Source of the DNA: an uncultured delta proteobacterium
GTDB lineage: Bacteria; Desulfobacterota; Desulfobacteria; Desulfobacterales; JAFDCJ01
Reading direction: 5' to 3'
Assembly (NCBI GenBank): GCA_963769935.1
Contig: CAVYNY010000011.1
Span: forward strand, 288,001 to 352,000
Length of the DNA stretch: 64,000 nucleotides
This document shows positions 1 through 64,000 of this stretch, one piece after another (the stretch's first letter is position 1; each line of letters begins with the position of its first letter). The position numbers and the translations under genes were made by a program. The notes beneath the pieces are model-generated. The model made no database searches and was not told where the DNA came from. It was given only the letters and a program-made list of their open reading frames with translations.

Positions 1-723
1 GGAAGCCGGATCATCCTAACCAACACCTTCGGCGCAAGCCGCCTGTCGTTATCAAATTACCGACTGGGAGATAGGGTGCTTGATATCAACAGCGCCGGTG
101 TGCGAATTTCAAAGCAGGCCGCCGGCGACCGGGCGCTTGTTTTTGCTTCCATCGGCCCGACCGGCAGAATGCTGGTAACCGGGGAGACCACCGCAGCAGA
201 ACTGCAAACTGTATTCCAGGAGCAGGCCGATGCCCAGGCCCGGGCCGGCGCGGATGGGATCATTATTGAAACCATGATCGATATCGATGAAGCCAGAATC
301 GCGGCGCTGGCCGCCAAACAAACCGGTCTGCCGGTCATTGTCAGCATGGTGTATGATTCCGGCGAGGACAAAGACCGAACCATGATGGGCAACAGCCCGG
401 AAGAAGTTGCGGCCGAACTTGGGAAAATTGGTATCGACGGCATCGGAGCCAACTGCGGACAGGGCATTGAAGCATTTTTGCCGATTTGCAAGCGCCTGCG
501 GCAGGCTGCGGATCTTCCCATCTGGCTGAAACCCAACGCCGGTCTGCCGGAAGTTGTTGACGACAGCGTGGTGTTTCGCACCACCCCCGCTGCGTTTGCT
601 AAATACATTCCCGATCTGATTCAAGCCGGTGCAAATTTTATCGGCGGCTGCTGCGGCACGGACCAGGAATTCGTGAAGGTCATCCGGCAGGCGGTGGCCG
701 AATTTATAAAACCGAAAATATAA
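1..723 (+). CDS. Homocysteine S-methyltransferase family protein (5'-truncated by window edge)
   Basis: Frame open from base 1 (GSRIILTNTFGAS...). Motifs ASIGPTG, IIIETM, GANCG, KPNAGLP and the Zn-binding GGCCGT are present. Confidence 0.9.
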   Translation, partial: GSRIILTNTFGASRLSLSNYRLGDRVLDINSAGVRISKQAAGDRALVFASIGPTGRMLVTGETTAAELQTVFQEQADAQARAGADGIIIETMIDIDEARIAALAAKQTGLPVIVSMVYDSGEDKDRTMMGNSPEEVAAELGKIGIDGIGANCGQGIEAFLPICKRLRQAADLPIWLKPNAGLPEVVDDSVVFRTTPAAFAKYIPDLIQAGANFIGGCCGTDQEFVKVIRQAVAEFIKPKI

Positions 724-865
724 CCTTAAAAAAATGTGCAGCCTAAGACAATTAATCTGCCGGACATTCGTTCTTGCAACTTTCTGCAATTGTCAAAGAA
801 CTATTCTACATCCCTGAATATGCAATTTTTCAGGGCGGATTAACTATATTAATCAGGAGGAAAAT

Positions 866-2053
866 ATGCCCGAATCTTTTATACTTCCCTTTCACGACTG
901 GCTGGTTGAGCTGCGGCGCGACCTCCACCAAATTCCGGAACTCGGCTACCGGGAGCATAAAACGGCATCCAGGATCTGCCGGGAGTTGGATCAGCTGGAA
1001 GTGCCCTACCAAACTGCCGTGGGCCGGACCGGAGTGGTGGCCCGGCTGAAGGCTGAAACCGGCGGCCCGCTGGTTGCCTACCGGGCTGATATGGATGCCC
1101 TGCCGCTGGAAGAGGCCCATGACGTTTCTTATAAGTCCCGGCACGAAGGAATGATGCATGCCTGCGGCCATGACGGGCATGTGACCATTGCCCTGGGGAT
1201 TATGCGCTGGCTGAAGGAACAGGAGTGGCAGCGCAAAGGCAGCGGTGAAATCATTTTCTTTTTTCAACCTGCAGAAGAAGGCGGTGCCGGTGCCAAGGCC
1301 ATGCTGGGCACCGGATTGTTTGATCATGAGCCGGTCAAAGCCATTTTTGCCGGGCATATGAATCCGGAGCTGCCCGTTGGAAGGGTCGAACTCATTTACG
1401 GCACCGCCCATGCCGCCACCAACACCATCGGCATTCGGATAAAGGGTAAAGGCGGGCACGGGGCCGCCCCCCATCTTTGCATCGACCCCATTATTGCGGG
1501 CGCCCATCTGCTTACCCAGCTGCAGACCTTTACCAGCCGCAGTCTTTGTCCCCTGGACAGCGCGGTGCTTACCATTGGTGAATTTCATGCCGGAACTGCG
1601 GAAAATATCATACCGGAAGAAGCCCATTTGAAAGGGACCCTGCGCACCCTTACACCGGAAGTTCGCCGCCAGGCCGTCCGCCGGATTGAAGAAATGGTTC
1701 GGAGCCTGGATCTGGCATTCGGGGTTACAACGACCTTTAAAAACACTGAAGGCTATCCGGCCCACGTCAATGATACGGCAATGGTGGATCACCTGAAGAA
1801 TTGTGTCAACGAGGTTCTAGGCCCCGACGCAGCTTTTGTTGCCCGCCCCCGGATGGGAGCCGAGGATTTTGCCTATTTTTGCCAGAAGTGGCCGGGCGCC
1901 ATGGTAGGGATCGGCTGCCATGATCCGGCCAAGGGCTTCGAATTTGCCCTGCACTCCCCCCATTTTGATATGGACGAAAGGGTGCTGGACGTCGGGGTCC
2001 GCCTAATGGGTCACGCTCTGCTTCAGATTATTGAAAAAGAGAGGTCGGTTTAA
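866..2053 (+). CDS. M20D amidohydrolase (hippurate hydrolase-like)
   Basis: RRDLHQIPELG, RADMDALP, MHACGHDGH, FQPAEEG, GAEDF and LHSP motifs; AGGAGG RBS. Confidence 0.93.
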   Translation: MPESFILPFHDWLVELRRDLHQIPELGYREHKTASRICRELDQLEVPYQTAVGRTGVVARLKAETGGPLVAYRADMDALPLEEAHDVSYKSRHEGMMHACGHDGHVTIALGIMRWLKEQEWQRKGSGEIIFFFQPAEEGGAGAKAMLGTGLFDHEPVKAIFAGHMNPELPVGRVELIYGTAHAATNTIGIRIKGKGGHGAAPHLCIDPIIAGAHLLTQLQTFTSRSLCPLDSAVLTIGEFHAGTAENIIPEEAHLKGTLRTLTPEVRRQAVRRIEEMVRSLDLAFGVTTTFKNTEGYPAHVNDTAMVDHLKNCVNEVLGPDAAFVARPRMGAEDFAYFCQKWPGAMVGIGCHDPAKGFEFALHSPHFDMDERVLDVGVRLMGHALLQIIEKERSV

Positions 2054-2127
2054 ATTTAACATGAATTCTAAATCTCCAAACCTCCAAGCCTCTGAACCTC
2101 TGAACCTTTGAACGCTGAACCCAACTA

Positions 2128-2166
2128 AAGGATGATCCGGTTAGTTATCCGGATCATTCTTTTTTT
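2128..2166 (+). terminator. Intrinsic terminator between convergent amidohydrolase and ilvD
   Basis: GATGATCCGG/CCGGATCATTC hairpin followed by a T-run. Confidence 0.65.
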
Positions 2167-2189
2167 ATTGGTAACGTTGCGGCGCAGTA

Positions 2190-3869
2190 TCATTCATCGG
2201 TTACGCAGCCCTCTGAGGCCGACTTTACGTTTTTAATGTATTTGTAAAGCGTGCCGCGACTTGCTTTATAAGGAGGGGCCTGCCAGGCGTTGCGGCGTTT
2301 GTTCATCTCAACATCGCTGATATGAACATCGATTGTATTATTTTCGGCGTCGATGGTGATCGGATCGCCGTTTTTCACCAGGGCGATGGGGCCGCCCTCC
2401 TGGGCTTCAGGGGCGATGTGTCCGGCAATAAATCCGTGGGATCCCCCTGAAAAACGGCCATCGGTCAGCAGGGCCACCTCCTGGCCGAGGCCGGCACCCA
2501 TGATGGCGGATGTAGGCGTCAGCATTTCGGGCATTCCGGGCCCGCCCTTGGGGCCCTCGTAACGGATGATGATGACATCGCCGCTGCTGATTTTTTTCTC
2601 TTCCAGGGCTGCCAGCATGTCTTCTTCAGAGTCAAACACGTTGGCCGTTCCGGTGAACTTGGTTCCTTCTTTGCCGGTAATCTTGGCCACGGCACCTTCC
2701 GGCGCCAGGTTGCCGTGCATAATTCGGATATGTCCGGTTGCTTTGATGGGATTTTCCAGCGGGCGAATAATTTCCTGGCCCGGTGAGAGGTCGGCGACAT
2801 TCGCCAGATTTTCGCCCAGTCTCTTACCGGTCACGGTGAGGCAGTCTCCCTGCAGTAATCCGGCTTCCAGCAAATATTTCATCACGGCCGGAATACCGCC
2901 GGCAGCATGGAGGTCTTCCTGGACGAAACGGCCGCTCGGCTTCAAATCAGCCAGGAAGGGCACCCGATTGCTTATCTCCTGGAAATCCTCCAGGGTGAGC
3001 GGCACATCCACCGAGCGTGCCATGGCGATTAAATGCAGGACGGCATTTGTTGAGCCGCCCAGGGCCGTGACGACCACCATGGCATTTTCAAAGGCCTGAC
3101 GGGTCATAATGTCGCGCGGCTTGATGTCTTTTTCCAGCAAATTTCGGATCGTCGCACCGGCTTGAATACATTCTTCAAGTTTTTGCGGCGATTCGGCCGG
3201 CGTACTGGAGCTGTAAGGCAGCGACATACCCATGGCCTCGATGGCCGAGGCCATGGTATTGGCTGTGTACATACCGCCGCAGGCGCCGGCGCCCGGACAG
3301 CTGTGGCGTACAATGGCATGACGCAGTTTGTCATCAATTTTGCCTGCCAGATATTCACCGTAGCTTTGAAAGGCGGATACAATATCAAGCTTTAAATCGG
3401 CATGGTGACCGGCGTGAATGGTGCCGCCATAAATCATCAGCGCCGGGCGGTTCAGCCGTCCCATGGCCATAACACATCCCGGCATATTTTTATCACACCC
3501 CGGCAGGGAAATGTTGGCGTCGTACCACTGGGCATGCATTACCGTTTCAATCGAGTCGGCAATCAGGTCGCGGGACTGCAGGGAATAGCTCATGCCTTCG
3601 GTTCCCATGGAGATGCCGTCACTGACCCCGATGGTGTTAAAGCGCATGCCGATCATCCCGGCCGCTTCCACCCCTTCTTTTACTTTAGCGGCCAGGCTGT
3701 TTAAGTGCATGTTGCAGGTGTTGCCTTCAAACCACACGCTGGCGATACCCACCTGGGCTTTTTCCATGTCGGCTTCCTGCAGGCCGGTGCCGTAAAGCAT
3801 TGCCTGGGAGGCGCCCTGGGATTTCGGCTGGGTAATGCGGGAGCTGTATTTGTTCAGTTTATCGGTCAT
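2190..3869 (-). CDS. ilvD: Dihydroxy-acid dehydratase
   Basis: [33 protein letters not shown] and TDGRFSGG motifs. Start MTDKLNKYS is preceded by AGGAG. Confidence 0.96.
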
Positions 3870-3928
3870 TTTGTTCTCCTTATACACATCGTCGTGATCA
3901 ATGGCGCGTTCGGCCTTTAAAATAAAGC

Positions 3929-4018
3929 ATCCCCGCCGCAAGCAGCGGGGTATTTGTCCGAGGTTTGCGGCAATCTTATCGCAGCGAGCTGCGGGGAATT
4001 AGACCCGAACAAGATTAA
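3929..4018. repeat. Paired GC-rich hairpins (REP/IS605-end-like) upstream of ilvD
   Basis: CCCCGCCGCAAGCAGCGGGG and CGCAGCGAGCTGCG palindromes, related in sequence, with starts about 50 bp apart. Confidence 0.4.
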
Positions 4019-4236
4019 AATGTTTACTACTTTACTTGTAAGGTCGATTTCCATTTCGTCAACCTTCGAACCAGACTATACAGGCTCAAACCCGCAACGT
4101 TGCGCAAACATTCAGGCAGCGCCCGGTGGTTTCCATAGTTGTAATGAAATAAAAGGTGCTTATTTTTCGTTGAGCTTGCCGCTGTTTCCGATAAACAGGC
4201 TTATGGCCGACAAATATAGATTAGAAGAGGTATGGG

Positions 4237-4654
4237 ATGAAAAAAGTCCTTTTGGTTATATTATCCATTTTCTTATTTGCCTTTTCCCTGGGAGCAGGCA
4301 ATGGCGAAATCATCGGCATTAATTACCAGCCGGCCCGCTACCTGGATGTTTCCGCCAATGAGGCTGCGCAGCTCATCAATAATGAACACCCCTTAATACT
4401 TAGATGTCCGCACGCCCGGTGAATACAACAATGGACACCTGCAAAATGCGGTTTTGATTCCGGTTCAGGAACTGCAAGATCGCCTCAAGGAGTTGGCCGC
4501 TTACAAAGATCGGGAAATTTTGATTTATTGTGCTACGGGAAGCCGCAGTAAAGCGGCATCCAAAATCCTGATTGATAGCGGCTTTAAACAAATCGCCAAC
4601 ATGCGCCACGGAATTTATGATTGGGTAAAAAAGAACCATCCCGTGACGCGGTGA
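4237..4654 (+). pseudogene. Secreted rhodanese-like domain protein with one frameshift near 4400 (possibly a sequencing error)
   Basis: Signal peptide ...HPLIL continues in another frame as DVRTPGEYNNGHLQNAVLIP...IYCATGSRS. Confidence 0.8.
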
Positions 4655-4764
4655 TGTTCTGGATGCTGGATGCCCGATGGTGGATGCTGCATTCCTGCTT
4701 TCGCGGGAATTGCAAAAAGACTCCCCGACTGCTCAAATAATAATTGGAAAAAGGAGGAAGGTAT

Positions 4765-5304
4765 ATGTTTATTGATTTAATTCGGCAGAGAAGAAGTATT
4801 CGCAAGTTTACGGATGAAAAAATCGAAGCGGATAAAATTGAAGTCTTGAAGGAAGCCGCACTGCGCTCACCGTCATCGATGGGTAGTAATCCCTGGGAGT
4901 TTGTCTTTGTCACCGACCAGCAGCTGCTGGCAAAACTGGCCAAGGCCAAACCCCACGGTGCAGGATTTCTTTCAGAAGCCCGGCTGGGGATCGTTGTGTG
5001 TGCCGATCCTGAAAAATCGGGCGTCTGGATTGAAGATGCTTCCATTGCCACCATTTATCTTCACCTTGCGGCAGCATCGCTGGGGCTGGGAAGCTGCTGG
5101 ATCCAGATAAGAGAAAGAATGCACGACGATCTGACTTCCGCTGAGTCTTATATTGCCCGGGTTTTGAACATACCTTCAAATTTTAAAGTCGAGGCGATGA
5201 TAGGTATCGGGTATCCCGCGGAACAAAAAGCGCCCCACAAAAGAGAAGCGCTGCAGGATGAGAAAATTTTTCTAAACCGGTACGGCAGTCCCTTTGCGGG
5301 CTGA
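4765..5304 (+). CDS. Nitroreductase family protein
   Basis: RRSIRKF, SPSS..NPWEF, LGLGSCW and IGIGYP motifs; AGGAGG RBS. Confidence 0.93.
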   Translation: MFIDLIRQRRSIRKFTDEKIEADKIEVLKEAALRSPSSMGSNPWEFVFVTDQQLLAKLAKAKPHGAGFLSEARLGIVVCADPEKSGVWIEDASIATIYLHLAAASLGLGSCWIQIRERMHDDLTSAESYIARVLNIPSNFKVEAMIGIGYPAEQKAPHKREALQDEKIFLNRYGSPFAG

Positions 5305-5407
5305 CAAGAAATCTGCTTTCTGTGTCGAGCAGCGTTTCATCAAAATCAAAAAATGCGCCTATCCGTACACTGACAATGTTGCCGTTTTTACAATCTTCAA
5401 TTTTCAA
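5305..5407 (-). pseudogene. N-terminal remnant of a HAD-family hydrolase
   Basis: IGAFFDFDETLL (HAD motif I); the frame then runs into the convergent nitroreductase. Confidence 0.45.
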
Positions 5408-5415
5408 TTATCCGT

Positions 5416-6228
5416 CTAGTTCCCTTCGAATACCGGTCGTTCTCTTTTCACAAAGGCGTTGTAGGCGCGCTTGAAATCTTGAGTCTGCATACAAAGGGCC
5501 TGGGTCTGGGCCTCGGATTCGATAGCCTGCTCAATGGTCATGCTCCACTCCTGGTTGAGCATGGTCTTGGTCATGCCGTGGGCAAAGTTGGGGCCGGCCA
5601 CCAGGCGCTGCGCCGTGGTCATGGCCTGCGCATAAGGATTTTCGCTGACACCGTTGAAGAAGCCCCAGCGTTCCCCCTCCCCGGCTGTCATGCTGCGGCC
5701 GGTCAGCAGCAATTCCGTTGCGCGGCCCTGGCCGATGATACGGGGCAGGACGGCACAGGCTCCCATATCGCAGCCCGCCAGACCCACCCGCACAAACAGA
5801 TAGGCAACCTGCGAGTCGGGGGCGCCGTACCGCAGGTCACAGGCCATGGCGATGGCCGCCCCGGCGCCGGCACAGATACCTTCGATGGCGCCGATGACCG
5901 GCTGGGGACAGCCGCGAATCGCTTTGACGACATCTCCCGTCATGCGGGTAAACGCCAACAGGCCCTTCATATCCATTTGGGTAAGGGGCCCGATGATCTC
6001 GTGAACATCGCCGCCGGAGCAGAAGTTTCCGCCCGCTCCACGAATAATGACGGCCTCAATATCATCGGTGTATACCAGATCGCGGAACACATCCCGCAGC
6101 TCGGCATACGAGTCAAACGTCAGTGGATTTTTACGCTCGGGGCGGTTGAGGGTGACCGTTGCAACCGTACCTGCGGTTTCCCACAGAAAGTGCTTCGCCG
6201 TGTGGTCCGCCAGCTTAATCGAATGCAT
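5416..6228 (-). CDS. Enoyl-CoA hydratase/isomerase family protein
   Basis: [17 protein letters not shown] and [11 protein letters not shown] motifs; resembles the type found in aminobenzoyl-CoA clusters. Confidence 0.92.
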
Positions 6229-6304
6229 GATGATATTCCTTTCAACAACAGAAGTTACTTTCAGGGCAGAATCAAATTTACTTTTTTAGATACTGTGTGC
6301 AAAT

Positions 6305-6495
6305 AGAACATCGAACATTGAACGTCCAACTTCGAATGTCCAATATTGATGGCGCTACGCTTTATCTAATTTAAAACAAATACCCCGCCCAATTTTGAAT
6401 GAAAGATGCGCGCGTGCAGCGCACACATTGCGTATGGCTGTGAATTTTTTAAAAAGATCGAATACAATATTCGACGTTCGACGTTCAATGTTTAT
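6305..6495. repeat. Inverted heptamer tandem arrays (GAACATC-like / GACGTTC-like)
   Basis: GAACATCGAACATTGAACGTCCAACTTCGAAT at left and the complementary ATTCGACGTTCGACGTTCAATGTT at right. Confidence 0.6.
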
Positions 6496-6610
6496 TGTTG
6501 GAGGTTCATTAGTTTCCTTTTTCGATCAAACTGGTTGAATCCAGTGGACCGGCGGCTGGGCTGACACCTCATATGAAACTTCCTTAAATTCGATGCCATT
6601 TTTACGAAGT

Positions 6611-6798
6611 GTCTCACCGCTGAGAGCGCAAAGAGCGCAGAGATTAATTTAACTTTTCTTTCTCGGCGTTCTCCCACCGGGGCGTAGGCCCTATGGGCCA
6701 GAGGCGGCGGGCTCTGCGGTGAACTATTATGCTTCTTTTTCGATCAGACCGGCCGTCGTTTTGGCCGGCGGCTGGGCTGACACCTGACACCCGAAACC
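6611..6798 (+). repeat. Dispersed repeat family B, copy 1
   Basis: Aligns by eye with the reverse complement of 59358-59540, including TCTCGGCGTTCTCCCACCGGGGCGTAGGCCCTATGGGCC. Confidence 0.85.
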
Positions 6799-6814
6799 TG
6801 ACACCTTCAATTAC

Positions 6815-7585
6815 TTACATCACTTCCCCGCCGGCCACGATGATGGCCTGGCCGGTGATGGAGGCCGACTCCGGGCGGCACAGCCAGGCAACGGTATCGG
6901 CCACTTCGGCCGGTTGTATCAACCGCCCCTGAGGATTGCTGCGGGTGAACTCAGCCCTGGCTTCTGCTGCCGAACGTCCGGTTTTTTCAACGATATTTTG
7001 CACTGCCTCCCGTACGATATCGGTATCGGTGTAGCCCGGGCAGACCGCGTTGACGGTGATGCCGCTTTTGGCCGCCTCCAAGGCGAGGGCCCGCGTCAGT
7101 CCCAGCACGCCGTGCTTGGCGGCACAATAGGCGCTGACATAAGCATAGCCTTTGAGGGCGGCGGTACTGGCCACATTGACGATGCGGCCCCAACCGCGCC
7201 CCCGCATTTCATCGAACACCGCCCGCGTGCAGTTAAAAACGCCGTCCAGGTTGACGGCCATCATGCGGCGCCAGTGTTGAACATCCAGTTTGTGAAACGG
7301 TGCGGAGGCCGCCGCACCGGCAGTGTTCACTAATATGTCGACCGGCCCGAAACCCGCCCGCGCCCGGTCAAAGGCGGCCGCAACGCTATCGCCGTCGGTC
7401 ACATCGCAGGGCACACTGCGGGCTTGCGGAAGCGTTGCCGCCGTGGCGTCCAGGGGTTTCAGACGGCGTCCCATCACCGTAATGCGGGCACCCTCCGCGG
7501 CCAATGCAGCCGCAATGGCGGCGCCAATCCCCGTGCCGCCCCCCGTAATCACCGCGTGTTTTTCTTTTAGTTTCATGATCTTCAT
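6815..7585 (-). CDS. Short-chain dehydrogenase/reductase
   Basis: [13 protein letters not shown] and NAVCPG motifs; overlaps the upstream monooxygenase stop. Confidence 0.93.
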
Positions 7586-9891
7586 GCGTTCAGCGCCATT
7601 TCGGCGGCGCGTTTCAGGTTGCGTTCCAGCTGTTCGAATCCGTTAAGATACTGCACGGGACAGCGGACGCCGTCGCCATGATACTCCTGTCGAGCGGCAG
7701 CCCGCAGGGTCCAATAGCGGTCCATCAAATGCGGCCGGGCCAGGCAGCACAGGTCGGCGCGGCCGGCGGCGATGATGCTGTTGATGTGATCGATCTCGTA
7801 GATGTTGCCCACCGCCATGGTCGGAATACCGGCCTCATTGCGGATCTGATCGGCAAACGGCGTCTGAAACATGCGCCCGTAAATCGGTTCGGCGTCGGGG
7901 CTGGTCTGACCGGCGGAAACATCGATAATATCGGCACCGGCCCCGACAAAGGCTTTGGCAATCAACACCGCCTCAGCCGGCGTAACGCCCGCATCGCCGA
8001 TCCAGTCGTTGGCCGAGATTCGCACCGACAATGGTTTGGGGTCCGGCCAGATTGTGCGCAGCACGCGGCACACCTCCAGCGGGTACCGCAGCCGGTTTTC
8101 CAGCGAGCCGCCGTATTCGTCGCGGCGTTTGTTCAGCAGCGGGGTGATGAACGCGGACAGCAGATAGCCATGGGCGCAGTGCAGCTCCAGCATATCGAAC
8201 CCGGCTCCGGCGGCCCGCCTGGCGGCGGCCGCATACTCGCCAAGCACCCTGTCCATGTCCGCGCGGGTCATGGCACGCGGCACCTGATTTGCCGGGCTAT
8301 ACGGCACCGGGGAAGGTCCGATGATTTCCCAGTTGCCTTGGGCCAGAGGTTTGTCAATGCCTTCCCAACCCACCTGAGTCGAGCCTTTCGGGCCTGAATG
8401 GCCCAGCTGAAGGCAAAATTTGGCCGCCGTGTGGTTGTGGACAAAATCGACGATGCGTTTCCAGGCGGCCTGCTGTTCATCGTTCCAAATACCGGCACAT
8501 CCGGGGGTGATGCGTCCTTCGGGGCTGATATCGGTCATTTCGGTGTAAACCAGTCCGGCCCCACCCATGGCCAGCGAACCGTAATGAACCAGATGCCAGT
8601 CGGACGGCAGCCCTACTTCGGCACTGTACATGGACATCGGGGAGACGACCACCCGGTTTTTCAGGGTCATTTGGCGGAGCTTGAAGGGGGTGAACATGGG
8701 AGGCACCGGACCGGCCGCCGGTTTGCCGCAGGCCCGGCCGGCAAAGCTTTTTTCGATATCCTCCAGCCATTTTTTGTCGCGCAATCTCAAATTTTCATGA
8801 CTGACGCGTTGGCTGCGGGTCAGCAACGAGTAGGTAAATTGCTTCATATCGAAGTTTTCGATGTAGCGCGGCGCATTTTCAAACCAGCTCATGGAGTTGC
8901 GGGCTGCGCTCTGCAGTCTCAACGCTTCGAGCTCCCGTTCATCCTGGTAAGCCTGCAGCGCTTCGGGTACCGGCTTGCCGGAATGCATGCTGTGAGCCAG
9001 GCAGATGGCGTCCTCGAAGCCCAGTTTGGTGCCGGAGCCGATGGAATAGTGGGCGGTGTGAGCGGCGTCGCCGATCAGCACAACGTTGTCCTTAATCCAG
9101 TTGTGACAGAGCACCCGCGGAAAGCTGATCCAGGCCGATCCGCGTATGTGGCGGGAATTGGTAAGCAGCCGGTGCCGGCCGAGGTGTTTGGCGAAAATTT
9201 GGCGGCAGGCTTCGGCGCTTTCTTCCTGGGACATGTGCGCAAAGCCCAATTTTTCGTAGGTTTGCGCCTGGCATTCGACAATGAAAGTGGAGGTATGCCG
9301 GTCGAACTGGTAGGCATGGGCCCAGATCCAGCCTTGCCTTGTCTCCTCAAAGATGAAGGCGAAGGCGTCATTGAAGCACTGGCGGGTGCCGAGCCAGACA
9401 AATTTGTTGGGCCGCAGGTCGATATCGGCCTCAAAGCCTTTCAGATCGCTGTTGCGGATTTTGGAATTAATGCCGTCGGCGGCGACGATCAGATCAGCGC
9501 CGGCAAACTTTTGGGGGATATCGTCAACTTCGACCTCCTGTTGGAAAATCAGCTCGACCCCGAGTTGCCGGGCGCGTTCAAAAAGAATCTGCATCATCCG
9601 GCGGCGGCCGATGCCGATAAAGCCGTGTCCGCCGGAGCGCTCCACCTGGCCTCTGAGGTGCACGTCGATGTAATCCCAGCGCACCAGTTCTTCGATGATC
9701 GCCCGGGCGCTGACCGGGTCGTTCAGCCGCAGGTTGTCCATGGTTTGATCCGAAAAGACTACGCCCCAGCCGAACGTATCGTCCGGTTGGTTGCGCTCAT
9801 AAACGCTGATAGCATTTGCAGGATTGTGCAATTTCATGGAAATTGCCAAATAGACACCCGCAGGTCCTCCCCCGAGACATACGATTTTCAT
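7582..9891 (-). CDS. abmA: Bifunctional 2-aminobenzoyl-CoA monooxygenase/reductase (salicylyl-CoA 5-hydroxylase family)
   Basis: N-terminal FAD monooxygenase ([33 protein letters not shown]) fused to an old-yellow-enzyme domain ([20 protein letters not shown]). Confidence 0.88.
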
Positions 9892-10061
9892 GGTTGCCTC
9901 CTGCTGGCCGGATTTCGGCAGTTGCATCTTTATAATTCAATCAGACTTTTTCAGCAAGCATAACGTCGGACCTCAACTTGATAATGTCATCGTATGGTGT
10001 TAGAAAATCAGGAGGATCATACATAGCATCCAATTTGTATCGCCATAGGGACTAGATTCAA

Positions 10062-11411
10062 ATGAAACATATCGGCAAATACCAAATCCGCGGCCTGCTC
10101 GGGCGCGGCCGCATGGGTAAAATCTTCAAAGTCCAACATCCGCTGATCGGAAAAATTTTCGCCCTGAAGCTGCTGGATCCCGATCCGCTGCTCGTCGAGT
10201 TGATGGGCCGGGATAAAATTAGAGCCATGTTTAAGACCGAAGCCGTTACCATTGCCGCATTGCGACACCCGAATATTGTTGAAATACTGGACTATGATGA
10301 ATCCGAGGACAAACCATTTTATTTGATGGAATACTACGTGAACAATCTCGGAACCATGATGGGCGAAACCTTTCGCATAGAGCAGGCTTCCCGCACCCTC
10401 ACAGTCGAAAAAGCGATTCGCTACATATCTCAAACCCTGAATGCGCTGAAATGCATGCATCAGGCCGGTATTATTCACCGCGATATCAAACCCCACAACC
10501 TGTTGCTGACGGATCACGATACTGTTAAGGTTTGTGACTTCGGGCTGTCAAAATTAAGAGGCGAAAATTTCGACGGTCCTTCCTCGCTGAAGTTCGGTTC
10601 GGCCTGGTATGCCCCGCCGGAACAGGAAGAAGATCCCAACCGTGTCGATGCCAGTGCCGATCTGTATGCGGTCGGCATCACCATTTATCGAATGCTGACA
10701 GGGGTTTTACCGGAAGATAAGTACCTGCCGGTCGGCCGCTTCAATGCCGACCTGGATGGGAGCTGGGATGATTTTATCCGCAAGGCAATTGCCCGCCGTC
10801 CCCCAAAGCGGTATCTCAGCGCTGCCGAAATGCTCACGGATCTGCAGCTGCTGGCGACGGCCTGGCAAGCAAAAAAAGAGCAGATCTGCCTTCTGCCGCA
10901 AACGGCGAAAGCCGGCAGGGCCGCCCCGGCAGCAGCCCGCCCCGGCCTTCGCAGCAGCTGTATTAAAGTCAGCCCCCGCGATGCAAAAAAGACATTTGCC
11001 TTGGACGATCTCTGGCGGCCCGTACAATTTTTGCCAAACGACTTTGAGATCAATTCCGATGAAACGATCACCGATCGCGCAACCGGCCTGGTCTGGCAGC
11101 AGTCGGGGTCCGAATTCCCCATGACCTGGCCCCAGGCAATCCTTTACATGAAAACGCTCAATTCACCACGTTTTGCCGCCGGCAGCAGGTGGCGCCTGCC
11201 GACAATCGATGAATTGACAACGCTGCTTACCGATTTTCCCCACGGCGAAGACTACTGTATTGAACCCATCTTCGACCGGACGCAGAAATCAATCTGGAGC
11301 TGCGACCGGCGATCCTTTAACGCAGCCTGGTATGTCAGCCTTGATTTGGGGTATGTGGCCTGGCAGGATTTTACCGGCTACTACCATGTGCGGGCCGTAC
11401 GCCGTATTTAG
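10062..11411 (+). CDS. Hanks-type Ser/Thr protein kinase with C-terminal DUF1566 (Lcl-like) domain
   Basis: GRGRMG, ALK, HRDIKPHN, DFG and YAPPEQ; C-terminal TITDRATGLVWQ...WRLPTIDEL...VRAVR. Confidence 0.9.
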   Translation: MKHIGKYQIRGLLGRGRMGKIFKVQHPLIGKIFALKLLDPDPLLVELMGRDKIRAMFKTEAVTIAALRHPNIVEILDYDESEDKPFYLMEYYVNNLGTMMGETFRIEQASRTLTVEKAIRYISQTLNALKCMHQAGIIHRDIKPHNLLLTDHDTVKVCDFGLSKLRGENFDGPSSLKFGSAWYAPPEQEEDPNRVDASADLYAVGITIYRMLTGVLPEDKYLPVGRFNADLDGSWDDFIRKAIARRPPKRYLSAAEMLTDLQLLATAWQAKKEQICLLPQTAKAGRAAPAAARPGLRSSCIKVSPRDAKKTFALDDLWRPVQFLPNDFEINSDETITDRATGLVWQQSGSEFPMTWPQAILYMKTLNSPRFAAGSRWRLPTIDELTTLLTDFPHGEDYCIEPIFDRTQKSIWSCDRRSFNAAWYVSLDLGYVAWQDFTGYYHVRAVRRI

Positions 11412-11480
11412 TCCTTCGGGCCTACATGCAATATTATTTCGTTAAGAATGAATTATTTGCATTTTATGGCAAAATATTTC

Positions 11481-11554
11481 TGCCACCAAGACACAAAGAC
11501 ACCAAGGATTATTCAAACAGAATTCTTTCTTAGTGCCTTAGTGTCTTTGTGGCA
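11481..11554. repeat. Inverted short tandem arrays (CACCAAGA-like / TCTTAGTG-like)
   Basis: TGCCACCAAGACACAAAGACACCAAG ... CTTAGTGCCTTAGTGTCTTTGTGGCA can form a long imperfect hairpin. Confidence 0.7.
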
Positions 11555-11804
11555 ACAGCAGATAAGATAGATCCGCCGGAGGCGGACCGCAGATATTCAA
11601 TCTTCCATCTTCAATTTTCAATGAAGCTGGCCTGTTTGCCGATGTGCTGACGCCCTTTGCCCGAAACTCTGACATTTTCGAATATCCTGCCGGTTTCGGC
11701 GCTTGCTCAATGAAGGTTAAGAAACTGAATTTGTTAAGAATTTTATATTTCAAATACCTTGGCATAGCTATTGCAAAATTCGGCCACTGGATTTTATTCT
11801 GATC

Positions 11805-12054
11805 TTGAAAACATGGTTCTATGGCCAAGTAAGAGAAGATTGGCTGTGCGGTAAACATGTGCCTTGGAATGATGGGACACTGGAGTGTTGGAATACTGGG
11901 TTGGGCGGAATGAGATCTGTTTTTATATGGAGGCACGGATCAGAAAATAAAATCAGACCATCATCCGCTTTTGTTTCCCAATATTCCATTTTTCTCTACG
12001 AGCCGGAAGCTGGGGTGAAGTCAAAGCCTGGCCCTCTAAACTATGATTCTTTAC
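11805..12054 (+). repeat. Dispersed repeat family A, copy 1
   Basis: TTGAAAAC...GTTGGAATACTG...TTTTTATATG...AAAATCAG...TGGGGTGAA...GATTCTT shared with 54165-54486 and 57484-57774. Confidence 0.85.
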
Positions 12055-12082
12055 TACCCACATGCTTCCGGAAGGGATCGAT

Positions 12083-13159
12083 ATGAATATAAAAAATGCT
12101 TGGGGTGTGATTGTATTAACGGTCATACTATGGGTTATCAGCATATCCGGATTCGCCCAAACGGAAAATGAACCCAACCTTACCAGGTATTCGCCCCATG
12201 CACCCGCCATGAATGACGGCAAGCGCTTTTTGGAGCTGCTGGAGTACAAACTGACCGTCAGTCAAGACCCAGCCCAAAGCCGATCCGGCCCGCCGAACAA
12301 CTCGCCGGCGGGTTCATCGGAAAACCCCACCGCCGCGGGCCCTGCCTCGCATGGGGGCTATACCAGGAAACGCCTGCACGAAAACAATTTTGGCTTCTCA
12401 TTTGAACTGCCGGATTACTGGCTATGGGACCCGTTGCCGGATAATTGCGGCTACCTGCTGTCGGGTCCGGGGGGCACCGAGGAAAATGAAGTGATCATCG
12501 TCGTGCAGGCCGTGAAAAAAGCCGCCAACCCGGGCAGCTCGGTCGTAAAACAGCTGCAGGAAGCCAAGGCCCAAATCCAGGGAATTCCCGGAGCTGAAAT
12601 CCGCTCCGAAGATGTCGTCGCCGTCTCAGGCCGGCAGGTTCCCTTCTTTTTGGCGCTTTATCCCGGGCTAACGGCCGGTCATGAGCCGGCCACCTTTGCC
12701 CACGTCCAGCTGGCTGTGGAAAACGAGCTTTGCTATATCTGGATTTCATATGCGGCGCCCAGCCGGTATTTCCAGAAATACCAGGACGTGTTTGCCAACC
12801 TGCTGACAAGCTTTCAAATCGCCGCAGCCGGCGGGCAAAGCCGGAGCAGGGCGTCGTCGGTGCCGGGGAACACCGAGGGCCGGATAACGGTGCAGGCATT
12901 TAATGCCGGCAGCGGCAGCCTGTCGGCCCCACGGGTAAAGATCAGAGCGCAGGGATTCGGCAGCGGTGCCAAACAGCTGAAGCTGTTTGCGGTTTCAGCG
13001 GACGGCAAACTTAAGGAATTGCAGTCCGCACCGTGTGCGAACGGGGCTACCGTCGACTTTAATGCCGTTTACAATCTCCTGGAAACCAAATCCTTCGAGC
13101 TGCGCCTGTATGACGCGCAGGGGAAGGTGATTGCCCGTCTGCAGCGCGACAACGCCTGA
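12083..13159 (+). CDS. Hypothetical secreted protein, possible PsbP/DcrB-like central domain
   Basis: N-terminal signal peptide, P/S-rich linker and a GFSFELPDYW...FQKYQDVFANLLTSFQI pattern. Confidence 0.6.
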   Translation: MNIKNAWGVIVLTVILWVISISGFAQTENEPNLTRYSPHAPAMNDGKRFLELLEYKLTVSQDPAQSRSGPPNNSPAGSSENPTAAGPASHGGYTRKRLHENNFGFSFELPDYWLWDPLPDNCGYLLSGPGGTEENEVIIVVQAVKKAANPGSSVVKQLQEAKAQIQGIPGAEIRSEDVVAVSGRQVPFFLALYPGLTAGHEPATFAHVQLAVENELCYIWISYAAPSRYFQKYQDVFANLLTSFQIAAAGGQSRSRASSVPGNTEGRITVQAFNAGSGSLSAPRVKIRAQGFGSGAKQLKLFAVSADGKLKELQSAPCANGATVDFNAVYNLLETKSFELRLYDAQGKVIARLQRDNA

Positions 13160-13470
13160 TCAATATGAGCCGGTTCCGAGCAGCGGTTCGCGAATCGGCC
13201 GTCAAACCGACCGCTTCATCCCTTTCAAGCCCGCCGGTCAACTGGCCGGGAATGAATCGCCGGACGTCCGGACGCCAAAGGTCCTTGCGCAAGCCGGCAG
13301 GGTGGCTTAAATTGGAGTTATCACCAACGGCTGCGATGATTCGCGGCTGCCGGATAAGAGATTGCAATTTTTAAAGCATGCAGCTTGTGAGCAAATCGAA
13401 ATCAATTCCCCAACATCCGGAAATCCGAATTCAGGCTTGTCCGGATGATGCTGCTGAGACAGGCAAAAGG

Positions 13471-14619
13471 ATGAGTGCGGCCAAAAGAACCGGAATCGTG
13501 CGGGACCCGCGGTACGCTGACCACTGCACGGGTCCCGACTGCCCGGAAAGCTCCGACCGGGTGAGGGTGCTCTACGCCATGCTGCAGGAGCCCGACATGC
13601 GGGGAAATTTTCAGGACATCACGCCCAGACGTGCTGAAAAGGAAGAGCTGCTCATGGTCCATTCTCCTGAATACATCCGGTGCCTGGAAGATACCCGGGG
13701 CAGGGACTGCACGTATCTGGACCCGGACACGCAGGCCTCGTCCTTTTCGCATGAGGCGGCCCTGCTGGCCGCCGGCGGACTGTGCCGGGCGATCGAACTG
13801 GTCCAGACCGGGGAATTGGACAACGCCATGGCCTTGGTCCGGCCGCCCGGGCACCACGCCGAGAGATCCAAGGCCATGGGTTTTTGTCTTTACAACAACG
13901 TTGCGGTCGGGGTTCGCTACGCTCAGCGCCGTTTGGGCTTTGGCCGCATTCTGGTGGTGGACTGGGATCTGCATCACGGCAACGGCACCCAGCACTGCTT
14001 TGAGGACGACCCGTCCGTGCTGTTTTTTTCGATTCACCAGTCTGCCTCCTATCCCGGCAGCGGAAGGTTCGGGGAATCCGGTAAGGGGCGGGGCAAGGGG
14101 CGAACGGTCAATATACCGCTGCGGCCCGGCTGCGGAGACGCTGAATACGTCGGCATCCTTGAAAGAATCCTGCGGCCCGTCGCCTTGGAGTTCGGACCGG
14201 AGCTGATTCTGGTCAGTGCCGGTTTCGACATCCACCACAACGACCCTCTCGGGGGCATGCGTGTGACGTCGAAAGGCTTTGCCGGGCTGACCCGCTCCGT
14301 CCTCATCACGGCCGATCAATGCTGTGGGGGCAAGGTGATCATGACCCTTGAAGGCGGATACGACCTCCAGGCGCTCAAGGATTCGGTCAAAGCGGTCCTG
14401 CGGGAATTGGCCGGTTTGCAGGCAACCGATATCGATAATATCACAGCCGGGGTCGACGCCAAAATGCTGGCCTACCTGCTGTGGCGGATCCGGCGCAGCC
14501 ACGGAGGGTACTGGAAGTCTCTTGAAGCCGCGGCAAGGAACGGTTCAATCCCGGAACCAACCATTTTAGAGCGTTTGAGAGAAAATGCGCTGCGCATTAT
14601 GAACTACTTTAAGAGTTGA
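13471..14619 (+). CDS. Histone deacetylase family protein
   Basis: RPPGHHA, GFCLYNN, DWDLHHGNGTQ, SAGFD and LEGGY motifs. Confidence 0.94.
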   Translation: MSAAKRTGIVRDPRYADHCTGPDCPESSDRVRVLYAMLQEPDMRGNFQDITPRRAEKEELLMVHSPEYIRCLEDTRGRDCTYLDPDTQASSFSHEAALLAAGGLCRAIELVQTGELDNAMALVRPPGHHAERSKAMGFCLYNNVAVGVRYAQRRLGFGRILVVDWDLHHGNGTQHCFEDDPSVLFFSIHQSASYPGSGRFGESGKGRGKGRTVNIPLRPGCGDAEYVGILERILRPVALEFGPELILVSAGFDIHHNDPLGGMRVTSKGFAGLTRSVLITADQCCGGKVIMTLEGGYDLQALKDSVKAVLRELAGLQATDIDNITAGVDAKMLAYLLWRIRRSHGGYWKSLEAAARNGSIPEPTILERLRENALRIMNYFKS

Positions 14620-14689
14620 CAGACACTGGCGTATCAGATTCCGGCGGGCCTTCTGATTATATGGTTCCGGTTTCAGGGTCGGTGTGAAT

Positions 14690-14933
14690 CGAAATCACAA
14701 ATTACAAAATCCAAATTACAAATAAATTACAATGAACAAAATTCAAAATTCCAAACCTTACAGCATAAGTACTGGTCTTCGCATCAGATAAGATAGCGAT
14801 CATTTATTGCGAAAGCCCGGAATTTATAATATCTCAATGAAACCAGCTGAATTTTCTCCGGTTTACCGGTTTCGGCTATTGATGATTGTGATTTGAGATT
14901 TATTTATTATTTGGTGCTTGAAGTTTGAGATTT
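14690..14933. repeat. Inverted AT-rich short tandem arrays
   Basis: AAATCACAAATTACAAAATCCAAATTACAAA... at left and TTGTGATTTGAGATTT...TTTGAGATTT at right. Confidence 0.6.
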
Positions 14934-14998
14934 ATCGCCTGCAGGCTGTAGTACATTGTGAATCAGTCATTTGACATTCGAAATTCGACATTTTAAAA

Positions 14999-15610
14999 AT
15001 GGCTCCCTTCAGAGATTCCATACGGCGGATCGCCCGGGGCATGCAGTCCTGCGAGGAGTGGCTCGAATTGATCAGGGACCTGGACGCGTCCGTCCTTCCC
15101 GGCGAGGTACCCGCCGGTCTTCACATGCGCTGGGCCCATAACGGGGATCTGTTTGCCATCAATGCGCTGGAAGGATTCGTGAAAGAGACCGAATTCATGG
15201 AGGAATCCCTCCGCAAAGGGGATCGCTGTCTTCTGCTGGAGGATGAAACAGGGATCTGCGCCTTTGCCTGGGTCACTTTCCGGGACTTCAAACTGGCCCT
15301 CTGGTACACGCTGGAACTTCCCCCCGGCTGGTCATACCTGGTCTATATTTTCGTGCACCCGGCCCGCGCCCGGCAGGGCGTTGGCTCCCATTTGCTGGGG
15401 TCATTGATGGCGTCCCTGCGCGAGATGGGCTGCCGGCGGATCGTCTCGGGCATGTACAGCAACTGGGGGGCTTCTATCCGGCTGCATAAAAAAATGGGCT
15501 TTCGCATCCACCGCCGGCTGGCCCAGTGTAAAATTCTGAACATCTTTCCCACGCCGCCCCGGGAAGCAGCCGGGGATGCGGATAACGCCGATCCTTCGCA
15601 GGTTGAATGA
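14999..15610 (+). CDS. GNAT family N-acetyltransferase
   Basis: IFVHPARARQGVGSHL (acetyl-CoA motif A) and N.ASIRLHKKMGF. Confidence 0.85.
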   Translation: MAPFRDSIRRIARGMQSCEEWLELIRDLDASVLPGEVPAGLHMRWAHNGDLFAINALEGFVKETEFMEESLRKGDRCLLLEDETGICAFAWVTFRDFKLALWYTLELPPGWSYLVYIFVHPARARQGVGSHLLGSLMASLREMGCRRIVSGMYSNWGASIRLHKKMGFRIHRRLAQCKILNIFPTPPREAAGDADNADPSQVE

Positions 15611-15666
15611 AGGCCCCGGAATTTCTGCAGGTATTACAGCATTCCAATTGAGACTAAATTGTATGA

Positions 15667-15906
15667 TCAACCGGCGTCCGTCTCTGCGGCGGCATAGCCC
15701 TCGGGAGTTAGAAATGCGCTGGTTTTGAGCACGTTCATATCAACCAATCCGCATTGATACAGCGATTTCAGCGCCTGCAAGGAAGCGCTGGGAGCCTGGT
15801 CAAGGGCGGCAACGATGTCGCTGATGTCCATGATACCCGGCGGTCCGCTATGGTTCCACTCCTTGGCCAACAGCAGTAAAACCAGCTGTTCCTCTGATGT
15901 CGGCAT
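15667..15906 (-). CDS. Small hypothetical protein, winged-helix-like
   Basis: AAGGAGG RBS; ALKSLYQCGLV...FLTPEG resembles a wHTH wing. Confidence 0.6.
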   Translation of the reverse strand: MPTSEEQLVLLLLAKEWNHSGPPGIMDISDIVAALDQAPSASLQALKSLYQCGLVDMNVLKTSAFLTPEGYAAAETDAG

Positions 15907-15920
15907 GGCGTACCTCCTTT

Positions 15921-16442
15921 TCAGGTAAGGGCCGCGACCAATTCCCGGCAGTAGTCCGGGATATCGGCCACCACGCGTCCCCACACCAAGTTGCCCTCTC
16001 GAAAGGCCGGTTCGTCAACCCATATCGCGCCGGCATTTTCCATGTCATCTTTGATACCCGTGCTGCCGGTTGCCCGTTTGCCTTTACAAATGGCCGCGCT
16101 GGCCGCCACCCAACCCGCGTGACAGATAAATCCCAGGATTTTGCCCTGGGCATTCATATTTTGCACCAGCTGAATAATGTTTCTATCCCGGCGGAGCTTG
16201 TCCGGAGCCCAGCCGCCGGGCACCAGCAGCGCATCCAGCTCGTCGGCGGTGATCCGGCCGGCCGAAATCTGAGTTTCGGCAGTCAGGCCGCCGCTTTTGC
16301 TGGTATGGATTTCACCGGCCTTGGTTCCAATGACCTTGACATCGGCGCCCTCTTCCTGCATGCGCATATACGGTACCCAGAATTCCAGGTCCTCATATCC
16401 GGGTCCGACGAGAATACCGATGGTTTTACCTTTAAGCCGCAT
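15921..16442 (-). CDS. PfpI/DJ-1 family protein (type 1 glutamine amidotransferase-like)
   Basis: GYEDLE, VPGGWAPDKLR and ICHAG motifs; AAGGAGG RBS. Confidence 0.92.
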   Translation of the reverse strand: MRLKGKTIGILVGPGYEDLEFWVPYMRMQEEGADVKVIGTKAGEIHTSKSGGLTAETQISAGRITADELDALLVPGGWAPDKLRRDRNIIQLVQNMNAQGKILGFICHAGWVAASAAICKGKRATGSTGIKDDMENAGAIWVDEPAFREGNLVWGRVVADIPDYCRELVAALT

Positions 16443-16548
16443 ACGTACCTCCTTTTGCCATCATGAATGGTCTATTTTGCAGGGCAGTTTAATTAGCAGT
16501 AATTCGATTCTGTTTCAGACCGGCATCTCATATCAATGGGCAATGGGG

Positions 16549-17716
16549 TCACCGTGAAATCAGCCGGGATATGCCGGCGCGAAACGTTTCTACGGGGGTC
16601 AGCAGGCTGACGACCACCAAGCCCTCTTTATTAAATTCATAAAAATACCCTGGATGAACCAACGTGTGGTCACGCTCCAACAGCTGTAGAATGCGGTCTT
16701 CTTCGGAAACCGCGTCAAAAATTTCAATAATGGCATACCAGCCGCCTTCCCGCAGCAACGCACGGCAGTTGGAGCTGCGGGTGATTCGCTCAACTAAAAA
16801 CCGCTGGTTGTCGGTGAGGCGGGCTGAGATTTGTCGCTGCATCTCCCGGCGATGACCCAGCAGCCTTGCGGCCGCGTGCTGGACGGGGGTTGCCACGGAA
16901 AGATAAAAATCCAGCAGTATTTCCAGGCGGTCCTGGGCGGCTTCAGCCAGGCCGGGCTCGCCGCCGATGACAATCCAGCTTAATTTCACCTGGGGCAACC
17001 CCAGCATTTTAGAAAAGCCGTTCAAGACGAAGGTCAGCGCCTGGGCGCGGTTCACGACAGTTGGGACCTCCGGCGGCCTTTCGACCCCATAATAGTCGGA
17101 AAATACTTCGTCGACAATCAGCGCCAGGCGATGGCGGCGGCAAATCCGATCGAGAGCTGCCAGTTCCTGCTGCTTTAAGTAGTTGCCGGTTGGATTGTTG
17201 GGATTGACCACGACAATCGCCCGGCACTTGGGGGTGATGAGCGCCTCCAGCACATCCAGGTCGATCGACCATCCCTGCACGTCGTCGTAGCGCAGCGGAT
17301 AGGAGAAGGGCTGCAAACTTTCAAAACGCGCCAGGTAAGAGATCAAGGGATATCCGGGCCGGGGAATAAGAACTTCGTCGCCGGGGTTTCCCAGCAGTTT
17401 GAAGATAATTGAATACGCTTCGCTGGTGCCGGACGTCAAAAAGACGGCCTCACTGTCAATGGGGACTCCCCGATCAAGGTAGTACTGGGCAATCGCCCGG
17501 CGGGCTTTTAACAAACCGCGCGGCTCGGGCTCATAGGTCATGGCGTCCGCCTGCGCCAGAGCTGCCAGAATATCAACCGCATCATAGTCCAATCCGGCCT
17601 GCGTCGGATTGGACTGCGTCAAATCAAAAATTGTTTCTCCCTTTGATTTTTTGTCCTGGAGAATCAGGCTCAGACGCATTGGGGCTCAGATCCCAATCGA
17701 AACGATCTGAAAACAT
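16549..17716 (-). CDS. PLP-dependent aminotransferase class I/II (one-base frameshift near 17677)
   Basis: NPNNPTG, DEVF and NGFSKMLG motifs. The likely N-terminus MFSDRFDWDLSPN lies in an adjacent frame starting at 17716. Confidence 0.85.
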
Positions 17717-17834
17717 AATATCCAGCCTGGTCTTAGGCATAGGTCGATTCGTTTAATTGCTTCGCTGAAAGCCATGCGTACAACGGCCGGATGATTTAAT
17801 CAATAAAATTTGTGATTCCCTTCACCGGGCTCGG

Positions 17835-18428
17835 TCAGGTGCGCTTGCTCCGCCTGGGTTTACTTTTCCTGCGCACGGAAAAACCGAAGGTGCCCAGCAG
17901 GCGGCCCAGGGCAAAATAGCGGCCGTGGGCAAAGCAGATGGGGTCGGCGTGGGAAAACTGGAAGGCGCCGCTGCGCGGATGGATCAGGCTCTCTTCGGCG
18001 TTGACGGCCACCACCTCGGAGATGAACATGTCGTGGCTGCCCAGGGGCAGGATCTGACGCACCCGGCATTCGATGTTCAGGGGCGACTCGCCGATAAGCG
18101 GCGCACGGACCTTCTGGGCTTCAAGTGGAGTCAGACCCAACTCTTTGAACTTGTCCACCTGACGGCCCGATTTGACCCCGCACCAGTCGGTGGCAAAAGC
18201 CAGCCCGCGGGTGGTGAGATTGATGACATACTCGCCGCTCTTTTGAATCAGCCCGTAGGAGTAGCGTTCCGGGCGCACCGAGATATAGCACATGGGCGGG
18301 TCGCTGCACAGGGTGCCGGTCCAGGCGATGGTGATGATGTTGAAGCCCTCCTGGGCATTGCCGCAGGTAACCAGCACGGCCGGCAGCGGATAGAGCATGG
18401 TTCCGGGCTTGAAAACGCGTTTGGTCAT
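17835..18428 (-). CDS. Flavin reductase family protein (flavoredoxin-like)
   Basis: YPLPAVLVT, CGVKSGR.VDKF, ESPLNIEC and LGSHDMFI motifs. Confidence 0.9.
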   Translation of the reverse strand: MTKRVFKPGTMLYPLPAVLVTCGNAQEGFNIITIAWTGTLCSDPPMCYISVRPERYSYGLIQKSGEYVINLTTRGLAFATDWCGVKSGRQVDKFKELGLTPLEAQKVRAPLIGESPLNIECRVRQILPLGSHDMFISEVVAVNAEESLIHPRSGAFQFSHADPICFAHGRYFALGRLLGTFGFSVRRKSKPRRSKRT

Positions 18429-18560
18429 GGCGGCCTCGCTTTGCTAATGCGGCAATAGTTATTTATACAATGAATGGATTCGTTTATATTTTCTGTTTCT
18501 TGAATAGGATCTATCAGGCTACGCTAAAGCTGCGATCCGGCCGACGCAATATCAAAGTCT

Positions 18561-19535
18561 TCAGTCGGCAGTTGCCAACGGCCGGAAGGACCAGGTGCCC
18601 CTGAGCAGCGGCAGCAGGCCCGATATTCGGAAATAAATCGGATGCGCGGAAAGCGCCTTGCCTCCCCAGCCCGGAGGGAATCGATACAACAGCTGAATTT
18701 GCCTGTGCTGGCCAGGACCCAGCGGTTCGCCGGAAGCTTTGCAGCAAAAATACAAAAGCTCCGCTTTACGTCCCTGGTCGTCTGCGAGATCGAAAAACCG
18801 CTGCGTTAAATCGAGCAGGATCGGCTGCGCGCTGGTATTGTTCAAAGCGACCATGATGTTGAACGCGTTGTAGTCATGGGAAATCCGGCCGAAAGCCACA
18901 CGTTCCAGGGTCACCACATCCCCGCGATCCTGCGGAAAGGAGGATGCCGGGTCCAGCGAATATTCGGTCCTCTCGATCGCGTTGGGCGGGAAAACCAGAA
19001 TGCTCACGAAATTTGACAACGCTTCTTTTTGCGTGGACGCTTCCTGAGCGATGCCGATGAAGCGGCGAACCGGAGGGTAGAACAAAACGGCCAGGATGAC
19101 CAGCACCGAGGCGGTCGCAGCGACCAGAACGGCGCCGAGCCGCCGAGGCGTCCGGCCCAGGTTTGCGGCGATCTCCGCTGCGGCATTGCCTTGCGGCTCG
19201 AAGATCGTCACCCCTTTGAGGTAGGCAGGGATCGTCTCCATATCCGTGGGCTCGAGCAGCACCGGCAGGACATGCTTCTTGGGGGATGTCCATTTCTCAC
19301 GGGCCAGTCTGAGCTCGCTGAGGCTGTATGCGCCTTGCCGCACGGAGTCCGGCGAGATCAGGAACACGAAAAGGTCGGCTTCTGCGATGCGCGTTCGAAT
19401 CACGGCGTTGAAGTCTTCGCCTCCGGAGAGGTCCGCCTTGTCAAAGAACACCTCATGGCCTTCAGACCGCAGGGCCAGAGCTATTTCTTCGGCCTTCGTG
19501 CGGTTTGTAAAGGAATAAGAAAGAAAAATTTTCAT
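18561..19535 (-). CDS. TIR domain protein with single transmembrane helix and C-terminal extracytoplasmic domain (copy 1)
   Basis: KIFLSYS...VFFD...LSGGEDF...FLISP...YSLSEL...VLPVLL (TIR_2-like), followed by the hydrophobic segment VLVAATASVLVILAVLFY. Confidence 0.88.
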   Translation of the reverse strand: MKIFLSYSFTNRTKAEEIALALRSEGHEVFFDKADLSGGEDFNAVIRTRIAEADLFVFLISPDSVRQGAYSLSELRLAREKWTSPKKHVLPVLLEPTDMETIPAYLKGVTIFEPQGNAAAEIAANLGRTPRRLGAVLVAATASVLVILAVLFYPPVRRFIGIAQEASTQKEALSNFVSILVFPPNAIERTEYSLDPASSFPQDRGDVVTLERVAFGRISHDYNAFNIMVALNNTSAQPILLDLTQRFFDLADDQGRKAELLYFCCKASGEPLGPGQHRQIQLLYRFPPGWGGKALSAHPIYFRISGLLPLLRGTWSFRPLATAD

Positions 19536-19551
19536 AAGAGAACGTCGCCTA

Positions 19552-21138
19552 TTAGTCGCCTTGGGTTGCCTGCTGCCGGGCGATGCGCTTGCGGCTGGGC
19601 AGTATCAGTGCAAAGGGAATGGTGGCCAGGAAAAGCAGTCCCAGTATCCACGACACATCGTTGTAGGCCATCATAGCGGCCTGACGCTTGACCAGGGCAT
19701 TCAGCAAGGCCTGACCGGTTTGCTGCACCGCCGCCGGGTTCAGGCCGGCGTGATCGAGAAGGCCGGCGGCCAGGCGTTGGAAATCGGCCAGGTTGGAGTT
19801 GTACGGCGTGATATGGGACACCAGTTGAACGCGGTGAATTTGCTGACCGCGAGCCACCAGGGTGGCAACCAGGGCATAGCCGATATTGCCCCCGATGCGC
19901 CGGGCCAGGGTGTAAAGGCCGGATGCATCGGTCATGTCGGCGCGGGGGATGGTGCTCAGGGACAAAGTGGTCAGAGTTACGAACATAAAGGGCATACCGA
20001 CACCCATGATCAACAGGGTCGGCACCAGATTCCAGAAGCCGGCCTCCAGCGACAACCGCGCCAGGTCATAGTAGGACCAGCAAGTGACCAGAATGCCGAA
20101 CACCACCAGAACCCGCGCATCCAGGTGACGGTAGAGCCGACCCACAATGGGCATGCAGACCAGCAGCATCACAGCGCGCGGCGCCAGGATCAGTCCGGCC
20201 TGGAAAGCCGGGTAACCCAAAAGTTCCTGGGTAAACTGAGGCAGAATGAAGGTAGTGCCGAACAGGGCGATGCCGAAGATCACCCCCATGAAGGAGCCCA
20301 GACTGAGAGTCAGGTTGCGCAGAATGCGAAAGTTCACCACCGGTTCGCCGATATTCATCTCCCAGTAGATCAGGCCTATAAATGACGCGGCGCAGACCAC
20401 TGCGCCCAGTCGGATCATGTTCGAATCGAACCAGTTTTCCTGCTGGCCGCGCTCCATGACGATTTGCATGCTGGTCAGTGCCACAGCCAGCAAGGCAATG
20501 CCCAGCCAGTCGACTTTTTTGACGCCGCGGCGCAGGTATTGTGGATCGAAGACAAAGGTTGCAACCATCAGTATCCCGACAATGCTCACCGGTACGTTGA
20601 TGTAAAAGATCCAGGGCCAGCCGTAGTGATCCGTGAGCCAGCCGCCCAGGATGGGCCCGATGGCCGGTGCCAGCACCACGCCCATGCCCCATAGCGCCAT
20701 GGCCATGCCTTGCTCTTCCTGGGGGTAAGTTTCGCGCAAAATAGCTTGGGAGACCGGAATCAACGCACCGCCCCCCACACCCTGGATGACCCGGTAGATC
20801 AGCATCTGGGGAAAGCTGGTGGCCGTGCCGCAGAGGATGGAACCCACTGTGAACAGGCAGAAAGATCCCAGATAGAGGCGTTTGCGACCGATCAGGGTGC
20901 TCCACCATCCGGCCATGGTGACCATGATAATTTCCGCGATACTGTAACTGGTGGCGACCCACGTGATCGTCGACAGATCCGTGCTGAAACTGCCCATCAT
21001 GTGGGGCAGCGACACATTGACCACACTGATGTCCATGACGGCCATAAATGCGCCGAACATCACGGCCACCGTGATAAGCCACTTGTTGACCACCGGCGCG
21101 GCCGCAGCCGGCGCTATGGGGGAAGCGGGTCCGTTCAT
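19552..21138 (-). CDS. emrB: DHA2 family MFS efflux permease (EmrB/QacA)
   Basis: MAVMDISVVNVSLP, RVIQGVGGG, APAIGPILGGWL and WPWIFYINVP motifs. Confidence 0.93.
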   Translation of the reverse strand: MNGPASPIAPAAAAPVVNKWLITVAVMFGAFMAVMDISVVNVSLPHMMGSFSTDLSTITWVATSYSIAEIIMVTMAGWWSTLIGRKRLYLGSFCLFTVGSILCGTATSFPQMLIYRVIQGVGGGALIPVSQAILRETYPQEEQGMAMALWGMGVVLAPAIGPILGGWLTDHYGWPWIFYINVPVSIVGILMVATFVFDPQYLRRGVKKVDWLGIALLAVALTSMQIVMERGQQENWFDSNMIRLGAVVCAASFIGLIYWEMNIGEPVVNFRILRNLTLSLGSFMGVIFGIALFGTTFILPQFTQELLGYPAFQAGLILAPRAVMLLVCMPIVGRLYRHLDARVLVVFGILVTCWSYYDLARLSLEAGFWNLVPTLLIMGVGMPFMFVTLTTLSLSTIPRADMTDASGLYTLARRIGGNIGYALVATLVARGQQIHRVQLVSHITPYNSNLADFQRLAAGLLDHAGLNPAAVQQTGQALLNALVKRQAAMMAYNDVSWILGLLFLATIPFALILPSRKRIARQQATQGD

Positions 21139-21155
21139 AGGTTCCAGAATTTATT

Positions 21156-22604
21156 CTATGGTGTTGCGGGCCTTGGATCGGCCTTTTGAACGGCCATGTC
21201 CGCGGCGGCCGCAGACACGTCGGCCTTGACATTGACCTCCGGCTCCACCGACATGCCCGGTACCAATCGAAACTTGGCGAGCTCTTCGGGCCGGTCGAAA
21301 ACAATCTTCACCGGTATGCGCTGAACCACTTTGACGAAGTTGCCGGTGGCATTTTCCGGCGGCAGCAGGCTAAAGCGCGATCCGGTTCCCCGCTGAATGC
21401 TGTCCACCCGGCCATGGAACGTCTCGTCGGGATAGGTATCAACTGAAACCGTGACGGGTTGGCCCGGGCGCATATGCGTCAGCTGGGTTTCCTTGAAATT
21501 GGCCGTCACCCAGACATTGGGGCGCACAATCGCCATCAGGGACTGCCCCACCTGCACAAAAACGCCCGGCTCCACATTTTTCTTGGTTACGTGGCCGGCG
21601 GCCGGGGCATGGATTTTGGTATAGGAGAGGTTCAGGGTGGCTTGCTCGACTTCGGCCCGCGCTTTTTCGGCATCGGCCTTGGAGGCCTCGGCCCGGGAAC
21701 TGCTTTGGGCCACCTGCACGGGTGCGGATCGGGCGGACGTCAACCGGGCGTTGGCCTGTTCCAGCTGCGCCTGCCGGGCGGCTGCCTGGGCCTGCGCCTG
21801 ACGCACATTGTCCTCGGCCGCCTTCTGGGCCGCTTCGGCCCGCTGGAGCAAGGACTGCTGAGTCGCAATTTTGCTGCGGGCGGCATTCAGATCGGCTGCG
21901 GCCATGCGTTCGTCGGTTACGGCATGGTCCAGCTGTTGGGGACTGATGGTGTTGCTCCGGGCCATTTCCCGGTAGCGTTTTAAATCCAGGGAAGCTTGCT
22001 GATATTTGGCTTCCACGGCAAGTGTTTCGGCCTGAGCCTGGTCCAGCGCCGCCTTGGCAAAAGCTACCTGCGCCTGAGCTTCGCCTTGCTGGCTTTTGGC
22101 CGCGGCTGCCAGAGCCCGGGCGTTTTGCACCATAGCCGCAGCCGCTGTCACGGCCTGTTCGGCCTCGGCCAGGCCGGCCGCGGAGGTAATGGAGGTCAGG
22201 TTGACATCGATGTCCCGCGAGCGGCGGGCGGCCTCGGCTGCGTCCAGTGCGGCCCGGGCTGCGTCCAGCCGAGCCTGAAAATCACCCGGATCGAGTTCCA
22301 CCAGCAGGTCGCCGGCCGCAACCTGCTGGTTGTCGGTGACGTGGACCCGGGCCACATGACCCGAAACCCGGGGGCTGATGGAAACGATGTGACCATCGAT
22401 AAAGGCGTCGTCAGTGGATTCGTGGGAAATGGCATACAGGTAGTAGGGAATTCCCACCGCCAGGCCTACCACGGCCAGACCGGCGGCAACCAATGCCAGG
22501 ACGCGGCGGCGGGGTCCCTTGCGCCGGGTTTCATCGCCTTGGGTTGCCTGCTGCGGCTCAATTGCGGAGTCTGTTTTTCCCTGAGAAGTTCTTGATTGTG
22601 CCAT
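21156..22604 (-). CDS. emrA: HlyD/EmrA membrane fusion protein
   Basis: ESTDDAFID, VWVTANFKETQL and FSLLPPENATGNFVKVVQRIPV motifs. Confidence 0.93.
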   Translation of the reverse strand: MAQSRTSQGKTDSAIEPQQATQGDETRRKGPRRRVLALVAAGLAVVGLAVGIPYYLYAISHESTDDAFIDGHIVSISPRVSGHVARVHVTDNQQVAAGDLLVELDPGDFQARLDAARAALDAAEAARRSRDIDVNLTSITSAAGLAEAEQAVTAAAAMVQNARALAAAAKSQQGEAQAQVAFAKAALDQAQAETLAVEAKYQQASLDLKRYREMARSNTISPQQLDHAVTDERMAAADLNAARSKIATQQSLLQRAEAAQKAAEDNVRQAQAQAAARQAQLEQANARLTSARSAPVQVAQSSSRAEASKADAEKARAEVEQATLNLSYTKIHAPAAGHVTKKNVEPGVFVQVGQSLMAIVRPNVWVTANFKETQLTHMRPGQPVTVSVDTYPDETFHGRVDSIQRGTGSRFSLLPPENATGNFVKVVQRIPVKIVFDRPEELAKFRLVPGMSVEPEVNVKADVSAAAADMAVQKADPRPATP

Positions 22605-22664
22605 AATCTGCTCATTTTCAGTTGGTTGCCATACGGCGTGCCGATGCCGAACCTGCGCCGGGCT

Positions 22665-24131
22665 TCACGGCGGATTCGGTGCGCCGGCTATCGTATCCGG
22701 CCCCGCATCCCGGACCGCAGGGTCCCCGCCGTCGGACGGCGGCAAGGGCGTCAGATCGATATCGAGCAGGCCCGCCGCGCGCAATAGTCGCAGGTAGTCC
22801 ACGATGTGATTGAACTGTTCTTCGGTCAGAGCCAGTTCAGCAGACAAAAATTGATCCTGGGCGATGAGACGCTCCAAGTTGGTGCCAAGTCCCGCCCTAT
22901 AGGCCGCATCGGCCTGGCGCAAAGCCTCCCGGGCTGCTGCCTGGCGAATGCCCAGCTGGTCGATCTGCTGCACGTTGGCGATGAGGTTTTCCACAGCCAC
23001 GCGCAGCTCTCGGAGAATTGTGCGGCGTAGCCCGGATTCGGCCAGATTAGCCTGACGCAGGCGGGAGTATGCCGTTCGGACATCGGCGTGCACCAGACCC
23101 GCTGAAAAAATCGGCAGATCGACTTGAATCAACCCTGTCCAGTCCACGTCGTCCGGAAAGCTTTCGCGATAGAGGTAGCGCGTCAAGTTCAGCGACACCG
23201 ATGGGAAATACTCCCCCCAGGCGGCTTCCAGCCGCTCGGCGGCCGCTTTAACCTGCATCCGGGCGGCCTGCAGGTCCTGGCGGTGCGCGTCGGCCAGCGG
23301 CAGCAGTTGATCGGCGGGTCGGTTCTCGCGTGGGACCTCTAGCCTGCCCGTCAGAGCGCCTTCCACGGCCGGGACGCCTATCAGTTGGGCCAGCATGGCC
23401 CGCCCATTGCGCACATCGTTGCGGGCCCGGATCAGGACATTGCGGGTTCCGGCCAGCTGAGCCTCACTCTGGGCCACATCCACGGGACGGGCCACACCCG
23501 CCCGGCGCTGCACATCCATATCGTTCACCCGCTGCTGCTGCACCTGCACCGAGTTTTCCAAGACCTGGACCTGCTTTTCAGATCGCATCACCTGGTAGTA
23601 GGTCTGGGCGACGTCCAGCAGGAGGATGGCTTGGCGATCCAGCAAAAGGTACCGCCGTTGTTCGGCCGAAGAGGCAGCGGCCCACAGAGCGGGCGCATCC
23701 TGAAAAGGGCTTACGTTCAGATTGCCCTGCAGCGGTGCATCCAGCGTTTTCGTGCGCAGAATGCTGGAGACCAGGGAATTGGTGCCGCCCAAAGATGACG
23801 CTTCCTGACGCATATAACTGGGGGCAAAATGAATCGTGGGCAGAAAACGCGCAAACGCGCGGTCCTTCTCGATCAGCGCCTGCAGATAGTATTCGCCGGA
23901 CTCGGCCAATTGCTCGTTGTTGGCGTTGGCCAGCACCACAGCACGCTTCAGGGTCACGGACTCGCCCGCAGAAAAGGGTGCCGGCGGCTGGGTTTGACCG
24001 GCATCCAGCACCTTTCTGTAGGTTTGCACCTCCCGGGCCTGGTCCACGGCACAGCCGGCCGCCAGCAAAAGCGCTATTCCCGCCAGCCATGCCAAACCGT
24101 TACGATTCAACCTTTTTTCCTCCTGATACAA
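22665..24131 (-). CDS. TolC family outer membrane efflux lipoprotein
   Basis: LAAGC lipobox, duplicated OEP-like helical repeats and operon position. Confidence 0.85.
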   Translation of the reverse strand: MYQEEKRLNRNGLAWLAGIALLLAAGCAVDQAREVQTYRKVLDAGQTQPPAPFSAGESVTLKRAVVLANANNEQLAESGEYYLQALIEKDRAFARFLPTIHFAPSYMRQEASSLGGTNSLVSSILRTKTLDAPLQGNLNVSPFQDAPALWAAASSAEQRRYLLLDRQAILLLDVAQTYYQVMRSEKQVQVLENSVQVQQQRVNDMDVQRRAGVARPVDVAQSEAQLAGTRNVLIRARNDVRNGRAMLAQLIGVPAVEGALTGRLEVPRENRPADQLLPLADAHRQDLQAARMQVKAAAERLEAAWGEYFPSVSLNLTRYLYRESFPDDVDWTGLIQVDLPIFSAGLVHADVRTAYSRLRQANLAESGLRRTILRELRVAVENLIANVQQIDQLGIRQAAAREALRQADAAYRAGLGTNLERLIAQDQFLSAELALTEEQFNHIVDYLRLLRAAGLLDIDLTPLPPSDGGDPAVRDAGPDTIAGAPNPP

Positions 24132-24228
24132 TATCCCAAAAGCCCCGCAACGCCATCTCCATTCGCGACCGATTCAGACAAGCCTGCCATCAACAGTTAG
24201 AGGCAATGGTTTTTTCCGGTAGCCGGCT

Positions 24229-24852
24229 TCACCGGGAGCCGCTTCGCATCCTCCTCTGCTGCACGGACGTCCACTTGTTCCGGTGCACCAAGCCTGCCCG
24301 GACAAAGCCGAGAATATGTTCGGTCAGCGTCTGGGAATCGATGCTTTGGTAACCCTCCATCAATACGGAACGTACCAAGCCGGGAATGAAGCGCGCGGTC
24401 AACTCAGGGCGGGGATCGATGAACTCGCCGCCGGCGATGCCGCTGCGGATGATGGATTCGATAAGGACCCTTAGCTCGTTGCGTTTGCCGTCCCACTGAG
24501 CATTGTTGATGACACTGCCCCAAGGCACGCTGCGCATTAATTCGAACATATGGGGGTTCTGATAAGCGAATTCTACCATCTCGCGAATCGCGGCCTCCAG
24601 ATTTTCCATTGGACCGAGCTGGTTTTGATTCAGTCGGCGCTGCATCCGTTCGACCAGTTGGGCGAAGCCGCTGTAAAGCACCGACAGGTAGAGGTCCTCC
24701 TTGTTTTTGAAGTAGATATAGAGTGTACCCTTGCCCACACCGGCCGCTTCGGCCACATCGCTCAGAAGGACCTTGTGGAAGGGATGAGCGGCAAACAACT
24801 CGACCGCCGCGGCCAGGATTTTCATCCGTTTTTGTTCGTCCAACACTTGCAT
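24229..24852 (-). CDS. TetR/AcrR family regulator
   Basis: DVAEAAGVGKGTLYIYFKNKEDL helix-turn-helix. Confidence 0.92.
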   Translation of the reverse strand: MQVLDEQKRMKILAAAVELFAAHPFHKVLLSDVAEAAGVGKGTLYIYFKNKEDLYLSVLYSGFAQLVERMQRRLNQNQLGPMENLEAAIREMVEFAYQNPHMFELMRSVPWGSVINNAQWDGKRNELRVLIESIIRSGIAGGEFIDPRPELTARFIPGLVRSVLMEGYQSIDSQTLTEHILGFVRAGLVHRNKWTSVQQRRMRSGSR

Positions 24853-24892
24853 GGCGGATCTCACGGCAGGCAGTTCAGATACTCCCGCCCTC

Positions 24893-25567
24893 TTAGCCGC
24901 CGGCCCGAGGCGGCGGCGCATCATCGGCTTGTTCCATCAGGCGCTCGGTTAGGGCAACGATCATTGCTTCGGCGGCTTCAAAACCGATCCGGGAAATGTC
25001 GACGGTCAGGTGATAATTGCGCAGATCGTACCAGGAAACGCCGCAAATTTTTTGCACGTAGCGGCGGCGGTCGTTATCCGTGCGATCGATCATTTTTTTG
25101 GCCGCCGCCGGGTCCGGTGCGTGGTAAACCTGCATCACGCGTCCAATGCGAAAGTTGCGTTCGGCGTGAACGAATATGTTGATCAGCCCTGCCCGCCCTT
25201 TGAGGCGATGAAAGGCGCAGCGTCCCAGGATGACACAGGACCCCCGGGCCGCCAGCCTCAAGAGGACCCTGTGCTCGACCGCGATCAATTCATCGTCTGA
25301 AATCAGCCGCAGCGGCGGCGGGCTCTGGATGTCTTCGGGGCAGCCCGTGGCAAAGGTATGCAGGAGCTTGGTCCAGAAGCTCTGGGTGCGTTCTTCCCGC
25401 CGGACCAGTTCTGAGCCGCTGGTGTCCAGCTCTCGGGCGGCCTGCTCCAGGATTTGGTGATCCAGGTAGACAAAACCCAACCGGTGGGCTATCCGCTGGG
25501 CCAGATAGGATCCGCCGCTGCCCAACTGTCGAGCGATGGTGATATGAAAAGGCCGGTCGACAGCCAT
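24893..25567 (-). CDS. Cytidylate kinase-like family protein
   Basis: ITIARQLGSGG, CVILGRCA, DNDRRRY and YHLTVD motifs. Confidence 0.85.
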   Translation of the reverse strand: MAVDRPFHITIARQLGSGGSYLAQRIAHRLGFVYLDHQILEQAARELDTSGSELVRREERTQSFWTKLLHTFATGCPEDIQSPPPLRLISDDELIAVEHRVLLRLAARGSCVILGRCAFHRLKGRAGLINIFVHAERNFRIGRVMQVYHAPDPAAAKKMIDRTDNDRRRYVQKICGVSWYDLRNYHLTVDISRIGFEAAEAMIVALTERLMEQADDAPPPRAGG

Positions 25568-25792
25568 GATGCGCCTCCGAAAAATTACAAACCGGTTTGC
25601 CGGTGTCCAGGCGTAAACGCCATCTTTAGGATCCAGGCCGGTGCTCGGGATGTTCTGAAGTCCTCGGCGCAGCGCTGCTATCCACCGCAGGCAGACGGGC
25701 CGGGCCGGAACACAAATCGGTGTTTTGCGGATGGACACGGCTTAAAAAAACAAAGGCAACCCACTCATTGGTGATTCCGCAAAGCCCCTGTG

Positions 25793-25837
25793 AATACTGA
25801 CCAGCCGGTATTACATGAATCAGCTATCCACTGTCAA
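25793..25837 (-). promoter_or_regulatory. Candidate promoter and TetR operator of the efflux operon
   Basis: TTGACA on the minus strand (25832-25837). An imperfect palindrome AATACTGACCAGCCGGTATT (25793-25812) overlaps the expected -10/start region; the -10 is weak. Confidence 0.35.
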
Positions 25838-26198
25838 GCCATTTCTGCCGTCTGATGGGTGCCGACCCGCACGTACCGTACCATCGTAGCGATCTACGAA
25901 CGCCCCCGTATCGGCTATTTTCTTAGGCTTTTCTGCCTTATCGGCGGGTCTGTCCGGGTGAAGGTCGGCCAAGGACCGACATGTAAGTTGTGAATCGAAT
26001 TCGGCCACCGCTCAATATATGGAAATTCAGATAAACGCCGCGGCCAGCACCCAAATAACCAAAGCGGCTTTTATTGTCAATATTGATTTTTTGCGCGCAC
26101 CTATGGTATTTGCATATATCGCAACTCATAAAAAAACGGTTCTAAAGACCAAAACAAGGCAATCTTTGTCCGAAGATTTAAATTTCAATTATTTTCGG

Positions 26199-26260
26199 GT
26201 AATGGAGTGATGGAGTAATGGCTAAAGGATTGTTATTTTTTTTCAATACTCCAGCACTCC
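26199..26260. repeat. Inverted short tandem arrays (TGGAGTAA-like / ATACTCCA-like)
   Basis: GTAATGGAGTGATGGAGTAATGG ... CAATACTCCAGCACTCC. Confidence 0.55.
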
Positions 26261-26342
26261 CAGATCGAGACTTTCAAAAACTTCTCGCAATGTTAAATCA
26301 CTTTAATTTTATTACTAGTTTTGAAAAGTTATATTCCTCATC

Positions 26343-28885
26343 GTGAAACATCTGAACCCAGATATCCTGCAGCGCGGCCTTCCCGTAGAAGCAGTCCTGG
26401 CGGATTTGCAAAATACTCTGACCGGCAACCCCTGTGCCGTGCTGCAGGCTCCGCCCGGGGCCGGCAAGACAACCGGCATTCCCCTGCACCTGCTCAAGGC
26501 CTCCTGGCTGGAGGAGCGTAAAATCATATTGCTGGCTCCCCGCCGGCTGGCCGCCCGGGCTGCTGCCATACGCATGGCCGACCTTCTCAAGGAAAAAGTC
26601 GGGCAGACGGTCGGCTATCGTGTGCGCCTGGACAGCCGCGTCAGTGCTGCAACCCGCATCGAAGTGGTCACCGAAGGTGTGTTGACGCGAATGCTGCAAA
26701 GTGATCCCTCTTTGGAAGGGGTCGGGTTGGTAATTTTTGATGAGTTTCATGAGCGCAGCCTGGATGCCGATCTGGGATTGGCTTTGTGTCTGGATATGCA
26801 GGGGGTGCTGAATAAAAAGTTGCGGCTGCTGATCATGTCCGCCACCATTGAAACCGAACCGCTGGCTGCCCTGCTGGAAGGCGCCCCGGTGATCGCCTGT
26901 CCGGGCAAAGCGTTTCCGGTTGAAACCCGTTATGTGGGATTGCACACGCCTGTTTTTTCCGGCGAAGCCCTGCGCAATGTTGTGCTGTCCGCGGCCCGCC
27001 ATGAGCCGGGCAGTATTCTGGTGTTTTTACCCGGCGCTGCGGAGATCCGTCAGTTGGCCCGGTTGCTGGAGGCAGCCCTGCCGGGTCCGGATTGGATCAT
27101 TGCCCCACTCTTCGGGAACCTGTCACGCAGCGAACAGGACCGGGCCATTGCACCGCCGCCCGACGGAAAGCGCAAAATCGTCTTGGCCACATCCATCGCT
27201 GAAACCAGTTTGACCATAGAGGACATCCGGGTGGTGGTGGACAGCGGCCTGCAGCGGGTCCCCCGTTTTGATGTGCGCAGCGGGTTGACCCGTCTGATCA
27301 CGCTGCCGGTATCGCGGGCTTCGGCGGACCAGCGGCGGGGGCGGTCCGGGCGAACCGGTCCGGGTGTCTGCCTGCGCCTGTGGTCCCGCAGAATGCATTA
27401 CACACTGCCCGCCGCCCACCGGCCCGAAATTCTCGAGGCCGACCTGGCCGGCCTGGCTCTGGAACTGGCTATCTGGGGTGTGGATGATCCCAACGGTTTA
27501 CGCTGGCTTGATCCGCCGCCTGCCGACACCTTTGACAGCGCCCGCCGATTACTCCGTTCGCTTGAAGCGCTGGACGCCGATGGCCGGGCTACCGATCACG
27601 GGCGGCAGATGGCGGCTTTGCCTTTGCACCCAAGGTTGGCCCACATGCTGGTTGCTGCGAAAGGCCGGGGTCAGGGGGGCGTCGCCTGCGATCTGGCAGC
27701 CTTGCTCAGCGAACGCGACGTGGTCCGTTTTGAACCTGGACGTTCCGATGCCGACATGCGCATTCGCTTCGATCTGCTGCAGGCCTTGCGCAACAAACAA
27801 GCACTGGCCTATCCGGGCGCCACCGTCGATTTTTCCGCCGTTTGCCGGGTACTCCATACGGCAGATAATTTGCGCAGGCGCCTGGGCTGCAAGCGTGGGT
27901 GAAAATGAGGCGCATCCATCGGCCGTTTATTGGCCTGGGCATATCCGGACCGCATTGCCCGCCGTCGTGCAGACGGGCGGGGCCGATTTTTGCTGGCTAA
28001 TGGCCGGGGGGCGTATCTTGATCCTGTTGATGCACTGGCGGCCGAGCAATTTCTGATTGCGGTGGAACTGGACGGTGATCGCCGCAACGCACGAATTTAC
28101 AGAGCCGCGGCCGAGCAGTCATGGATAATCTCATGGAGCAGTTCAAGGATCAGATCCACCCGGTGGAGGCAATTGAGTGGGATGCGGAGCGCCGGATTGT
28201 TGCCGCCCGGCGCGATCTGAAACTGGACGCGCTGACGTTGCGCAGCGATCCGCTTGCGTCTCCCGACGCGCAGCAGGTTTTGGCGGCGCTGTTAAAAGGC
28301 ATCCGGCAGGAGGGGCTCGCGTGTTTGCCGTGGGCCCGGGCCCTGCGGCAGTGGCAGCAACGAGTTTGCTTTTTACGGCGGCTGGCCGAAGATCGGCAGC
28401 AGTGGCCGGATGTCTCGAACGATGGCCTGGCCGCAAACCTGTCGCAATGGCTGGCCCCTTACCTGACCGGAATTACCCGGCTGCGTGATCTGGCCCGGAT
28501 CGACTTAAAAAAAGCGCTGTTCAGCATGCTGCCCTATCGGCAGCATAAACTGCTCGATGAATTGGCCCCCACGCACCTGGCGGTGCCGAGCGGTTCACGG
28601 ATTCCCATTGACTACTCGGGCGATGTACCCGTGCTGGCCGTGCGTCTGCAGGAGATGTTCGGCCTCGTCAAGACGCCGGCGGTGGCCGGCGGCCGTCAGC
28701 CGCTGCTGATCCATCTGCTTTCGCCGGCCGGCCGGCCGGTGCAGATCACACAGGATCTGGCGGGCTTCTGGCAGACCGGCTATCCCGAAGTCAAAAAAGA
28801 ACTCAAAGGCCGCTATCCCAAACACTATTGGCCGGACGATCCCCTGCAGGCGCAGGCGACCGCGCGGGTGAGGCCGCGGGGGTGA
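26343..28885 (+). CDS. hrpB: ATP-dependent helicase HrpB (three apparent indels at about 27897, 27909 and 28118)
   Basis: APPGAGKTT, DEFHER, MSAT, QRRGRSGR, LAWAYPDRIA and C-terminal ELKGRYPKHYWPDDP, spread over three ORF pieces. Confidence 0.92.
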
Positions 28886-29567
28886 GGCCGCGGGGGAGCG
28901 CCTGAATCTTACCCGAGTCATAGCCTTTGACGTGCAGTCACTGAAACTTGGGTCGGACCAAAGAAATTCTTGGCCAGGTGCACGGCGGTCTGATTCGTAA
29001 CGATGCAGCAATAATTATTTAGACAATGAATGGATCCGATTATAATTTTTATTTATAGACAGGATCTAACGGATTTATTGGATTTTTTTTGTTCTTTGTT
29101 TCCGGACTTGCCGCGCCATAGTGCTGTACTACCTGGAGGACGGCGGGATGAACCAAAGAATACCCAATTGCCTTTGGCAAAGCATCCTGCGATGTATGAT
29201 ATGAATTTGTCGGGCGCTGCCTGTCATTTTCCTGTTTTGTCTGATTTTACAGGCACCGCCTGTAGAATAAGGCATGAGCCTAAACAAGTGCTTTATAAGG
29301 CCTTAGAATGCTTTTTTACCGGCGAAAAGATACATTAATCTATGAAAATTCTTGACGAATTTTTAGATAGTAATTAAGCTGACAGGTGTTTTGTCCGAAC
29401 TGAGACGTATCACGCCGGAAGCCAGGGTCTGCTATTCGAAGTTCCATTCACTTCCCAAACCCAAAAGATAGGACGTGACTGGCGGTTCAGAAGGAAACAT
29501 TGATCGATGGCGGAAAGAGACGAGACCTAATGAGGGGTTTTTAAGGGATTCATTAAGGAGAGAATCA

Positions 29568-29864
29568 ATGAAAACAAAGGAACCTGCGACCCTTCTGCAG
29601 GAGAACCTTGCAGTTCTTATGGACCATCACGTCAAAGCCCTTTATCTATTCGGATCAGTTGTTCGCGGCGAGGACAGGCCTGGAAGCGACGTGGACATCC
29701 TGGTTGAATTCCAACCCGAGGCACGGGTAGGCCTGTTCGGCCTGGCCAGGTTACAGCGACGGTTAGCGGAAATCCTTGGCAGACCCGTGGATCTGACGAC
29801 GCCGGACGCTCTACACAAAGCTCTGAAAGATAGAATAATCAAGGAGGCTGTTCGTGCCGCATAG
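29568..29864 (+). CDS. Minimal nucleotidyltransferase (MntA-type antitoxin)
   Basis: LYLFGSVVRGEDRPGSDVDILVEF...LGRPVDL; AAGGAG RBS. Confidence 0.9.
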   Translation: MKTKEPATLLQENLAVLMDHHVKALYLFGSVVRGEDRPGSDVDILVEFQPEARVGLFGLARLQRRLAEILGRPVDLTTPDALHKALKDRIIKEAVRAA

Positions 29865-30000
29865 AGAATGGAAATTTCGGATTCAAGACATATTGGACGC
29901 CATCCGCGCCATTCGGAAATACACAAAAGGGATGGAATTCAAAACCTTCGTCTATGATCGGAGAACAGTGGATGCAGTGGTGCAAACTTGATTATCATTT
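29854..30000 (+). pseudogene. Truncated HepT/DUF86 toxin
   Basis: GTG start overlapping the MNT gene end, encoding MPHREWKFRIQDILDAI..I..YT.GM.F..F..D.RTVDAVV then (shifted) NLIII; similarity stops there. Confidence 0.8.
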
Positions 30001-30099
30001 GATAATAATTTGACACCTGGGTAGAACCTGCTATCATAAAGGCGTCCTATCTTTATAAAAGAGAATCACGGTTGGCTGAAGTCACATAGCTTAGAAAAT

Positions 30100-30654
30100 G
30101 TGGAAGATATTATAGCAGGTTTTTACAGAGACTGCATACGTTTGAATCATTCGATAGCTTCAACTTTTTTCATTATTGACGTTGCAGAAAGTCTTAAGCT
30201 GTCAGGGGTATTGAGCCAGCAGCTGTACGTGGCATTTCAGTTAGCTGCAGAGGCTTGCATGATCCATGACATGACAGAAAACGGAAAATGGACCCATCTT
30301 GATACGAATGATAAAGAGAACGATCACTTTATTGATTGCCGTGATCATGAAAATATCCCCCTTGCCATGTTACTTATCCTTTCTGACGAACTTTCGATTT
30401 GGAGTAGACCTATGTTCGGCAAACCGCAAGTAAGGGATCTCGATTCCGGTATTACACAGTTTTCACACAATGAACGTGCCGCAGCGATTGAGCTATCCAT
30501 CAGTGAAGCTAAATCAAGATTCTGGATTCGTATTGCCGCTGATAAAAATAGGGAGCCGCTTGAAAAGAAATTGAAGAATTTAAAATGTTTCAGAAGAAAA
30601 GGAGCAAAAAGGAATAGCTCTTTTGTTTTAGGTTATGCTTTGGATGTGAGATAG
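30100..30654 (+). CDS. Hypothetical AT-rich protein, probably a C-terminal fragment of an HD-like protein
   Basis: NHSIAS...ACMIHD...PLAMLLILSDELSIWSRP pattern; no clear RBS; in-frame stop at 30037. Confidence 0.4.
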   Translation: MEDIIAGFYRDCIRLNHSIASTFFIIDVAESLKLSGVLSQQLYVAFQLAAEACMIHDMTENGKWTHLDTNDKENDHFIDCRDHENIPLAMLLILSDELSIWSRPMFGKPQVRDLDSGITQFSHNERAAAIELSISEAKSRFWIRIAADKNREPLEKKLKNLKCFRRKGAKRNSSFVLGYALDVR

Positions 30655-30697
30655 CATTCTCCTTAAGCGCCTCTAAACAGACACAATAGGATATTAT

Positions 30698-31111
30698 GGG
30701 ACGTTCCTCGGATCTCGGATCCGTCCTCTTCCAAAAGCTTCAATCAGTGATCCTCGACGATTTGCCATCCTCTCTCGCGGATTCGCTCGCCATCGAGGAC
30801 GCGATGTTTAATTTTTTCGATATTGAGACCGCGCTCATCTCTAGTTCTCCCGCCCTCCAAATAACATAGCAGGCTCCGGACCTGTACCATTCTTCGTTGC
30901 TTTCCGCCTGTCAATAACTCCTTGAAAGTAAGACCGAATAAACCGAAAAATCATCACGGTCAGCATCATCTAAAAAGATCTTTCTTCGATTAATCTCCCT
31001 CACAATGATATGGTGCAGCGCTCCAAGGGCGTCTATACGGGCTTTTCGAGGCATGCCATTCAGGTATCAAATAATTCGGATTTGGTAAACCGTAAATCCG
31101 AGGAACGTCCC
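30698..31111 (-). mobile_element. Non-autonomous element with 16-bp terminal inverted repeats and a deleted RAYT/IS200-like transposase
   Basis: GGGACGTTCCTCGGAT (30698-30713) and ATCCGAGGAACGTCCC (31096-31111). The minus strand from 31054 reads MPRKARIDALGALHHIIVREINRRKIF, joined to an HTH-like C-terminal remnant. Confidence 0.8.
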
Positions 31112-31196
31112 TTAAAGCCTATAGCCCGCGGCCTTCGCAAGAAAAGCGTCAAGTTCGGCCTGGGTTAGACGTCGCTGCGGTTTAGTTTTCACAGAA

Positions 31197-32203
31197 TTAT
31201 TCATTTTCACTCACATATATTTGTTGACGGCCTATTGATTTTTTCCTAAACTCCCGCACATTCAACGCCTTCCATTCGAGCAGCGGGTGCCTTCTGATAC
31301 GATCCTGCAAATCCTCATCGGCCGTCAATAATTCTGGGCGGACTTCACCCCTTGTCCAACAATCGATCCAGGAATTCCATTTCCGTCGCCGTGAAAGGGA
31401 GCAATGCCGCCAGGCCATGAAGACAGTCGTTGATGAGTCTTTTTTTAAAAGAAGCGGCGCTTATTGGGTCTGCACCTTCTGAGCGCAACATCGGAAGGAG
31501 CTTTTGTTCGAAATCCTTGATTTCCAGGTCACATCCTCTATGGCGACAGTCCGCCAATTCCTTTGATCCATAGCGCCATAGAGGACAAACGCCAAACGCA
31601 GCCGCCCCGGCTGAAGCGTGCCGGTGCGGAAAAGATGGCTGCAATCGAATAGATCCCTTGCCTGCTTTCGCGAAAGAAGCGCTGCGAGTTTTCCCGCCGC
31701 TAGTTCATGGATATCCAGCACCTGAATGTCAGTTGCCTGCCAAACGCCGACCGGCCGCGAGACCATGACCCTCAGGCGGCCACAAGGGGATACGGAACAT
31801 AAAGTTGACATCTACTTCAAGGATGCCCCCTTGCCCGCTCGCACCCTGATAGCGAAGCTGCCATTTCCCACCGGCATGTTCGCCGGGCATGCGCCTGACT
31901 GTAAACTCTTCACGGGAGAATACCGCCTGCAACGCCGTCTCGACCTTGGGGCGTTCCGCAAGCATGACCTCTCGATCAGACGCACCCACATAATTCAGAT
32001 CGATATCGATCGAAAGTCGGGGCACCTCAAAGATAAAAAGGTTCACGGCCGTACCGCCCTTCAGGGCCAGCCGCCCTTTCAGGAAAGGATGACTTCGCAC
32101 GGCTTCGAGCAGGTGAACCAGAAGTCCGACTTTTTCCAGAATATCCGTTCGGAAACCTGTAGCCTCTGCCTGAGCGATCAGCGTTTCAGGAGGATATCCT
32201 CAC
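31197..32203 (-). CDS. abiEii: AbiEii nucleotidyltransferase toxin (type IV TA), split by about four single-base indels
   Basis: LKGGTAVNLF...PRLSIDIDLNY and ELAAGKLAALLSRKQARDLFD, across ORFs 31729-32100, 31461-31811, 31345-31644 and 31197-31418. Confidence 0.85.
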
Positions 32204-33003
32204 CACGATTCCTCCCATGACCGCCGGAGGATTTCTTCGGGAACAACCAGGTTCCAGGCGGAGACGAAGCGACCCGATTGCCGTCGGCTTCGCTCCATGT
32301 AGTGGGGTCGGCGCGGGCGAAGATCCTGGAATGTCTTTAAATGGGCGTCTTCAACCATCAGGGATTCCCGGTGCTGTTCTAGGAAAAAACCCACTTTCGC
32401 AGCGTTAGTGGCGTTTCCAAAAGTAATGTGTATTCCGTGACCTTATCGAGATCGAAATATTCAATTGTCTCCAAGGACCGCCATATTTCTTCCCAGCTTC
32501 CTGACAATTCAGGACGGTTCAGGACATCTACGAAGGTTCTCTCAAGTCCGGTTAAGCATATTGCCATTCCCGAACGATCGGCTTCCATCACGTCAAAAGA
32601 TTCCGCTTTCTTTCGCAAGAGGGCCTTTGGAAATCTAACCCCTTTGAACAAATGAGAGCGAAAAGTTATGAGGGGCATGGGTTTGCCGACGAGGTAAGTG
32701 AAGTGTTCATATACCGAATAGGCCTTTCCATGAACTTCCAGCGCCGTATGGTAAGCCAGAATTGCATCTTTCGATATTCGGGCGGCTATAAGAAATGGGT
32801 CTATGGGAAAGTTTTCCGGCGATGCGCCGGGAGGAACAGATGCATAGAGCCCACGACGATCTGGACAAGATTACCCGCTTTTACATGGTAGGCAAGGAAA
32901 GATTCCTGGGTCTTACGTTATGGGTTCCATCGGAAGAGAGAAATCCGGCAAAGTCCTGGACGGTAAAAACAGGATGTGTGCGGAAAAAAGCCCTCAGTTG
33001 CAT
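32200..33003 (-). CDS. abiEi: AbiEi antitoxin/transcriptional regulator, split by about three single-base indels
   Basis: MQLRAFFRTHPVFTV...GLY...LAYHTALEVHG...LERTFVDVLNRPELSG...KVGFFLE...WNLVVP; its stop overlaps the abiEii start. Confidence 0.82.
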
Positions 33004-33031
33004 TATTGGATCACTTTTGACAGTTATCTTT

Positions 33032-33106
33032 ATAATACGTAATTTTATCACCACCAATTTTGCCATAACCCGCAATTTTTTTACGTGTTATTAAAATAAT
33101 TGTCAA
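33032..33106 (-). promoter_or_regulatory. Candidate abiE promoter with inverted-repeat operator
   Basis: TTGACA on the minus strand at 33101-33106; inverted repeat ATAATACGTAA (33032-33042) / TTACGTGTTAT (33081-33091), 10 of 11 matching. Confidence 0.4.
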
Positions 33107-33250
33107 GACGGCGTTTAGATGCAAATTAGCTGAAAATTGGGGGCCTTAGACTTAGAACTCCTGTCTGCCGGAGGCTGGTTTATCAAAAAACGCTTCAGCG
33201 CATGGGTAGTCAGCGGGGAGGTAGACGGGCCACGTCAAGAAATTTAGATT

Positions 33251-33291
33251 AAATAACAAATGGACCGGTTAGGTCTTAGCCGGTCCATTTG
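33251..33291 (-). terminator. Intrinsic terminator after the Mo-hydroxylase operon
   Basis: Perfect 12-bp stem CAAATGGACCGG/CCGGTCCATTTG followed by TTATTT on the minus strand. Confidence 0.7.
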
Positions 33292-33309
33292 GGGGGCAAC
33301 ATCAGCCTT

Positions 33310-35727
33310 CTAAGAAGCGGATTGAATCGCCTGCCAGATCCTGGCGGGTGTCAACGGCAGTTCGTTGATGCTTGCGCCCAGCGGGGATAAGGCATCGTTG
33401 ACCGCATTGGCGATGAGCGCCGGAGCCGTCATCGCGCTTCCCTCGCCGCAGCCTTTGGTGCCGAGAACCGTGAAGGGAGACCGGGTCGGGACGTGGCCGA
33501 TCTCAACCTCCGGGGCCTGCGGGGCGGTCAGGCACACGTATTCATTAAAGGAGGGCGCCAGAAAGTTTCCGTTTTCATCATAGGCCAGCTCCTCGGACAT
33601 CGCCCCGCCCAGACCATGCATGATGCTGCCGTAGATCTGCCCTTCCACCCGCCGGGGATTGATGACGGTTCCCGCATCATGGACCGAAATATATTTTATG
33701 ATCGTGAACCGGCCGGTAGCGCGATCCACTTCCACCGCGGCTACCTCGGCGATGAAGCCGTAAACGCTGGAGCTGTTGACACGATCCTGGTCGTCGGCTG
33801 CGTCGGAGTGGGGGAAGTTGAAAATATGGGAAACTTCGAGACCGGGGCCGATGTCGGCGGGAAGTTCGGTGGGGTTCCAGTGGGCCAGTCCGGCCACGCC
33901 CCTGAAATCGATGAGTGCCTCCTCTTCTCCCGCCAGCCAAATCCTGCCGTTAGCGACGGTCAGTTTCTCGGCCGGGACCTTGAATCGATGGGCGGCAATT
34001 TTCAATACCTTCTCGCGCAGCAAGCGTGCCGCCTGCGCAAACGCGCTCAACCCGATGGCGGCGAAGCGGCTGGAGTAGCTGCCGGAAGAGATCGTCCAGT
34101 AGCGGGTAAAGGTATCCATCTCCGTAACGACGTTGATATCGTCCGGATGGACGCCCAGCTCGTCGGCCACGACTTGTGCCACCAGGGCATCGTGGCCCTG
34201 GCCGCTGGGTGTGCTGCCTAAAATCGCCGTGACGCGCCCCATGGGATCGATTTTTACGACGGCGGCCTCGCCGGCGCCGGATTTTTCGTGGAAGCCCTCC
34301 TTGGCCCGCATCTCTTGGGGAAAGGCCAGGTTGAGATATCCCATATTGCTGCCGCAGGGCTCTACCGCGACGGCCAGGCCGATACCGAACAGGCGTCCCT
34401 GCTTGCGAGCTTCCGCGCGCTGGCGCTTCAGTGCTTCGTAATCCGCCATTTCCAAAGCCCTGCGCAACCCGGCCGGGTAGTCGCCGCTGTCGTACAACCC
34501 CCCTGAGGGTGTGCGGTAAGGAAACTCGTCCGGTCCGATCAGGTTGTGCAGGCGCAGATCGGCCGGATCCTGCCCCAACTCCCGCGCCAGCCGGTCAACC
34601 ATGCTTTCCAAACAAAAGTAGAGCTGCTGGCAGCCGTATCCGCGGTTGGGTCCCGTGAGAGACTTGTTGGTCATTACCTCATGGGCATCGATGGTGAGGT
34701 TTTTGATCTTGTAAGGTCCGGTCAGATTGCCGGTGGTCCGATAAATATTGGCAGGCTCCGGCGCCCGTACATAAGCGCCGACGTTATCTATCCACTTGGC
34801 GCGTATTCCCAGGATGGTCCCGTCCCGGCGAGCCGCCAATTGATAATACCCTTTGCGCTCCGCGCCGCTGCTCAGTGCCGTCAGATGTTCGCGGCGATCC
34901 TCCACCCATTTCACCGTCCTGCCCGATTTTATCGCCGCCAGACCGATAAGAACCAGATAGGAAGTGATGCCGATCTTGATGCCGAAGCTGCCGCCGATGT
35001 TCCGCGGCACGATGAATCGCACTTTGTTTTCCGGCATATTCAAGCCCTTGGCGACGAAAGAGTGAAGCGCGAAAGGCCCGTGAAAGTTGGACCACAACGT
35101 CAACACCTCATCGGCTTCGTCGTAGGAGGCGATGACGACGCAGGTTTCAACCGGTGTCGAACTGTATTTGTGGAAGCGGAATTCGTGCTGCACTACCAGA
35201 TCGGCCTCGGCAAAGGCCGGGTCGGTCTCGCCGTATTGCAGCAGCCTGTGCTGGGCCACGTTGGTTCCCAGCTGTTCATGCAGAATGGGGGCGTCCGATT
35301 CCATGGCCTTCTCCTGATCGGCCACGCCGTCCAGCCGCTCGTAGTCGACTTCGATCGCTTCGCAGGCATCCTCGGCCATATAGCGGTCTTTGGCCACTAC
35401 GACTGCGACCGGCTCGCCCACAAAGCGCACCTTATCCAGGGCCGCACTGTAGTACAATATTCGGGCGGGCAATCCGACCGGGAACGGGTTTGACATCCGG
35501 CCGACGTCGCGCCCGGTCAGGATGTCCGTGACGCCGGGCAGTGCCAGTGCCTTTTCAGTTCGAACGGCATGAATCCTGGCATGCGGATGCGGACTTCTTA
35601 GAATTGCCGCATGGCAAAGATCGGCAAACCTCAGGTCGTCCAAAAACTTGCCCTTGCCCTGCAGCAGGAGCTCTTCCTGCTTGCTGCCGTAATCCGTGCC
35701 GATCCAGGTTGCTTTTTTGCTGTTCAT
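33310..35727 (-). CDS. Xanthine dehydrogenase family molybdopterin large subunit, 2-furoyl-CoA dehydrogenase HmfA-like
   Basis: RSPHPHARI, GGSFGIK, RAPEPANIYR..GNLTG.Y, GPNRGYG, GQGH, YSSRFA, DRVNSS and KGCGE motifs. Confidence 0.85.
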   Translation of the reverse strand: MNSKKATWIGTDYGSKQEELLLQGKGKFLDDLRFADLCHAAILRSPHPHARIHAVRTEKALALPGVTDILTGRDVGRMSNPFPVGLPARILYYSAALDKVRFVGEPVAVVVAKDRYMAEDACEAIEVDYERLDGVADQEKAMESDAPILHEQLGTNVAQHRLLQYGETDPAFAEADLVVQHEFRFHKYSSTPVETCVVIASYDEADEVLTLWSNFHGPFALHSFVAKGLNMPENKVRFIVPRNIGGSFGIKIGITSYLVLIGLAAIKSGRTVKWVEDRREHLTALSSGAERKGYYQLAARRDGTILGIRAKWIDNVGAYVRAPEPANIYRTTGNLTGPYKIKNLTIDAHEVMTNKSLTGPNRGYGCQQLYFCLESMVDRLARELGQDPADLRLHNLIGPDEFPYRTPSGGLYDSGDYPAGLRRALEMADYEALKRQRAEARKQGRLFGIGLAVAVEPCGSNMGYLNLAFPQEMRAKEGFHEKSGAGEAAVVKIDPMGRVTAILGSTPSGQGHDALVAQVVADELGVHPDDINVVTEMDTFTRYWTISSGSYSSRFAAIGLSAFAQAARLLREKVLKIAAHRFKVPAEKLTVANGRIWLAGEEEALIDFRGVAGLAHWNPTELPADIGPGLEVSHIFNFPHSDAADDQDRVNSSSVYGFIAEVAAVEVDRATGRFTIIKYISVHDAGTVINPRRVEGQIYGSIMHGLGGAMSEELAYDENGNFLAPSFNEYVCLTAPQAPEVEIGHVPTRSPFTVLGTKGCGEGSAMTAPALIANAVNDALSPLGASINELPLTPARIWQAIQSAS

Positions 35728-35765
35728 GGTCTCTTTTCCATTGTTTGCGCCGCAGATGTACCGGC

Positions 35766-36236
35766 TCAATCACCGGCATTTTCTACAGCGGCCTTAACGG
35801 AGCGGATGATCTGCTGATATCCGGTGCAGCGGCACAGCACGCCGGACAATGCTGCTTGGATTTCCTGTTCGTCCGGGTTGGGGTTTTCCTGCAAAAGCTC
35901 CGTGGCCGCCATGAGCATTCCCGGGGTGCAGAAGCCGCACTGCAGCCCGAAGTTGTCCCGGAAAGCCTTCTGCAGTGCATTCAGCCGGCCGCCCGAGGCG
36001 AGTCCTTCGACGGTCACAATTTCGGCATTGTCGGCCTGCACGGCGAATATCAGACAGGAGCGGACGGTGCGGCCGTTCATCAGGATCGTGCAGCTGCCGC
36101 ACCTGCCATGCTCGCAGCCGATGTGGGTGCCGGCAAGATTAAGATCTTCCCGCAAAAAATCAACCAGAAGCATTCGCGCCTCCACCTCTTTCCGATACTC
36201 CACGCCGTTGACCCGCACCCTGATTTCATGTCGCAT
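35766..36236 (-). CDS. (2Fe-2S) small subunit, CoxS/HmfC-like
   Basis: GCEHGRCGSC, QCGFCTPG and LCRCTGY motifs. Confidence 0.93.
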   Translation of the reverse strand: MRHEIRVRVNGVEYRKEVEARMLLVDFLREDLNLAGTHIGCEHGRCGSCTILMNGRTVRSCLIFAVQADNAEIVTVEGLASGGRLNALQKAFRDNFGLQCGFCTPGMLMAATELLQENPNPDEQEIQAALSGVLCRCTGYQQIIRSVKAAVENAGD

Positions 36237-36237
36237 T

Positions 36238-37110
36238 TTACGCCAGCCTCCCTTGCCCGACGGCCGCCTTCACGGCGCGTTCCAGGTAGACCTTTGCCAT
36301 CTCCTGTTTGTATCCAGCCGGTGCCTGCAGTTCATCGGACGGCCGCAGGACGGCTGCCGATGCGACGGCCGCCTCCCGGATCAAGTCCGCGGTCGGCACC
36401 TGCCCGCTGAGCAGGTCCTCCGCCTCGCGACAGCGCAAAGGCGTCCTCCCGGCCCCGGCGACGGCGATGCGAACTTCCGCGCAGCGCTTATTTTCATCCA
36501 AGGTGATCAGAGCGGCGACGCCGACGGTGGCGGTCGTGCTATAGCCCCGGCTGTGCTCCAGAAAAGACCAGCGCTGGTTGGACGACAGGGCCGGCAAGCG
36601 AACTTCGGTGAGGATCTCATCCGGCCCCAAGGCGGTGGTACAGGTGTCCACGAATAAATCTTCCGCCTTGATCTGCCGCGAACCCCGGGGTCCCCGGACT
36701 GTGACCTCGCCGTCTGCGGCCAGCAGCACGGCCGGGTACTCCGCCGACGGATCCGCATGGGCAAGGCTGCCGCCGATGGTGCCCCGGTTGCGGACGGCCC
36801 GGTAACCGATATAGCGGGTCGCTTCCGCCAGAATCGGGCATTTTGCCGCGATCAATTCGGACTTCTCGATTTCGGTCTGCCGAACCATGGCACCGATGCA
36901 GACAGTACCCGCATTTTCACGGAGGTACCTCAAATCCTCGAGGTGGTTGATATCGATGAGGTATGCGGGCCGGGCCTGGCGGAAATTCATCAACGGCACA
37001 AGGCTCTGGCCCCCGGCCAGAATCCTGGCCCCCGGCTGGTAGCGGTCCAGCATCGCCAGCGCTTCATCTACCGTCGCAGGCTGAAAGTATTGAAAAGGAG
37101 CCGGTTTCAT
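36238..37110 (-). CDS. FAD-binding medium subunit, CoxM/HmfB-like
   Basis: MKPAPF, LAGGQSLVP and RNRGTIGGSLAHADP motifs. Confidence 0.93.
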   Translation of the reverse strand: MKPAPFQYFQPATVDEALAMLDRYQPGARILAGGQSLVPLMNFRQARPAYLIDINHLEDLRYLRENAGTVCIGAMVRQTEIEKSELIAAKCPILAEATRYIGYRAVRNRGTIGGSLAHADPSAEYPAVLLAADGEVTVRGPRGSRQIKAEDLFVDTCTTALGPDEILTEVRLPALSSNQRWSFLEHSRGYSTTATVGVAALITLDENKRCAEVRIAVAGAGRTPLRCREAEDLLSGQVPTADLIREAAVASAAVLRPSDELQAPAGYKQEMAKVYLERAVKAAVGQGRLA

Positions 37111-37541
37111 CAGTCTTCCTCCATCGAAGGGACCCGGATCGGGAACCCGTTCCGATAAGAATTGACAAAAACCCGCAAATTAGGAGAGAGCTAAGAGAAA
37201 ATATGAATTGTGCATCGGATTCAGCTACAATGCAACCAAGGAAAGCTTAAAATAACCGTAAACGCTGGGGCTTCGTCTATCAAAATAACGTATCACTGTC
37301 AACGGTTAAATTCGGACAGGCTCTGAAATTTTCTTGACAATTAGCCGTCAGCCAACTCTATCAGCTTATAAAATCTTCTCGCCCAATTGACGTGGCGGCA
37401 GCCTCCGGTGCGAATCCGACCGGCGAGCGCGGTGGTGTGTCCACAACGCCGGGTTCAAGAGTTCGGTTAAGCTGCGGGTACGAACATACGCATGGTGACG
37501 GAAGTCCGGGTGTGAGGCCCGCCGGTGCGATTCCGCAATCT

Positions 37542-38516
37542 TCAGTCGGCAGTTGCCAGCGGCCGGAATGACCACGTGCCCCTGAGCAGCGGCAGCAAGC
37601 CCGATATCTTAAAATAAATCATGTGCGCGGAAAGCGTCTTGCCTTCCCAGCCCGGCAGGGACCGGTACAGCAGCTGAATTTGCCTCTGCTGGCCCGGACC
37701 CAGCGGTTCGCCGGAAGCCTTGCAGCAAAAATACAACAGCTCCGCCTTGCGACCCCGGTCATCTTCAAGATCGAAAAACCGCTGCGACAAATCGAGCAGG
37801 ATCGGCTGCGCGGTGGTGTTGGTCACGGCGACCCTAATGTCGAACGCGTTGTAGTCATGGGAGACCCGGCCGAAGGCCACACGTTCCAGGGTCACCACAT
37901 CCCCGCGATCCTGCGGGAATGAGGAACCGGGGTCCAGAGAATATTCGGTCCTCTCGATCATGTTCGGCCTGAAAACCAGGATGTCCACGAAATTTGACAA
38001 TGCCTGCTTTTGCATTACCGCTTCCTGGCCGCCGCCGATGAAGCGGCGGACCGGCGTATAAAACAAAACGGCGAGGATGACCAGCACCGCAGCGGTCGCC
38101 GCGATCAGAACGACGCGGAACCGCCGGGGCGAGCGGCCCAGGTGCGCGGCGATCTCCGCCGCCGCATTGCCCTGCGGCTCGAAGATTGTCACCCCTTTGA
38201 GATAGGCAGGAATCGTCTCCATCTCCGTGGGTTCGAGCAGCACCGGCAGGACATGCTTCTTGGGGGATGTCCATTTCTCACGGGCCAGTCTGAGCTCGCT
38301 GAGGCTGTATGCGCCCTGCCGCACGGCATCCGGCGAGATCAGGAACACGAAAAGGTCGGCGTCTGCGATGCGCGTTCGAATCACGGCGTTGAAGTCTTCA
38401 CCGCCGGAGAGCTTGTCTTTGTCGAAGAACACCTCATGGCCTTCTGCCTGCAGCGCCAGAGCGATTTCTTCGGCCTTCGTGCGGTTTTTAGAGGAATAGG
38501 AAAGAAAAATCTTCAT
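37542..38516 (-). CDS. TIR domain protein with transmembrane helix and C-terminal extracytoplasmic domain (copy 2)
   Basis: Ungapped 324-aa paralogue of 18561-19535 (about 42 differences by manual count). Confidence 0.88.
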   Translation of the reverse strand: MKIFLSYSSKNRTKAEEIALALQAEGHEVFFDKDKLSGGEDFNAVIRTRIADADLFVFLISPDAVRQGAYSLSELRLAREKWTSPKKHVLPVLLEPTEMETIPAYLKGVTIFEPQGNAAAEIAAHLGRSPRRFRVVLIAATAAVLVILAVLFYTPVRRFIGGGQEAVMQKQALSNFVDILVFRPNMIERTEYSLDPGSSFPQDRGDVVTLERVAFGRVSHDYNAFDIRVAVTNTTAQPILLDLSQRFFDLEDDRGRKAELLYFCCKASGEPLGPGQQRQIQLLYRSLPGWEGKTLSAHMIYFKISGLLPLLRGTWSFRPLATAD

Positions 38517-38705
38517 TTCAACGCGGCGCTCCCGGAACGTCCTGTTAAGATTTAATACATGATATGCTAATTTCGGACAAAAATGAACATTTTTCTCCCT
38601 TTAAGATAAAACCAGATTCATTCTGATCTGTTTTATTGCTTGGTAAGAGAATTATCAGACATAAGACAAAAGCCTTTGGGAAAAATTGGAAATTGAAACA
38701 TGATT

Positions 38706-41700
38706 TTAGTGCTGAATTGTTTCGACCCTGTCCACCGTCAGGGTAATCGCCCCCCAGTCTTCCTCGACCTTGCCGGTGAGCAGGTAGGGCCGTGCACGGT
38801 CGAGCATGTGGCAGAAGCGGTGGTAGGTTTGGGGGAAAAAAGTGGTCTCCACGATGCCGGTTTCATCCTCGAAGGTTAAAAATTCCATGGGGTCGCCGTG
38901 CTTGGTGGTGACCACCTTGCCGGTGATCAGCCAGCCGGCCAGGCGCACGCGCCGGCCGAGATGACGCGGCAGATCGTCGGCTTTGACGGTGCGCAATTTT
39001 TGCCGAGCGGCGGCATACAGCTCCATGGGGTGCCGGTCGCATAAAAAGCCCAGGACGGCAAACTCGCGCCGCAGCCGATCGTGTTCATCTTCCGGCGGCA
39101 GGAGCGGGAGAAGGTCGGCTGGGGTCTGATCGGCAGCGCCGAACAGGGAGCGGGTTTGGGGAATGGATCCGGCTGATCTGGTTTTGAGCCAGCCGGCCAG
39201 CTGCCACATCAGTGCCGCCCGGTTGCCGCCGGGATTCAATCCATCCAGGGCGCCGCCGTGGATCAGCGCCCGGGCCTCGTCTTCCGCGGGCCGCACGCGG
39301 TCTAAAAAATCGCGCACGCTGTGATAAGGGTCCGGCCGGCGGCGGTCGACAAGGCACTGCTGCGTTTCGGCGGCAAGTCCTTTGATGGAGAGCAGCCCCA
39401 CGCGGACGGCATCCTCCCGGCCGGCCCAGCGAATCTCGCTAAGGTTGACGTCGGGCGGCAAAATTTTAAGGCCCAGGCGCCGGGCTTCGGAGACATAGGC
39501 GAAGGTGCTGTAAAAGCCGCCCTGGTTGCTGATGACCGCCGCCATGAATTCAGCCGGATGGTGGAGCTTGAGATAAGCCGCCTGAAAGGAGACCCGGGCA
39601 TAGGAGGCGCTGTGGGGTTTGCAAAAGGAATAGCCGCTGAAACTCATCATCATGTCCCAGATGGCGGCCACTTGACCATCCGATACTCCCTGGCCCCTGG
39701 CCCCGGCGTAAAAGCGGTTTTTAAAATCCTGCAGCTGGTGCTGCCGGTCTTTTTTGGACATGACCTTGCGCAGGGCATCGGCCTCGGCATGGGAAAAGCC
39801 GGCCAGGGCGACGGCAGCCCGGGACACGTCTTCCTGGTAGACCATGATGCCGAAGGTTTCGTTGAGCACCTCGGTCAACAGCGGATGAATCGGGTCCCAC
39901 TGGCCGCCGTGCAGGCGGCGGATGTATTCGCGAATGAAGTCATTGGCGGCCGGACGAATGATGCTGCTGTGGATCACCAGGTGTTCGAAATCCCCGACCT
40001 TTGATTTTTGCTGCAGCAGCCGCATGGCCGGACTTTCAATGTAAAAGCAGCCCATGGTGCGGCCCTGGGCCAATGACTGCTGGGTGGGCAAATCGTCCTC
40101 GGGTTCCCAGTGGAAATCATCAAATGCTTCCCCGTTGGTCCGCAGGTTGCCGACGGCATCCCGAATGACGCCCAGACTGCGGTTGCCCAGCAGATCGATC
40201 TTGACCAGGCCGGCATCTTCGACGGCGTCTTTTTCCCACTGGACGATGGGCACCCCTTTGGGAGCCCGCTGCAGCGGCACGTATTCGTCAATGGGGCGGG
40301 GGGTAAGGACCACGCCGCCGGGGTGGACGGACAGATAGCGGGGCGTGCCGATGATGCACTGGGCATAGGCCAGGATCTCCGGCCAGGGCGGCGGAAATTC
40401 AAGGGCCTTGGATTCCGGGCGCTTTTGCAGGCCGTCGAGCAGCTCGGATTCCGATTCCCCGGCGTGCCAGAAGCGCGGCAGGCGTTTGGTCACCCGTCCG
40501 ATTTCAGCATCCGTCAGACCGTATACTTTGGCCACTTCCCGGATGGCCATGCGCGGTTGAAACAGGACGTGATTGGCCACCATGGCCGCATGTCCCCGGT
40601 GCTGTTCGAGCACGGATTTGAGCACATCATCGCGTTCGTCCCAGGCAAAATCGACATCGATGTCGGGCGGATCCGTGCGGCCGGGATTCAAAAAGCGCTC
40701 GAAATACAGATTGTGTTTGAGGGGGCAGACATTGGTGATGCCCAGGCAGTATGCCACCAGCGAGGCGGCGCCCGAACCGCGGCCGCAGGTGCGCGGGCTG
40801 CGCCTGACAATGTCGCGCACGATCAGAAAATAGGCGGCAAAGCCCATGTCCGTGATGCTGCGCAGCTCATGCTCCAGTCTTTCGACCACCGCTTCAGACA
40901 GCTCCTGTCCGTAGCGCCGGCGGGCACCGGCATAAGCGGCGCGGCGCAGGCGGCGGGCCGGATTCCGGGCCTCTTCGTTTTTAAAGGGCGGCATGACGAT
41001 GCCGAACTGCGGTCCGCTGAACGTCAGACGTTCGGCAATTTCATGGGTGGCCCGCACGGCTTCCGGCAGGATGGCAAACCGGCGCTCATACTCGACGGGC
41101 GACGCCAGCCAGGCGTCGGCCGGGGCCAGATCGTCGGCCGCCAGTCGCGAAAGGCAGGTATTGCGGTCGATGGCCCGCAGCAGGCGGTGGACGGCCGCAT
41201 CCTGCGGCTGCAGGAAGAAACTGCCCGGTGTTGCCGCCAGCGGGATTCCCAGGTGTCTGGCCGTGCGGCACAGGGCCTGGCTGGGGGCCGGTGGCTTGCG
41301 CGGCAGGGCGGCGGCAACCGTCACCCCGGCCGCATGCCAGGTGCGCAGAAGATCGGCGCTTTGGGTCAGGACCACCAGACCGGTCGCATAATTCGGCAGG
41401 ACCGCCTGCAGATCAAACTCCGCATCCATGTGGCGGCGGGTGAGCAAACGGCAGAGGTTGCGGTAGCCGCCCTCGTCTTCCACCAGGCAGACGGCCCGTT
41501 GTTTGCGTATGGGATCGGTGACCTCCGCGCCGACCATCGGCGTCAGGCCTTCCTGTCGGCAGGTCCGCAAAAAAGGCCACAAACCGTAAAGATTGTCGGT
41601 ATCGGTCAATGCCAGACGGTCATAGCCCAGACGTTTGGCCGCCAGGCAAACCTGCTTGACATAGGCCGTGCCCCACATAAGGGAGTAGCTGGATCGGACG

Positions 41701-41714
41701 GTTAATGGAATCAT
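38706..41714 (-). CDS. dnaE2: Error-prone DNA polymerase III alpha subunit (DnaE2-type)
   Basis: Degenerate PHP domain, GRGSGAASLV, FERFLN, catalytic PPDIDVDF and KIDLLG, YSFCKPHS, C-terminal OB fold; lies in an operon with lexA and a Y-family gene. Confidence 0.9.
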   Translation of the reverse strand: MIPLTVRSSYSLMWGTAYVKQVCLAAKRLGYDRLALTDTDNLYGLWPFLRTCRQEGLTPMVGAEVTDPIRKQRAVCLVEDEGGYRNLCRLLTRRHMDAEFDLQAVLPNYATGLVVLTQSADLLRTWHAAGVTVAAALPRKPPAPSQALCRTARHLGIPLAATPGSFFLQPQDAAVHRLLRAIDRNTCLSRLAADDLAPADAWLASPVEYERRFAILPEAVRATHEIAERLTFSGPQFGIVMPPFKNEEARNPARRLRRAAYAGARRRYGQELSEAVVERLEHELRSITDMGFAAYFLIVRDIVRRSPRTCGRGSGAASLVAYCLGITNVCPLKHNLYFERFLNPGRTDPPDIDVDFAWDERDDVLKSVLEQHRGHAAMVANHVLFQPRMAIREVAKVYGLTDAEIGRVTKRLPRFWHAGESESELLDGLQKRPESKALEFPPPWPEILAYAQCIIGTPRYLSVHPGGVVLTPRPIDEYVPLQRAPKGVPIVQWEKDAVEDAGLVKIDLLGNRSLGVIRDAVGNLRTNGEAFDDFHWEPEDDLPTQQSLAQGRTMGCFYIESPAMRLLQQKSKVGDFEHLVIHSSIIRPAANDFIREYIRRLHGGQWDPIHPLLTEVLNETFGIMVYQEDVSRAAVALAGFSHAEADALRKVMSKKDRQHQLQDFKNRFYAGARGQGVSDGQVAAIWDMMMSFSGYSFCKPHSASYARVSFQAAYLKLHHPAEFMAAVISNQGGFYSTFAYVSEARRLGLKILPPDVNLSEIRWAGREDAVRVGLLSIKGLAAETQQCLVDRRRPDPYHSVRDFLDRVRPAEDEARALIHGGALDGLNPGGNRAALMWQLAGWLKTRSAGSIPQTRSLFGAADQTPADLLPLLPPEDEHDRLRREFAVLGFLCDRHPMELYAAARQKLRTVKADDLPRHLGRRVRLAGWLITGKVVTTKHGDPMEFLTFEDETGIVETTFFPQTYHRFCHMLDRARPYLLTGKVEEDWGAITLTVDRVETIQH

Positions 41715-41721
41715 AGTTCAA

Positions 41722-41868
41722 GTTGGCCCGTTGAGCCCGTTGGCCCGTTGAGCCCGTTGGCCCGTTGAGCCCGTTGAGCCCGTTGAGCCCGTTGGCCCGT
41801 TGAGCCCGTTGAGCCCGTTGGCCCGTTGAGCCCGTTGGCCCGTTGAGCCCGTTGAGCCCGTTGAGCCG
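41722..41868 (+). repeat. Tandem array of 17 units GTTGGCCC / GTTGAGCCC
   Basis: Read directly: A B A B A B B B A B B A B A B B B' (A = 8 bp, B = 9 bp). Confidence 0.97.
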
Positions 41869-41869
41869 G

Positions 41870-42154
41870 CTAACTGGTTTCGTGTTTTTTTAAATACCGA
41901 ATTAAGCCGTCAATTATCTTACGAACTTTTGCGCAGTGATCATAGGTGTTTTGAAATTCAGTCTCTGAAATATAGTTTTGATCTAAGGCGACGTACAAGC
42001 AATTCTGCACCTCGGAACAAGATCGTCTCGAATAGGTTAAAAATCGGATGAACTCTTTGTTCGACTTCGAATCAAATCCTTCGCAGATGTTATTCATTAC
42101 GGAAATAGCGGCGCCGGTTATTTGCCCAGATAGTCTAAAATCATTCGAGAAAGC
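41870..42154 (-). pseudogene. Four-helix-bundle protein (23S rRNA IVP/TIGR02436-like), 5'-truncated
   Basis: AFSNDFRLSGQITGAAISVMNNICEGF...EFIRFLTYSRRSCSEVQNCLYVALDQNYI; the usual first helix is missing. Confidence 0.82.
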
Positions 42155-42193
42155 GGGCCAACCGGCAACGGGCCAACCGGCGAACCAGATTCC

Positions 42194-43372
42194 TTATGCC
42201 GCTAAAGATCGACCGAATCGTACGGCCTCGTTGCCGAACCGCTGTCGGATGCGGTCGATGACGCTGATGAGATTGTCGCGTTTTTCGTTTTGCTTTTGCT
42301 CGACGGCAAACAGCTCCAGCTGGGCCGGCGGAAATGTCAGCCGGTCGCAGATCAGACGCACATGCCGGATGCGGATCCGCCGGGTCCAGGCCAGGCGCAG
42401 GGTGCGCCGGGCCAGTTCGAAAAGTATGAGATCGTTGGCGGTGGCCGGTTTGGCTGCCAGCTGGCGGGCACAGCGCATGCCGTCCGAATAGTCAAGGATG
42501 ACGGCAACCCGGCGGGCGGCGTGCCGCCGCCGGCGCAGCCTGTCACCGGCCTGTTCGACCAGGCCGTACAGGGTGCTTTCCAGAGTGGATTTGTCATTGG
42601 TGTCATTACCGAATTCATGGTCGACCATTATCTTCGGCGGTTTTTGCCCGGCCGGCAGGACGGGAGAAGGATCAATGCCGCGGGCGGCTTCGTATAGAAG
42701 CAGGGCGCGGGCGCCGAAGGGAATCTGCAGCTGCTCCAGACTCAGGGCGGTCAGATGCGACACCCGGCTGAGATTAAATTCCTGCAGCCGCAGCAGATCG
42801 TCGCGTTCGATGCCCGGGACCAGGCCGATCGGCAGCGGCGCCAGAAGCGCTTCTTCTTCGCCGGCACCGACGATGTACTCCCCGTCGGGCTTTACCAGGC
42901 GGGTGGCCACCTTGGCCGTCAGTTTGTTGGGGGCCACCGACCAGATGGGATCCAGGCCGAGATCTTCTTTAACCTGCCGGCGCAACCGCCAGGCGACATC
43001 AATGGGGGGGCCGAAAAGGCGGGCGGTGCCGGTGACATCCAGAAACAGGTGCCCGTCGACTTCCCCGGTTTCAATGAGCGGTGAATACGGCAGCGTCTGC
43101 TTGAGCAGGGTCCGCATGGCGTGCTCGTAGCGGTCCGGGTGGGGCGGCAGGATCCGGACGTCCCGGCACAGGCGCACGGCCCGGCGCAGCGGCATGCCCT
43201 TGCGGATGCCGGTTCGATAGGCTTCTTCGCTCATATCGTAAACGGCGGCCCGGGCCGCTCCCTCGGGGGCGATGATCACCGGCCGCGCTTTGAGCCGGCA
43301 ATCCACGGCCCGCTCCACCGCCACGGCAAAGTCGGCGACATTCAAATGGATAATTGATCGCTCCATGGACAA
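42194..43372 (-). CDS. Catalytically degenerate Y-family polymerase (ImuB-like)
   Basis: HLNVADF in place of HvDmDaF and EVDGHLFLD in place of SIDEayLD; PNKLTAKVA; clamp motif QLELF; C-terminal IDRIRQRFG. Confidence 0.85.
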   Translation of the reverse strand: MSMERSIIHLNVADFAVAVERAVDCRLKARPVIIAPEGAARAAVYDMSEEAYRTGIRKGMPLRRAVRLCRDVRILPPHPDRYEHAMRTLLKQTLPYSPLIETGEVDGHLFLDVTGTARLFGPPIDVAWRLRRQVKEDLGLDPIWSVAPNKLTAKVATRLVKPDGEYIVGAGEEEALLAPLPIGLVPGIERDDLLRLQEFNLSRVSHLTALSLEQLQIPFGARALLLYEAARGIDPSPVLPAGQKPPKIMVDHEFGNDTNDKSTLESTLYGLVEQAGDRLRRRRHAARRVAVILDYSDGMRCARQLAAKPATANDLILFELARRTLRLAWTRRIRIRHVRLICDRLTFPPAQLELFAVEQKQNEKRDNLISVIDRIRQRFGNEAVRFGRSLAA

Positions 43373-43403
43373 TTCTCTAAGTCATCAAGTCAAGCAGAAT
43401 AAG

Positions 43404-43554
43404 GAATGGATTCTATTTTAATTTTTTAATTGGACAGGATTTACAGGATTGTCTGGATTCTGTTTTGGCATTCCCGGTTTCCGGAGGAAACCGTAAAAAA
43501 ATCCTGCTCATCCTGTTGATCCTGTCGGACAAAAAAAATAAAAAGAATCCATTC
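43404..43554. repeat. MITE-like palindromic element (family C)
   Basis: Perfect 11-bp terminal inverted repeat GAATGGATTCT/AGAATCCATTC with internal ACAGGAT/ATCCTG repeats; partial copies near 18472 and 29028. Confidence 0.7.
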
Positions 43555-44401
43555 ATCTTTCCTCTTCAGACACTTCCATTAGTCCTCTTTCTGTCAGCAA
43601 GTTAATCAGCTGCACCGCATTCCTGGGCGCCTGGGCGCGGACGTGGTTGTTGAAGAAAATGAGGCCGCGGTTTGCGTGCCGGGCCATTTTCGTGATCCGG
43701 CCATCCGCCCACTCCCGCAGCTCAGCATCCCCGTAGTCATAGTCGAATTGCTGCTGCATGTTGCCCGAGCGCCAGCCCTTGGCGTTGCGGCCGTGAAAGC
43801 GGATGTAGAAAAGATCGGGGTTGGTGACGATATCGAGCGGAGGGAAAAGTCCCGGTAAATTCGGTTCATCCACTGCTACCAAGGTAGTGCGGCGGCGCTC
43901 CAGTTCGGCAAAGACCCGGTCCGTGGCCCAGGAGGCGTGACGAAACTCCACCGCCAGGGGCAAACCGTCCAACTCGTCCAGCAGGGCGGCCAGATATTGA
44001 CGGTTTTGAGGGGCGCGCCCAAAGGAGGGAGGGAATTGCAGCAAAACGGCCGCCAGTTTTCGGGCCTGCAAAAGCGGAGCGATGCCGTCCCGGTACTGGG
44101 CGGCCTGTCCCCGCCATTGACCGGGATCGATTTCGTGGGTTAATGTGCGGGTCAGTTTGGCGGCAAAGCGAAAACCGGCCGGCGCCTGTTGCTGCATTCG
44201 TTCGAGCGCACTCGCTTTGGGCATTTGATACCAGGTGAAGTTCAACTCGGTGACTGGAAAATTCTGGGCGTAACAGGACAGCATGTTGCCCGATTTTGTC
44301 CCCGGTGGATAAAACCCGGCATCGGTCCATTCCGCATACGAATAGCCGCTCGTGCCGACCCAAAGTTTACAACCACGTATTGGTTCTTTTTTGTTGTCCA
44401 T
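43553..44401 (-). CDS. DUF72 (YecE-like TIM-barrel) protein
   Basis: VGTSGYSY, ELN.TWY, LLQFPPSF, VEFRH.SW, YIRFHGRN and FFNNH..AQAP.NA motifs. Confidence 0.92.
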   Translation of the reverse strand: MDNKKEPIRGCKLWVGTSGYSYAEWTDAGFYPPGTKSGNMLSCYAQNFPVTELNFTWYQMPKASALERMQQQAPAGFRFAAKLTRTLTHEIDPGQWRGQAAQYRDGIAPLLQARKLAAVLLQFPPSFGRAPQNRQYLAALLDELDGLPLAVEFRHASWATDRVFAELERRRTTLVAVDEPNLPGLFPPLDIVTNPDLFYIRFHGRNAKGWRSGNMQQQFDYDYGDAELREWADGRITKMARHANRGLIFFNNHVRAQAPRNAVQLINLLTERGLMEVSEEER

Positions 44402-44436
44402 TGACGTGCTTCAATTTCCGAGATGAACACATAAAA

Positions 44437-44520
44437 AGCTGATAGCTCATAGTCCCGCCGCGGCGAGACTGGTAGTCGAATGATCAATTCCTTTTTGCTA
44501 TGAGCCATGAGCTATGAGCT
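44437..44520. repeat. Inverted heptamer arrays (AGCTCAT / ATGAGCT)
   Basis: AGCTGATAGCTCATAG ... CTATGAGCCATGAGCTATGAGCT. Confidence 0.6.
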
Positions 44521-45151
44521 ATTTTATCCCCTCCGGTCCGCGCTGGATGCCGATGACCTTGCCCTGGATCAATACTTCGCTGAAGCCGTAGCGCATGGGG
44601 TTATATGCGGCATTTTCCGGACGCAGTTCGATGTATTTTTTGCGCAGAAAAAACCGTTTGACGGTGGCTTCCTCTTCGTTGATAAGGGCCACCACAATTT
44701 CACCGTTCCGGGCGTACTGCCGGGGTTCGCAAATCGCCAGATCACCGGTCAGGATCCCGGCATCCTTCATTGAATCGCCCTTGATCTGCAACGCAAAGAG
44801 GTTCTGGCCGCGATAGACGGCGGCGTCCAGCACCGTGCTGCCGTCCCATTCCGTCTGGGCGTACATCGGTAACCCGGCCATAACGCGACCGATGATGGGG
44901 ATCTCCCGCCAACGCTGGGAGGCCGAGGTCTCGCGGGCTCGGTTCAAAAGATAGACGGTACGGCTGTAGCGTCCCTCCCGTTTCAGGTAGCCTTTCTCTT
45001 CCAGCGCCCGAATGATTTGAGCGATGGCGGCGTGGCTGACCCCGATATCTGCAGCCGCCTGGCGCAGGCTGGGAGCCTGTCCGCTGTTTGCGATTTCATG
45101 CTGCAGATAATCTAAAACATGCTTTTGTCTCTCGGTCAGGGCTGATTGCAT
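44519..45151 (-). CDS. lexA: SOS repressor LexA
   Basis: LTERQ...PSLRQ...LEEKGYL wHTH, Ala-Gly cleavage site (GRVMAGLP), catalytic GDSM and TVKR; GGAGG RBS. Confidence 0.95.
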   Translation of the reverse strand: MQSALTERQKHVLDYLQHEIANSGQAPSLRQAAADIGVSHAAIAQIIRALEEKGYLKREGRYSRTVYLLNRARETSASQRWREIPIIGRVMAGLPMYAQTEWDGSTVLDAAVYRGQNLFALQIKGDSMKDAGILTGDLAICEPRQYARNGEIVVALINEEEATVKRFFLRKKYIELRPENAAYNPMRYGFSEVLIQGKVIGIQRGPEGIK

Positions 45152-45287
45152 GAAAACCTCCTTTTGATTGCGGATTTCAGATTTCGGAATGCGGATTCAT
45201 AAAAAGGATAAATGCAATTTTAATTTTTCGATTCCTTCCGCCGAAATACGAGGCGGTCCGGATTCCTGAATTGTTTCCTCTGCCGCC

Positions 45288-45333
45288 AATATAAACGCTC
45301 AATATGTAAATGTCAATGTAAAATTTAATGTAA
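45288..45333 (-). promoter_or_regulatory. Sigma70 promoter of the lexA cassette with overlapping TTACAT direct repeats
   Basis: TTGACA (45311-45316), 17 nt, TATATT (45288-45293) on the minus strand; ATGTAA on the plus strand at 45304, 45316 and 45328. Confidence 0.75.
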
Positions 45334-45379
45334 GGTTTGTATGGGGATGTAAAGGCTTGTGGGTTTGGGGATATCGGGG

Positions 45380-47068
45380 TTAAATCTGCATCTTAGACAG
45401 CCGGTTTTTACCGAACCGCATGGGCAGGATAATGGCCAGGATGCTGAGCATGAAGGCGGCACTGAAGGATCCGCTAATCCACAGCCAGTTTGCCGGGGAA
45501 AGGGTTCGGCCGTGGATATGCGCCATGAAAATATGGTAAACCGGACCGGCTTCTATGAGAATGACGGCACCGATGTAGCCGGCGCACACGATCATGAAGA
45601 TCAGGCCGCCGAAACTGGTCACCGTCTGGGTCGGGTTTTCCGCTTTAAAATCCGGATAGCCCGCACCCAACCCGATACCCATGGCAACAATTCCCGGGAC
45701 GACAAAAAAAACGGTGATGATGGAAAGCACCATCATAAAGGGCGTGACGCTAAGCAGGATGTTGGTGGCGACGATCAGGATTTCCGTAAGTAAAAGCAGC
45801 GGCAAATAGTAGATAAAAAATTTTATCCACAAAAAGGTTTGCAGTGACAGCGGAGATGTCCTGACCAGCCAGAAAGCTTCCCTTTCCATACTGACGGCCG
45901 GATAGGCAAAACGGGCGGATATGGCCGTGAGGACAAAAAGTGCCAGTCCCATATTCAGAAAAGAGAACAGGTTCTGCAGATAGACGGTTTTGATCGGTGA
46001 CTTTTCTATCGGAAGCACTTTGAAATTGTAAACGTATATGACCACCAGAGCAGCGATCAGAAAAAGCTGGGACCATTGGGTCTGATCGCGCAGAAATGTT
46101 TTAATTTCTTTGACGGCAAAGGATTTTACGGGTCCCGGCAGAAAATTGAGGTACTGCCGGCCGGGGTCTCTTTTTTTGAACAGCCTGGCTGCGGCCGTCT
46201 GGGTTTTGGAAAATCCTTTAAAGTAAATTGAATCGGCAACCATGATCAGGAAAAACACAATGGTACCGGCAAAGCTCCAGGCGAGTCCTGTATGCAGCAA
46301 ACCGCGGCCCAACTCTCCTGAAAGACCTGCCCGGATGCTGTCATAGGCCCATGTGCTGGGCAGAATCGGGGATAAAGGGGTTTGCAGGGAGGTGATGTAA
46401 ACCATGACGGTGTCAAATACTTCCGGATCCACCAGCAGCTCCGGCCGTGACAGACGGATGGCCAGATAAATCACGACAAAAAACAGGATACCCAAAAAAA
46501 TGAAAATACTTTTCAGGCGATTGGCAGGAATGACGATAACGGCCAGCATTACCAAAATCGTGCTGACAGCTGACGCATTAATGACAAGCGGCGCCAGAAC
46601 CAACAGGATGTTGGCATAATAAAAGACGCCGGCTCGATAGACGATTCCATAAGACAAAAAGATCGGCAGGGTAAAAATGACAACCATCCAGGCACTTTCA
46701 ACCGTACTGTCCAGCCAGCGTGCAATAAAAATTTTGTAGCTTGCAACCGGCATCGAGTGGACCAGTACCAGGTCCCGGGACAGGTAAAGCCGTGACAGCG
46801 ATGTCAGGATGCTGCTGAAAATTAAAAGGGCATATGCAATAATCAGAATCATTGACAACAGTTTGTAACCGAGAATGTCTCCGATTTCTTCAATGCCTTT
46901 AAAGTATGTCAGAACCCGTACCGCAACGACAAATATCGCGCTCCAGAAGAGCATACCAATAACAGCGAGAAAGCACAGCTTCAGGATTTCGCCGCTCTTG
47001 CCGATGCGGACGCTGCGGTTCATTAAAGGCCAGATTCTGGGTTTTAGCAATGTGAGGATGTCGTTCAT
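45380..47068 (-). CDS. Putative ABC exporter permease
   Basis: Polytopic membrane protein with LY.SRDL..VHSMPV, KEIKTFLRD..QW and SMEREAFWL; follows an ABC ATPase. Confidence 0.85.
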   Translation of the reverse strand: MNDILTLLKPRIWPLMNRSVRIGKSGEILKLCFLAVIGMLFWSAIFVVAVRVLTYFKGIEEIGDILGYKLLSMILIIAYALLIFSSILTSLSRLYLSRDLVLVHSMPVASYKIFIARWLDSTVESAWMVVIFTLPIFLSYGIVYRAGVFYYANILLVLAPLVINASAVSTILVMLAVIVIPANRLKSIFIFLGILFFVVIYLAIRLSRPELLVDPEVFDTVMVYITSLQTPLSPILPSTWAYDSIRAGLSGELGRGLLHTGLAWSFAGTIVFFLIMVADSIYFKGFSKTQTAAARLFKKRDPGRQYLNFLPGPVKSFAVKEIKTFLRDQTQWSQLFLIAALVVIYVYNFKVLPIEKSPIKTVYLQNLFSFLNMGLALFVLTAISARFAYPAVSMEREAFWLVRTSPLSLQTFLWIKFFIYYLPLLLLTEILIVATNILLSVTPFMMVLSIITVFFVVPGIVAMGIGLGAGYPDFKAENPTQTVTSFGGLIFMIVCAGYIGAVILIEAGPVYHIFMAHIHGRTLSPANWLWISGSFSAAFMLSILAIILPMRFGKNRLSKMQI

Positions 47069-47070
47069 TG

Positions 47071-47330
47071 CACGGGTTGCGCGTTACGGGTTGCGGGTTA
47101 CGGGTTGCGTGTTGCGTGTTAGGAGTTTCGAGTTACGGATCGCGGGGAGTAAGTCGCCGGCCTTCTTTACGCTGTGCGCTATGCTCTCGGCGCTGTCCGT
47201 TACCCTGCTGCATTCCTCCTTGCCACTCACAACTTTCAGCATTCCCATTTTTCTCCTGACACCTGAAACGCTTGTTATCTGCCATATGCCCTCTGCCTTC
47301 TGACTTCTGTTCTCTGTCGTCTGTTTTCTG
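47071..47330. repeat. Cluster of degenerate heptamer tandem arrays
   Basis: CGGGTTG/CGCGTTA units at 47071-47140 and TCTG-based units at about 47278-47330. Confidence 0.6.
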
Positions 47331-48059
47331 TCAGTTAGCTGTATTCGTCAGATTCAGGAATACCTTTTCAAGGTCGGCATCGGCTATGTTGGCTTCGTGC
47401 CGCAGGTCGGCCGTTGTTCCGCTGGCGATCAGACGGCCGCGGTGGATAATGCCGATGCGGTCACAGGTATCTTCGACGATTGTCAAGGTGTGCGTGGACA
47501 TGAAAATTGTCACTCCGTCCCGCGCCAGGCGTTGGAAGAGTTCTTTCACCATGATAATCGCCGCCGGATCAAGGCCGACCATGGGTTCGTCGACGATTAT
47601 GATTTCAGGGTCATGCAGCAGGGCTGCGCACATGATCAGACGTTGTTTCATCCCGTGGGAATAGGATTCGATCAGTTCATCGGACCAATCGATCAGGGAA
47701 AACATCTCCAGATTCTTTTGGGCGCGTTCACGGTAGATATCATGCGGGACATCATAGAGGTCGGCGGTGAATTTCAGAAATTCCATACCGGTTAATTTCT
47801 CATAAAGATAGGGGCGGTCCGGTATAAAGCCGATTTTACGCTTGGCTGCTTCCGGCTGCGCTTGCATGTCAATGCCGCCGATGGTTATGGTGCCGGTGGT
47901 CGGCAGCAGAACACCTGCGATCATTTTTATGGTCGTGGTCTTGCCGGCGCCGTTGGGCCCGAGAAATCCGAAGATCTCGCCTTTATTTACGGTGAGACTA
48001 AGATTGTCGACCGCCCGAAAGTCGCCGAATTTTTTTGTTATGCCCTTCAGTTCGATCAT
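47331..48059 (-). CDS. ABC transporter ATP-binding protein
   Basis: GPNGAGKTT, YSHGMKQR, IIVDEP and STH motifs. Confidence 0.95.
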   Translation of the reverse strand: MIELKGITKKFGDFRAVDNLSLTVNKGEIFGFLGPNGAGKTTTIKMIAGVLLPTTGTITIGGIDMQAQPEAAKRKIGFIPDRPYLYEKLTGMEFLKFTADLYDVPHDIYRERAQKNLEMFSLIDWSDELIESYSHGMKQRLIMCAALLHDPEIIIVDEPMVGLDPAAIIMVKELFQRLARDGVTIFMSTHTLTIVEDTCDRIGIIHRGRLIASGTTADLRHEANIADADLEKVFLNLTNTAN

Positions 48060-48177
48060 GATATGGGGTTTTTATGATTTTTGGTTTATTATAACACATA
48101 ATTAATCCGCCGGAGCTTCGATCAAGCACAATCTCCAGGTTTAAAACAACAATTTACAACCCTGGACGTACTATTTT

Positions 48178-49659
48178 TCAGGGCGGATTAATTATCCGCA
48201 GTTTAATTTTCCCGATAACGCCCATCAAATCCAGCTGCCGGCCGGGGGACCCGGTAACGAGCCTTATATGGCTGACATCCGCGGGTACCTGTCCGAAGAC
48301 TGCGTCCACGGTTATCCAGCGTCCCAGATATACCAGATTCCAGGCGTGGTAATAAAACCGGCCTTTTAAATAAACCAGTCCGGCCTCAATCCGGCAGGGA
48401 ATCCCGGCCGCCCGTGCCAGAGCGGCCAGCAATACGGCGTGTTCATTGCAGTCACCTACGCGATTTTCCAGGGTGGAAAGCGCATCCGGTATAGAGAGCA
48501 CAGGGCGTTTGTCAATATTTTGATGCACCCAATCAACCAGCAATCGCACTTTCCCCAGCGCACCGGTTTCATTTCCGACGATTTTATGCATCAGCGCCTG
48601 AATCTTTGGATCGTCCGATTGGATAAACGGACCCGGTATTAGAAAAATTTTCTCTAAGCTTTGTAAGCTGTTTTCATCAATTTCGGCCGCCAGATTCGCC
48701 AGTGATTCCCTTTCGATGGTTAGCATGTTGTTTTTAAGTATCTGTCGACCGCCGCCCAGTTGAAGGCCCTCGAAGCGGATGCCGCCGATTTCAATGTTCA
48801 GTGTAGAAAGGCGGTCCAGGTTTTCCAGCACCACATTGGACGGCACCGAGGCGGTTTGCGTAAGGTCGGTGCTCGAGGCCGCCCCCAGACCCTGCAGCGC
48901 ATTCTGTCGGGTGGTCTTTTCCAGACGGATTCCTAATATGCCTTTTTCCTTCAAAATGTCGCCATCCTTACCAATCCAGGCCAGCTGGGAGGTGCCCTTG
49001 AAGTTCAAGGCAATTTTGGTGGCCGATGTCTGGGCGCCCATGATATCGGTTACTTCCCTACCCATGACTTCCACGTTCACCGGCGTTTGTCCCATTGTGG
49101 CCGGGTCAAAAATATCAAAGGTGTATTGGTCGCCGGTGTTGAGCTCGGCTGCAGCCAGAGCGGCTGTGATTGCAGAGAGCAGATAGGGTTTGGCTTTCAG
49201 TGGGATGTCTGTCCGGCGGCTGGTTCCGGCGCTGTTTGTTTTAACGGTCAGCACTTCGCCGGCAACTGAACCGCTCACGTTAAAATTGAAACGTCCCGAG
49301 GCGATTTCAAAGTCAAAATCAGCCAGGCTGAAATCAGGCTTAAGATGCCCCCGGGTTTTCAGGTTTATATCCTGGACCATGCCCATGGTATTGATGCGCA
49401 TGAGAACAGTTTCCTGCAGACGGTAGCCATCAATCTCGGTGGAAAACCCGGTGTGCGAAAATCCGATTTTGTTGTTGCTTTGAAATATATTCATCCAGAT
49501 CTCTTGATCAGCGGGCGCTTTAATATCGGAAGCTGCCAGAGTTCGCGGAGGGAAAAAAAGTTTTTCAATTACACCCAGACGGATCATAAAAAGAACGGCG
49601 AACCCCAGGACAAAGACGGAGCCCGTTATCCAAAACGTTTTGTGTTTGTACAGCGACAT
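48178..49659 (-). CDS. Membrane-anchored transglutaminase-like domain protein
   Basis: GDCNEHAVL, YHAW and WITVD (Cys-His-Asp triad); N-terminal transmembrane segment. Confidence 0.88.
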   Translation of the reverse strand: MSLYKHKTFWITGSVFVLGFAVLFMIRLGVIEKLFFPPRTLAASDIKAPADQEIWMNIFQSNNKIGFSHTGFSTEIDGYRLQETVLMRINTMGMVQDINLKTRGHLKPDFSLADFDFEIASGRFNFNVSGSVAGEVLTVKTNSAGTSRRTDIPLKAKPYLLSAITAALAAAELNTGDQYTFDIFDPATMGQTPVNVEVMGREVTDIMGAQTSATKIALNFKGTSQLAWIGKDGDILKEKGILGIRLEKTTRQNALQGLGAASSTDLTQTASVPSNVVLENLDRLSTLNIEIGGIRFEGLQLGGGRQILKNNMLTIERESLANLAAEIDENSLQSLEKIFLIPGPFIQSDDPKIQALMHKIVGNETGALGKVRLLVDWVHQNIDKRPVLSIPDALSTLENRVGDCNEHAVLLAALARAAGIPCRIEAGLVYLKGRFYYHAWNLVYLGRWITVDAVFGQVPADVSHIRLVTGSPGRQLDLMGVIGKIKLRIINPP

Positions 49660-49716
49660 TGTAATTAATCCGTCCAGAAAAATAGCCCGCCCGGGGGTGA
49701 CAATTGAATATTCAAT

Positions 49717-49754
49717 AAAAAACGGGTCGGACAAATGAATTATCCAACCCGTTT
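49717..49754 (-). terminator. Intrinsic terminator
   Basis: Stem AAACGGGTTGGA/TCCGACCCGTTT on the minus strand with a T-run. Confidence 0.55.
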
Positions 49755-49793
49755 ACTATATCACAAAAACCCTATCGAATACACCTAACGGTT

Positions 49794-49989
49794 CTATTTG
49801 AATTCATCGCGGCGGTTTTTGGCGTGCCCCCATTCCGTTGAATTCGTGGCAACGGGCCTTGAAAAACCAAAGGCTTCGGTTGAAATCCGATCTGCGGCAA
49901 TGCCCTGATTCACAAGGAAATTCTTGGCCGCCAGGGCTCGTTTATCACCGAGCTCCATATTGTATTTTTCGGTGCCGACCATGTCACTT
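49794..49989 (-). pseudogene. C-terminal remnant of an OmpA/Pal-like domain
   Basis: D.VGTEKYNMELGDKRA...FGFSRPVATN.T..G.AKNRR; the N-terminal part is absent. Confidence 0.7.
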
Positions 49990-50799
49990 TTATTTGGTGA
50001 AAGGTATCCAGTACTTTATCATTTTGTTCAGCTTTCCTTCCTTGTTGAACATGCGCAGGAAGTTATTGGCCGAATCCAGCAATTCAACATTGTCTTTGCG
50101 AATGCCCCACGCTAAAGGTTCTTTAGTTAAAAGAGCGAACAGAACGGTCAAGCCCCGGCTTTCGTTCTCAGAGGCCAAATAAAGGACCATCGGAGCGTCA
50201 TAGATGAACATGTCGATGTTATTGTCGATCAGGTCCTTCACTGCCGCGCGGGGGTTGGTGTAGGTTATCCTTTTAACGCTGCTGAATTGCGTCTCCACAA
50301 AATATTCCCCGGTCGTATCTTTAACAACACCGATCGCGGAACTGGTGGCAAAGGAAAATAAACCCGTACTGAAACGGGCAGCATCCTTTCGGCGAATCAG
50401 GGCCATCTGTCCGCTTTCAAAGTACGGTTCGGTGAAGGCAATGCGAACTTCTCTCAGAGCGGTAACCGACATCCCGGACATGATAATGTCAATCCGGTTT
50501 TCCAGCAGGGCCGATATTTGATCTTCCCATTTCAGCTCGACAAAGCGCAGCGATTTGCCGAGATATTCTGCCAGATCTCTTGCAAAATCGGCTTCCAAAC
50601 CGACGATTTTGTGGTTCTGTTTGAATATGAGCGGCGGTGAGTCGGCTGCGACTCCGACGCGCAAAACATTCTTGTCAGCCGGAATCAGGGTAGGGTTGGC
50701 CTTCTGCCGGGCGGTTGAAGCACACCCCGCCAACAAAGACAGGGCTGTTAAAATAAAAAAAAGCACCGGTAATCGGCAGACACACCATCTTTTGCCCAT
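49990..50799 (-). CDS. Amino-acid ABC transporter substrate-binding lipoprotein (family 3)
   Basis: LLAGC lipobox, LRVGV..D.PPL and IDIIMSGMSVT..R...IAFTEPY. Confidence 0.9.
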   Translation of the reverse strand: MGKRWCVCRLPVLFFILTALSLLAGCASTARQKANPTLIPADKNVLRVGVAADSPPLIFKQNHKIVGLEADFARDLAEYLGKSLRFVELKWEDQISALLENRIDIIMSGMSVTALREVRIAFTEPYFESGQMALIRRKDAARFSTGLFSFATSSAIGVVKDTTGEYFVETQFSSVKRITYTNPRAAVKDLIDNNIDMFIYDAPMVLYLASENESRGLTVLFALLTKEPLAWGIRKDNVELLDSANNFLRMFNKEGKLNKMIKYWIPFTK

Positions 50800-51038
50800 T
50801 TTTTCCTTCCTTTTGTGCCAATCGATACACAGCGTCATAATAGGTTGTGGATCAGCAGGTTGCATTGCTGATTTTAATACTGCGGTCTAGGCTCAAGCTT
50901 GCTGATCGCCGTGTATGCATGCTCAACGATCCGTGTCATTCAGGAGGATGTGTTCTGAAAGTGCCGCTAATCATATGGGAAATTTACCGAATTGGCAAAC
51001 TGTAATTTCAGCGACAATCTCGAGCCGGCAATTTTTTC

Positions 51039-51069
51039 TTGACACTTAAGATCTTATTCGCGATATAAT
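51039..51069 (+). promoter_or_regulatory. Candidate sigma70 promoter of the cold-shock gene
   Basis: TTGACA at 51039-51044 and TATAAT at 51064-51069; the 19-bp spacer is longer than optimal. Confidence 0.45.
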
Positions 51070-51190
51070 GGCCCTATTCAGCAGTTTAGAAAGAGTAGCG
51101 CGGTTTAATTCCCCGCAATCCTCGGCTTCATGGGGTTTGAAAAAGACCAGGTGTTTCGGGTAAAAGTGAAATAACTTCAGGCTTTGCAGC

Positions 51191-51219
51191 CAGAGTCAAA
51201 TATGACTCTGCTTTTTTTT
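51191..51219 (+). terminator. Terminator-like hairpin in the csp leader
   Basis: CAGAGTCA-AATA-TGACTCTG followed by C and eight T. Confidence 0.55.
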
Positions 51220-51274
51220 GGAATCGTCAGGAAGCCCTTGGATTTTAAAAGAAGTACTTTAGGAGTTTTGAGTC

Positions 51275-51475
51275 ATGGCTCAGGGAACAGTTAAGTGGTT
51301 CAACAACAAACGAGGTTGGGGGTTTATTGTCAAAGAAGACGGAGAAGACATCTTCGTTCACTACTCGGCCATTAAAGGAGACGGTTTCAAATCCCTTGCC
51401 GAAGGCCAGCGGGTGCAGTTTGAAATTGAAGAGGGCGAGAAAGGCCCTGCAGCAGCGAATGTCGAGGCGGTTTAA
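51275..51475 (+). CDS. csp: Cold-shock protein (CspA family)
   Basis: GTVKWFN..RGWGFI and DIFVHYSAI motifs; AGGAG RBS. Confidence 0.97.
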
Positions 51476-51510
51476 AAGGCATCGCGCAAACTCGCAGATA
51501 TTTTAATGGT

Positions 51511-53208
51511 TCACTTTTCCAGCAGCTCGCGGGCATGATTCAGGGTTGCCTGGGTTATTTCCTCACCGCCCAGCATCCTGGCAATTTCCTGATACCGATC
51601 CTGCTTGCTCAGCGGCCGGATGACCGTGCGCGTTCGACCATCTGCAACGTGTTTGGATATGCTGAAATGATGCCGCCCGAATTTAGCTATCTGCGGCAGA
51701 TGGGTAATACAGATGACCTGGTAGTGCTTTCCCAGTTCGGATAATTTGCGGCCCACCACTTCCGCCGTGCCGCCGCCGATGCCGGCATCGACTTCATCAA
51801 AAACCACCGTCTCCACCGAATCGGTCTCTGCCAGAATGGCCTTCAGGGCCAGGATCACCCTGGACAGTTCACCACCGGATGCAATGCCCGCCAGCGGTTT
51901 TAATTCTTCGCCGATGTTGGGGGCAATCATAAAAACCGCCCGGTCAAGACCGGTTTCGGTGAGAGATTGGCTCTCCACTTTCAGATGCGGATCGGATTTT
52001 TCATTCCAGGGTATCAGCTGCACGCTGGCATCAAAAACCGTTTGGGCCATTTTGAGGGAGGCCAGCTCCCGGCTGACCTTTTCGGCCAGATTTTCGGCGG
52101 CTTTTTTCCTTTGCCTGGAAAGCTGCAGGGCCAGCTCGGCACAGCGACGGTTTAAATTGGAGAGTTTTTTTTCGGTTGCCGCTATTTTTTCGCTGATGTT
52201 TTCGACATCTGCAAGGTCCCGTTCAATAGTTGCGAGCTGGGACAGCACAGTCGTCAGAGACCCACCGTATTTGCGCTTGAGCTTGTTGAGCTTATCCAGG
52301 CGCTCTTCGACTTCCTCGAGCCGCTGGTCGTCCAGCCGGATCAATTTCAGATAGGATCTGAGCTGTTCAATCAGATCTTCGATCTGGTAGGCGGACTCCG
52401 CCAGACCGTCGGCAGTGGTTTTCAGCCGGGATTCGATCTGAGCAGCCCGATCAAGGTTTTTCTTTACCCCCAATAACCGGTCGATGACCGATCCCGATGC
52501 ACCGTAAAGCTCTTCTATGCTGCCGTGAACTACCTGATAGAGCATCTCGGCATTTTTCAAGCGCAAACGTTCCTGCTCCAGCTCGATGTCTTCGCCCGCG
52601 ACAATTCCGGCTGCGGATATTTCATCTTTTTGAAACTGCAGCAACGCCAGGTGTTCGGCCTGTCGTTGGTGGATGTTCTTCAAATTCTTGAGTTCATCGA
52701 TCAGGGGAAGTATCCGATGGTAGAGATCGAAGACCTGCTGCCGTTGCGGCATCAACCCGCCGAACCGGTCGATAATCAAAAGATGCTGATCTTCTTTCAA
52801 CAGACCCTGGTGGGCATGCTGGCCTGAAATGCTGGCCAGATTTTCGGTGATGGCGTTTAATATCCCAATGGTTGCCAGACGTCCGTTAATATATATCCGG
52901 TTGCTGTCTGAGCGGGAGATGACTCTTCTGATCAGCAGGCCTTCTTCGGCACCATATCCCTGTCCGGACATGCTCCGGGCGACACTGCTGGTCGTCGAAA
53001 TGTGAAATAATGCTTCCAGTTCGGCTGCCTTGGCACCCGTGCGCACCAGATCGGCCGAGGCGCGGCTTCCGAGCAGCAGATTGACCGCATTGAGGATAAT
53101 CGATTTGCCGGCCCCGGTTTCTCCGCTCAATATGGTGAGGCCATCCGAGAAACTGATTTTCAGATCGTCGATGATGGCAAAATTTCGAATTGATAATTCT
53201 TTAAGCAT
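51511..53208 (-). CDS. recN: DNA repair protein RecN
   Basis: GETGAGKS, ASGGELSR, FDEVDAGIGG, CITHLPQIA and EIARMLGG motifs. Confidence 0.97.
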   Translation of the reverse strand: MLKELSIRNFAIIDDLKISFSDGLTILSGETGAGKSIILNAVNLLLGSRASADLVRTGAKAAELEALFHISTTSSVARSMSGQGYGAEEGLLIRRVISRSDSNRIYINGRLATIGILNAITENLASISGQHAHQGLLKEDQHLLIIDRFGGLMPQRQQVFDLYHRILPLIDELKNLKNIHQRQAEHLALLQFQKDEISAAGIVAGEDIELEQERLRLKNAEMLYQVVHGSIEELYGASGSVIDRLLGVKKNLDRAAQIESRLKTTADGLAESAYQIEDLIEQLRSYLKLIRLDDQRLEEVEERLDKLNKLKRKYGGSLTTVLSQLATIERDLADVENISEKIAATEKKLSNLNRRCAELALQLSRQRKKAAENLAEKVSRELASLKMAQTVFDASVQLIPWNEKSDPHLKVESQSLTETGLDRAVFMIAPNIGEELKPLAGIASGGELSRVILALKAILAETDSVETVVFDEVDAGIGGGTAEVVGRKLSELGKHYQVICITHLPQIAKFGRHHFSISKHVADGRTRTVIRPLSKQDRYQEIARMLGGEEITQATLNHARELLEK

Positions 53209-53217
53209 TGCTTGTTT

Positions 53218-54138
53218 TCAGAATTGATCGGTATCCTCTGTACCGTAGCGCCTACCGATAAAATTATCCATAAAGCGGCGGACGTCGGGCGACTCACATT
53301 TGTGCTCTGAAAGTCGGATGTCTTCGATTATTCCGCGTTTTATCAGGATATGTGCGTAAACATCACTGTCATTGAATTTGAATCGGTGAATGGCAGAAAA
53401 TTCGGGCGTCCGGCCGAACGTCCAGTCCCATGATCGATATTTTTCTTCGGCCAGGCGGCTGACGGCGCGCCAGTCGCCGACCGTCAAGCGGTATACTCGC
53501 AACTCACCGAAGGCGTGGGCTATATCGGCGGTTAACTCCTTCAGGAAGGCTTCCATATTCATGGAACGGTGCAAATGATGCGAAATATTGGTTACCTTGC
53601 TCCGGATGGATGCAATGGCGCGGGAATGGGTAATTTCCAACCTTGATTCCAGCACCCGATGCAGTATGTCCAGCCGGGCATCAAAGAGCAAGGTGCCGTG
53701 GCTGAGCATTCGCTGCATGTTGGTATGCTGTGAATTGCCGGATATTTTTTCGCCGTCAACGATGATATTGGTTTTTTCCGTGAGCTGTGCCGGCACCCCT
53801 AATTGCTGCAGGGTTTTTAAAACAGGCTGCAAAAGCGTCTTGAAATAAGCCAGCATTTCGCCGTTAAACGCCGTAATAAAGCTGAAATTCAAATTCCCCG
53901 GGTCATGGTAAACCGTGCCGCCGCCTGAAATGCGGCGCACCGGCCGGATCTTATGCTGTCGGGCAAATTCAAAATTTACTTCCTGAAACGGGTTCTGGTG
54001 ATTGCCGATGATTATCGACGGTTGGTTGATGTAAAACAGTACATAGTCATGGCGGGCATCCAGGTTGCGGTAGCAATATTCCTCAAGTGCCAGATTAACG
54101 GTGGGGTCGGTGACGCCTTGGTTGTCTATCAAAAGCAT
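53218..54138 (-). CDS. lplA: Lipoate-protein ligase A family
   Basis: NLALEEY, RRISGGGTVYHDPGNLNF, KISGNSQ and HGTLLF motifs. Confidence 0.92.
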   Translation of the reverse strand: MLLIDNQGVTDPTVNLALEEYCYRNLDARHDYVLFYINQPSIIIGNHQNPFQEVNFEFARQHKIRPVRRISGGGTVYHDPGNLNFSFITAFNGEMLAYFKTLLQPVLKTLQQLGVPAQLTEKTNIIVDGEKISGNSQHTNMQRMLSHGTLLFDARLDILHRVLESRLEITHSRAIASIRSKVTNISHHLHRSMNMEAFLKELTADIAHAFGELRVYRLTVGDWRAVSRLAEEKYRSWDWTFGRTPEFSAIHRFKFNDSDVYAHILIKRGIIEDIRLSEHKCESPDVRRFMDNFIGRRYGTEDTDQF

Positions 54139-54164
54139 GCCGCGAAGGCTCCCGGTTGTTGACA

Positions 54165-54486
54165 TTGAAAACACAGGTCTCTATGTCAGATCAGAGATAA
54201 TAGGCTTTGCCGTAATCGAATGCCATGGGGTATTGGAATAATGGAATGTTGGAATACTGAAGACCCGCGTCGGGCGGATGAGATGTATTTTTATATGGAT
54301 GGCCCTGATCAAAAATTAAAATCAGGATATCATCCGCTTTTCGCCCCCAACATTCCATTTTTCTCTCCGATCCGTAGGCTCTACGAGCCGGAGGCCATCA
54401 TTCCAATATTCCCTTTATTTCCGACCGAAACCACTACCCTTTTGGGGTGAAATCGAAGCCTGGCTATCCTGGCCGGGATTCTTCAC
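54165..54486 (+). repeat. Dispersed repeat family A, copy 2
   Basis: Same ends and internal blocks as 11805-12054 and 57484-57774; carries an extra GTAGGCTCTACGAGCCGGAGGC unit. Confidence 0.8.
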
Positions 54487-55004
54487 CTTTCGGCGGCCAG
54501 TTTATCCAGTGCCTCCCCCGTCAGGCGATACAAAATCCATTCCTTCATAGGTTTTGCGTTCAGCCTGTCATAGGTTCGGATGGCCGGTTCATTCCAGTTC
54601 AATACCGACCATTCAAATCGCGCGCAATTGCGTTCCTTTGCAAGTCGGGCGATATGCACCAGCATCCTGCGGCCAAAGCCCAATCTGCGGTATTCCGGTT
54701 TGACGTAAAGATCTTCAAGGTATATCCCCGGCTTGCCGATGAAGGTCGAATAATTATAAAAAAAGAGGGCAAAACTGACCGGAATTCCTTCCCACTCTCC
54801 GATCAAGGCTTCGGCAAACGGATGCGACCCAAAGAGAGATTGGCAAATATCTTCCGGCGTCGCCACGACTTCGTGTGAAAGACGTTCAAAGTCGGCCAGG
54901 TCCTTTATTAAAGACAATATCGTGCCGGCATCATTTTCAGTAGCCGGTCTTATCGTAAAATCTGATTTTTCAGCTTCCCCTTCGATCAACTCATTATTGT
55001 TCAA
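54483..55004 (-). CDS. GNAT acetyltransferase (diamine N-acetyltransferase-like)
   Basis: YSTFIGKPGIYLEDLYVKPEYRRLGFG...EWSVLNWNEPA. Confidence 0.92.
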   Translation of the reverse strand: MNNNELIEGEAEKSDFTIRPATENDAGTILSLIKDLADFERLSHEVVATPEDICQSLFGSHPFAEALIGEWEGIPVSFALFFYNYSTFIGKPGIYLEDLYVKPEYRRLGFGRRMLVHIARLAKERNCARFEWSVLNWNEPAIRTYDRLNAKPMKEWILYRLTGEALDKLAAER

Positions 55005-55024
55005 GGTGGAACCTCCAAGGTGAT

Positions 55025-55624
55025 TTAATCGTCTTTGAATTGAAAGCCCATGGCGGCAACGGTTTGTCGATCCCCGGGGCGATTGCGTTGGAACAGGTAT
55101 TCTGCCACCGTGCGCCTGTCTTCCTCGGATTTGTTCTGGATCAGGTCGCTTTTGGCCGAGATGGAATCAGGCTTGATCACGATCACTTCGCAAGCCTTGT
55201 AACCGGACATGTCGGCGGCGACCTTCTTAAAATTATCGGTGTTTTCATGCTTGGCGATCAGGGCATTCAGCGCGGCCAGTTTCGGAGTGCCGTCTTTGAC
55301 AACGGCGGCGGTTCCGCGAATGATGACGCAGTGGTAGAATTGGTGCAGATTACAGATGGGACGGCTTGGATCCAGGCCGATGTCAATGTAGGCAAGCGGC
55401 ACATCAACTTCAAAGCACACCCGGGGGTCGCGGATCAGGTTGTTCAGTTTCTCACCTTGGGGGGCACAATGAAAATAAATGCTGCCGTCCAAACTCACGA
55501 AATTTACTGGGGTGATGTAGGGATAGCCGTCCTGCCCGTTGGTGGCTAAGCGGCCGACATTGGTCAACGACAGAATCCGCTGAATTTCTTTGGTATCGGT
55601 AATTTCGCTGTGGTTGCGTCGCAT
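55025..55624 (-). CDS. Pyridoxamine 5'-phosphate oxidase/NimA-like flavin-binding protein
   Basis: GRLA...PYITPVNF...IYFHCA..GEKL...VCFEVD. Confidence 0.88.
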   Translation of the reverse strand: MRRNHSEITDTKEIQRILSLTNVGRLATNGQDGYPYITPVNFVSLDGSIYFHCAPQGEKLNNLIRDPRVCFEVDVPLAYIDIGLDPSRPICNLHQFYHCVIIRGTAAVVKDGTPKLAALNALIAKHENTDNFKKVAADMSGYKACEVIVIKPDSISAKSDLIQNKSEEDRRTVAEYLFQRNRPGDRQTVAAMGFQFKDD

Positions 55625-55742
55625 CTAAAAGCATCCTTTCTCCATTTTTTTTTGCTCGATCTAAATAGACCGCAAGCCAAGAATAATCAAGCCCATTTTC
55701 GCCTGGTTGAGATTTTACATAAAAAGGGGATGCGGCAGCCGG

Positions 55743-56147
55743 CTATGGTTTTCGCGCTTCAACTTCAAGCCTGACCATCGGCACATGAACGTTGCCATCC
55801 TGACCCGGGGCCCATGTTTGAATATAGCTAGCGACAAGTTCGTCAATAAATGCGTTTCGTTGCTTTTCAGGAATTCTGTGGGTATACGGCAGCCAGGTCG
55901 TTCGAATCCATGCGGCAAACTCAGCCTTTCCCGCATGCGTCATATCTTTTGGAATCAGCTCAGATCGAATCGAAAGAAACCCGGCCCGTTTCAGCCATAC
56001 CTTGTAATCACTAGGATCATGAAACCCATAGGGGAACTCAAAACCTGTAAAAAAAGGACGCCAGCGGGCCGTTTTTTGCAGCGCCTTCAAAACCTTGACA
56101 ATAGGGGCGGCGTTTCCGCGACCACCCATCTGCAATAAAATACGGCA
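55743..56147 (-). pseudogene. C-terminal half of a class I SAM methyltransferase (Tam-like)
   Basis: RILLQMGGRGNA...PYGF...WIRTTWLPY..R.P...MVRLEVEA; no SAM-binding N-terminus upstream. Confidence 0.65.
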
Positions 56148-56163
56148 TTCCAGTCGTAATTTT

Positions 56164-56877
56164 TCATTCTCTGAGTTTTTGGCAGATTCGACCAAAGATA
56201 TATTCGAACTGCTCAGGATTGCCGGACCGCAGATCAGTGAACACAAAATGGGATGCCTTGGGGGCGACATACAGTTCACGCTCTGAAGAATTGACAGCTG
56301 AATCGTAGATCCTGGTGATGACGCCGCGCGGGATAATCCGGTCTTCTTCTGCGGCAATAATCAACAGGCGACCCCGATAGCCTGCCAGTATTTGCCACGC
56401 ATCGGAATGCTTCCAGCTTTGCGGCTGCCGAATGATGTCGGAGAATCCCCGGTTGAATGGGATCGTATAGGCCTGGGCGGCATACATGGCGGGCACTAAG
56501 AGGACCAAGCTTTTTATCCGGTAATGTTCGAGCAGCTTTACAGCCGTATAGGCCGACATACTGGCCCCCATCAGCGCCAAAGGCTGCTTCAGTTTCAGCG
56601 CATCGACAACCCTGCAGGCCTGTCGGGTCCGGCTGCTGAGGCTGGAGCTTTTCAGCTCGCCGCCGGTATCGCCATGGCCCATGAAATCAAAGGCCGCCGA
56701 GGATATACCTGCCGCCAGGAGTTCTTCCCTGAGCAATTGAAAACGCTGCCGGCAGGAGTCCCCGGCGCCATGCAGAATCAGGAGCTGCGGAGGGCTGCCG
56801 TCGGATAGCACATCGCCGATCAAAGTGTGGCTTTCAAAGCCAACCCGTACCAAATGTCGTTCTGCTTTGCCATTCAT
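56164..56877 (-). CDS. Alpha/beta hydrolase
   Basis: LHGAG, FDFMGHGDTGG, GASMS nucleophile elbow, D..IP and a C-terminal His. Confidence 0.85.
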   Translation of the reverse strand: MNGKAERHLVRVGFESHTLIGDVLSDGSPPQLLILHGAGDSCRQRFQLLREELLAAGISSAAFDFMGHGDTGGELKSSSLSSRTRQACRVVDALKLKQPLALMGASMSAYTAVKLLEHYRIKSLVLLVPAMYAAQAYTIPFNRGFSDIIRQPQSWKHSDAWQILAGYRGRLLIIAAEEDRIIPRGVITRIYDSAVNSSERELYVAPKASHFVFTDLRSGNPEQFEYIFGRICQKLRE

Positions 56878-56985
56878 TAATTTATTAAAATTATTAATTT
56901 TTCCCGAGGCTTTGCCTGCAGTAATGATAAAATATTGGCTCTAGACATGGCAATTATTCGATTCACCATAAATTGCCGGGAAAAA

Positions 56986-57471
56986 TTACAGGAAGCGTAC
57001 GATCACAAAAATGCCCAGCATGGCGAAGGCCAGACTCAACTTGGCGGCGATTCCCAGCGCCAGACCCAGTGTTGCACCGATACCGGCCATGCCGGCGGCC
57101 CGCAGATTCGGACGGTTTAAAAGCTCACCCAGAACGGCACCGATAAAAGGGCCCAGCAGAATTCCGGGAATTCCAAAAAATATGCCGATGATCGCACCCA
57201 ACGTGGCCCCGATGATGGCAAGACGGGAAGCACCGAAATGTTTGGCGCCGAAGGCGCTTGCCAAAAAGTCGACGGCATAGGTGAGGACTGCCATAACACC
57301 CAGGACCGTCAGAGTTTTAGCGCCCGCATACGCGAAGTTCTCAGCCCAGGACGCCGCCACGAGCCCTGCGAACAACAGGGGCGCGCCGGGCAGGGCCGGA
57401 AAAATCAGACCCGCCATTCCGGCGGCTACCAGGATAATGGCCAACAACCAGAGTATGATTTGGATATGCAT
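56986..57471 (-). CDS. DUF456 membrane protein
   Basis: PALPGAPL, GAKHFGAS and GPFIGAVLGE motifs. Confidence 0.88.
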   Translation of the reverse strand: MHIQIILWLLAIILVAAGMAGLIFPALPGAPLLFAGLVAASWAENFAYAGAKTLTVLGVMAVLTYAVDFLASAFGAKHFGASRLAIIGATLGAIIGIFFGIPGILLGPFIGAVLGELLNRPNLRAAGMAGIGATLGLALGIAAKLSLAFAMLGIFVIVRFL

Positions 57472-57483
57472 TTTATTCCAACA

Positions 57484-57774
57484 TTGAAAACCTGGTCCTT
57501 TGGGCCAAGTCAGAGGAGATTGGCTTTGCCGTGAACCTATGCCGTGGAGTGATGGAATATTGGAATGTTGGAATACTGGGTTTGGCGGAATTAGATCTGT
57601 TTTTATATGAATGGCACGGACCAGACAATAAAATCAGACCATCAACCACTTTTGATCCGCTATAATCAATATTCCATTTTTCCAGTATTCCATTATTCCA
57701 TAGGTACTCTATCAGCAAACACCACCCCTATGGGGTGAAGTCAAAGCCTGACCCTCTGGGCCAGGATTCTTTAC
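57484..57774 (+). repeat. Dispersed repeat family A, copy 3
   Basis: Shares GTTGGAATACTGGG, AGATCTGTTTTTATATG, AAAATCAGACCATCA and TGGGGTGAAGTCAAAGCCTG with 11805-12054. Confidence 0.85.
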
Positions 57775-57780
57775 TTCAGC

Positions 57781-58551
57781 TTAAAAGCAACTGTACCCGC
57801 CGTCGATTACTACGGCATCACCGGAATGATAGGCGCTGGCATCGCTGGCAAAGTAGACGGCGATCGGGCCGAAATCAGCCGGGACCCCCCAGCGCCTTTG
57901 CGGAATGCGCGGGATGACATTTTTTTCGAACTTTTGCACGGCGAAAAGCGAAGCGGTCATATCCGTTTCAATCCAGCCGGGCAAAATTGCATTTGCCCTT
58001 ATGCCGTAGCGGGCATATTCAACCGCCAGCCCTCTGACAAGAGCAAGGACTCCCGCCTTGGTAGCGGCATAATGTTCGCCCGACGGCATCCCGTATTTGG
58101 CCGACAGGCTGCTGGTAGCAACCAGCGAGCCGCCGTCTCCTTTTTCCATCATATGCCGCACCGCCGCTCTGAAGGTGAAGAAGACGCCCTCCATGTTGAT
58201 GCCGAATATACGGCGCCATTCGCTGATATCCATTTTATGAAAAGCGGTCCCCATTCGCCCAACCCCCGCATTGGCAAAGCAGGCATCCACCTTGCCCAAT
58301 GTTTCCACGGTGCGCGCAAAGGTGTATTCCACGTGCTTTTCGTCGGAAACGTCGCATTTAAAATCGATAACTTGCCGCCCGTGCAACCTCAGCTTTTCAG
58401 CCGCCGTTCTATTTTTTTGCTCATTTTGACCCCAGATGCAGATGTCGGCGCCGGCTTTGGCCAATGCCTCCGCCATTCCGAGGCCGATACCGCCGTTGCC
58501 GCCCGTAACCAGTGCGGCTTTGCCGGTAAGATCGAATGTTGAATTTGCCAT
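57781..58551 (-). CDS. Short-chain dehydrogenase/reductase (KduD-like)
   Basis: TGGNGGIG, YAATK and NAILPG motifs. Confidence 0.92.
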   Translation of the reverse strand: MANSTFDLTGKAALVTGGNGGIGLGMAEALAKAGADICIWGQNEQKNRTAAEKLRLHGRQVIDFKCDVSDEKHVEYTFARTVETLGKVDACFANAGVGRMGTAFHKMDISEWRRIFGINMEGVFFTFRAAVRHMMEKGDGGSLVATSSLSAKYGMPSGEHYAATKAGVLALVRGLAVEYARYGIRANAILPGWIETDMTASLFAVQKFEKNVIPRIPQRRWGVPADFGPIAVYFASDASAYHSGDAVVIDGGYSCF

Positions 58552-58626
58552 GCTAAGTCCCCCTGTTTACTAATATGAAAATATTAACTTAGACCCAACC
58601 GGATCCGCGGAGAACCAAAAAAGAAT

Positions 58627-59316
58627 TTAATCACGAAAGCACGAAAGGACGAAAACACGAAAAAGGGAAAAGATAAATTTCGTGCTTGCTAGATTTTCGT
58701 GTTTTCGTGGTGATCCGCCGTATTCATGCACGATTCCGCCGGGTCCGGCATTGATAACGACAGTATCGCCCAATCGATCGCTCATGCCGGAGCTTGCATG
58801 AATGTGCCCGCAGACAACCAATCCCGGTTTTTTTATATTTACTGTCTCTCGCACAGCCCGACTTCCCAGACTCCTGCCGTCGGATGAGCGATCCAAAATC
58901 CCTTTGGGCGGTGAGTGGCTGACCAGTATACAGCCCGGCGGGCAGCCGCGCAGTATTCCAAAGGCTTCTTCTTCCGAAAAATCGTAGCTCCATGGGCCGA
59001 AGGGAGTTGTCGGTATGCCGCCGCCGATGCCGTAAAAAACAATATCCTCAATGGTTATCCGGCTGCCGTGCAGAACATGGGCACTATGCCACGAGCGGCA
59101 GGCATTTAATAGTTCTTCTTCGGATTCGCTGTTTCCGGGCACCAACACGGTCGGCTTTTCAATCGGGGTCAAAGCGTTGATTATTTCCGCCAAGCCTCTG
59201 CGCCCAATGCAGAAATCGCCGGCTCCGACGACGACGTCAACGTTTTTGGACATTTCCACCAATTTTGATGCCGTTCGAAAATCGCTGTGCAAATCGCTGA
59301 ATAGAAGCAGCTTCAT
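58627..59316 (-). CDS. Metallophosphoesterase
   Basis: SDLH, GAGD, PGNSE, SHSPP and CGHIH motifs; the last residues are read from a repeat array. Confidence 0.88.
   Translation of the reverse strand: MKLLLFSDLHSDFRTASKLVEMSKNVDVVVGAGDFCIGRRGLAEIINALTPIEKPTVLVPGNSESEEELLNACRSWHSAHVLHGSRITIEDIVFYGIGGGIPTTPFGPWSYDFSEEEAFGILRGCPPGCILVSHSPPKGILDRSSDGRSLGSRAVRETVNIKKPGLVVCGHIHASSGMSDRLGDTVVINAGPGGIVHEYGGSPRKHENLASTKFIFSLFRVFVLSCFRD
58631..58712. repeat. Inverted short tandem arrays (CACGAAA / TTTCGTG)
   Basis: TCACGAAAGCACGAAAGGACGAAAACACGAAA ... TTTCGTGCTT..TTTTCGTGTTTTCGTGG. Confidence 0.75.
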
Positions 59317-59357
59317 ATCTAAAGGCCCTTAGACTACAGTATGTTGTCGGAACCTAA

Positions 59358-59540
59358 GGTTTCGGGTGTGCCGAAGGCGGACCGCCGGCCAAAACAACGT
59401 CCGATCTGATCGAAAAAGCAACATAATAGTTCACCGCAGAGCTCGCAGCCTCCGGCCCATAGGGCCTACGCCCCGGTGGGAGAACGCCGAGAAAGTAAAT
59501 ATCAATTAGCCTCTGCGATCTGCGTTCTCAGCGGTGAGAC
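59358..59540 (-). repeat. Dispersed repeat family B, copy 2
   Basis: Reverse complement matches 6611-6798. Confidence 0.85.
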
Positions 59541-59542
59541 CC

Positions 59543-60277
59543 TTACATAAAATGGTTCGAATTGAAACCGGCGGCTCGCAGCAGCGGTTGATTGAGTTCA
59601 GCCAGCGAAGTTCTGCTATCGTCCGAATACAGCCAGCGGTGCATGTTGCTCTTAACAGAAGGCCAATCGTGGTCCAACATTGCGAACCAGGCGGTGTCCC
59701 GATTCCGGCCTTTGATGATATAATGCTGCCGGAAAAGGCCTTCGAAGCTGAAGCCAAGTCTTAAGGCCGCTGCCCGCGACCGTGCATTGAGGGCATCGCA
59801 TTTCCACTCGACGCGCCTGTATTTTAAGACATCAAATGCTTCGGCCAGCATCAGATAAATCGTCTCGGTATTGACTTTTGTGTGATGAACGATCGGCGAA
59901 TACCAGATGTTGCCGACCTCCAGACATCGCATCCTGGGAACAATATTCAAAAAGCTCACAACGCCCACCCGTTGGTTCAGTTCCTTTGATGTTACGGTTA
60001 GGAACAAAGGGTCGGTCGAGGCTTCACAAGTCCTTAACCACTGCTGCATTTCCGTCTCATCCGAGAAGGGGCCATAGGGCATATAAGTCCAGAGCCGGAC
60101 TTTTTCTTCACTGTCGTGTGAATTTCGATACAGCTCGGCAGCATCTGCTTCAGGATCGACCGAACCCAGATTGACATATCGACCCGCGTAAGGTCCGCGT
60201 CCGGGCGGTTGGGTCGGTGTGCAATTTTCAACCAATTCGCCCAAAGGTAAATCCGCATAAGCCGGGCTTTTAATCAT
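59543..60277 (-). CDS. GNAT acetyltransferase, RimJ/RimL-like
   Basis: LWTYMPYGPF and YRRVEWKCDALNARSRAAALRLGF.FEG.FRQ...KGRNRDTAWF. Confidence 0.9.
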   Translation of the reverse strand: MIKSPAYADLPLGELVENCTPTQPPGRGPYAGRYVNLGSVDPEADAAELYRNSHDSEEKVRLWTYMPYGPFSDETEMQQWLRTCEASTDPLFLTVTSKELNQRVGVVSFLNIVPRMRCLEVGNIWYSPIVHHTKVNTETIYLMLAEAFDVLKYRRVEWKCDALNARSRAAALRLGFSFEGLFRQHYIIKGRNRDTAWFAMLDHDWPSVKSNMHRWLYSDDSRTSLAELNQPLLRAAGFNSNHFM

Positions 60278-60293
60278 AATCGTGTTACCTCTT

Positions 60294-60755
60294 TCAACTT
60301 TCTTCTTTCCGCTCCCATAACTGGCGCGTCACCTGGGCGTGTCCCAGGTGCAGGGCGGTGTGCTCCAATGCGTGAGCCAGGGCCCAGCCCGCGGTAAAAT
60401 TTCGGTCGTCCCGGGTAGAAATACATGTCTGTTTTAAGTTGTCGAGCGTTAATTTCTCCACCACGCCCTTGACATAAACCAGACTCTGATCGAGACGCTC
60501 GGCCAGCTTTGCGGCATCAAGCCCCCGGACCTCGAACTCAGCCGCGCGGTTGCGGTCGGACGGATCCTGACAGGCCACATCGCCGATCCAATACCGTTCC
60601 GCCCCGGTTGCATGAAAAATAAGTACGCCTAGCGAATTCATGTCGGGTCCGGGAACCCAGTCCAGGGCAGCTTGAGGAAGTTCTTTTACGGTTTTTTTCA
60701 GATCCTCGTGCAGACTTTGAAGCCGTTCCAGATAATCCGCGAAAAATGGTTCCAT
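60294..60755 (-). CDS. DinB/DUF664 family protein
   Basis: NSLGVLIFH..GAE.YW...R.RAAEF...HALEH.A.H.GH metal-binding pattern. Confidence 0.85.
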   Translation of the reverse strand: MEPFFADYLERLQSLHEDLKKTVKELPQAALDWVPGPDMNSLGVLIFHATGAERYWIGDVACQDPSDRNRAAEFEVRGLDAAKLAERLDQSLVYVKGVVEKLTLDNLKQTCISTRDDRNFTAGWALAHALEHTALHLGHAQVTRQLWERKEES

Positions 60756-60834
60756 AGATGTCCTCCCGGTTTGTTAAAAAGAGTAAAAGTCTAACGCCAA
60801 CAGCAGCTTTCGTTTTCCTAAAGAAATATAAGAT

Positions 60835-62295
60835 TCATGATGATTCGCCATCGGCGTCGAGCAGCATCATATTATTCAAGTATTCTGTGAGCATAAACTC
60901 GGATACATCACAGGGTAGGGCCTCCAGCAGCATGTTGACTTTTTCCATGTTTTCGGGCGGCGCAACACCCGTCACACCGGCCATTTCAGCCAGTTTGAAA
61001 AAGGTCGCTTCGTCAAAGCCGAGGGAGAGTTTTTTTAGTTCCTCCTGCAGGTCCCGGGTCTCCTGGTCCATTTCTTCCTGTTTCATTTCTGCAACCGTCT
61101 CTGCTAAAGCCCTTAGTAAGGCTTCTGCCTGGGGGACCGTGGCGCGGTTCATTGAAACATGGAGATTAGAGGGGGAATTGTCCCGGGCAAACTGAGGCTG
61201 CAGATACCATCCCTTGGCCTTCATTTTATCGGCCAGCCGGTAAACGTTAATTTTTTCAGCAGTCGATGTCAAGGCAAACATGCACATGCCCGGTTGACCC
61301 AATACTTTCAATCCGTCGATGCGCTCGATACCCTCAATTAATTTTTGCGTGGCCTGCATCACTTCGGCGACGATTTTCATGTAACCGTCGTCGCCCATAT
61401 ATTTTAGAACCGCCCAGGCTGCAGCCATGGGGCCGCCGCTTTTACTGCTGGTAACCGCAGGGTTGATCACGGTGTAGCCGGTCCAGCGGGAGCAGGCCCA
61501 GATTTGAAATTTTCTAAGCTCCTTGTTTTTATAAAGAACAATGGAGGCGCCTTTAGCAGCATATCCGTATTTGTGAAGATCAACCGACAAGGACGTCACA
61601 CCGGGCACATTCATATTAAAGTCCGGTACATCGTAGCCCAGCCGGCGCATGTAGGAAAGATGGATGCCGCCCACACAGGCATCCACATGACACAGCAGCC
61701 CTTTTTCTTGGGCCAAGGCGGCGATTTCAGCAATCGGGTCCATGACGCCGTGCGTATACCCGGGTGCCGAGCCGACCAGCAATATCGTATTGTCGGTAAC
61801 GGCATCGCGCATCGCACCCACATCCGCCAGAAAGGTGTCGTCATGCACCGGTGTTACAACCGGTTTTACGCCCAGATAGTGGGCCGCCTTGAAAAGGGAG
61901 GCGTGCGCTGTGATCGGCAGAACCATTTCCGGTGCTTTAATTTGGGGTCTGGTGGCCCGTGAATAGTCCCGGGCAGTTTTGACTGCCAGCATCAGACTCT
62001 CCGTTCCGCCGGAAGAAAAATTGCCGACGACCTCGTTGCTGCAGCCCAGCAGATTAGCAGTCATTGAGACCACCTCATTTTCCAGGCGCAGAAGACTCGG
62101 AAACGATAACGGATCGAGACCATTTTCGGCAAGATAAAGGATATAGGCGTCATTGATAACATCATGAACTTTTTCTCCGGGATCATAGATGTAGCCAAAA
62201 ACCCGGCCGGACTTCCAGTCCAGATCGGCGCCTTTGTAGCTTTTCAGTGTTTGAAAGATTTCTTCTTTCGACAAACCTTTTGACGGTATTTTCAT
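60835..62295 (-). CDS. PLP-dependent group II decarboxylase-fold enzyme, sphingosine-1-phosphate lyase-like
   Basis: SSGGTES, GSAP...GVMDPI, HVDACVGG and SVDLHKYGY motifs. Confidence 0.85.
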   Translation of the reverse strand: MKIPSKGLSKEEIFQTLKSYKGADLDWKSGRVFGYIYDPGEKVHDVINDAYILYLAENGLDPLSFPSLLRLENEVVSMTANLLGCSNEVVGNFSSGGTESLMLAVKTARDYSRATRPQIKAPEMVLPITAHASLFKAAHYLGVKPVVTPVHDDTFLADVGAMRDAVTDNTILLVGSAPGYTHGVMDPIAEIAALAQEKGLLCHVDACVGGIHLSYMRRLGYDVPDFNMNVPGVTSLSVDLHKYGYAAKGASIVLYKNKELRKFQIWACSRWTGYTVINPAVTSSKSGGPMAAAWAVLKYMGDDGYMKIVAEVMQATQKLIEGIERIDGLKVLGQPGMCMFALTSTAEKINVYRLADKMKAKGWYLQPQFARDNSPSNLHVSMNRATVPQAEALLRALAETVAEMKQEEMDQETRDLQEELKKLSLGFDEATFFKLAEMAGVTGVAPPENMEKVNMLLEALPCDVSEFMLTEYLNNMMLLDADGESS

Positions 62296-62425
62296 TCCAA
62301 TTCCCCCGATTTTTTTTTGAAGGTTGCAGACCGACAGAGAATCGATTTCCAGCTTTTTCATTTTTCCCGGCCCGGCAGCGGCGGCAGACGGATTCCAGAG
62401 CACGGCGTCAAAAAAATTTCCAATA

Positions 62426-63991
62426 TCATCTCGGGTAGCCCGTAATCTCTCGAATACGCTCGTAGAGAGGTTTCAGGCGCTTGTACATCTTTTTATAAAC
62501 ATCATGGTAAAGCGCATCGTAAAGTTGGTGATTCTTCCGGTTCGGTTCGAAGACTTCGCCCACATGGGTCATGGTTTTTACGGCGGATTTAAAATCGGGG
62601 TGCAGTTCCAGCCCGACGGCGGCGTCAATGGCGGCACCCAGCCCCGAAGTTTCATAGATGCGGGGTTTGGCCGTAGGTAATCCGAAAATGTCGGCGGTAA
62701 TTTGCATGGCATTGCGGCTCTGGCTGCCGCCGCCGGATACCCTGAGGCTGGTAACCGGTGTGCGACTGCGCTTTTCGATGCGTTCTTTGCCGTCCCGCAG
62801 GGCATATGCCAGGCCTTCCAAAATGGAGCGGTACAGATGGGCGCGGGTATGCACATCACCGAAACCGATAATCGCCCCCTTGGCTTCCGGACCCGGAGTT
62901 TTGACCCCGGGTGTCCAATAGGGTTGAAGCATCAACCCCATGGAGCCCGGTTCGATTTCGTCCACCAGCCGGTCAAAAAGCGCTTCGGGCGGCACCTCCG
63001 ATTCAGCCGCCTGCTGCAGCTCCGGGTAGCCGAACTGCTGCTTGAACCAGTTGACCATCCAGTAGCCCCTGAACACCTGAACTTCGACGGTATAGTATCC
63101 CGGTACGGCGGAAGGATAGGGGGGGATGAGAGGGATGGGCTCGACATATTTTTTGTGGGTGACGTTGATGGTGGCGGTGGTCCCGTAACTGAGACAGCCG
63201 ATATTGGAATCGAGGCTGCCGGAGCCGATGACTTCACAGGCCTTGTCGGCCGCCGCTGCAACCAGGGACAGTCCTTCCGGGATGCCGGTTTCCCGGGCTG
63301 CGGCAGCGGTTATCGTCCCGAGCAGCCGGCCGGGTGCTATGAGCTCCGGCATCATGGCGGGAGCGATGCAGGATAAAACCTGCCGTTTCCAGTCCCACCA
63401 GGCCGCCGGGCGCAAGCGCTTGTAATCGAAGGGAATGTAACCGACCTGACAGCCGATGGAATCGACAAATTTACCGACCAGCCGATACGTCAGGTACCCG
63501 GAAAGCAGCAGGTATTTATGGGTTTTTTGCCAGATCTCCGGCTGATAGGTGCTGATCCAGTTGGCTTCGGCTTCAGCCTGGAGGTAGGCCACAGTTTTTC
63601 TGAGACCGGTGATGCCGAAGATAAGACCCCACAAACCGCCAACCGGCGGCAGCCCATAGGTTTTGCGCTGATCCAGCCACAGAATAGCCGGTCGGAGAGG
63701 ATTGCCGCTTTTGTCGACATTTACCACGGTTGCCCGCTGCGTCGTGACGGCCATACCGGCGATGCGCTCCTTGAAGCGAGGGTGTTGCTGCCAGAGTCCC
63801 CGGCAGGCCCGGCAAAGGGAATCCCAGAAGACATTCGGATCCTGTTCGGCCCAGCCGGCCTGATCTGAGAAATAAGGCCTAAACGTTGCAATTTGGCAGG
63901 CCAGAATGTTCCCCTCCAGATCAAAGATCAGCGCTTTCAGGCTCTGGGTTCCGTTGTCAATGGCCAGCAGGAGGTCTTTGTCCACTGTCAC
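62426..63991 (-). CDS. FGGY family carbohydrate kinase
   Basis: [28 protein letters not shown] and VSGGGSQS motifs; GTG start at the window edge. Confidence 0.92.
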
Positions 63992-64000
63992 GCATACCTT

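Follow-up and report, generated by a model that had tools for sequence, protein, structure and literature searches.

The window analysed here, a stretch of 64,000 nucleotides, carries two genes (Table 1) for a protein in which an N-terminal TIR domain, predicted to be cytoplasmic, is linked by a single TM helix to a C-terminal domain of 150 residues that is predicted to be an extracytoplasmic and so far unnamed Ig-like β-sandwich with distant likeness to DUF4352. In other bacteria the outer domain is fused to further immune modules; together with the immune-type TIR on the inner side of the membrane, this makes a defence sensor at the cell surface the likely role of the protein. Its specific reading as a stand-alone single-pass conflict (anti-invader) receptor that is clustered by a cue and cleaves NAD+ has, in our judgement, about an even chance of being correct. 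The duplication in itself is of little importance: the genome has 24 TIR_2 matches, 22 of them above cut-off, so two TIR paralogues are ordinary, and the new part is the C-terminal 150 residues. The descriptions that we found of bacterial TIR defence proteins do not present them as receptors that span the membrane and carry a sensor outside it, and a compact, single-gene TIR-TM-Ig protein makes outside-in TIR receptors in bacteria directly testable, through E74, the Cys-Cys pair and deletion of the outer domain.

Table 1. Positions in the window of the two TIR-TM-Ig genes, their parts and the adjoining gene groups
Feature	Position	Strand	Remarks
Copy A (P0001)	18561..19535	-	324 aa, TIR-TM-Ig-like
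Copy A TIR domain, residues about 1-126	19158..19535	-	Pfam TIR_2, AF2 model, Foldseek
Copy A Y70-x-x-x-E74 motif	19314..19328	-	aromatic and catalytic-position Glu
Copy A predicted TM helix, residues about 133-153	19077..19139	-	Arg-rich on N-terminal side
Copy A predicted extracytoplasmic Ig-like β-sandwich, residues 175-324	18564..19013	-	AF2, fold searches, hhalign
Copy A Cys264-Cys265	18741..18746	-	invariant in 97-sequence alignment A3
TetR, OEP, HlyD and MFS efflux genes	19552..24924	-	end 16 nt upstream of copy A; context only
Copy B (P0002)	37542..38516	-	324 aa, layout as copy A; syntenic orthologue in L011
Copy B Y70-x-x-x-E74 motif	38295..38309	-	aromatic and catalytic-position Glu
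Copy B predicted TM helix, residues about 135-153	38058..38114	-	hydrophobicity, K/R bias
Copy B Ig-like outer domain with Cys264-Cys265	37545..37994	-
lexA, DUF72, dinB-like and dnaE-type polymerase cassette	38706..45151	-	ends 189 nt upstream of copy B; context only

Domain architecture

Both TIR halves score well above the gathering cut-off (28) of Pfam TIR_2 (PF13676), with residues 3-104 of copy A matched at 69.7 bits (E 4e-19) and residues 3-108 of copy B at 71.5 bits (E 1e-19). The TIR was related to AbTir by Foldseek (copy A against 7uxu, TM by target 0.79) and by phmmer (7uxr, E 0.002). The Glu of the YSLSEL motif, pointed out in the earlier note, is Glu74 in both copies. It is kept in 43 of 43 sequences compared, all of which also have an aromatic residue at position 70 (Tyr in 41, Phe in two), so that the pattern expected of TIR NADases, in which an aromatic side chain stands four positions ahead of the αC Glu, is found throughout. 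Y70 and E74 were equated with AbTir W204 and E208 by the spacing of the motif, since phmmer leaves a gap at this point in its alignment with 7uxr. According to the bioRxiv report 2022.05.07.491051, all 12 cyclising TIRs have an aromatic residue at the equivalent position. The catalytic Glu is described as present in more than 70% of all TIRs and as not tracking activity (PMC7075850), and activity in vitro was reported for only 28 of 152 gut TIRs (PMC9092222).

Each protein has a single hydrophobic segment, at about residues 133-153 (Kyte-Doolittle 2.7-2.9), and among single-TM relatives 70 of 76 show a K/R bias on its N-terminal side, as the positive-inside rule would have it. Of 56 distant relatives whose N-terminal part is longer than 60 residues, 53 have a TM segment ahead of the outer domain, and the window proteins begin with the TIR and have no signal peptide. 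The predicted topology is N-in, C-out, with the TIR in the cytoplasm and the C-terminal domain outside it, which supports the single-pass arrangement proposed earlier.

The outer domain had been described as β-rich, with a YFCC motif. The AF2 model of copy A agrees, giving an Ig-like β-sandwich with a pLDDT of 89 and a pTM of 0.86, and YFCC holds the only cysteines, Cys264 and Cys265. In BFVD its top matches are DUF4352/DUF5067 proteins, the best being a phage protein with DUF4352 (E 3e-4, TM 0.48). VIA gave a Z score of 8.0 with the Bacillus subtilis lipoprotein YcdA (rmsd 3.6, 110 aligned), tied with GspB, and 7.6 with YjhA, scores within the range of common Ig arrangements; Atlas scores were below 0.9. 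In hhalign against six DUF4352 hits the probability was 31% (P 5e-4), with a score that none of 40 column shuffles reached. The window proteins have no Pfam match to DUF4352 (PF11611, cut-off 25.9), the best family members scoring about 15 bits, and the DUF4352 profile matched nothing in genome G000. Searches of the outer domain against the PDB returned no match by sequence (best E 0.24) and none by Foldseek at E ≤ 0.001. A kinship with the outer repeats of L080, another TIR-TM protein of the same genome, was considered and found unsupported (hhalign probability 0.1%).

In quick trees the TIR subfamily and the outer domain form one branch each (SH-aLRT 99 for both), and the fusion therefore appears stable. 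Both halves are nevertheless exchanged in nature. In 38 of 44 loci, the TIR subfamily of the window copies comes with a TM helix and outer domains of other kinds, TPR and FGE-sulfatase among them. The outer domain was followed through 59 distant relatives that have an N-terminal part, out of 92 new 50%-cluster representatives. Known Pfam heads are present in 19 of these: TIR_2 in six, EAD1 and EAD7 in five each, CHAT in two and trypsin in one. One other has a PT repeat only and 39 have no Pfam family, so that in two thirds of the distant relatives the cytoplasmic output belongs to no recognised family. No histidine kinase, GGDEF, HTH or chemoreceptor output was found among the 59, nor among 57 closer proteins. 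Forms of 397-2000 aa were recovered by a full HMMER search; the less sensitive word-index search gave none. At the other extreme are members with only a short N-terminus, a TM helix and a Pro/Thr linker, such as P0052. The helical-hairpin head of a Chloroflexota protein could be given no family name.

Sensing and output

EADs, caspase-family and trypsin peptidases and TIRs are listed by Kaur et al. (PMC7159879) as modules of conflict systems. The outer domain is found behind interchangeable EAD, caspase-type and trypsin heads, as expected of a conflict module, and its repeated fusion to EAD1, EAD7, CHAT and TIR adds support to the defence reading proposed earlier. By analogy with the DUF4352 domain of Mpr, it may be the clustering and sensing unit, and by analogy with AbTir and SARM1, NADase activity may depend on self-association. 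In the resulting scheme, the outer domain would meet a cue outside the membrane and cluster, the clustered domains would bring the cytoplasmic TIRs together, and the associated TIRs would cleave NAD+ as a defence. The product would be ADPR, either plain or as a cyclic isomer, and Tyr70 would allow cyclisation. We suggest, more tentatively, that the Cys-Cys Ig-like domain may be a dedicated surface immune sensor, recognising a phage tail or DNA-injection component or predator contact in the periplasm and signalling across the membrane to whichever head it is joined to, be it TIR, EAD or caspase-like. One observation runs against a receptor: conservation of the outer domain is high (0.76, compared with 0.78 for the TIR), where an arms race might favour diversification of a sensor.

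The strongest competitor, although an unlikely one, is that the TIR serves as an adaptor with weak enzymatic activity or none; the clustered receptor would then recruit TIR-fused effectors, encoded elsewhere in the genome, through TIR-TIR contacts. EADs have been proposed to act in such a way, and the non-enzymatic adaptors EAD1 and EAD7 precede the outer domain in 10 of the 59 distant relatives. The poor value of the Glu as a predictor of activity and the abundance of TIRs in this genome (24 TIR_2 matches, compared with 0-12 in congeners) point in the same direction. However, E74 and the aromatic character of position 70 are invariant, and the 10 other TIRs of the genome that were placed in the tree all fall outside the subfamily of the window copies, whereas the partners of EADs are, according to PMC7159879, close paralogues confined to a lineage.

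Rather less probable is a sensor of redox state, metal or envelope stress, in which the TIRs would be clustered through the Cys-Cys, either by a disulfide (vicinal or between subunits) or by metal binding. The pair is invariant across the 97 aligned relatives, is the sole Cys pair of each outer domain, and is retained in 57 of 74 distant outer domains; among distant relatives it occurs in 19 of 19 with TIR, EAD, CHAT or trypsin heads and in 21 of 37 others, these relatives not being independent of one another. A plain structural disulfide accounts for the motif equally well, and no stress-regulator output is fused to the domain. The location of copy A after efflux genes and of copy B after an SOS cassette would suit a stress sensor, but neither neighbourhood is conserved in the family.

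It is improbable that the membrane tether restrains the TIR until proteolysis frees an active, toxic form, as has been speculated for amoeba TirC; amoebae are reported to tolerate tethered TirC, the untethered form being lethal (PMC13142454), and the outer domain is also found with CHAT and trypsin peptidases. A natural in-frame deletion in L018 and P0106 speaks against such a release, since it removes the TM helix and the outer domain and leaves the TIR intact. The two deletion alleles are different sequences (146 of 151 identical), and the TIR of the deletion allele has a dN/dS of 0.09 relative to copy B. The intact TIR-only allele suggests that free TIR is tolerated, although the deletion may be recent or unexpressed. 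For the proposed receptor, this allele and the 87%-identical paralogues serve as natural matched controls; further ones are relatives in which the outer domain has an EAD or CHAT head or an anchor without a head, and those in which the TIR is joined to TPR, FGE-sulfatase or another outer domain.

The two copies and their distribution

The earlier note had the gene pair right. The copies align without gaps, with 282 of 324 amino acids (87.0%) and 859 of 975 nucleotides identical, and in a BLAST of the window against itself the similarity (18558-19535 with 37539-38516, 88.1%) extends from the ATG to 3 nt beyond the stop, the flanks being unrelated to each other. Both copies are kept intact and, as had been supposed, are maintained: with a dS of 0.34 and a dN of 0.07, dN/dS is 0.21 (bootstrap 95% CI 0.14-0.32), and both are under purifying selection. 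Copy B has the same neighbours in two metagenome loci, L011 and L018, and is closer to its L011 counterpart (915 of 975 nucleotides) than to copy A; in a quick tree, the copies have different nearest relatives, each its own. A chimeric assembly of strain variants, which would have undone the pair, is unlikely given this synteny of copy B, and with unrelated flanks, separate relatives and the divergence just given, a chimera or a pair of neutral passengers is very improbable, despite the 5.4% contamination listed for the genome. The copies are real, diverged paralogues that either split some time ago or were separately acquired from close kin.

No effector gene adjoins either copy, as the earlier note had it; the flanking genes encode efflux, flavin reductase, xanthine-dehydrogenase-like and polymerase proteins. 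No partner gene is conserved across related loci, and none of the 52 window ORFs scanned encodes a core NTPase or constant component of conflict systems. PADLOC and NCBIfam profiles gave only weak matches, confined to the TIR, and the copies adjoin efflux and SOS genes and do not lie in a defence island. A link of copy A to the efflux genes was rejected, both homologous efflux sites in G013 having no TIR gene downstream. SOS co-regulation of copy B was also considered and is not supported: the slot holds no such gene in 12 of 12 congeners examined, and what lies downstream of the polymerase cassette varies across the genus. The linkage to the cassette is seen in the window and also in L011 and L018, the L011 spacer having a different sequence; no promoter or terminator pattern was found in the spacer upstream of copy B, and read-through from the cassette is possible. 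Among TIR-fused loci, many of them short, only three of the 11 examined (L010, L012 and L016) have a TIR or CHAT neighbour; a Gemmatimonadota copy is surrounded by CHAT-TPR-S and TIR genes.

The TIR-TM-Ig gene is present in none of 22 congeners and was not found in samples of 400 genomes of the order and 400 of the phylum, a patchy, solo distribution that is an accessory-gene pattern. In IMG/VR none of 126 pattern matches was confirmed as a relative, and none was found in plasmids or phages, so carriage on mobile elements is not supported. In a search of the genome (96.7% complete) for a ThsA-type Thoeris effector, STALD, ThsA_Macro and SIR2_2 had no match, the controls being silent for STALD and ThsA_Macro. 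Of the undescribed single-gene system proposed earlier, the solo gene without a conserved partner is borne out, but the layout is not unique: it belongs to a broad TIR-TM-X repertoire built by mixing and matching.

Comparison with known systems

In the literature searched, mostly outside subscription journals, we found no paper on the TIR-TM-Ig layout or its outer domain. With bacterial TIR NADases and single-gene TIR defence (AbTir, BtTir; TIR-I to TIR-IX of Escherichia coli, Wang et al. 2024, PMC11350192) the window proteins have in common the TIR_2 fold, the aromatic-x-x-x-Glu motif and the possibility of a single-gene form; they add, by prediction, a single-pass anchor and an outward Ig-like domain. 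Thoeris (types I-XI) likewise has a TIR with Glu at the catalytic position, and ThsB and ThcB4 profiles match weakly, over the TIR only. In contrast to Thoeris, the window TIR is membrane-tethered with an outer domain, and no gene for a signal-binding effector adjoins it.

The systems of Kaur et al. (PMC7159879, PMC8195603) are described as joining cytoplasmic EAD1, EAD7, CHAT, trypsin and TIR through a TM segment to variable extracellular domains, but none of their core components (MoxR, GTPase, EACC) lies near the window genes; the descriptions that we found in these papers give the outer domain no name, although the supplements could list it. Mpr of Mycobacterium smegmatis (PMC12596739, PMC9262609) has a short N-terminus, a TM helix, a linker and a periplasmic DUF4352 domain that oligomerises and is required for phage resistance; it is reported as a non-abortive nuclease, and a phage tail or DNA-injection component has been proposed as what it recognises. 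The predicted type II layout, a single TM helix with a C-terminal, outward, DUF4352-like domain, is common to both, most closely in family members like P0052. The likeness in fold and profile is distant and under the Pfam cut-off, Mpr lacks a TIR, and the Cys-Cys motif is specific to the window family.

The IL-1R family and TLRs have one TM helix and a cytosolic TIR, and IL-1R also has extracellular Ig-like domains (PMC7075850); some TLR features appear to be absent from the bacterial TIR systems studied (PMC11350192). Of the earlier term Toll-like, the predicted single pass and internal TIR stand, but the term is loose because the outer domain is Ig-like, nearer to IL-1R, and the topology is inverted: the window TIR is N-terminal and without a signal peptide, so the order is not that of a type I protein. 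The Ig-like lineage is different and there are no LRRs, and the likeness is one of analogy, not membership. If the dedicated-sensor reading is true, bacteria would have in the TIR-TM-Ig protein their own counterpart to the IL-1 receptor, representing a single specificity within a large mix-and-match repertoire of TIR-TM-X receptors.

Domain architecture and modularity

Of 76 relatives with a single transmembrane (TM) helix, 70 have more lysine and arginine residues before the helix than after it, 2 show the reverse and 4 are tied; by this bias, each of the two 324-aa proteins is predicted to hold its TIR domain inside the cell and its Ig-like domain outside. This agrees with the earlier note's proposal of a single TM helix, a cytoplasmic TIR domain and an outward C-terminal domain. 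An AF2 model (43 homologues) comprises a TIR fold, a helix at residues 135–152 and a β-domain at 176–317 (mean pLDDT 80, pTM 0.48). Modelled alone (pLDDT 89, pTM 0.86), the outer domain is predicted to be an Ig-like β-sandwich, in keeping with the β-rich C-terminus described before. Compared with solved structures, it scored highest against GspB and YcdA, a lipoprotein of B. subtilis (Z 8.0 each), followed by YjhA (7.6), and reached 6.6 against MPT63, all within the range of common arrangements; YcdA, YjhA and MPT63 we take to belong with DUF4352. Among viral structures, the closest matches carry DUF4352 or DUF5067 annotations (E = 3e-4). The family profile could be aligned along the central motif with six DUF4352 sequences (P = 5e-4; none of 40 column shuffles scored as high; probability 31%), but the outer domain fell below the Pfam DUF4352 cut-off; it therefore appears DUF4352-like and is not a DUF4352 member.

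A single query recovered 47 outer-domain relatives (41 with TIR_2) and a profile 97; at 50% identity there are 101 clusters (81 at E ≤ 1e-10), the weakest of which include repeat-like false matches. The domain is almost always C-terminal behind a TM helix (53/56). The heads, modules lying ahead of that helix, were scanned in 59 of 92 new representatives and comprise TIR_2 (6), EAD1 (5), EAD7 (5), CHAT (2), trypsin (1), a PT repeat only (1) and no Pfam family (39). Among heads of the last kind are short TM anchors followed by a Pro/Thr linker, anchors of 2–3 TM helices and a Chloroflexota helical hairpin; this N-terminal hairpin, seen in P0076, P0092, P0093 and P0068, mostly from Chloroflexota, is EAD-like in use. 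The main TIR branch leaves out at least one TIR fusion, P0084.

The TIR domain alone was matched in 44 of 63 metagenome loci. Among the matches listed (L021–L070), a TM helix occurs before residue 200 in 38 of these 44, a share that may be biased because the loci were chosen by a motif near the TM helix. In the 24 of 44 scanned, the helix is followed by FGE-sulfatase, TPR or domains without a Pfam name (unnamed β-domains), and two further loci combine CHAT, a later TM helix and LysM. An IPAYL motif distinguishes this subfamily of TIR_2, which has the look of a repertoire of receptors. A quick tree built from 52 TIR rows unites the 20 Ig-fused TIRs in one branch (support 99) within the subfamily and places another 10 TIRs from the window's genome outside it. 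To judge by these fusions, both halves of the protein are modular.

Proposed activation from outside the cell

Bacterial TIR NADases reportedly require self-association, which other domains provide (bioRxiv 10.1101/2022.05.07.491051). In Mpr, a periplasmic DUF4352 domain behind one TM helix is described as oligomerising and as needed for phage resistance, and phages escape through a tail protein (PMC12596739, PMC9262609). Every recognised head on the outer domain is, going by the available text of Kaur et al. (PMC7159879, PMC8195603), a module tied to conflict systems. Given the TIR requirement, the Mpr precedent and these heads, the outer domain would cluster outside the cell and this clustering would activate the TIR domain within, a reading to which we give about an even chance. 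Against it, the window copies do not lie in a defence island, the outer domain is conserved as much as the TIR domain, the TIR Glu is reported to be a weak predictor of activity (PMC7075850), and 28 of 152 TIRs are given as active in the accessible part of PMC9092222.

It is unlikely that the TIR domain serves instead as an adaptor; the Glu at its catalytic position, conserved as earlier claimed (E74, YSLSEL motif), is invariant in 43 TIR-fused members, and position 70 is aromatic in 43/43. More doubtful is a redox or stress sensor built on the Cys-Cys pair. In its favour, these vicinal cysteines, also pointed out before, are invariant in 97 relatives and kept in 57 of 74 more distant outer domains. 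Tether-and-release, in which a held TIR domain would be set free (cf. the accessible part of PMC13142454), is improbable. If clustering from outside does activate the TIR domain, direct NAD+ depletion is slightly and weakly preferred over signal relay, because no Thoeris-type effector was matched in the genome by three profiles, two of them without a matching positive control.

Origin and genomic setting of the two copies

Coordinates of features in the window and, where named, in other loci
Feature	Position	Strand	Remark
GC-rich stretch	17–44.5 kb		GC 0.576; genome 5-kb mean 0.513, sd 0.037; holds both copies
Copy A	18561–19535	−	
HrpB helicase	26343–28885		Split in two ORFs; small indels near 27896–27910 and 28110–28118 vs genome G022
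Genes in a low-GC patch	29475–31811		Between the copies; includes an unnamed 184-aa ORF
MntA-like nucleotidyltransferase	29475–29864		In low-GC patch
AbiEii fragment	31461–31811		Truncated; in low-GC patch
Copy B	37542–38516	−	
Polymerase cassette	38706–45151		lexA, DUF72, dinB-like, dnaE-type polymerase; upstream of copy B
Island in L010 (Gemmatimonadota)	291–16969		1757-aa DUF7379/CHAT/TPR-S, CARDB-TIR, metallo-β-lactamase-fold and TIR-like proteins around the homologue
Deletion allele in L018	6254–6709		Intact TIR joined to last 26 aa

Both ORFs are present as the earlier note described, like-sized and on the same strand, and they align without gaps (282/324 aa and 859/975 nt identical), the similarity stopping at the ATG and 3 nt beyond the stop codon. 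That both are maintained is borne out by a dN/dS of 0.21 (CI 0.14–0.32; dS 0.34), with purifying selection in the TIR (0.16) and C-terminal (0.19) domains alike. The outer domain occurs in the whole genome only in these two copies. TIR_2 matches number 24, against 0–12 in each of 22 congeners (twice the top congener count), and 8 of the 24 have a TM helix after the TIR domain at a stricter threshold than for the metagenome loci. The set includes a protein with TIR and acyl-carrier domains (L079) and TIR-TM-X proteins (L076, L078, L080, L082).

Among homologues with a named source, the nearest (P0010, 85% identical) is from a Desulfobacterales bacterium, to which the host is therefore probably related. 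In metagenome locus L011, the TIR gene has the same cassette upstream as copy B and the same dehydrogenase genes downstream, and it matches copy B at 915 and copy A at 849 of 975 positions; the upstream context of L018, also metagenomic, matches copy B as well. For copy A, no syntenic orthologue turned up. The two copies group with different relatives in a quick tree built on 103 outer domains: P0003/P0005 for copy A (support 92), P0008/P0009 for copy B (support 90). Because of this synteny and these separate neighbours, the copies are probably diverged paralogues or separate acquisitions; the duplication itself is ordinary. An artefact is very improbable, since the context of copy B recurs in L011, whose gene is nearer to copy B than to copy A.

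L018 and P0106, distinct sequences identical at 146 of 151 positions, carry a natural in-frame deletion in which the TM helix and Ig domain are lost at a short direct repeat; the L018 allele occupies the copy-B slot.

The polymerase cassette was matched in 18 of 22 congeners; in each of the 12 examined, unrelated genes occupy the slot that follows. Between the genes of the cassette, every genome has repeat-like insertions of its own, among them a short tandem array immediately upstream of the polymerase gene. In one genome (L141, genome G008) the slot behind the polymerase gene contains small gene pairs that look, by eye, toxin-antitoxin-like. The full gene was not found in the 22 congeners and 18 other order members, which gave TIR-limited matches only, or in two overlapping samples, 400 genomes from the order and 400 from the phylum, many of them incomplete. 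A GTDB pattern scan returned one locus (L010, genome G411), where the homologue adjoins CHAT-TPR-S, TIR_2-CARDB and metallo-β-lactamase-fold genes. Among the 11 TIR-fused loci examined (L010–L020), a TIR or CHAT gene is a neighbour in three, and no partner gene is conserved; with no effector linked to the window genes either, the reported lack of an adjacent partner stands. The gene behaves like an accessory insertion standing on its own. The homologue in L020 stops inside the Ig domain and a matching C-terminal part lies in L071 beside a serine recombinase gene, which suggests disruption by a mobile element.

Comparison with known systems

Literature searches gave no description of the outer domain or the TIR-TM-Ig family, an architecture that the supplements of the Kaur papers could list. 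Two things appear new: the outer module, which has no name and is linked to immune heads, and a TIR subfamily almost always membrane-tethered by a predicted TM helix. TIR systems with TM domains have been reported, and some TLR features are seemingly absent from bacterial TIR systems, according to the available text of PMC11350192. The window proteins are members of TIR_2 and differ from Thoeris, as described in the accessible part of bioRxiv 10.64898/2025.12.03.692087, in having no linked effector. Calling them Toll-like is loose: their layout resembles that of IL-1R, but the proteins are neither IL-1R nor TLR, from both of which they differ in their inverted topology.

Follow-up and report, generated by a model that had tools for sequence, protein, structure and literature searches.

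Gene content of the locus

Within the 64,000-nucleotide window (the whole stretch of DNA that was analysed), four co-oriented open reading frames were located on the minus strand: lexA, a DUF72 gene, polY and dnaE (Table 1). This arrangement, claimed in the earlier note, was borne out by the open reading frame coordinates and by Pfam and NCBIfam, which concurred. The genes were separated by 117, 180 and 479 bp, indicating a loose operon. In the 479-bp gap lay a truncated gene for a four-helix bundle, along with tandem repeats; the earlier note mentions neither. The fragment is a passenger outside the system, because just 2 of the 80 related loci had a comparable match. A comparison with Rfam gave no match. 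Metatranscriptome contigs from two runs spanned the cassette and were rejected as expression evidence, as they covered the flanks too and might have DNA as their source; a 42186–44491 joint in the metatranscriptome was set aside because one of its sides had just 33 bases, inside the repeat-rich spacer.

Table 1. Features of the cassette and its promoter region (window positions).
Feature	Position	Strand	Characteristics
dnaE2 (DnaE2B type)	38706..41714	-	1002 aa; intact catalytic aspartates; degenerate PHP site; SRDF tail absent
Tandem 8/9-bp repeats around four-helix-bundle fragment	41726..41870		Within the 479-bp gap
Truncated four-helix-bundle (23S rRNA IVP family) fragment	41870..42133	-	PF05635 positions 31-105, E 2.7e-23
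Inactive Y-family polymerase (gbDinB2-like)	42194..43372	-	392 aa; clamp motif 351-355, RecA-NT motif about 373-387
DUF72 TIM-barrel protein	43553..44401	-	282 aa; PF01904; family pocket residues intact; predicted docking on PolY
lexA	44519..45151	-	210 aa; TIGR00498 above cut-off; Ala-Gly site and Ser/Lys dyad
Sigma-70-type promoter TTGACA-17-TATATT (11 of 12)	45288..45316	-	Consensus match
Candidate LexA operator: direct repeat, TTTACATT half-site, 12-bp period	45303..45334	-	Core 45303-45322, third half-site to 45334; overlaps -35 box

Mutasome type

In an alignment with E. coli Pol IV, the catalytic residues D8 and E104 corresponded to N11 and H108 in PolY, leaving the enzyme inactive. Among 120 PolYs of the clade, the asparagine was present in 118 and the histidine in all 120. 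The clamp motif QLELF was conserved as well (Q351 in 118/120, F355 in 115/120), and a RecA-NT-type helix motif was found in 114. The incomplete catalytic acidic set, the clamp motif and the C-terminal IDRIRQRFG helix, all read earlier from the single sequence, thus held across the clade. The tails beyond the RecA-NT motif were 9–59 aa long in the 120 proteins and therefore hold no ImuB-C domain. By eye, the PolY signature was that of ABW66046.1 and AGF78394.1, Desulfobacterales rows among the gbDinB2-like proteins in Table S2 of PMC6511836, a table that lists PolYs of Desulfococcus oleovorans and Desulfocapsa with the same signature.

SRDF is the name of a C-terminal motif of DnaE2. Such an end was found in none of 70 DnaEs, while the catalytic aspartates D351, D353 and D507 were kept in all 70, both as proposed before. 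The suggestion that QTRSLF is a possible clamp motif of DnaE2 fared worse: Q-x1-3-L[FL] occurred in just 13/70 and L[FL] in 64/70. In a quick DnaE tree (31 rows, midpoint root, two long branches, group labels assigned by ourselves), dnaE2 joined the polymerase of the Bacteroidota dinB-dnaE pair, and both DnaE1 and the DnaE2s linked to imuA fell elsewhere.

Neither imuA nor imuB was found in the 96.7%-complete genome with PF00154, NF033429, PF03846 and two ImuA-like queries, of which NF033429 was insensitive (above cut-off in 0 of 14 control genomes); the absence of imuA had been anticipated. DUF6504, which we take to be ImuB-C, was not found in the genome either. Among 80 order-level loci, dnaE followed polY in 76 (gap of at most 30 bp in 31/77) and none contained a RecA-like gene match in the cassette. 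Membership in the ImuA-ImuB-DnaE2A type was rejected, given the lack of imuA in the cassette and of an ImuB-C domain fused to PolY. The cassette resembles that mutasome in combining a dead Y-family scaffold with a DnaE2 under LexA, and differs from it in lacking ImuA, the ImuB-C domain and the SRDF tail, and in having a DnaE2 from another branch. The DnaE2X type, which has an inactive PolY and a standalone ImuB-C, was rejected too: the cassette has no ImuB-C gene, its gap holding the PF05635 fragment, and the genome has no DUF6504.

The cassette instead matches the DnaE2B-iPolY-RecA module in its inactive PolY, which carries both the clamp and the RecA-NT motif, the lack of ImuB-C, the DnaE2 neighbour, the lexA that is often present and the lack of a detected imuA. 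Such lexA-led combinations of DnaE2B and an inactive gbDinB2-like PolY, without ImuA and thought to use RecA, have already been described (PMC6511836; PMC12926913). The earlier proposal that the cassette regulates itself and pairs PolY with RecA, without ImuA, is therefore supported and already in print, and RecA likely takes over from ImuA in cassettes of this type. DUF72 is missing from the main texts of both papers and from the 2019 supplement; the 2026 supplement, beyond that scope, may list neighbours. With the core module known, what appears to be new here is the predicted docking of DUF72 and a putative direct-repeat operator.

LexA and a candidate operator

LexA contained a winged-helix and an S24 domain, the cleavage site and the catalytic dyad, and no other full-length LexA was found in the genome. 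A second lexA-like match (C12) was rejected as LexA, its S24 domain being on an unrelated N-terminus. Promoter consensus matches were no more frequent than in shuffles (2 found versus 2.7 expected); conservation of the −35 hexamer gives added support. The earlier note did not mention the conserved promoter element at 45303–45334.

The 20-mer of the direct repeat was present within 2 mismatches in 58 of 69 lexA upstream regions, 37 of them exact. Matches were obtained in 72 of 201 genomes, usually at the cassette only, versus 2 matches for the reversed control. The repeat stayed with polY-dnaE2 where the cassette is split (G092, G042) and differed where another LexA leads it (L175, L184). On these patterns, the 20-bp direct repeat that overlaps the −35 box is a candidate for a new operator of LexA. 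At recA, the two dinB genes and dnaE1 of the genome, no strong site was found; judging from a reference title, recA reportedly lacks a site likewise in the G. sulfurreducens lexA operons. Our literature search found no prior publication of the direct-repeat operator, and the available parts of PMC6511836 and PMC12926913 gave no description of an operator for the DnaE2B-iPolY-RecA module. The EMSA-validated LexA operator of Balneolaeota (PMC7739468) is also a TACA-unit direct repeat at the lexA promoter, whereas its spacing and phylum are different, and its regulon includes recA, which is without a site here. Should it be real, the candidate site would define how the SOS response is controlled in Desulfobacterales.

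Distribution and fold of DUF72

DUF72 directly preceded polY in 70 of the 80 order-level loci, confirming the conservation of gene order, and the gap between them was at most 30 bp in 41/71. Orthologues of the two occurred together in 81 genomes, out of 89 with polY and 85 with DUF72; the DUF72 family was present in 9/14 control genomes. In-frame DUF72-PolY fusions were absent from 71 loci, and the 3 of 5 long database matches that carry both domains were rejected as fusions, all being singletons with sequence apparently off frame.

The earlier note had DUF72 fill the imuA slot as a putative lesion-processing enzyme. The reading that DUF72 stands in for ImuA and is needed to activate the PolY scaffold would fit its occupation of imuA's usual position, its predicted contact with PolY and the lack of a detected imuA. 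However, ImuA has a RecA fold and binds through the RecA-NT motif, which most clade PolYs keep, whereas DUF72 is a TIM barrel with a predicted site on the palm. Cassettes also persist without it: DUF72 was missing from 25 clade loci, lost repeatedly in 8–12 tree changes, and from 27/27 more distant ImuA-less loci. The family further adjoins other mutasome types: other DUF72 lineages lie beside PolB2 operons, with enrichment near polB2 (PMC11791011), and, in 4 Planctomycetota loci, behind an ImuB-C-like gene, an active PolY and dnaE. We consider replacement of ImuA very improbable. The same losses, absences and associations are what a generic SOS passenger would show, and DUF72 could be a co-regulated repair enzyme in the LexA operon that does not bind the mutasome, its predicted complex being a false pass. 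We regard this as possible rather than probable; the short DUF72-polY gaps speak against it.

An alignment-based model of DUF72 (pLDDT 90), preferred over a discarded single-sequence model (pLDDT 53), was a TIM barrel that superimposed on 1vpq with Z 31.7 and rmsd 2.1 over 252 aligned residues. The fold and the equivalents of the pocket residues N44, Y48, K72, Q114, R145 and R191 were conserved with the DUF72/YecE family (Tm1631, 1vpq; EF0366, 1vpy/1ztv). For this family, a DNA-repair role has been proposed from modelling only (PMC3828134), and no protein partner was reported in the literature found. On the active face of DUF72 lies the tyrosine for which a role as a DNA wedge has been proposed. 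The DUF72 proteins of the clade showed no conserved clamp-type motif at the C-terminus. UVDE was the top non-DUF72 match in Foldseek (TM 0.56). In VIA-align comparisons, EndoIV (Z 13.3, rmsd 3.7, 224 aligned; Z 11.7, rmsd 4.0, 232 aligned) and UVDE (Z 12.2, rmsd 4.1, 221 aligned) tied with sugar isomerases and ranked below MbnB, so the fold does not point to endonucleases in particular.

Predicted docking of DUF72 on PolY

Complex prediction placed DUF72 on the palm of PolY with a score of 0.75, versus 0.02 for the best of three controls. The docking mark is reached by 116/157 solved and 2/215 mismatched pairs, rates that are only approximate with our own alignments. Docking runs shared at least 83% of contacts, with partner pLDDT of at least 89. 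The predicted contacts involve PolY residues 115–128 and 165–175 and the active-face loops of the DUF72 barrel, at a distance from the RecA motif. The predictor is unlikely to have reproduced a similar complex from the PDB, because the titles of the DUF72 entries found there (1vpq, 1vpy, 1ztv) name the protein by itself. No prior publication of the docking was found in the literature search. By alignment, I124 and A170 of the predicted site correspond to T120 and P166 of Pol IV, and the site adjoins F172/L176; according to the available part of PMC4564189, this Pol IV patch contacts UmuD and Pol III. The parallel with E. coli Pol IV, UmuD and RecA lies in the patch, whereas Pol IV is active and UmuD, rather than being a TIM barrel, forms a LexA-like dimer. 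The controlled prediction and the coincidence with a known partner patch both argue against DUF72 being a passenger, while the burial of its invariant Y58 in the complex model favours that alternative. On balance, the modelling suggests that DUF72 probably binds PolY, by a narrow judgement.

W128 of PolY lies in the lowest-error predicted contact. It ranked first of 269 positions for consensus loss, with the consensus in 1/7 nested DUF72-less loci versus 83/105 DUF72-bearing ones. The 80% conservation threshold of the first interface test, from which 7 duplicate and 3 ambiguous loci were removed, had left out W128 (79%); the threshold-free test was thus post hoc, and a pre-stated replication was therefore done. 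Of 13 new loci without DUF72 (4 from one genus, 1 sister to an earlier locus), 7 retained the tryptophan, versus 11 of 12 new loci from DUF72-bearing genomes (Fisher p 0.046), or 9 of 10 without controls L281 and L283, in which DUF72 is elsewhere in the genome and not in the cassette. With phylogeny taken into account, about 4 of 8 independent pairs changed in the predicted direction and 0.2 in the opposite one (sign test, median p 0.125). In total, W128 was replaced in 22 of the 105 loci with DUF72, and 12 of the 25 loci without it still had the tryptophan. The trend did not replicate at I167, Y166 and E4, and relaxation of the whole interface after DUF72 loss was not significant (permutation p 0.053; rank tests p 0.45 and 0.23). 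DUF72 interface residues were more clade-specific than the remainder (p 0.001) and no better conserved within the clade (0.74 versus 0.72). Relaxation of W128 after DUF72 loss, without phylogenetic significance, thus gives modest sequence support for the docking and counts against a passenger. Covariation between the proteins gave no clear signal over 100 pairs (mean z 0.5), as a passenger would predict; an MI-APC analysis was set aside as dominated by phylogeny.

G115, G121, D125 and G171 of PolY were near-invariant with or without DUF72. Together with the match of I124 to Pol IV T120, this would fit a patch that really serves another partner, DnaE2 or Pol III, for which DUF72 competes as an inhibitor or timing device. 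We find this improbable, as the published model of ImuB-DnaE2 uses the thumb and ImuB-C instead (PMC12926913).

Proposed mechanism

We lean slightly towards a LexA-headed, likely damage-induced mutasome cassette in which DnaE2 synthesizes DNA, PolY is the scaffold and DUF72 is an optional subunit. LexA would likely repress its own promoter by binding the direct repeat over the −35 box, whose conservation was observed. Cleavage of LexA driven by RecA* is established SOS logic and would here release the four genes. DnaE2 likely carries out error-prone synthesis, and published models suggest that the dead PolY is a scaffold bridging the sliding clamp, RecA (the likely ImuA stand-in) and DnaE2B. 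DUF72 would join PolY through the active-face loops of its barrel. The weakest step concerns its role there, for which we can only tentatively suggest, as a rather doubtful idea, an enzyme with its catalytic site intact that is probably directed at DNA and sits on the scaffold, tuning the mutasome without being required, much as UmuD tunes Pol IV. Among roles for DUF72 we rate this the likeliest because the predicted contact face includes the proposed DNA-wedging tyrosine.

DUF72 may, at not quite even chances, be a true mutasome subunit at a UmuD-type patch. The LexA-controlled DUF72-iPolY-RecA-DnaE2B assembly would then be a twelfth type of multimeric error-prone polymerase with an undescribed direct-repeat SOS box, and PolY the first physical partner of DUF72. 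The described accessories of bacterial translesion polymerases are RecA/ImuA, UmuD, YqjX, ImuB-C and SRAP; a subunit with an enzyme fold, if true, would be a new kind. If binding fails, the cassette is an ordinary member of the described module with a conserved passenger. DUF72 is widespread and has solved structures, and a named partner, contact residues and lineages that lost it make its role testable. The main target of LexA here appears to be its own mutagenesis cassette, possibly together with an IS91-type transposase.

The cassette core and its host genome

The four co-oriented ORFs of the earlier note were present as described, and profiles identified them as LexA, DUF72, a Y-family protein (PolY) and a Pol III alpha homologue. 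The genome carrying the window (contig handle G000:C11) is 8.0 Mb in size, 96.7% complete and 5.4% contaminated; its named relatives indicate Desulfobacterales. Its remainder encoded a single recA, a single DnaE1 and two DinBs whose catalytic motifs are intact. The cassette DUF72 and LexA were the only DUF72 and the only full LexA found. No imuA was found in the genome, nor imuB-C, with four profiles (one of them insensitive) and five protein queries.

Positions of the cassette and associated features in the window
Feature	Position	Remarks
TIR-domain gene	37542-38516	after dnaE2, co-oriented; predicted membrane segment
dnaE2	38706-41714	minus strand
Truncated four-helix-bundle gene (PF05635)	41726-42193	between polY and dnaE2; 8/9-bp tandem repeats, inverted arms
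polY	42194-43372	minus strand
Spacer	43392-43566	inverted repeats at its bounds
DUF72 gene	43553-44401	minus strand
Spacer	44433-44524	inverted repeats at its bounds
lexA	44519-45151	minus strand
Candidate LexA operator, 20-bp element	45303-45322 (third half-site to 45334)	171 bp before lexA; TTTACATT twice at a 12-bp period, includes TTGACA

PolY was catalytically inactive as judged by alignment, with N11 and H108 replacing D8 and E104 of E. coli Pol IV. Among 120 orthologues (the clade), position 11 was N in 118; both the clamp and the RecA-NT motif were kept, and an ImuB-C domain was absent. Since D14 (117/120), G107 and H108 (both 120/120) were near-invariant and not drifting, the dead active site may have been repurposed. 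All three catalytic aspartates of DnaE2 were retained in 70/70 sequences; of its putative clamp motif mainly LF was kept (n = 70).

DnaE2B together with an inactive gbDinB2-like PolY is reported in genomes without imuA, with RecA as the presumed partner of the RecA-NT motif (PMC6511836; PMC12926913, in the sections cited here), and AlphaFold support was added in 2026 (PMC12926913). The PolYs of Desulfococcus oleovorans and Desulfocapsa sulfexigens, placed in the gbDinB2-like group in Table S2 of PMC6511836, carried the signature of the window PolY in a comparison by eye covering 17 of the 36 table rows. In a quick tree, subject to long-branch caveats, the window DnaE grouped with other iPolY-linked DnaEs beside a dinB-dnaE polymerase of Bacteroidota; DnaE1 and two DnaE2s linked to imuA fell elsewhere. 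The cassette core is a known module, and the idea that RecA activates the PolY scaffold coincides with a hypothesis already in print.

The operon is interrupted between polY and dnaE2 by the truncated PF05635 gene. Matches of the TIR gene to anti-phage TIR families were weak and under the cut-off.

Distribution of the DUF72 gene

From 200 genomes of the order, 80 of 89 orthologous polY loci were retrieved. DUF72 lay directly upstream of polY in 70, bearing out the conserved adjacency; lexA was upstream in 72, dnaE lay downstream of polY in 76, and a RecA-like gene was found in none of the 80. The ten loci without DUF72 comprised seven with lexA-polY, one at a contig edge and two split cassettes. 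Genome-wide, 81/89 polY genomes had a DUF72 orthologue and 81/85 DUF72 genomes had polY. Doubling the sample yielded 13 further genomes without DUF72, and the 25 DUF72-less clade loci require 8–12 changes on the tree. DUF72 is therefore conserved in the cassette but optional.

Of 40 phylum loci outside the order (four being active DinBs), four cassettes contained DUF72, and five loci of one family lacked it. It was also absent from 27/27 distant inactive-PolY loci, three of which had <600 bp upstream. Close DUF72 homologues had polY downstream in 46/49 cases (six of the 49 duplicate earlier loci); the 31 distant homologues included four Planctomycetota with PolY and dnaE, one with a polY-like match nearby and 26 with neither. 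In these Planctomycetota cassettes (loci L203, L204, L207 and L222), active PolY and dnaE lie directly upstream of DUF72, and an ImuB-C-like gene lies upstream in at least two, scored in one; they represent a second association of DUF72 with a DnaE2 module. DUF72 is further recorded near polB2 (PMC11791011, in the part cited here). DUF72 thus turns up next to several types of mutasome and is not an ImuA substitute, and cassettes persist without it in the clade and in the distant loci. The earlier note thus stands in its observations and in its ImuA-less cassette with RecA as partner, but not in DUF72 filling the imuA slot. No publication linking DUF72 to the DnaE2B-iPolY module, or giving the 20-bp operator, was found in a literature search whose reach left out most subscription papers.

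Several loci departed from the common arrangement. One Desulfocapsaceae genome (L200) had lexA-DUF72-dnaE, with polY missing between the last two; one family (L115-L119) retained polY-dnaE2 but lacked both lexA and DUF72 in its vicinity; and F355 or F379, in the clamp and RecA-NT motifs of PolY, was altered in several DUF72-less loci. A mobilizable Desulfosarcina ovata plasmid (L235; NZ_AP021877.1, 59962-65737) carried the whole lexA-DUF72-polY-dnaE cassette, with a traA relaxase near. The cassette of an archaeon-labelled contig (L161) was nested among Desulfobacterales sequences, and the label is likely a binning error.

Fold of DUF72 and predicted docking to PolY

The DUF72 model (pLDDT 90) resembled DUF72 structures (Z about 31), with UVDE as the next Foldseek match. 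Because endonucleases and sugar isomerases were level in VIA-align, the modelled fold names no activity. Across 100 clade members the pocket residues varied little or not at all, including those with DNA binding proposed, by modelling only, in the part of PMC3828134 cited here. Four distant DUF72 proteins (L225, L232, L233, L223) had clamp-motif-like tails (Q-x-x-LF); no conserved C-terminal tail of this kind was seen in the cassette clade.

The complex prediction for PolY and DUF72 passed (0.75 vs 0.02 for the best control), at a mark reached by 116/157 solved and 2/215 mismatched pairs, counts that are only rough with our own alignments. At least 83% of contacts were common to the runs, with partner pLDDT of at least 89. 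The predicted interface joins PolY residues 4, 6, 115-128 and 165-175 to active-face loops of DUF72, including Y58 (Tm1631 Y48), and leaves the RecA-NT and clamp motifs outside. In the alignment, PolY I124 corresponds to T120 of Pol IV and A170 to P166, residues placed in a single patch that is linked to contacts with Pol III and UmuD (PMC4564189, as far as cited here). This prediction supports binding, short of demonstration.

Sequence evidence on docking was mixed. W128 of PolY ranked first of 269 positions in consensus loss over seven nested DUF72 losses (1/7 vs 83/105), which amount to some six events (binomial p = 0.002; 0.006 including the out-of-order family), and a replication fixed beforehand went in the same direction (7/13 vs 11/12, p = 0.046). 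DUF72 contact residues exceeded other residues in clade specificity (p = 0.001). Independent pairs gave p = 0.125 for W128, relaxation at three other PolY contact residues failed to replicate, relaxation of the whole interface after DUF72 loss was not significant, and PolY-DUF72 covariation gave no clear signal. On balance, we lean slightly towards DUF72 binding PolY.

A candidate LexA operator

The 20-bp element occurred within two mismatches in 58/69 lexA upstream regions. A pattern search found it in 72/201 genomes (78 sites; a single site in 66 genomes), and the reversed-pattern control gave two matches. Where the cassette is split, in two cases, the element stands ahead of polY-dnaE2. Desulfobulbales cassettes had a AATGTACATT-type variant, and two cassettes of Myxococcota, whose LexA differs (34–38% identity), had a different motif, a palindrome. 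Neither recA nor either of the two dinB genes in the window's genome had the element. We infer that LexA binds it; the nearest published motif found was the EMSA-validated direct repeat of Balneolaeota LexA (PMC7739468), and further LexA motifs are listed in PMC8565304, both as far as cited here.

In two genomes (L249, G128:C194:9048; L262, G000:C22:400966, in the window's own genome), IS91-family transposase genes also had a candidate operator (31 and 24 of 38 bits) 55-70 bp upstream, which suggests SOS-linked transposition. Second operator-like sites preceded an elongation-factor-G-like gene (L243, G137:C10:13411) and a PIN-like gene (L242, G136:C18:34830). Distant cassettes (L129-L139, L144; L125, L126, L131, L137, L146, L150-L152) had a TTGAC box followed by direct repeats of other kinds, seen by eye as TTACAGT at a 12-bp or TTCACC at an 11-bp period; repeats of the TTCACC type are also found before polY genes that have no lexA next to them.

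Follow-up and report, generated by a model that had tools for sequence, protein, structure and literature searches.

LexA represses transcription by promoter occlusion and undergoes Ala-Gly cleavage through a Ser/Lys dyad; to our knowledge, how a symmetric LexA dimer moves to direct-repeat operators is not settled. Among the closest described systems is the LexA box of the Balneolaeota, for which the available portion of PMC7739468 gives the consensus TTACACATATTTTWTACATA with validation by EMSA; the same text has palindromic operators giving way to direct repeats through several independent origins. An alphaproteobacterial direct repeat, GTTC-N7-GTTC, is cited in the accessible part of PMC8565304, which also gives LexA motifs for Bdellovibrio bacteriovorus (TTAC-N3-GTAA) and Geobacter sulfurreducens (GGTT-N10-AACC); paper titles in its reference list indicate that LexA control in both species excludes recA. 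Promoters of ISCR (IS91-like) transposases are under LexA in E. coli through a CTGT-N8-ACAG box supported by EMSA (PMC13393415, available portion), and the lexA-imuA-imuB-dnaE2 mutagenesis cassette is known (PMC3901139, available portion). In the openly accessible literature searched, we found no LexA motif for the Desulfobacterales or Desulfobulbales.

The window analysed here is a stretch of 64,000 nucleotides from an uncultured delta proteobacterium of the Desulfobacterales. Its minus strand carries an operon with the order, from the promoter, lexA (44519..45151), a DUF72 gene (43553..44401; PF01904), a gene for an imuB-like Y-family polymerase homologue (42194..43366) and a dnaE2-like gene for an error-prone DNA polymerase III alpha (38706..41714). 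The last was named from its cassette context, every family score falling below cut-off except that for the polC superfamily. The first catalytic motif of the imuB-like product reads HLNVADF and, judged against the DinB catalytic motif, the protein is probably inactive as a polymerase. Short repeat-rich inserts occupy 43400-43550 and 44420-44520, in intergenic gaps, and 45165-45270, in the lexA leader. Between imuB and dnaE2, at 41720-42190, there is a run of 9-bp tandem repeats with a short reading frame that by eye resembles four-helix-bundle intervening-sequence proteins.

The lexA product scores above the TIGR00498 cut-off, and its gene is the sole full-length lexA found in its own genome. 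The protein carries a DNA-binding domain, an Ala-Gly cleavage site and a Ser/Lys dyad, with Ala92, Gly93, Ser127 and Lys165 invariant in 55 sequences. Its nearest named relatives belong to the Desulfobacterales, and the clade is compact: at E<=1e-30 there are matches in 164 of the order's 301 genomes, some 8 of these via other LexA types, just 4 matches outside the order reach E<=1e-45 in an even sample of 401 phylum genomes, and full-length representatives fall at either >=55% or <=44% identity. The helix-turn-helix and wing are strongly conserved and one residue shorter than in E. coli. An ESM Atlas search returned generic LexA clusters only. The same order also holds a second LexA-like group, about 36% identical and with the same one-residue-short turn (L130, L133, L134, L135, L204), which has its own conserved site over the -35 region, TTGACCTGA-N5-TCAG(G/T), a candidate palindromic operator.

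Upstream of lexA, the minus strand carries TTACAT at 45352-45347, 45333-45328, 45321-45316 and 45309-45304. The last three of these copies, spaced 12 bp apart, straddle the -35 box of the lexA-DUF72-imuB-dnaE2 operon. The -35 hexamer TTGACA (45311..45316, minus strand) shares its first T with the second of the three copies, and the third lies inside the 17-bp spacer leading to the -10 hexamer TATATT (45288..45293, minus strand). The original prediction had named these three repeats, both hexamers and the spacer, and all are present exactly where it put them. The hexamers of this predicted sigma-70-type promoter match consensus at 11 of 12 bases and form the sole promoter-like site in 45100-45500 (shuffles, mean 0.7); array and promoter lie about 135 bp upstream of lexA. 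A fourth copy at 45347 had been claimed as well. It exists (TTTACAT, 45347..45353, minus strand), but at 19 bp it is out of register with the others and its conservation is poor, with TACA at that offset in 5 of 85 anchored promoters and retention in close relatives only. Exact TTACAT-N6-TTACAT pairs occur twice in the window, where chance would give 0.12 even if one mismatch were tolerated, and 4 times in the 8-Mb genome, 2 of them at the lexA promoter array. The perfect triple is found once in the genome, against an expectation of 3.6e-5 that assumes independence and ignores local AT richness.

The half-site was refined to TTTACAT(T) and the dyad to TTTACAT-N5-TTTACAT; the leading T was added after inspecting relatives, the 12-bp TTACAT repeat itself having been proposed from the window alone. 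On the minus strand, half-site 1 (CTTACATT, 45327..45334) lies upstream of the -35 hexamer, half-site 2 (TTTACATT, 45315..45322) overlaps its first bases, and half-site 3 (TTTACATA, 45303..45310) falls in the promoter spacer. When orthologous promoters were aligned on the core formed by a half-site plus TTGAC (85 anchored promoters), TACA was present at the offset of half-site 3 in 72 and at that of half-site 1 in 37, and one base nearer in 11; for half-site 2, a profile anchored on TTGACA gave 71-95% conservation per base at -6 to -1 (n=123). The best -10 lies 17 bp past the -35 in 49 of 73 orthologues with the same layout. A terminator role for the array was considered and rejected, no terminator being found. 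Contigs from RNA libraries cover the operon patchily, one ending at 45266 and another run covering the region upstream; such contigs cannot show transcript starts.

We then asked how widely the repeat recurs. The lexA loci were taken as best hits plus 60 stretches hand-picked from hit lists, a sample in which kin are not independent; after 7 duplicates and 3 partial genes were dropped, loci with at least 250 bp upstream included 136 clade promoters. A TTTACAT pair of period 12 (<=1 mismatch) was found in 120 of these, every one on the sense strand, where shuffles gave a mean of 0.05, and in none of the 57 other lexA upstream regions. Period 11 occurred in 24 clade promoters and period 13 in none, and inverted TTTACAT arrangements reached at most 8 of 136 at any gap. 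Counted by order, with a 90-bp minimum upstream, the dyad precedes 121 of 133 orthologous Desulfobacterales lexA genes; of the 12 promoters that lack it at threshold, some are degenerate, gapped or behind an integrase gene, and some have no explanation. Recurrence at orthologous lexA promoters had been anticipated, and at most of them it is what we found; the count serves largely as an out-of-sample test of the window-derived repeat.

Neither the neighbouring gene nor the promoter layout accounts for this conservation. The array is independent of the upstream gene, 25 of 118 loci having the ABC neighbour seen in the window, and leaders of about 50 to 680 bp separate lexA from a promoter array that is intact throughout. 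Among 121 promoters, 73 have the -35 box between half-sites; in 12 it comes after a half-site and the 3′ copy is weak, in another 12 it stands in place of the 3′ half-site, in 14 the whole box precedes the array, and 10 have some other arrangement. Because the array survives changes of upstream gene and shifts relative to the promoter across these five layout classes, it is more than a -35 box. The orientation bias has an exception at L509 (in G781), where two reversed copies of the direct repeat precede lexA. An integron integrase gene stands directly upstream of lexA, in the same direction, at L445, L446, L504-L507 and L521, and in both G190 and G019 the integrase is in turn preceded by a period-11 TTTACAT pair in reverse orientation, about 1.0-1.3 kb upstream of lexA.

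Other genes of the cassette carry the array when they are separated from lexA. In most of 138 matching genomes imuB follows closely after lexA. Fourteen apparently separated imuB genes were fetched, 8 of which still had DUF72 directly upstream; with G276 and G042 added, 8 separated genes remained. Six of them have an array of their own (G092, G239, G290, G276, G042 and G248), the G276 and G042 cases having first been found through the motif itself, and the two without a site are at a short contig end (G117) and in front of a truncated imuB (G008). In G248 a third array precedes a separated dnaE2. When the window's own genome was scanned with a weight matrix built from relatives, the lexA site ranked first, followed by a triple array immediately before an IS91-like transposase. 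Among 30 transposase loci, 21 had the N-terminus and at least 150 bp upstream and could be scored; a dyad with <=2 mismatches precedes 12 of these, in 6 genomes, at about 100-125 bp, against a background of 11 in 5792 ORF-upstream windows of the own genome. Nine of the 21 have no dyad, four of them in genomes that have the clade LexA. Three further transposase sites (G075, G128, G136) were found through the motif.

The promoter of recA had also been suggested as a place to look for the motif; of 20 recA upstream regions of 1.5 kb, none scores above zero. The exact pattern is found in 147 of the order's 301 genomes, usually one or two times each, and among the non-lexA sites that were fetched, many stand before unrelated genes and are probably background. 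Judged from sequence, such a distribution would fit a small LexA regulon made up of mobile genes and genes for error-prone replication, without recA. Two genomes of family f59, in which no clade lexA was found, have an exact TTTACAT-N5-TTTACAT before a gene that by eye is QueE-like radical SAM (L370, L405), through shared ancestry or chance. At L327:4367-4904 (G000:C20) a weaker dyad, TATACAT-N5-CTTACAT, comes immediately after a broken integron integrase and may be left over from a downstream transposase promoter.

Clade LexAs also occur outside the order, and in an initial set of these the direct repeat was absent. We found the clade LexA in 35 of 151 genomes of a sister order, which is probably the Desulfobulbales since one palindrome family clusters, with 99% support, with a protein bearing the name Desulfobulbus sp. 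Among 41 sister-order promoters, 22 contain AATGTA-N4-TACATT (<=1 mismatch), 4 the direct repeat and 15 neither; often a palindrome over the -35 is accompanied by another near the start. Exact palindromes were matched in 24 of 30 genomes picked from two palindrome families, mostly at lexA. In the four sister-order promoters with a direct repeat, the LexAs group with the direct-repeat proteins, and site type thus follows LexA subtype. Distant, mostly partial transposase homologues were found in 6 of the 30 palindrome-type genomes, and the one that was scored lacks the direct repeat.

The two types of LexA share the core of helix 2, helix 3 and the wing, and the direct-repeat and palindrome groups are about 56-63% identical. 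Residue 41 is Ala in 80% of the former versus Thr or Asn in 86% of the latter. The linker is conserved in the direct-repeat type, with 18 residues in 115 of 119 proteins, and variable in the palindrome type; Trp81 is present in 99 of 119 versus 0 of 22, leaving 20 direct-repeat proteins without it. The site-type labels require 2-3 changes on the trees, and the residue-41 and linker differences are therefore leads. FastTree places the palindrome types at the base, whereas IQ-TREE nests them among the direct-repeat types. AlphaFold models of both types have a normal winged-helix plus S24 layout, with linker pLDDT <50 in both. The most divergent clade member (L146, in G642; 51%) combines an altered recognition helix, SYSNIAH, with the lack of either motif at threshold, and possibly represents a third specificity.

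That the array is a LexA operator in some geometry we consider very likely from the sequence comparisons. For the more specific reading, a direct-repeat operator of head-to-tail TTTACAT(T) half-sites 12 bp apart over the predicted -35, we would put the probability at roughly 0.7. The proposal that it is the operator of this particular LexA gains support from the restriction of the motif to clade promoters and from its presence at cassette genes separated from lexA. LexA bound to half-sites over the -35 region would block sigma-70 polymerase and so repress its own lexA-DUF72-imuB-dnaE2 operon; upon DNA damage, RecA filaments would stimulate LexA self-cleavage at Ala92-Gly93, releasing the operon. 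The window LexA is the presumed binder of the array. We infer that a dimer would span a pair of neighbouring half-sites, one of its DNA-binding domains being reversed, that another dimer may occupy the third half-site, and that the 18-residue linker conserved in direct-repeat proteins could help set this geometry.

An ordinary head-to-head dimer could instead read the same DNA as overlapping degenerate palindromes. The array is nearly 6-bp periodic, and every 16-mer in it that ends in TACATT resembles, with mismatches, AATGTA-N4-TACATT, the very site used by sister-order LexAs (22 of 41 promoters) with an almost identical helix-turn-helix and wing; a single G-to-T substitution converts the sister site to the first part of the array. 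It is this near-identical recognition helix that keeps such a reading alive. Its difficulty lies in the left half. Where the -35 does not form the spacer (91 dyads), T is kept in 85 and A in 75 at or near the palindrome's positions, but the G is missing from all 91, the slot offset by 6 bp keeping a C in 11. The palindrome is present with <=1 mismatch in just 1 of 121 direct-repeat promoters, the degeneracy is one-sided (120 sense against 0 antisense), and the TTTA outside the 16-mer is conserved at both lexA and transposase promoters. We therefore regard degenerate palindromes as unlikely.

Further from the direct-repeat reading, and distinctly improbable, is binding by some other tandem-site regulator, such as a winged-helix response regulator, with the sites at IS91-like elements being transposase-binding end sequences. 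OmpR-type regulators typically bind tandem arrays, the transposase-associated sites do lie at the left end of the IS91-like element, and two genomes (G131 and G128) have transposase sites in the absence of any clade lexA that we could find. Against this, targets are limited to lexA, imuB, dnaE2 and transposases, with few further sites per genome, the site geometry switches with LexA subtype, and other LexA types of the same order have other motifs. Hardly credible at all is that the array is no operator, only -35-like TTTACA hexamers stacked in an AT-rich promoter, or a low-complexity (TTTACA)n tract produced there by slippage. TTTACA does match the -35 consensus at 5 of 6 positions, and a metagenome scan with the dyad recovered mostly simple (TTTACA)n repeats, a clade lexA lying downstream in only 2 of 117 loci. 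Yet in the lexA promoters alternate hexamers are conserved and those between them vary, and the dyad is retained at unrelated genes as well as for LexAs that share as little as 53% identity. With the clade-wide promoter counts and the rarity of the <=2-mismatch dyad in ORF-upstream windows, this largely refutes a non-operator repeat.

If the array is a direct-repeat operator, a broader reading can be offered, tentatively and with less than even confidence: one LexA clade may have switched geometry while keeping its recognition helix and TACATT, the switch being set by the linker and residue 41, and the direct-repeat form may place IS91-like transposases under SOS control in these sediment bacteria. 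The palindrome is known from two sister-order families and the 12-bp head-to-tail triple repeat from the Desulfobacterales. Were the geometry-switch reading true, swapping the linker and residue 41 would convert one specificity into the other. Direct-repeat and palindrome LexAs, with nearly the same helix-turn-helix and wing and a shared half-site, form a near-minimal pair for studying how a repressor changes its binding geometry.

Compared with known systems, the array is closest in kind to the Balneolaeota box as described in the available portion of PMC7739468. Both are direct repeats with a near-identical half-site core (TACAT here, CACAT there) and an AT-rich spacer, and both control lexA and translesion polymerases, a role that is predicted here. 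The Balneolaeota site differs in having ACAT-N7-ACAT at period 11, as read from its consensus and probes, versus 12 here (period 12 in 120 of 136 promoters, period 11 in 24), in being a dyad rather than the usual three copies, and in a regulon that includes recA, which the predicted regulon here does not. The Balneola LexA N-terminal motif is absent from the LexA representatives fetched. The original prediction had put the box forward as a new candidate, and this holds for the 12-bp period and the triple layout; a direct repeat of similar half-sites at 11 bp had already been published for the Balneolaeota (PMC7739468). As given in the accessible texts, the alphaproteobacterial box is likewise a direct repeat, with a different half-site and period 11, and the 12-bp period is off-helical, unlike the 11-bp direct-repeat boxes described in the literature found. 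Bdellovibrio and Geobacter resemble the present case in having a deltaproteobacterial LexA with recA excluded, and Bdellovibrio shares TTAC, but their boxes are palindromic where the array is a direct repeat; TTAC-ATT is followed here by GACA, TATA, AATA or AAAT, and not by GTAA.

The predicted targets also have counterparts. As in the lexA-imuA-imuB-dnaE2 cassette, as far as the available portion of PMC3901139 describes it, lexA heads imuB and dnaE2, and the DUF72 gene occupies the usual place of imuA. As with the ISCR elements in the available portion of PMC13393415, a LexA site overlaps a rolling-circle transposase promoter, here a predicted one and a lineage-specific repeat. The array provides a first candidate SOS box and regulon for the Desulfobacterales and, probably, the Desulfobulbales, comprising the mutagenesis cassette and IS91-like transposases without recA. 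Lineage-specific LexA boxes as such are to be expected; what sets this one apart from those described is its 12-bp period and triple layout, together with its palindromic sister form.
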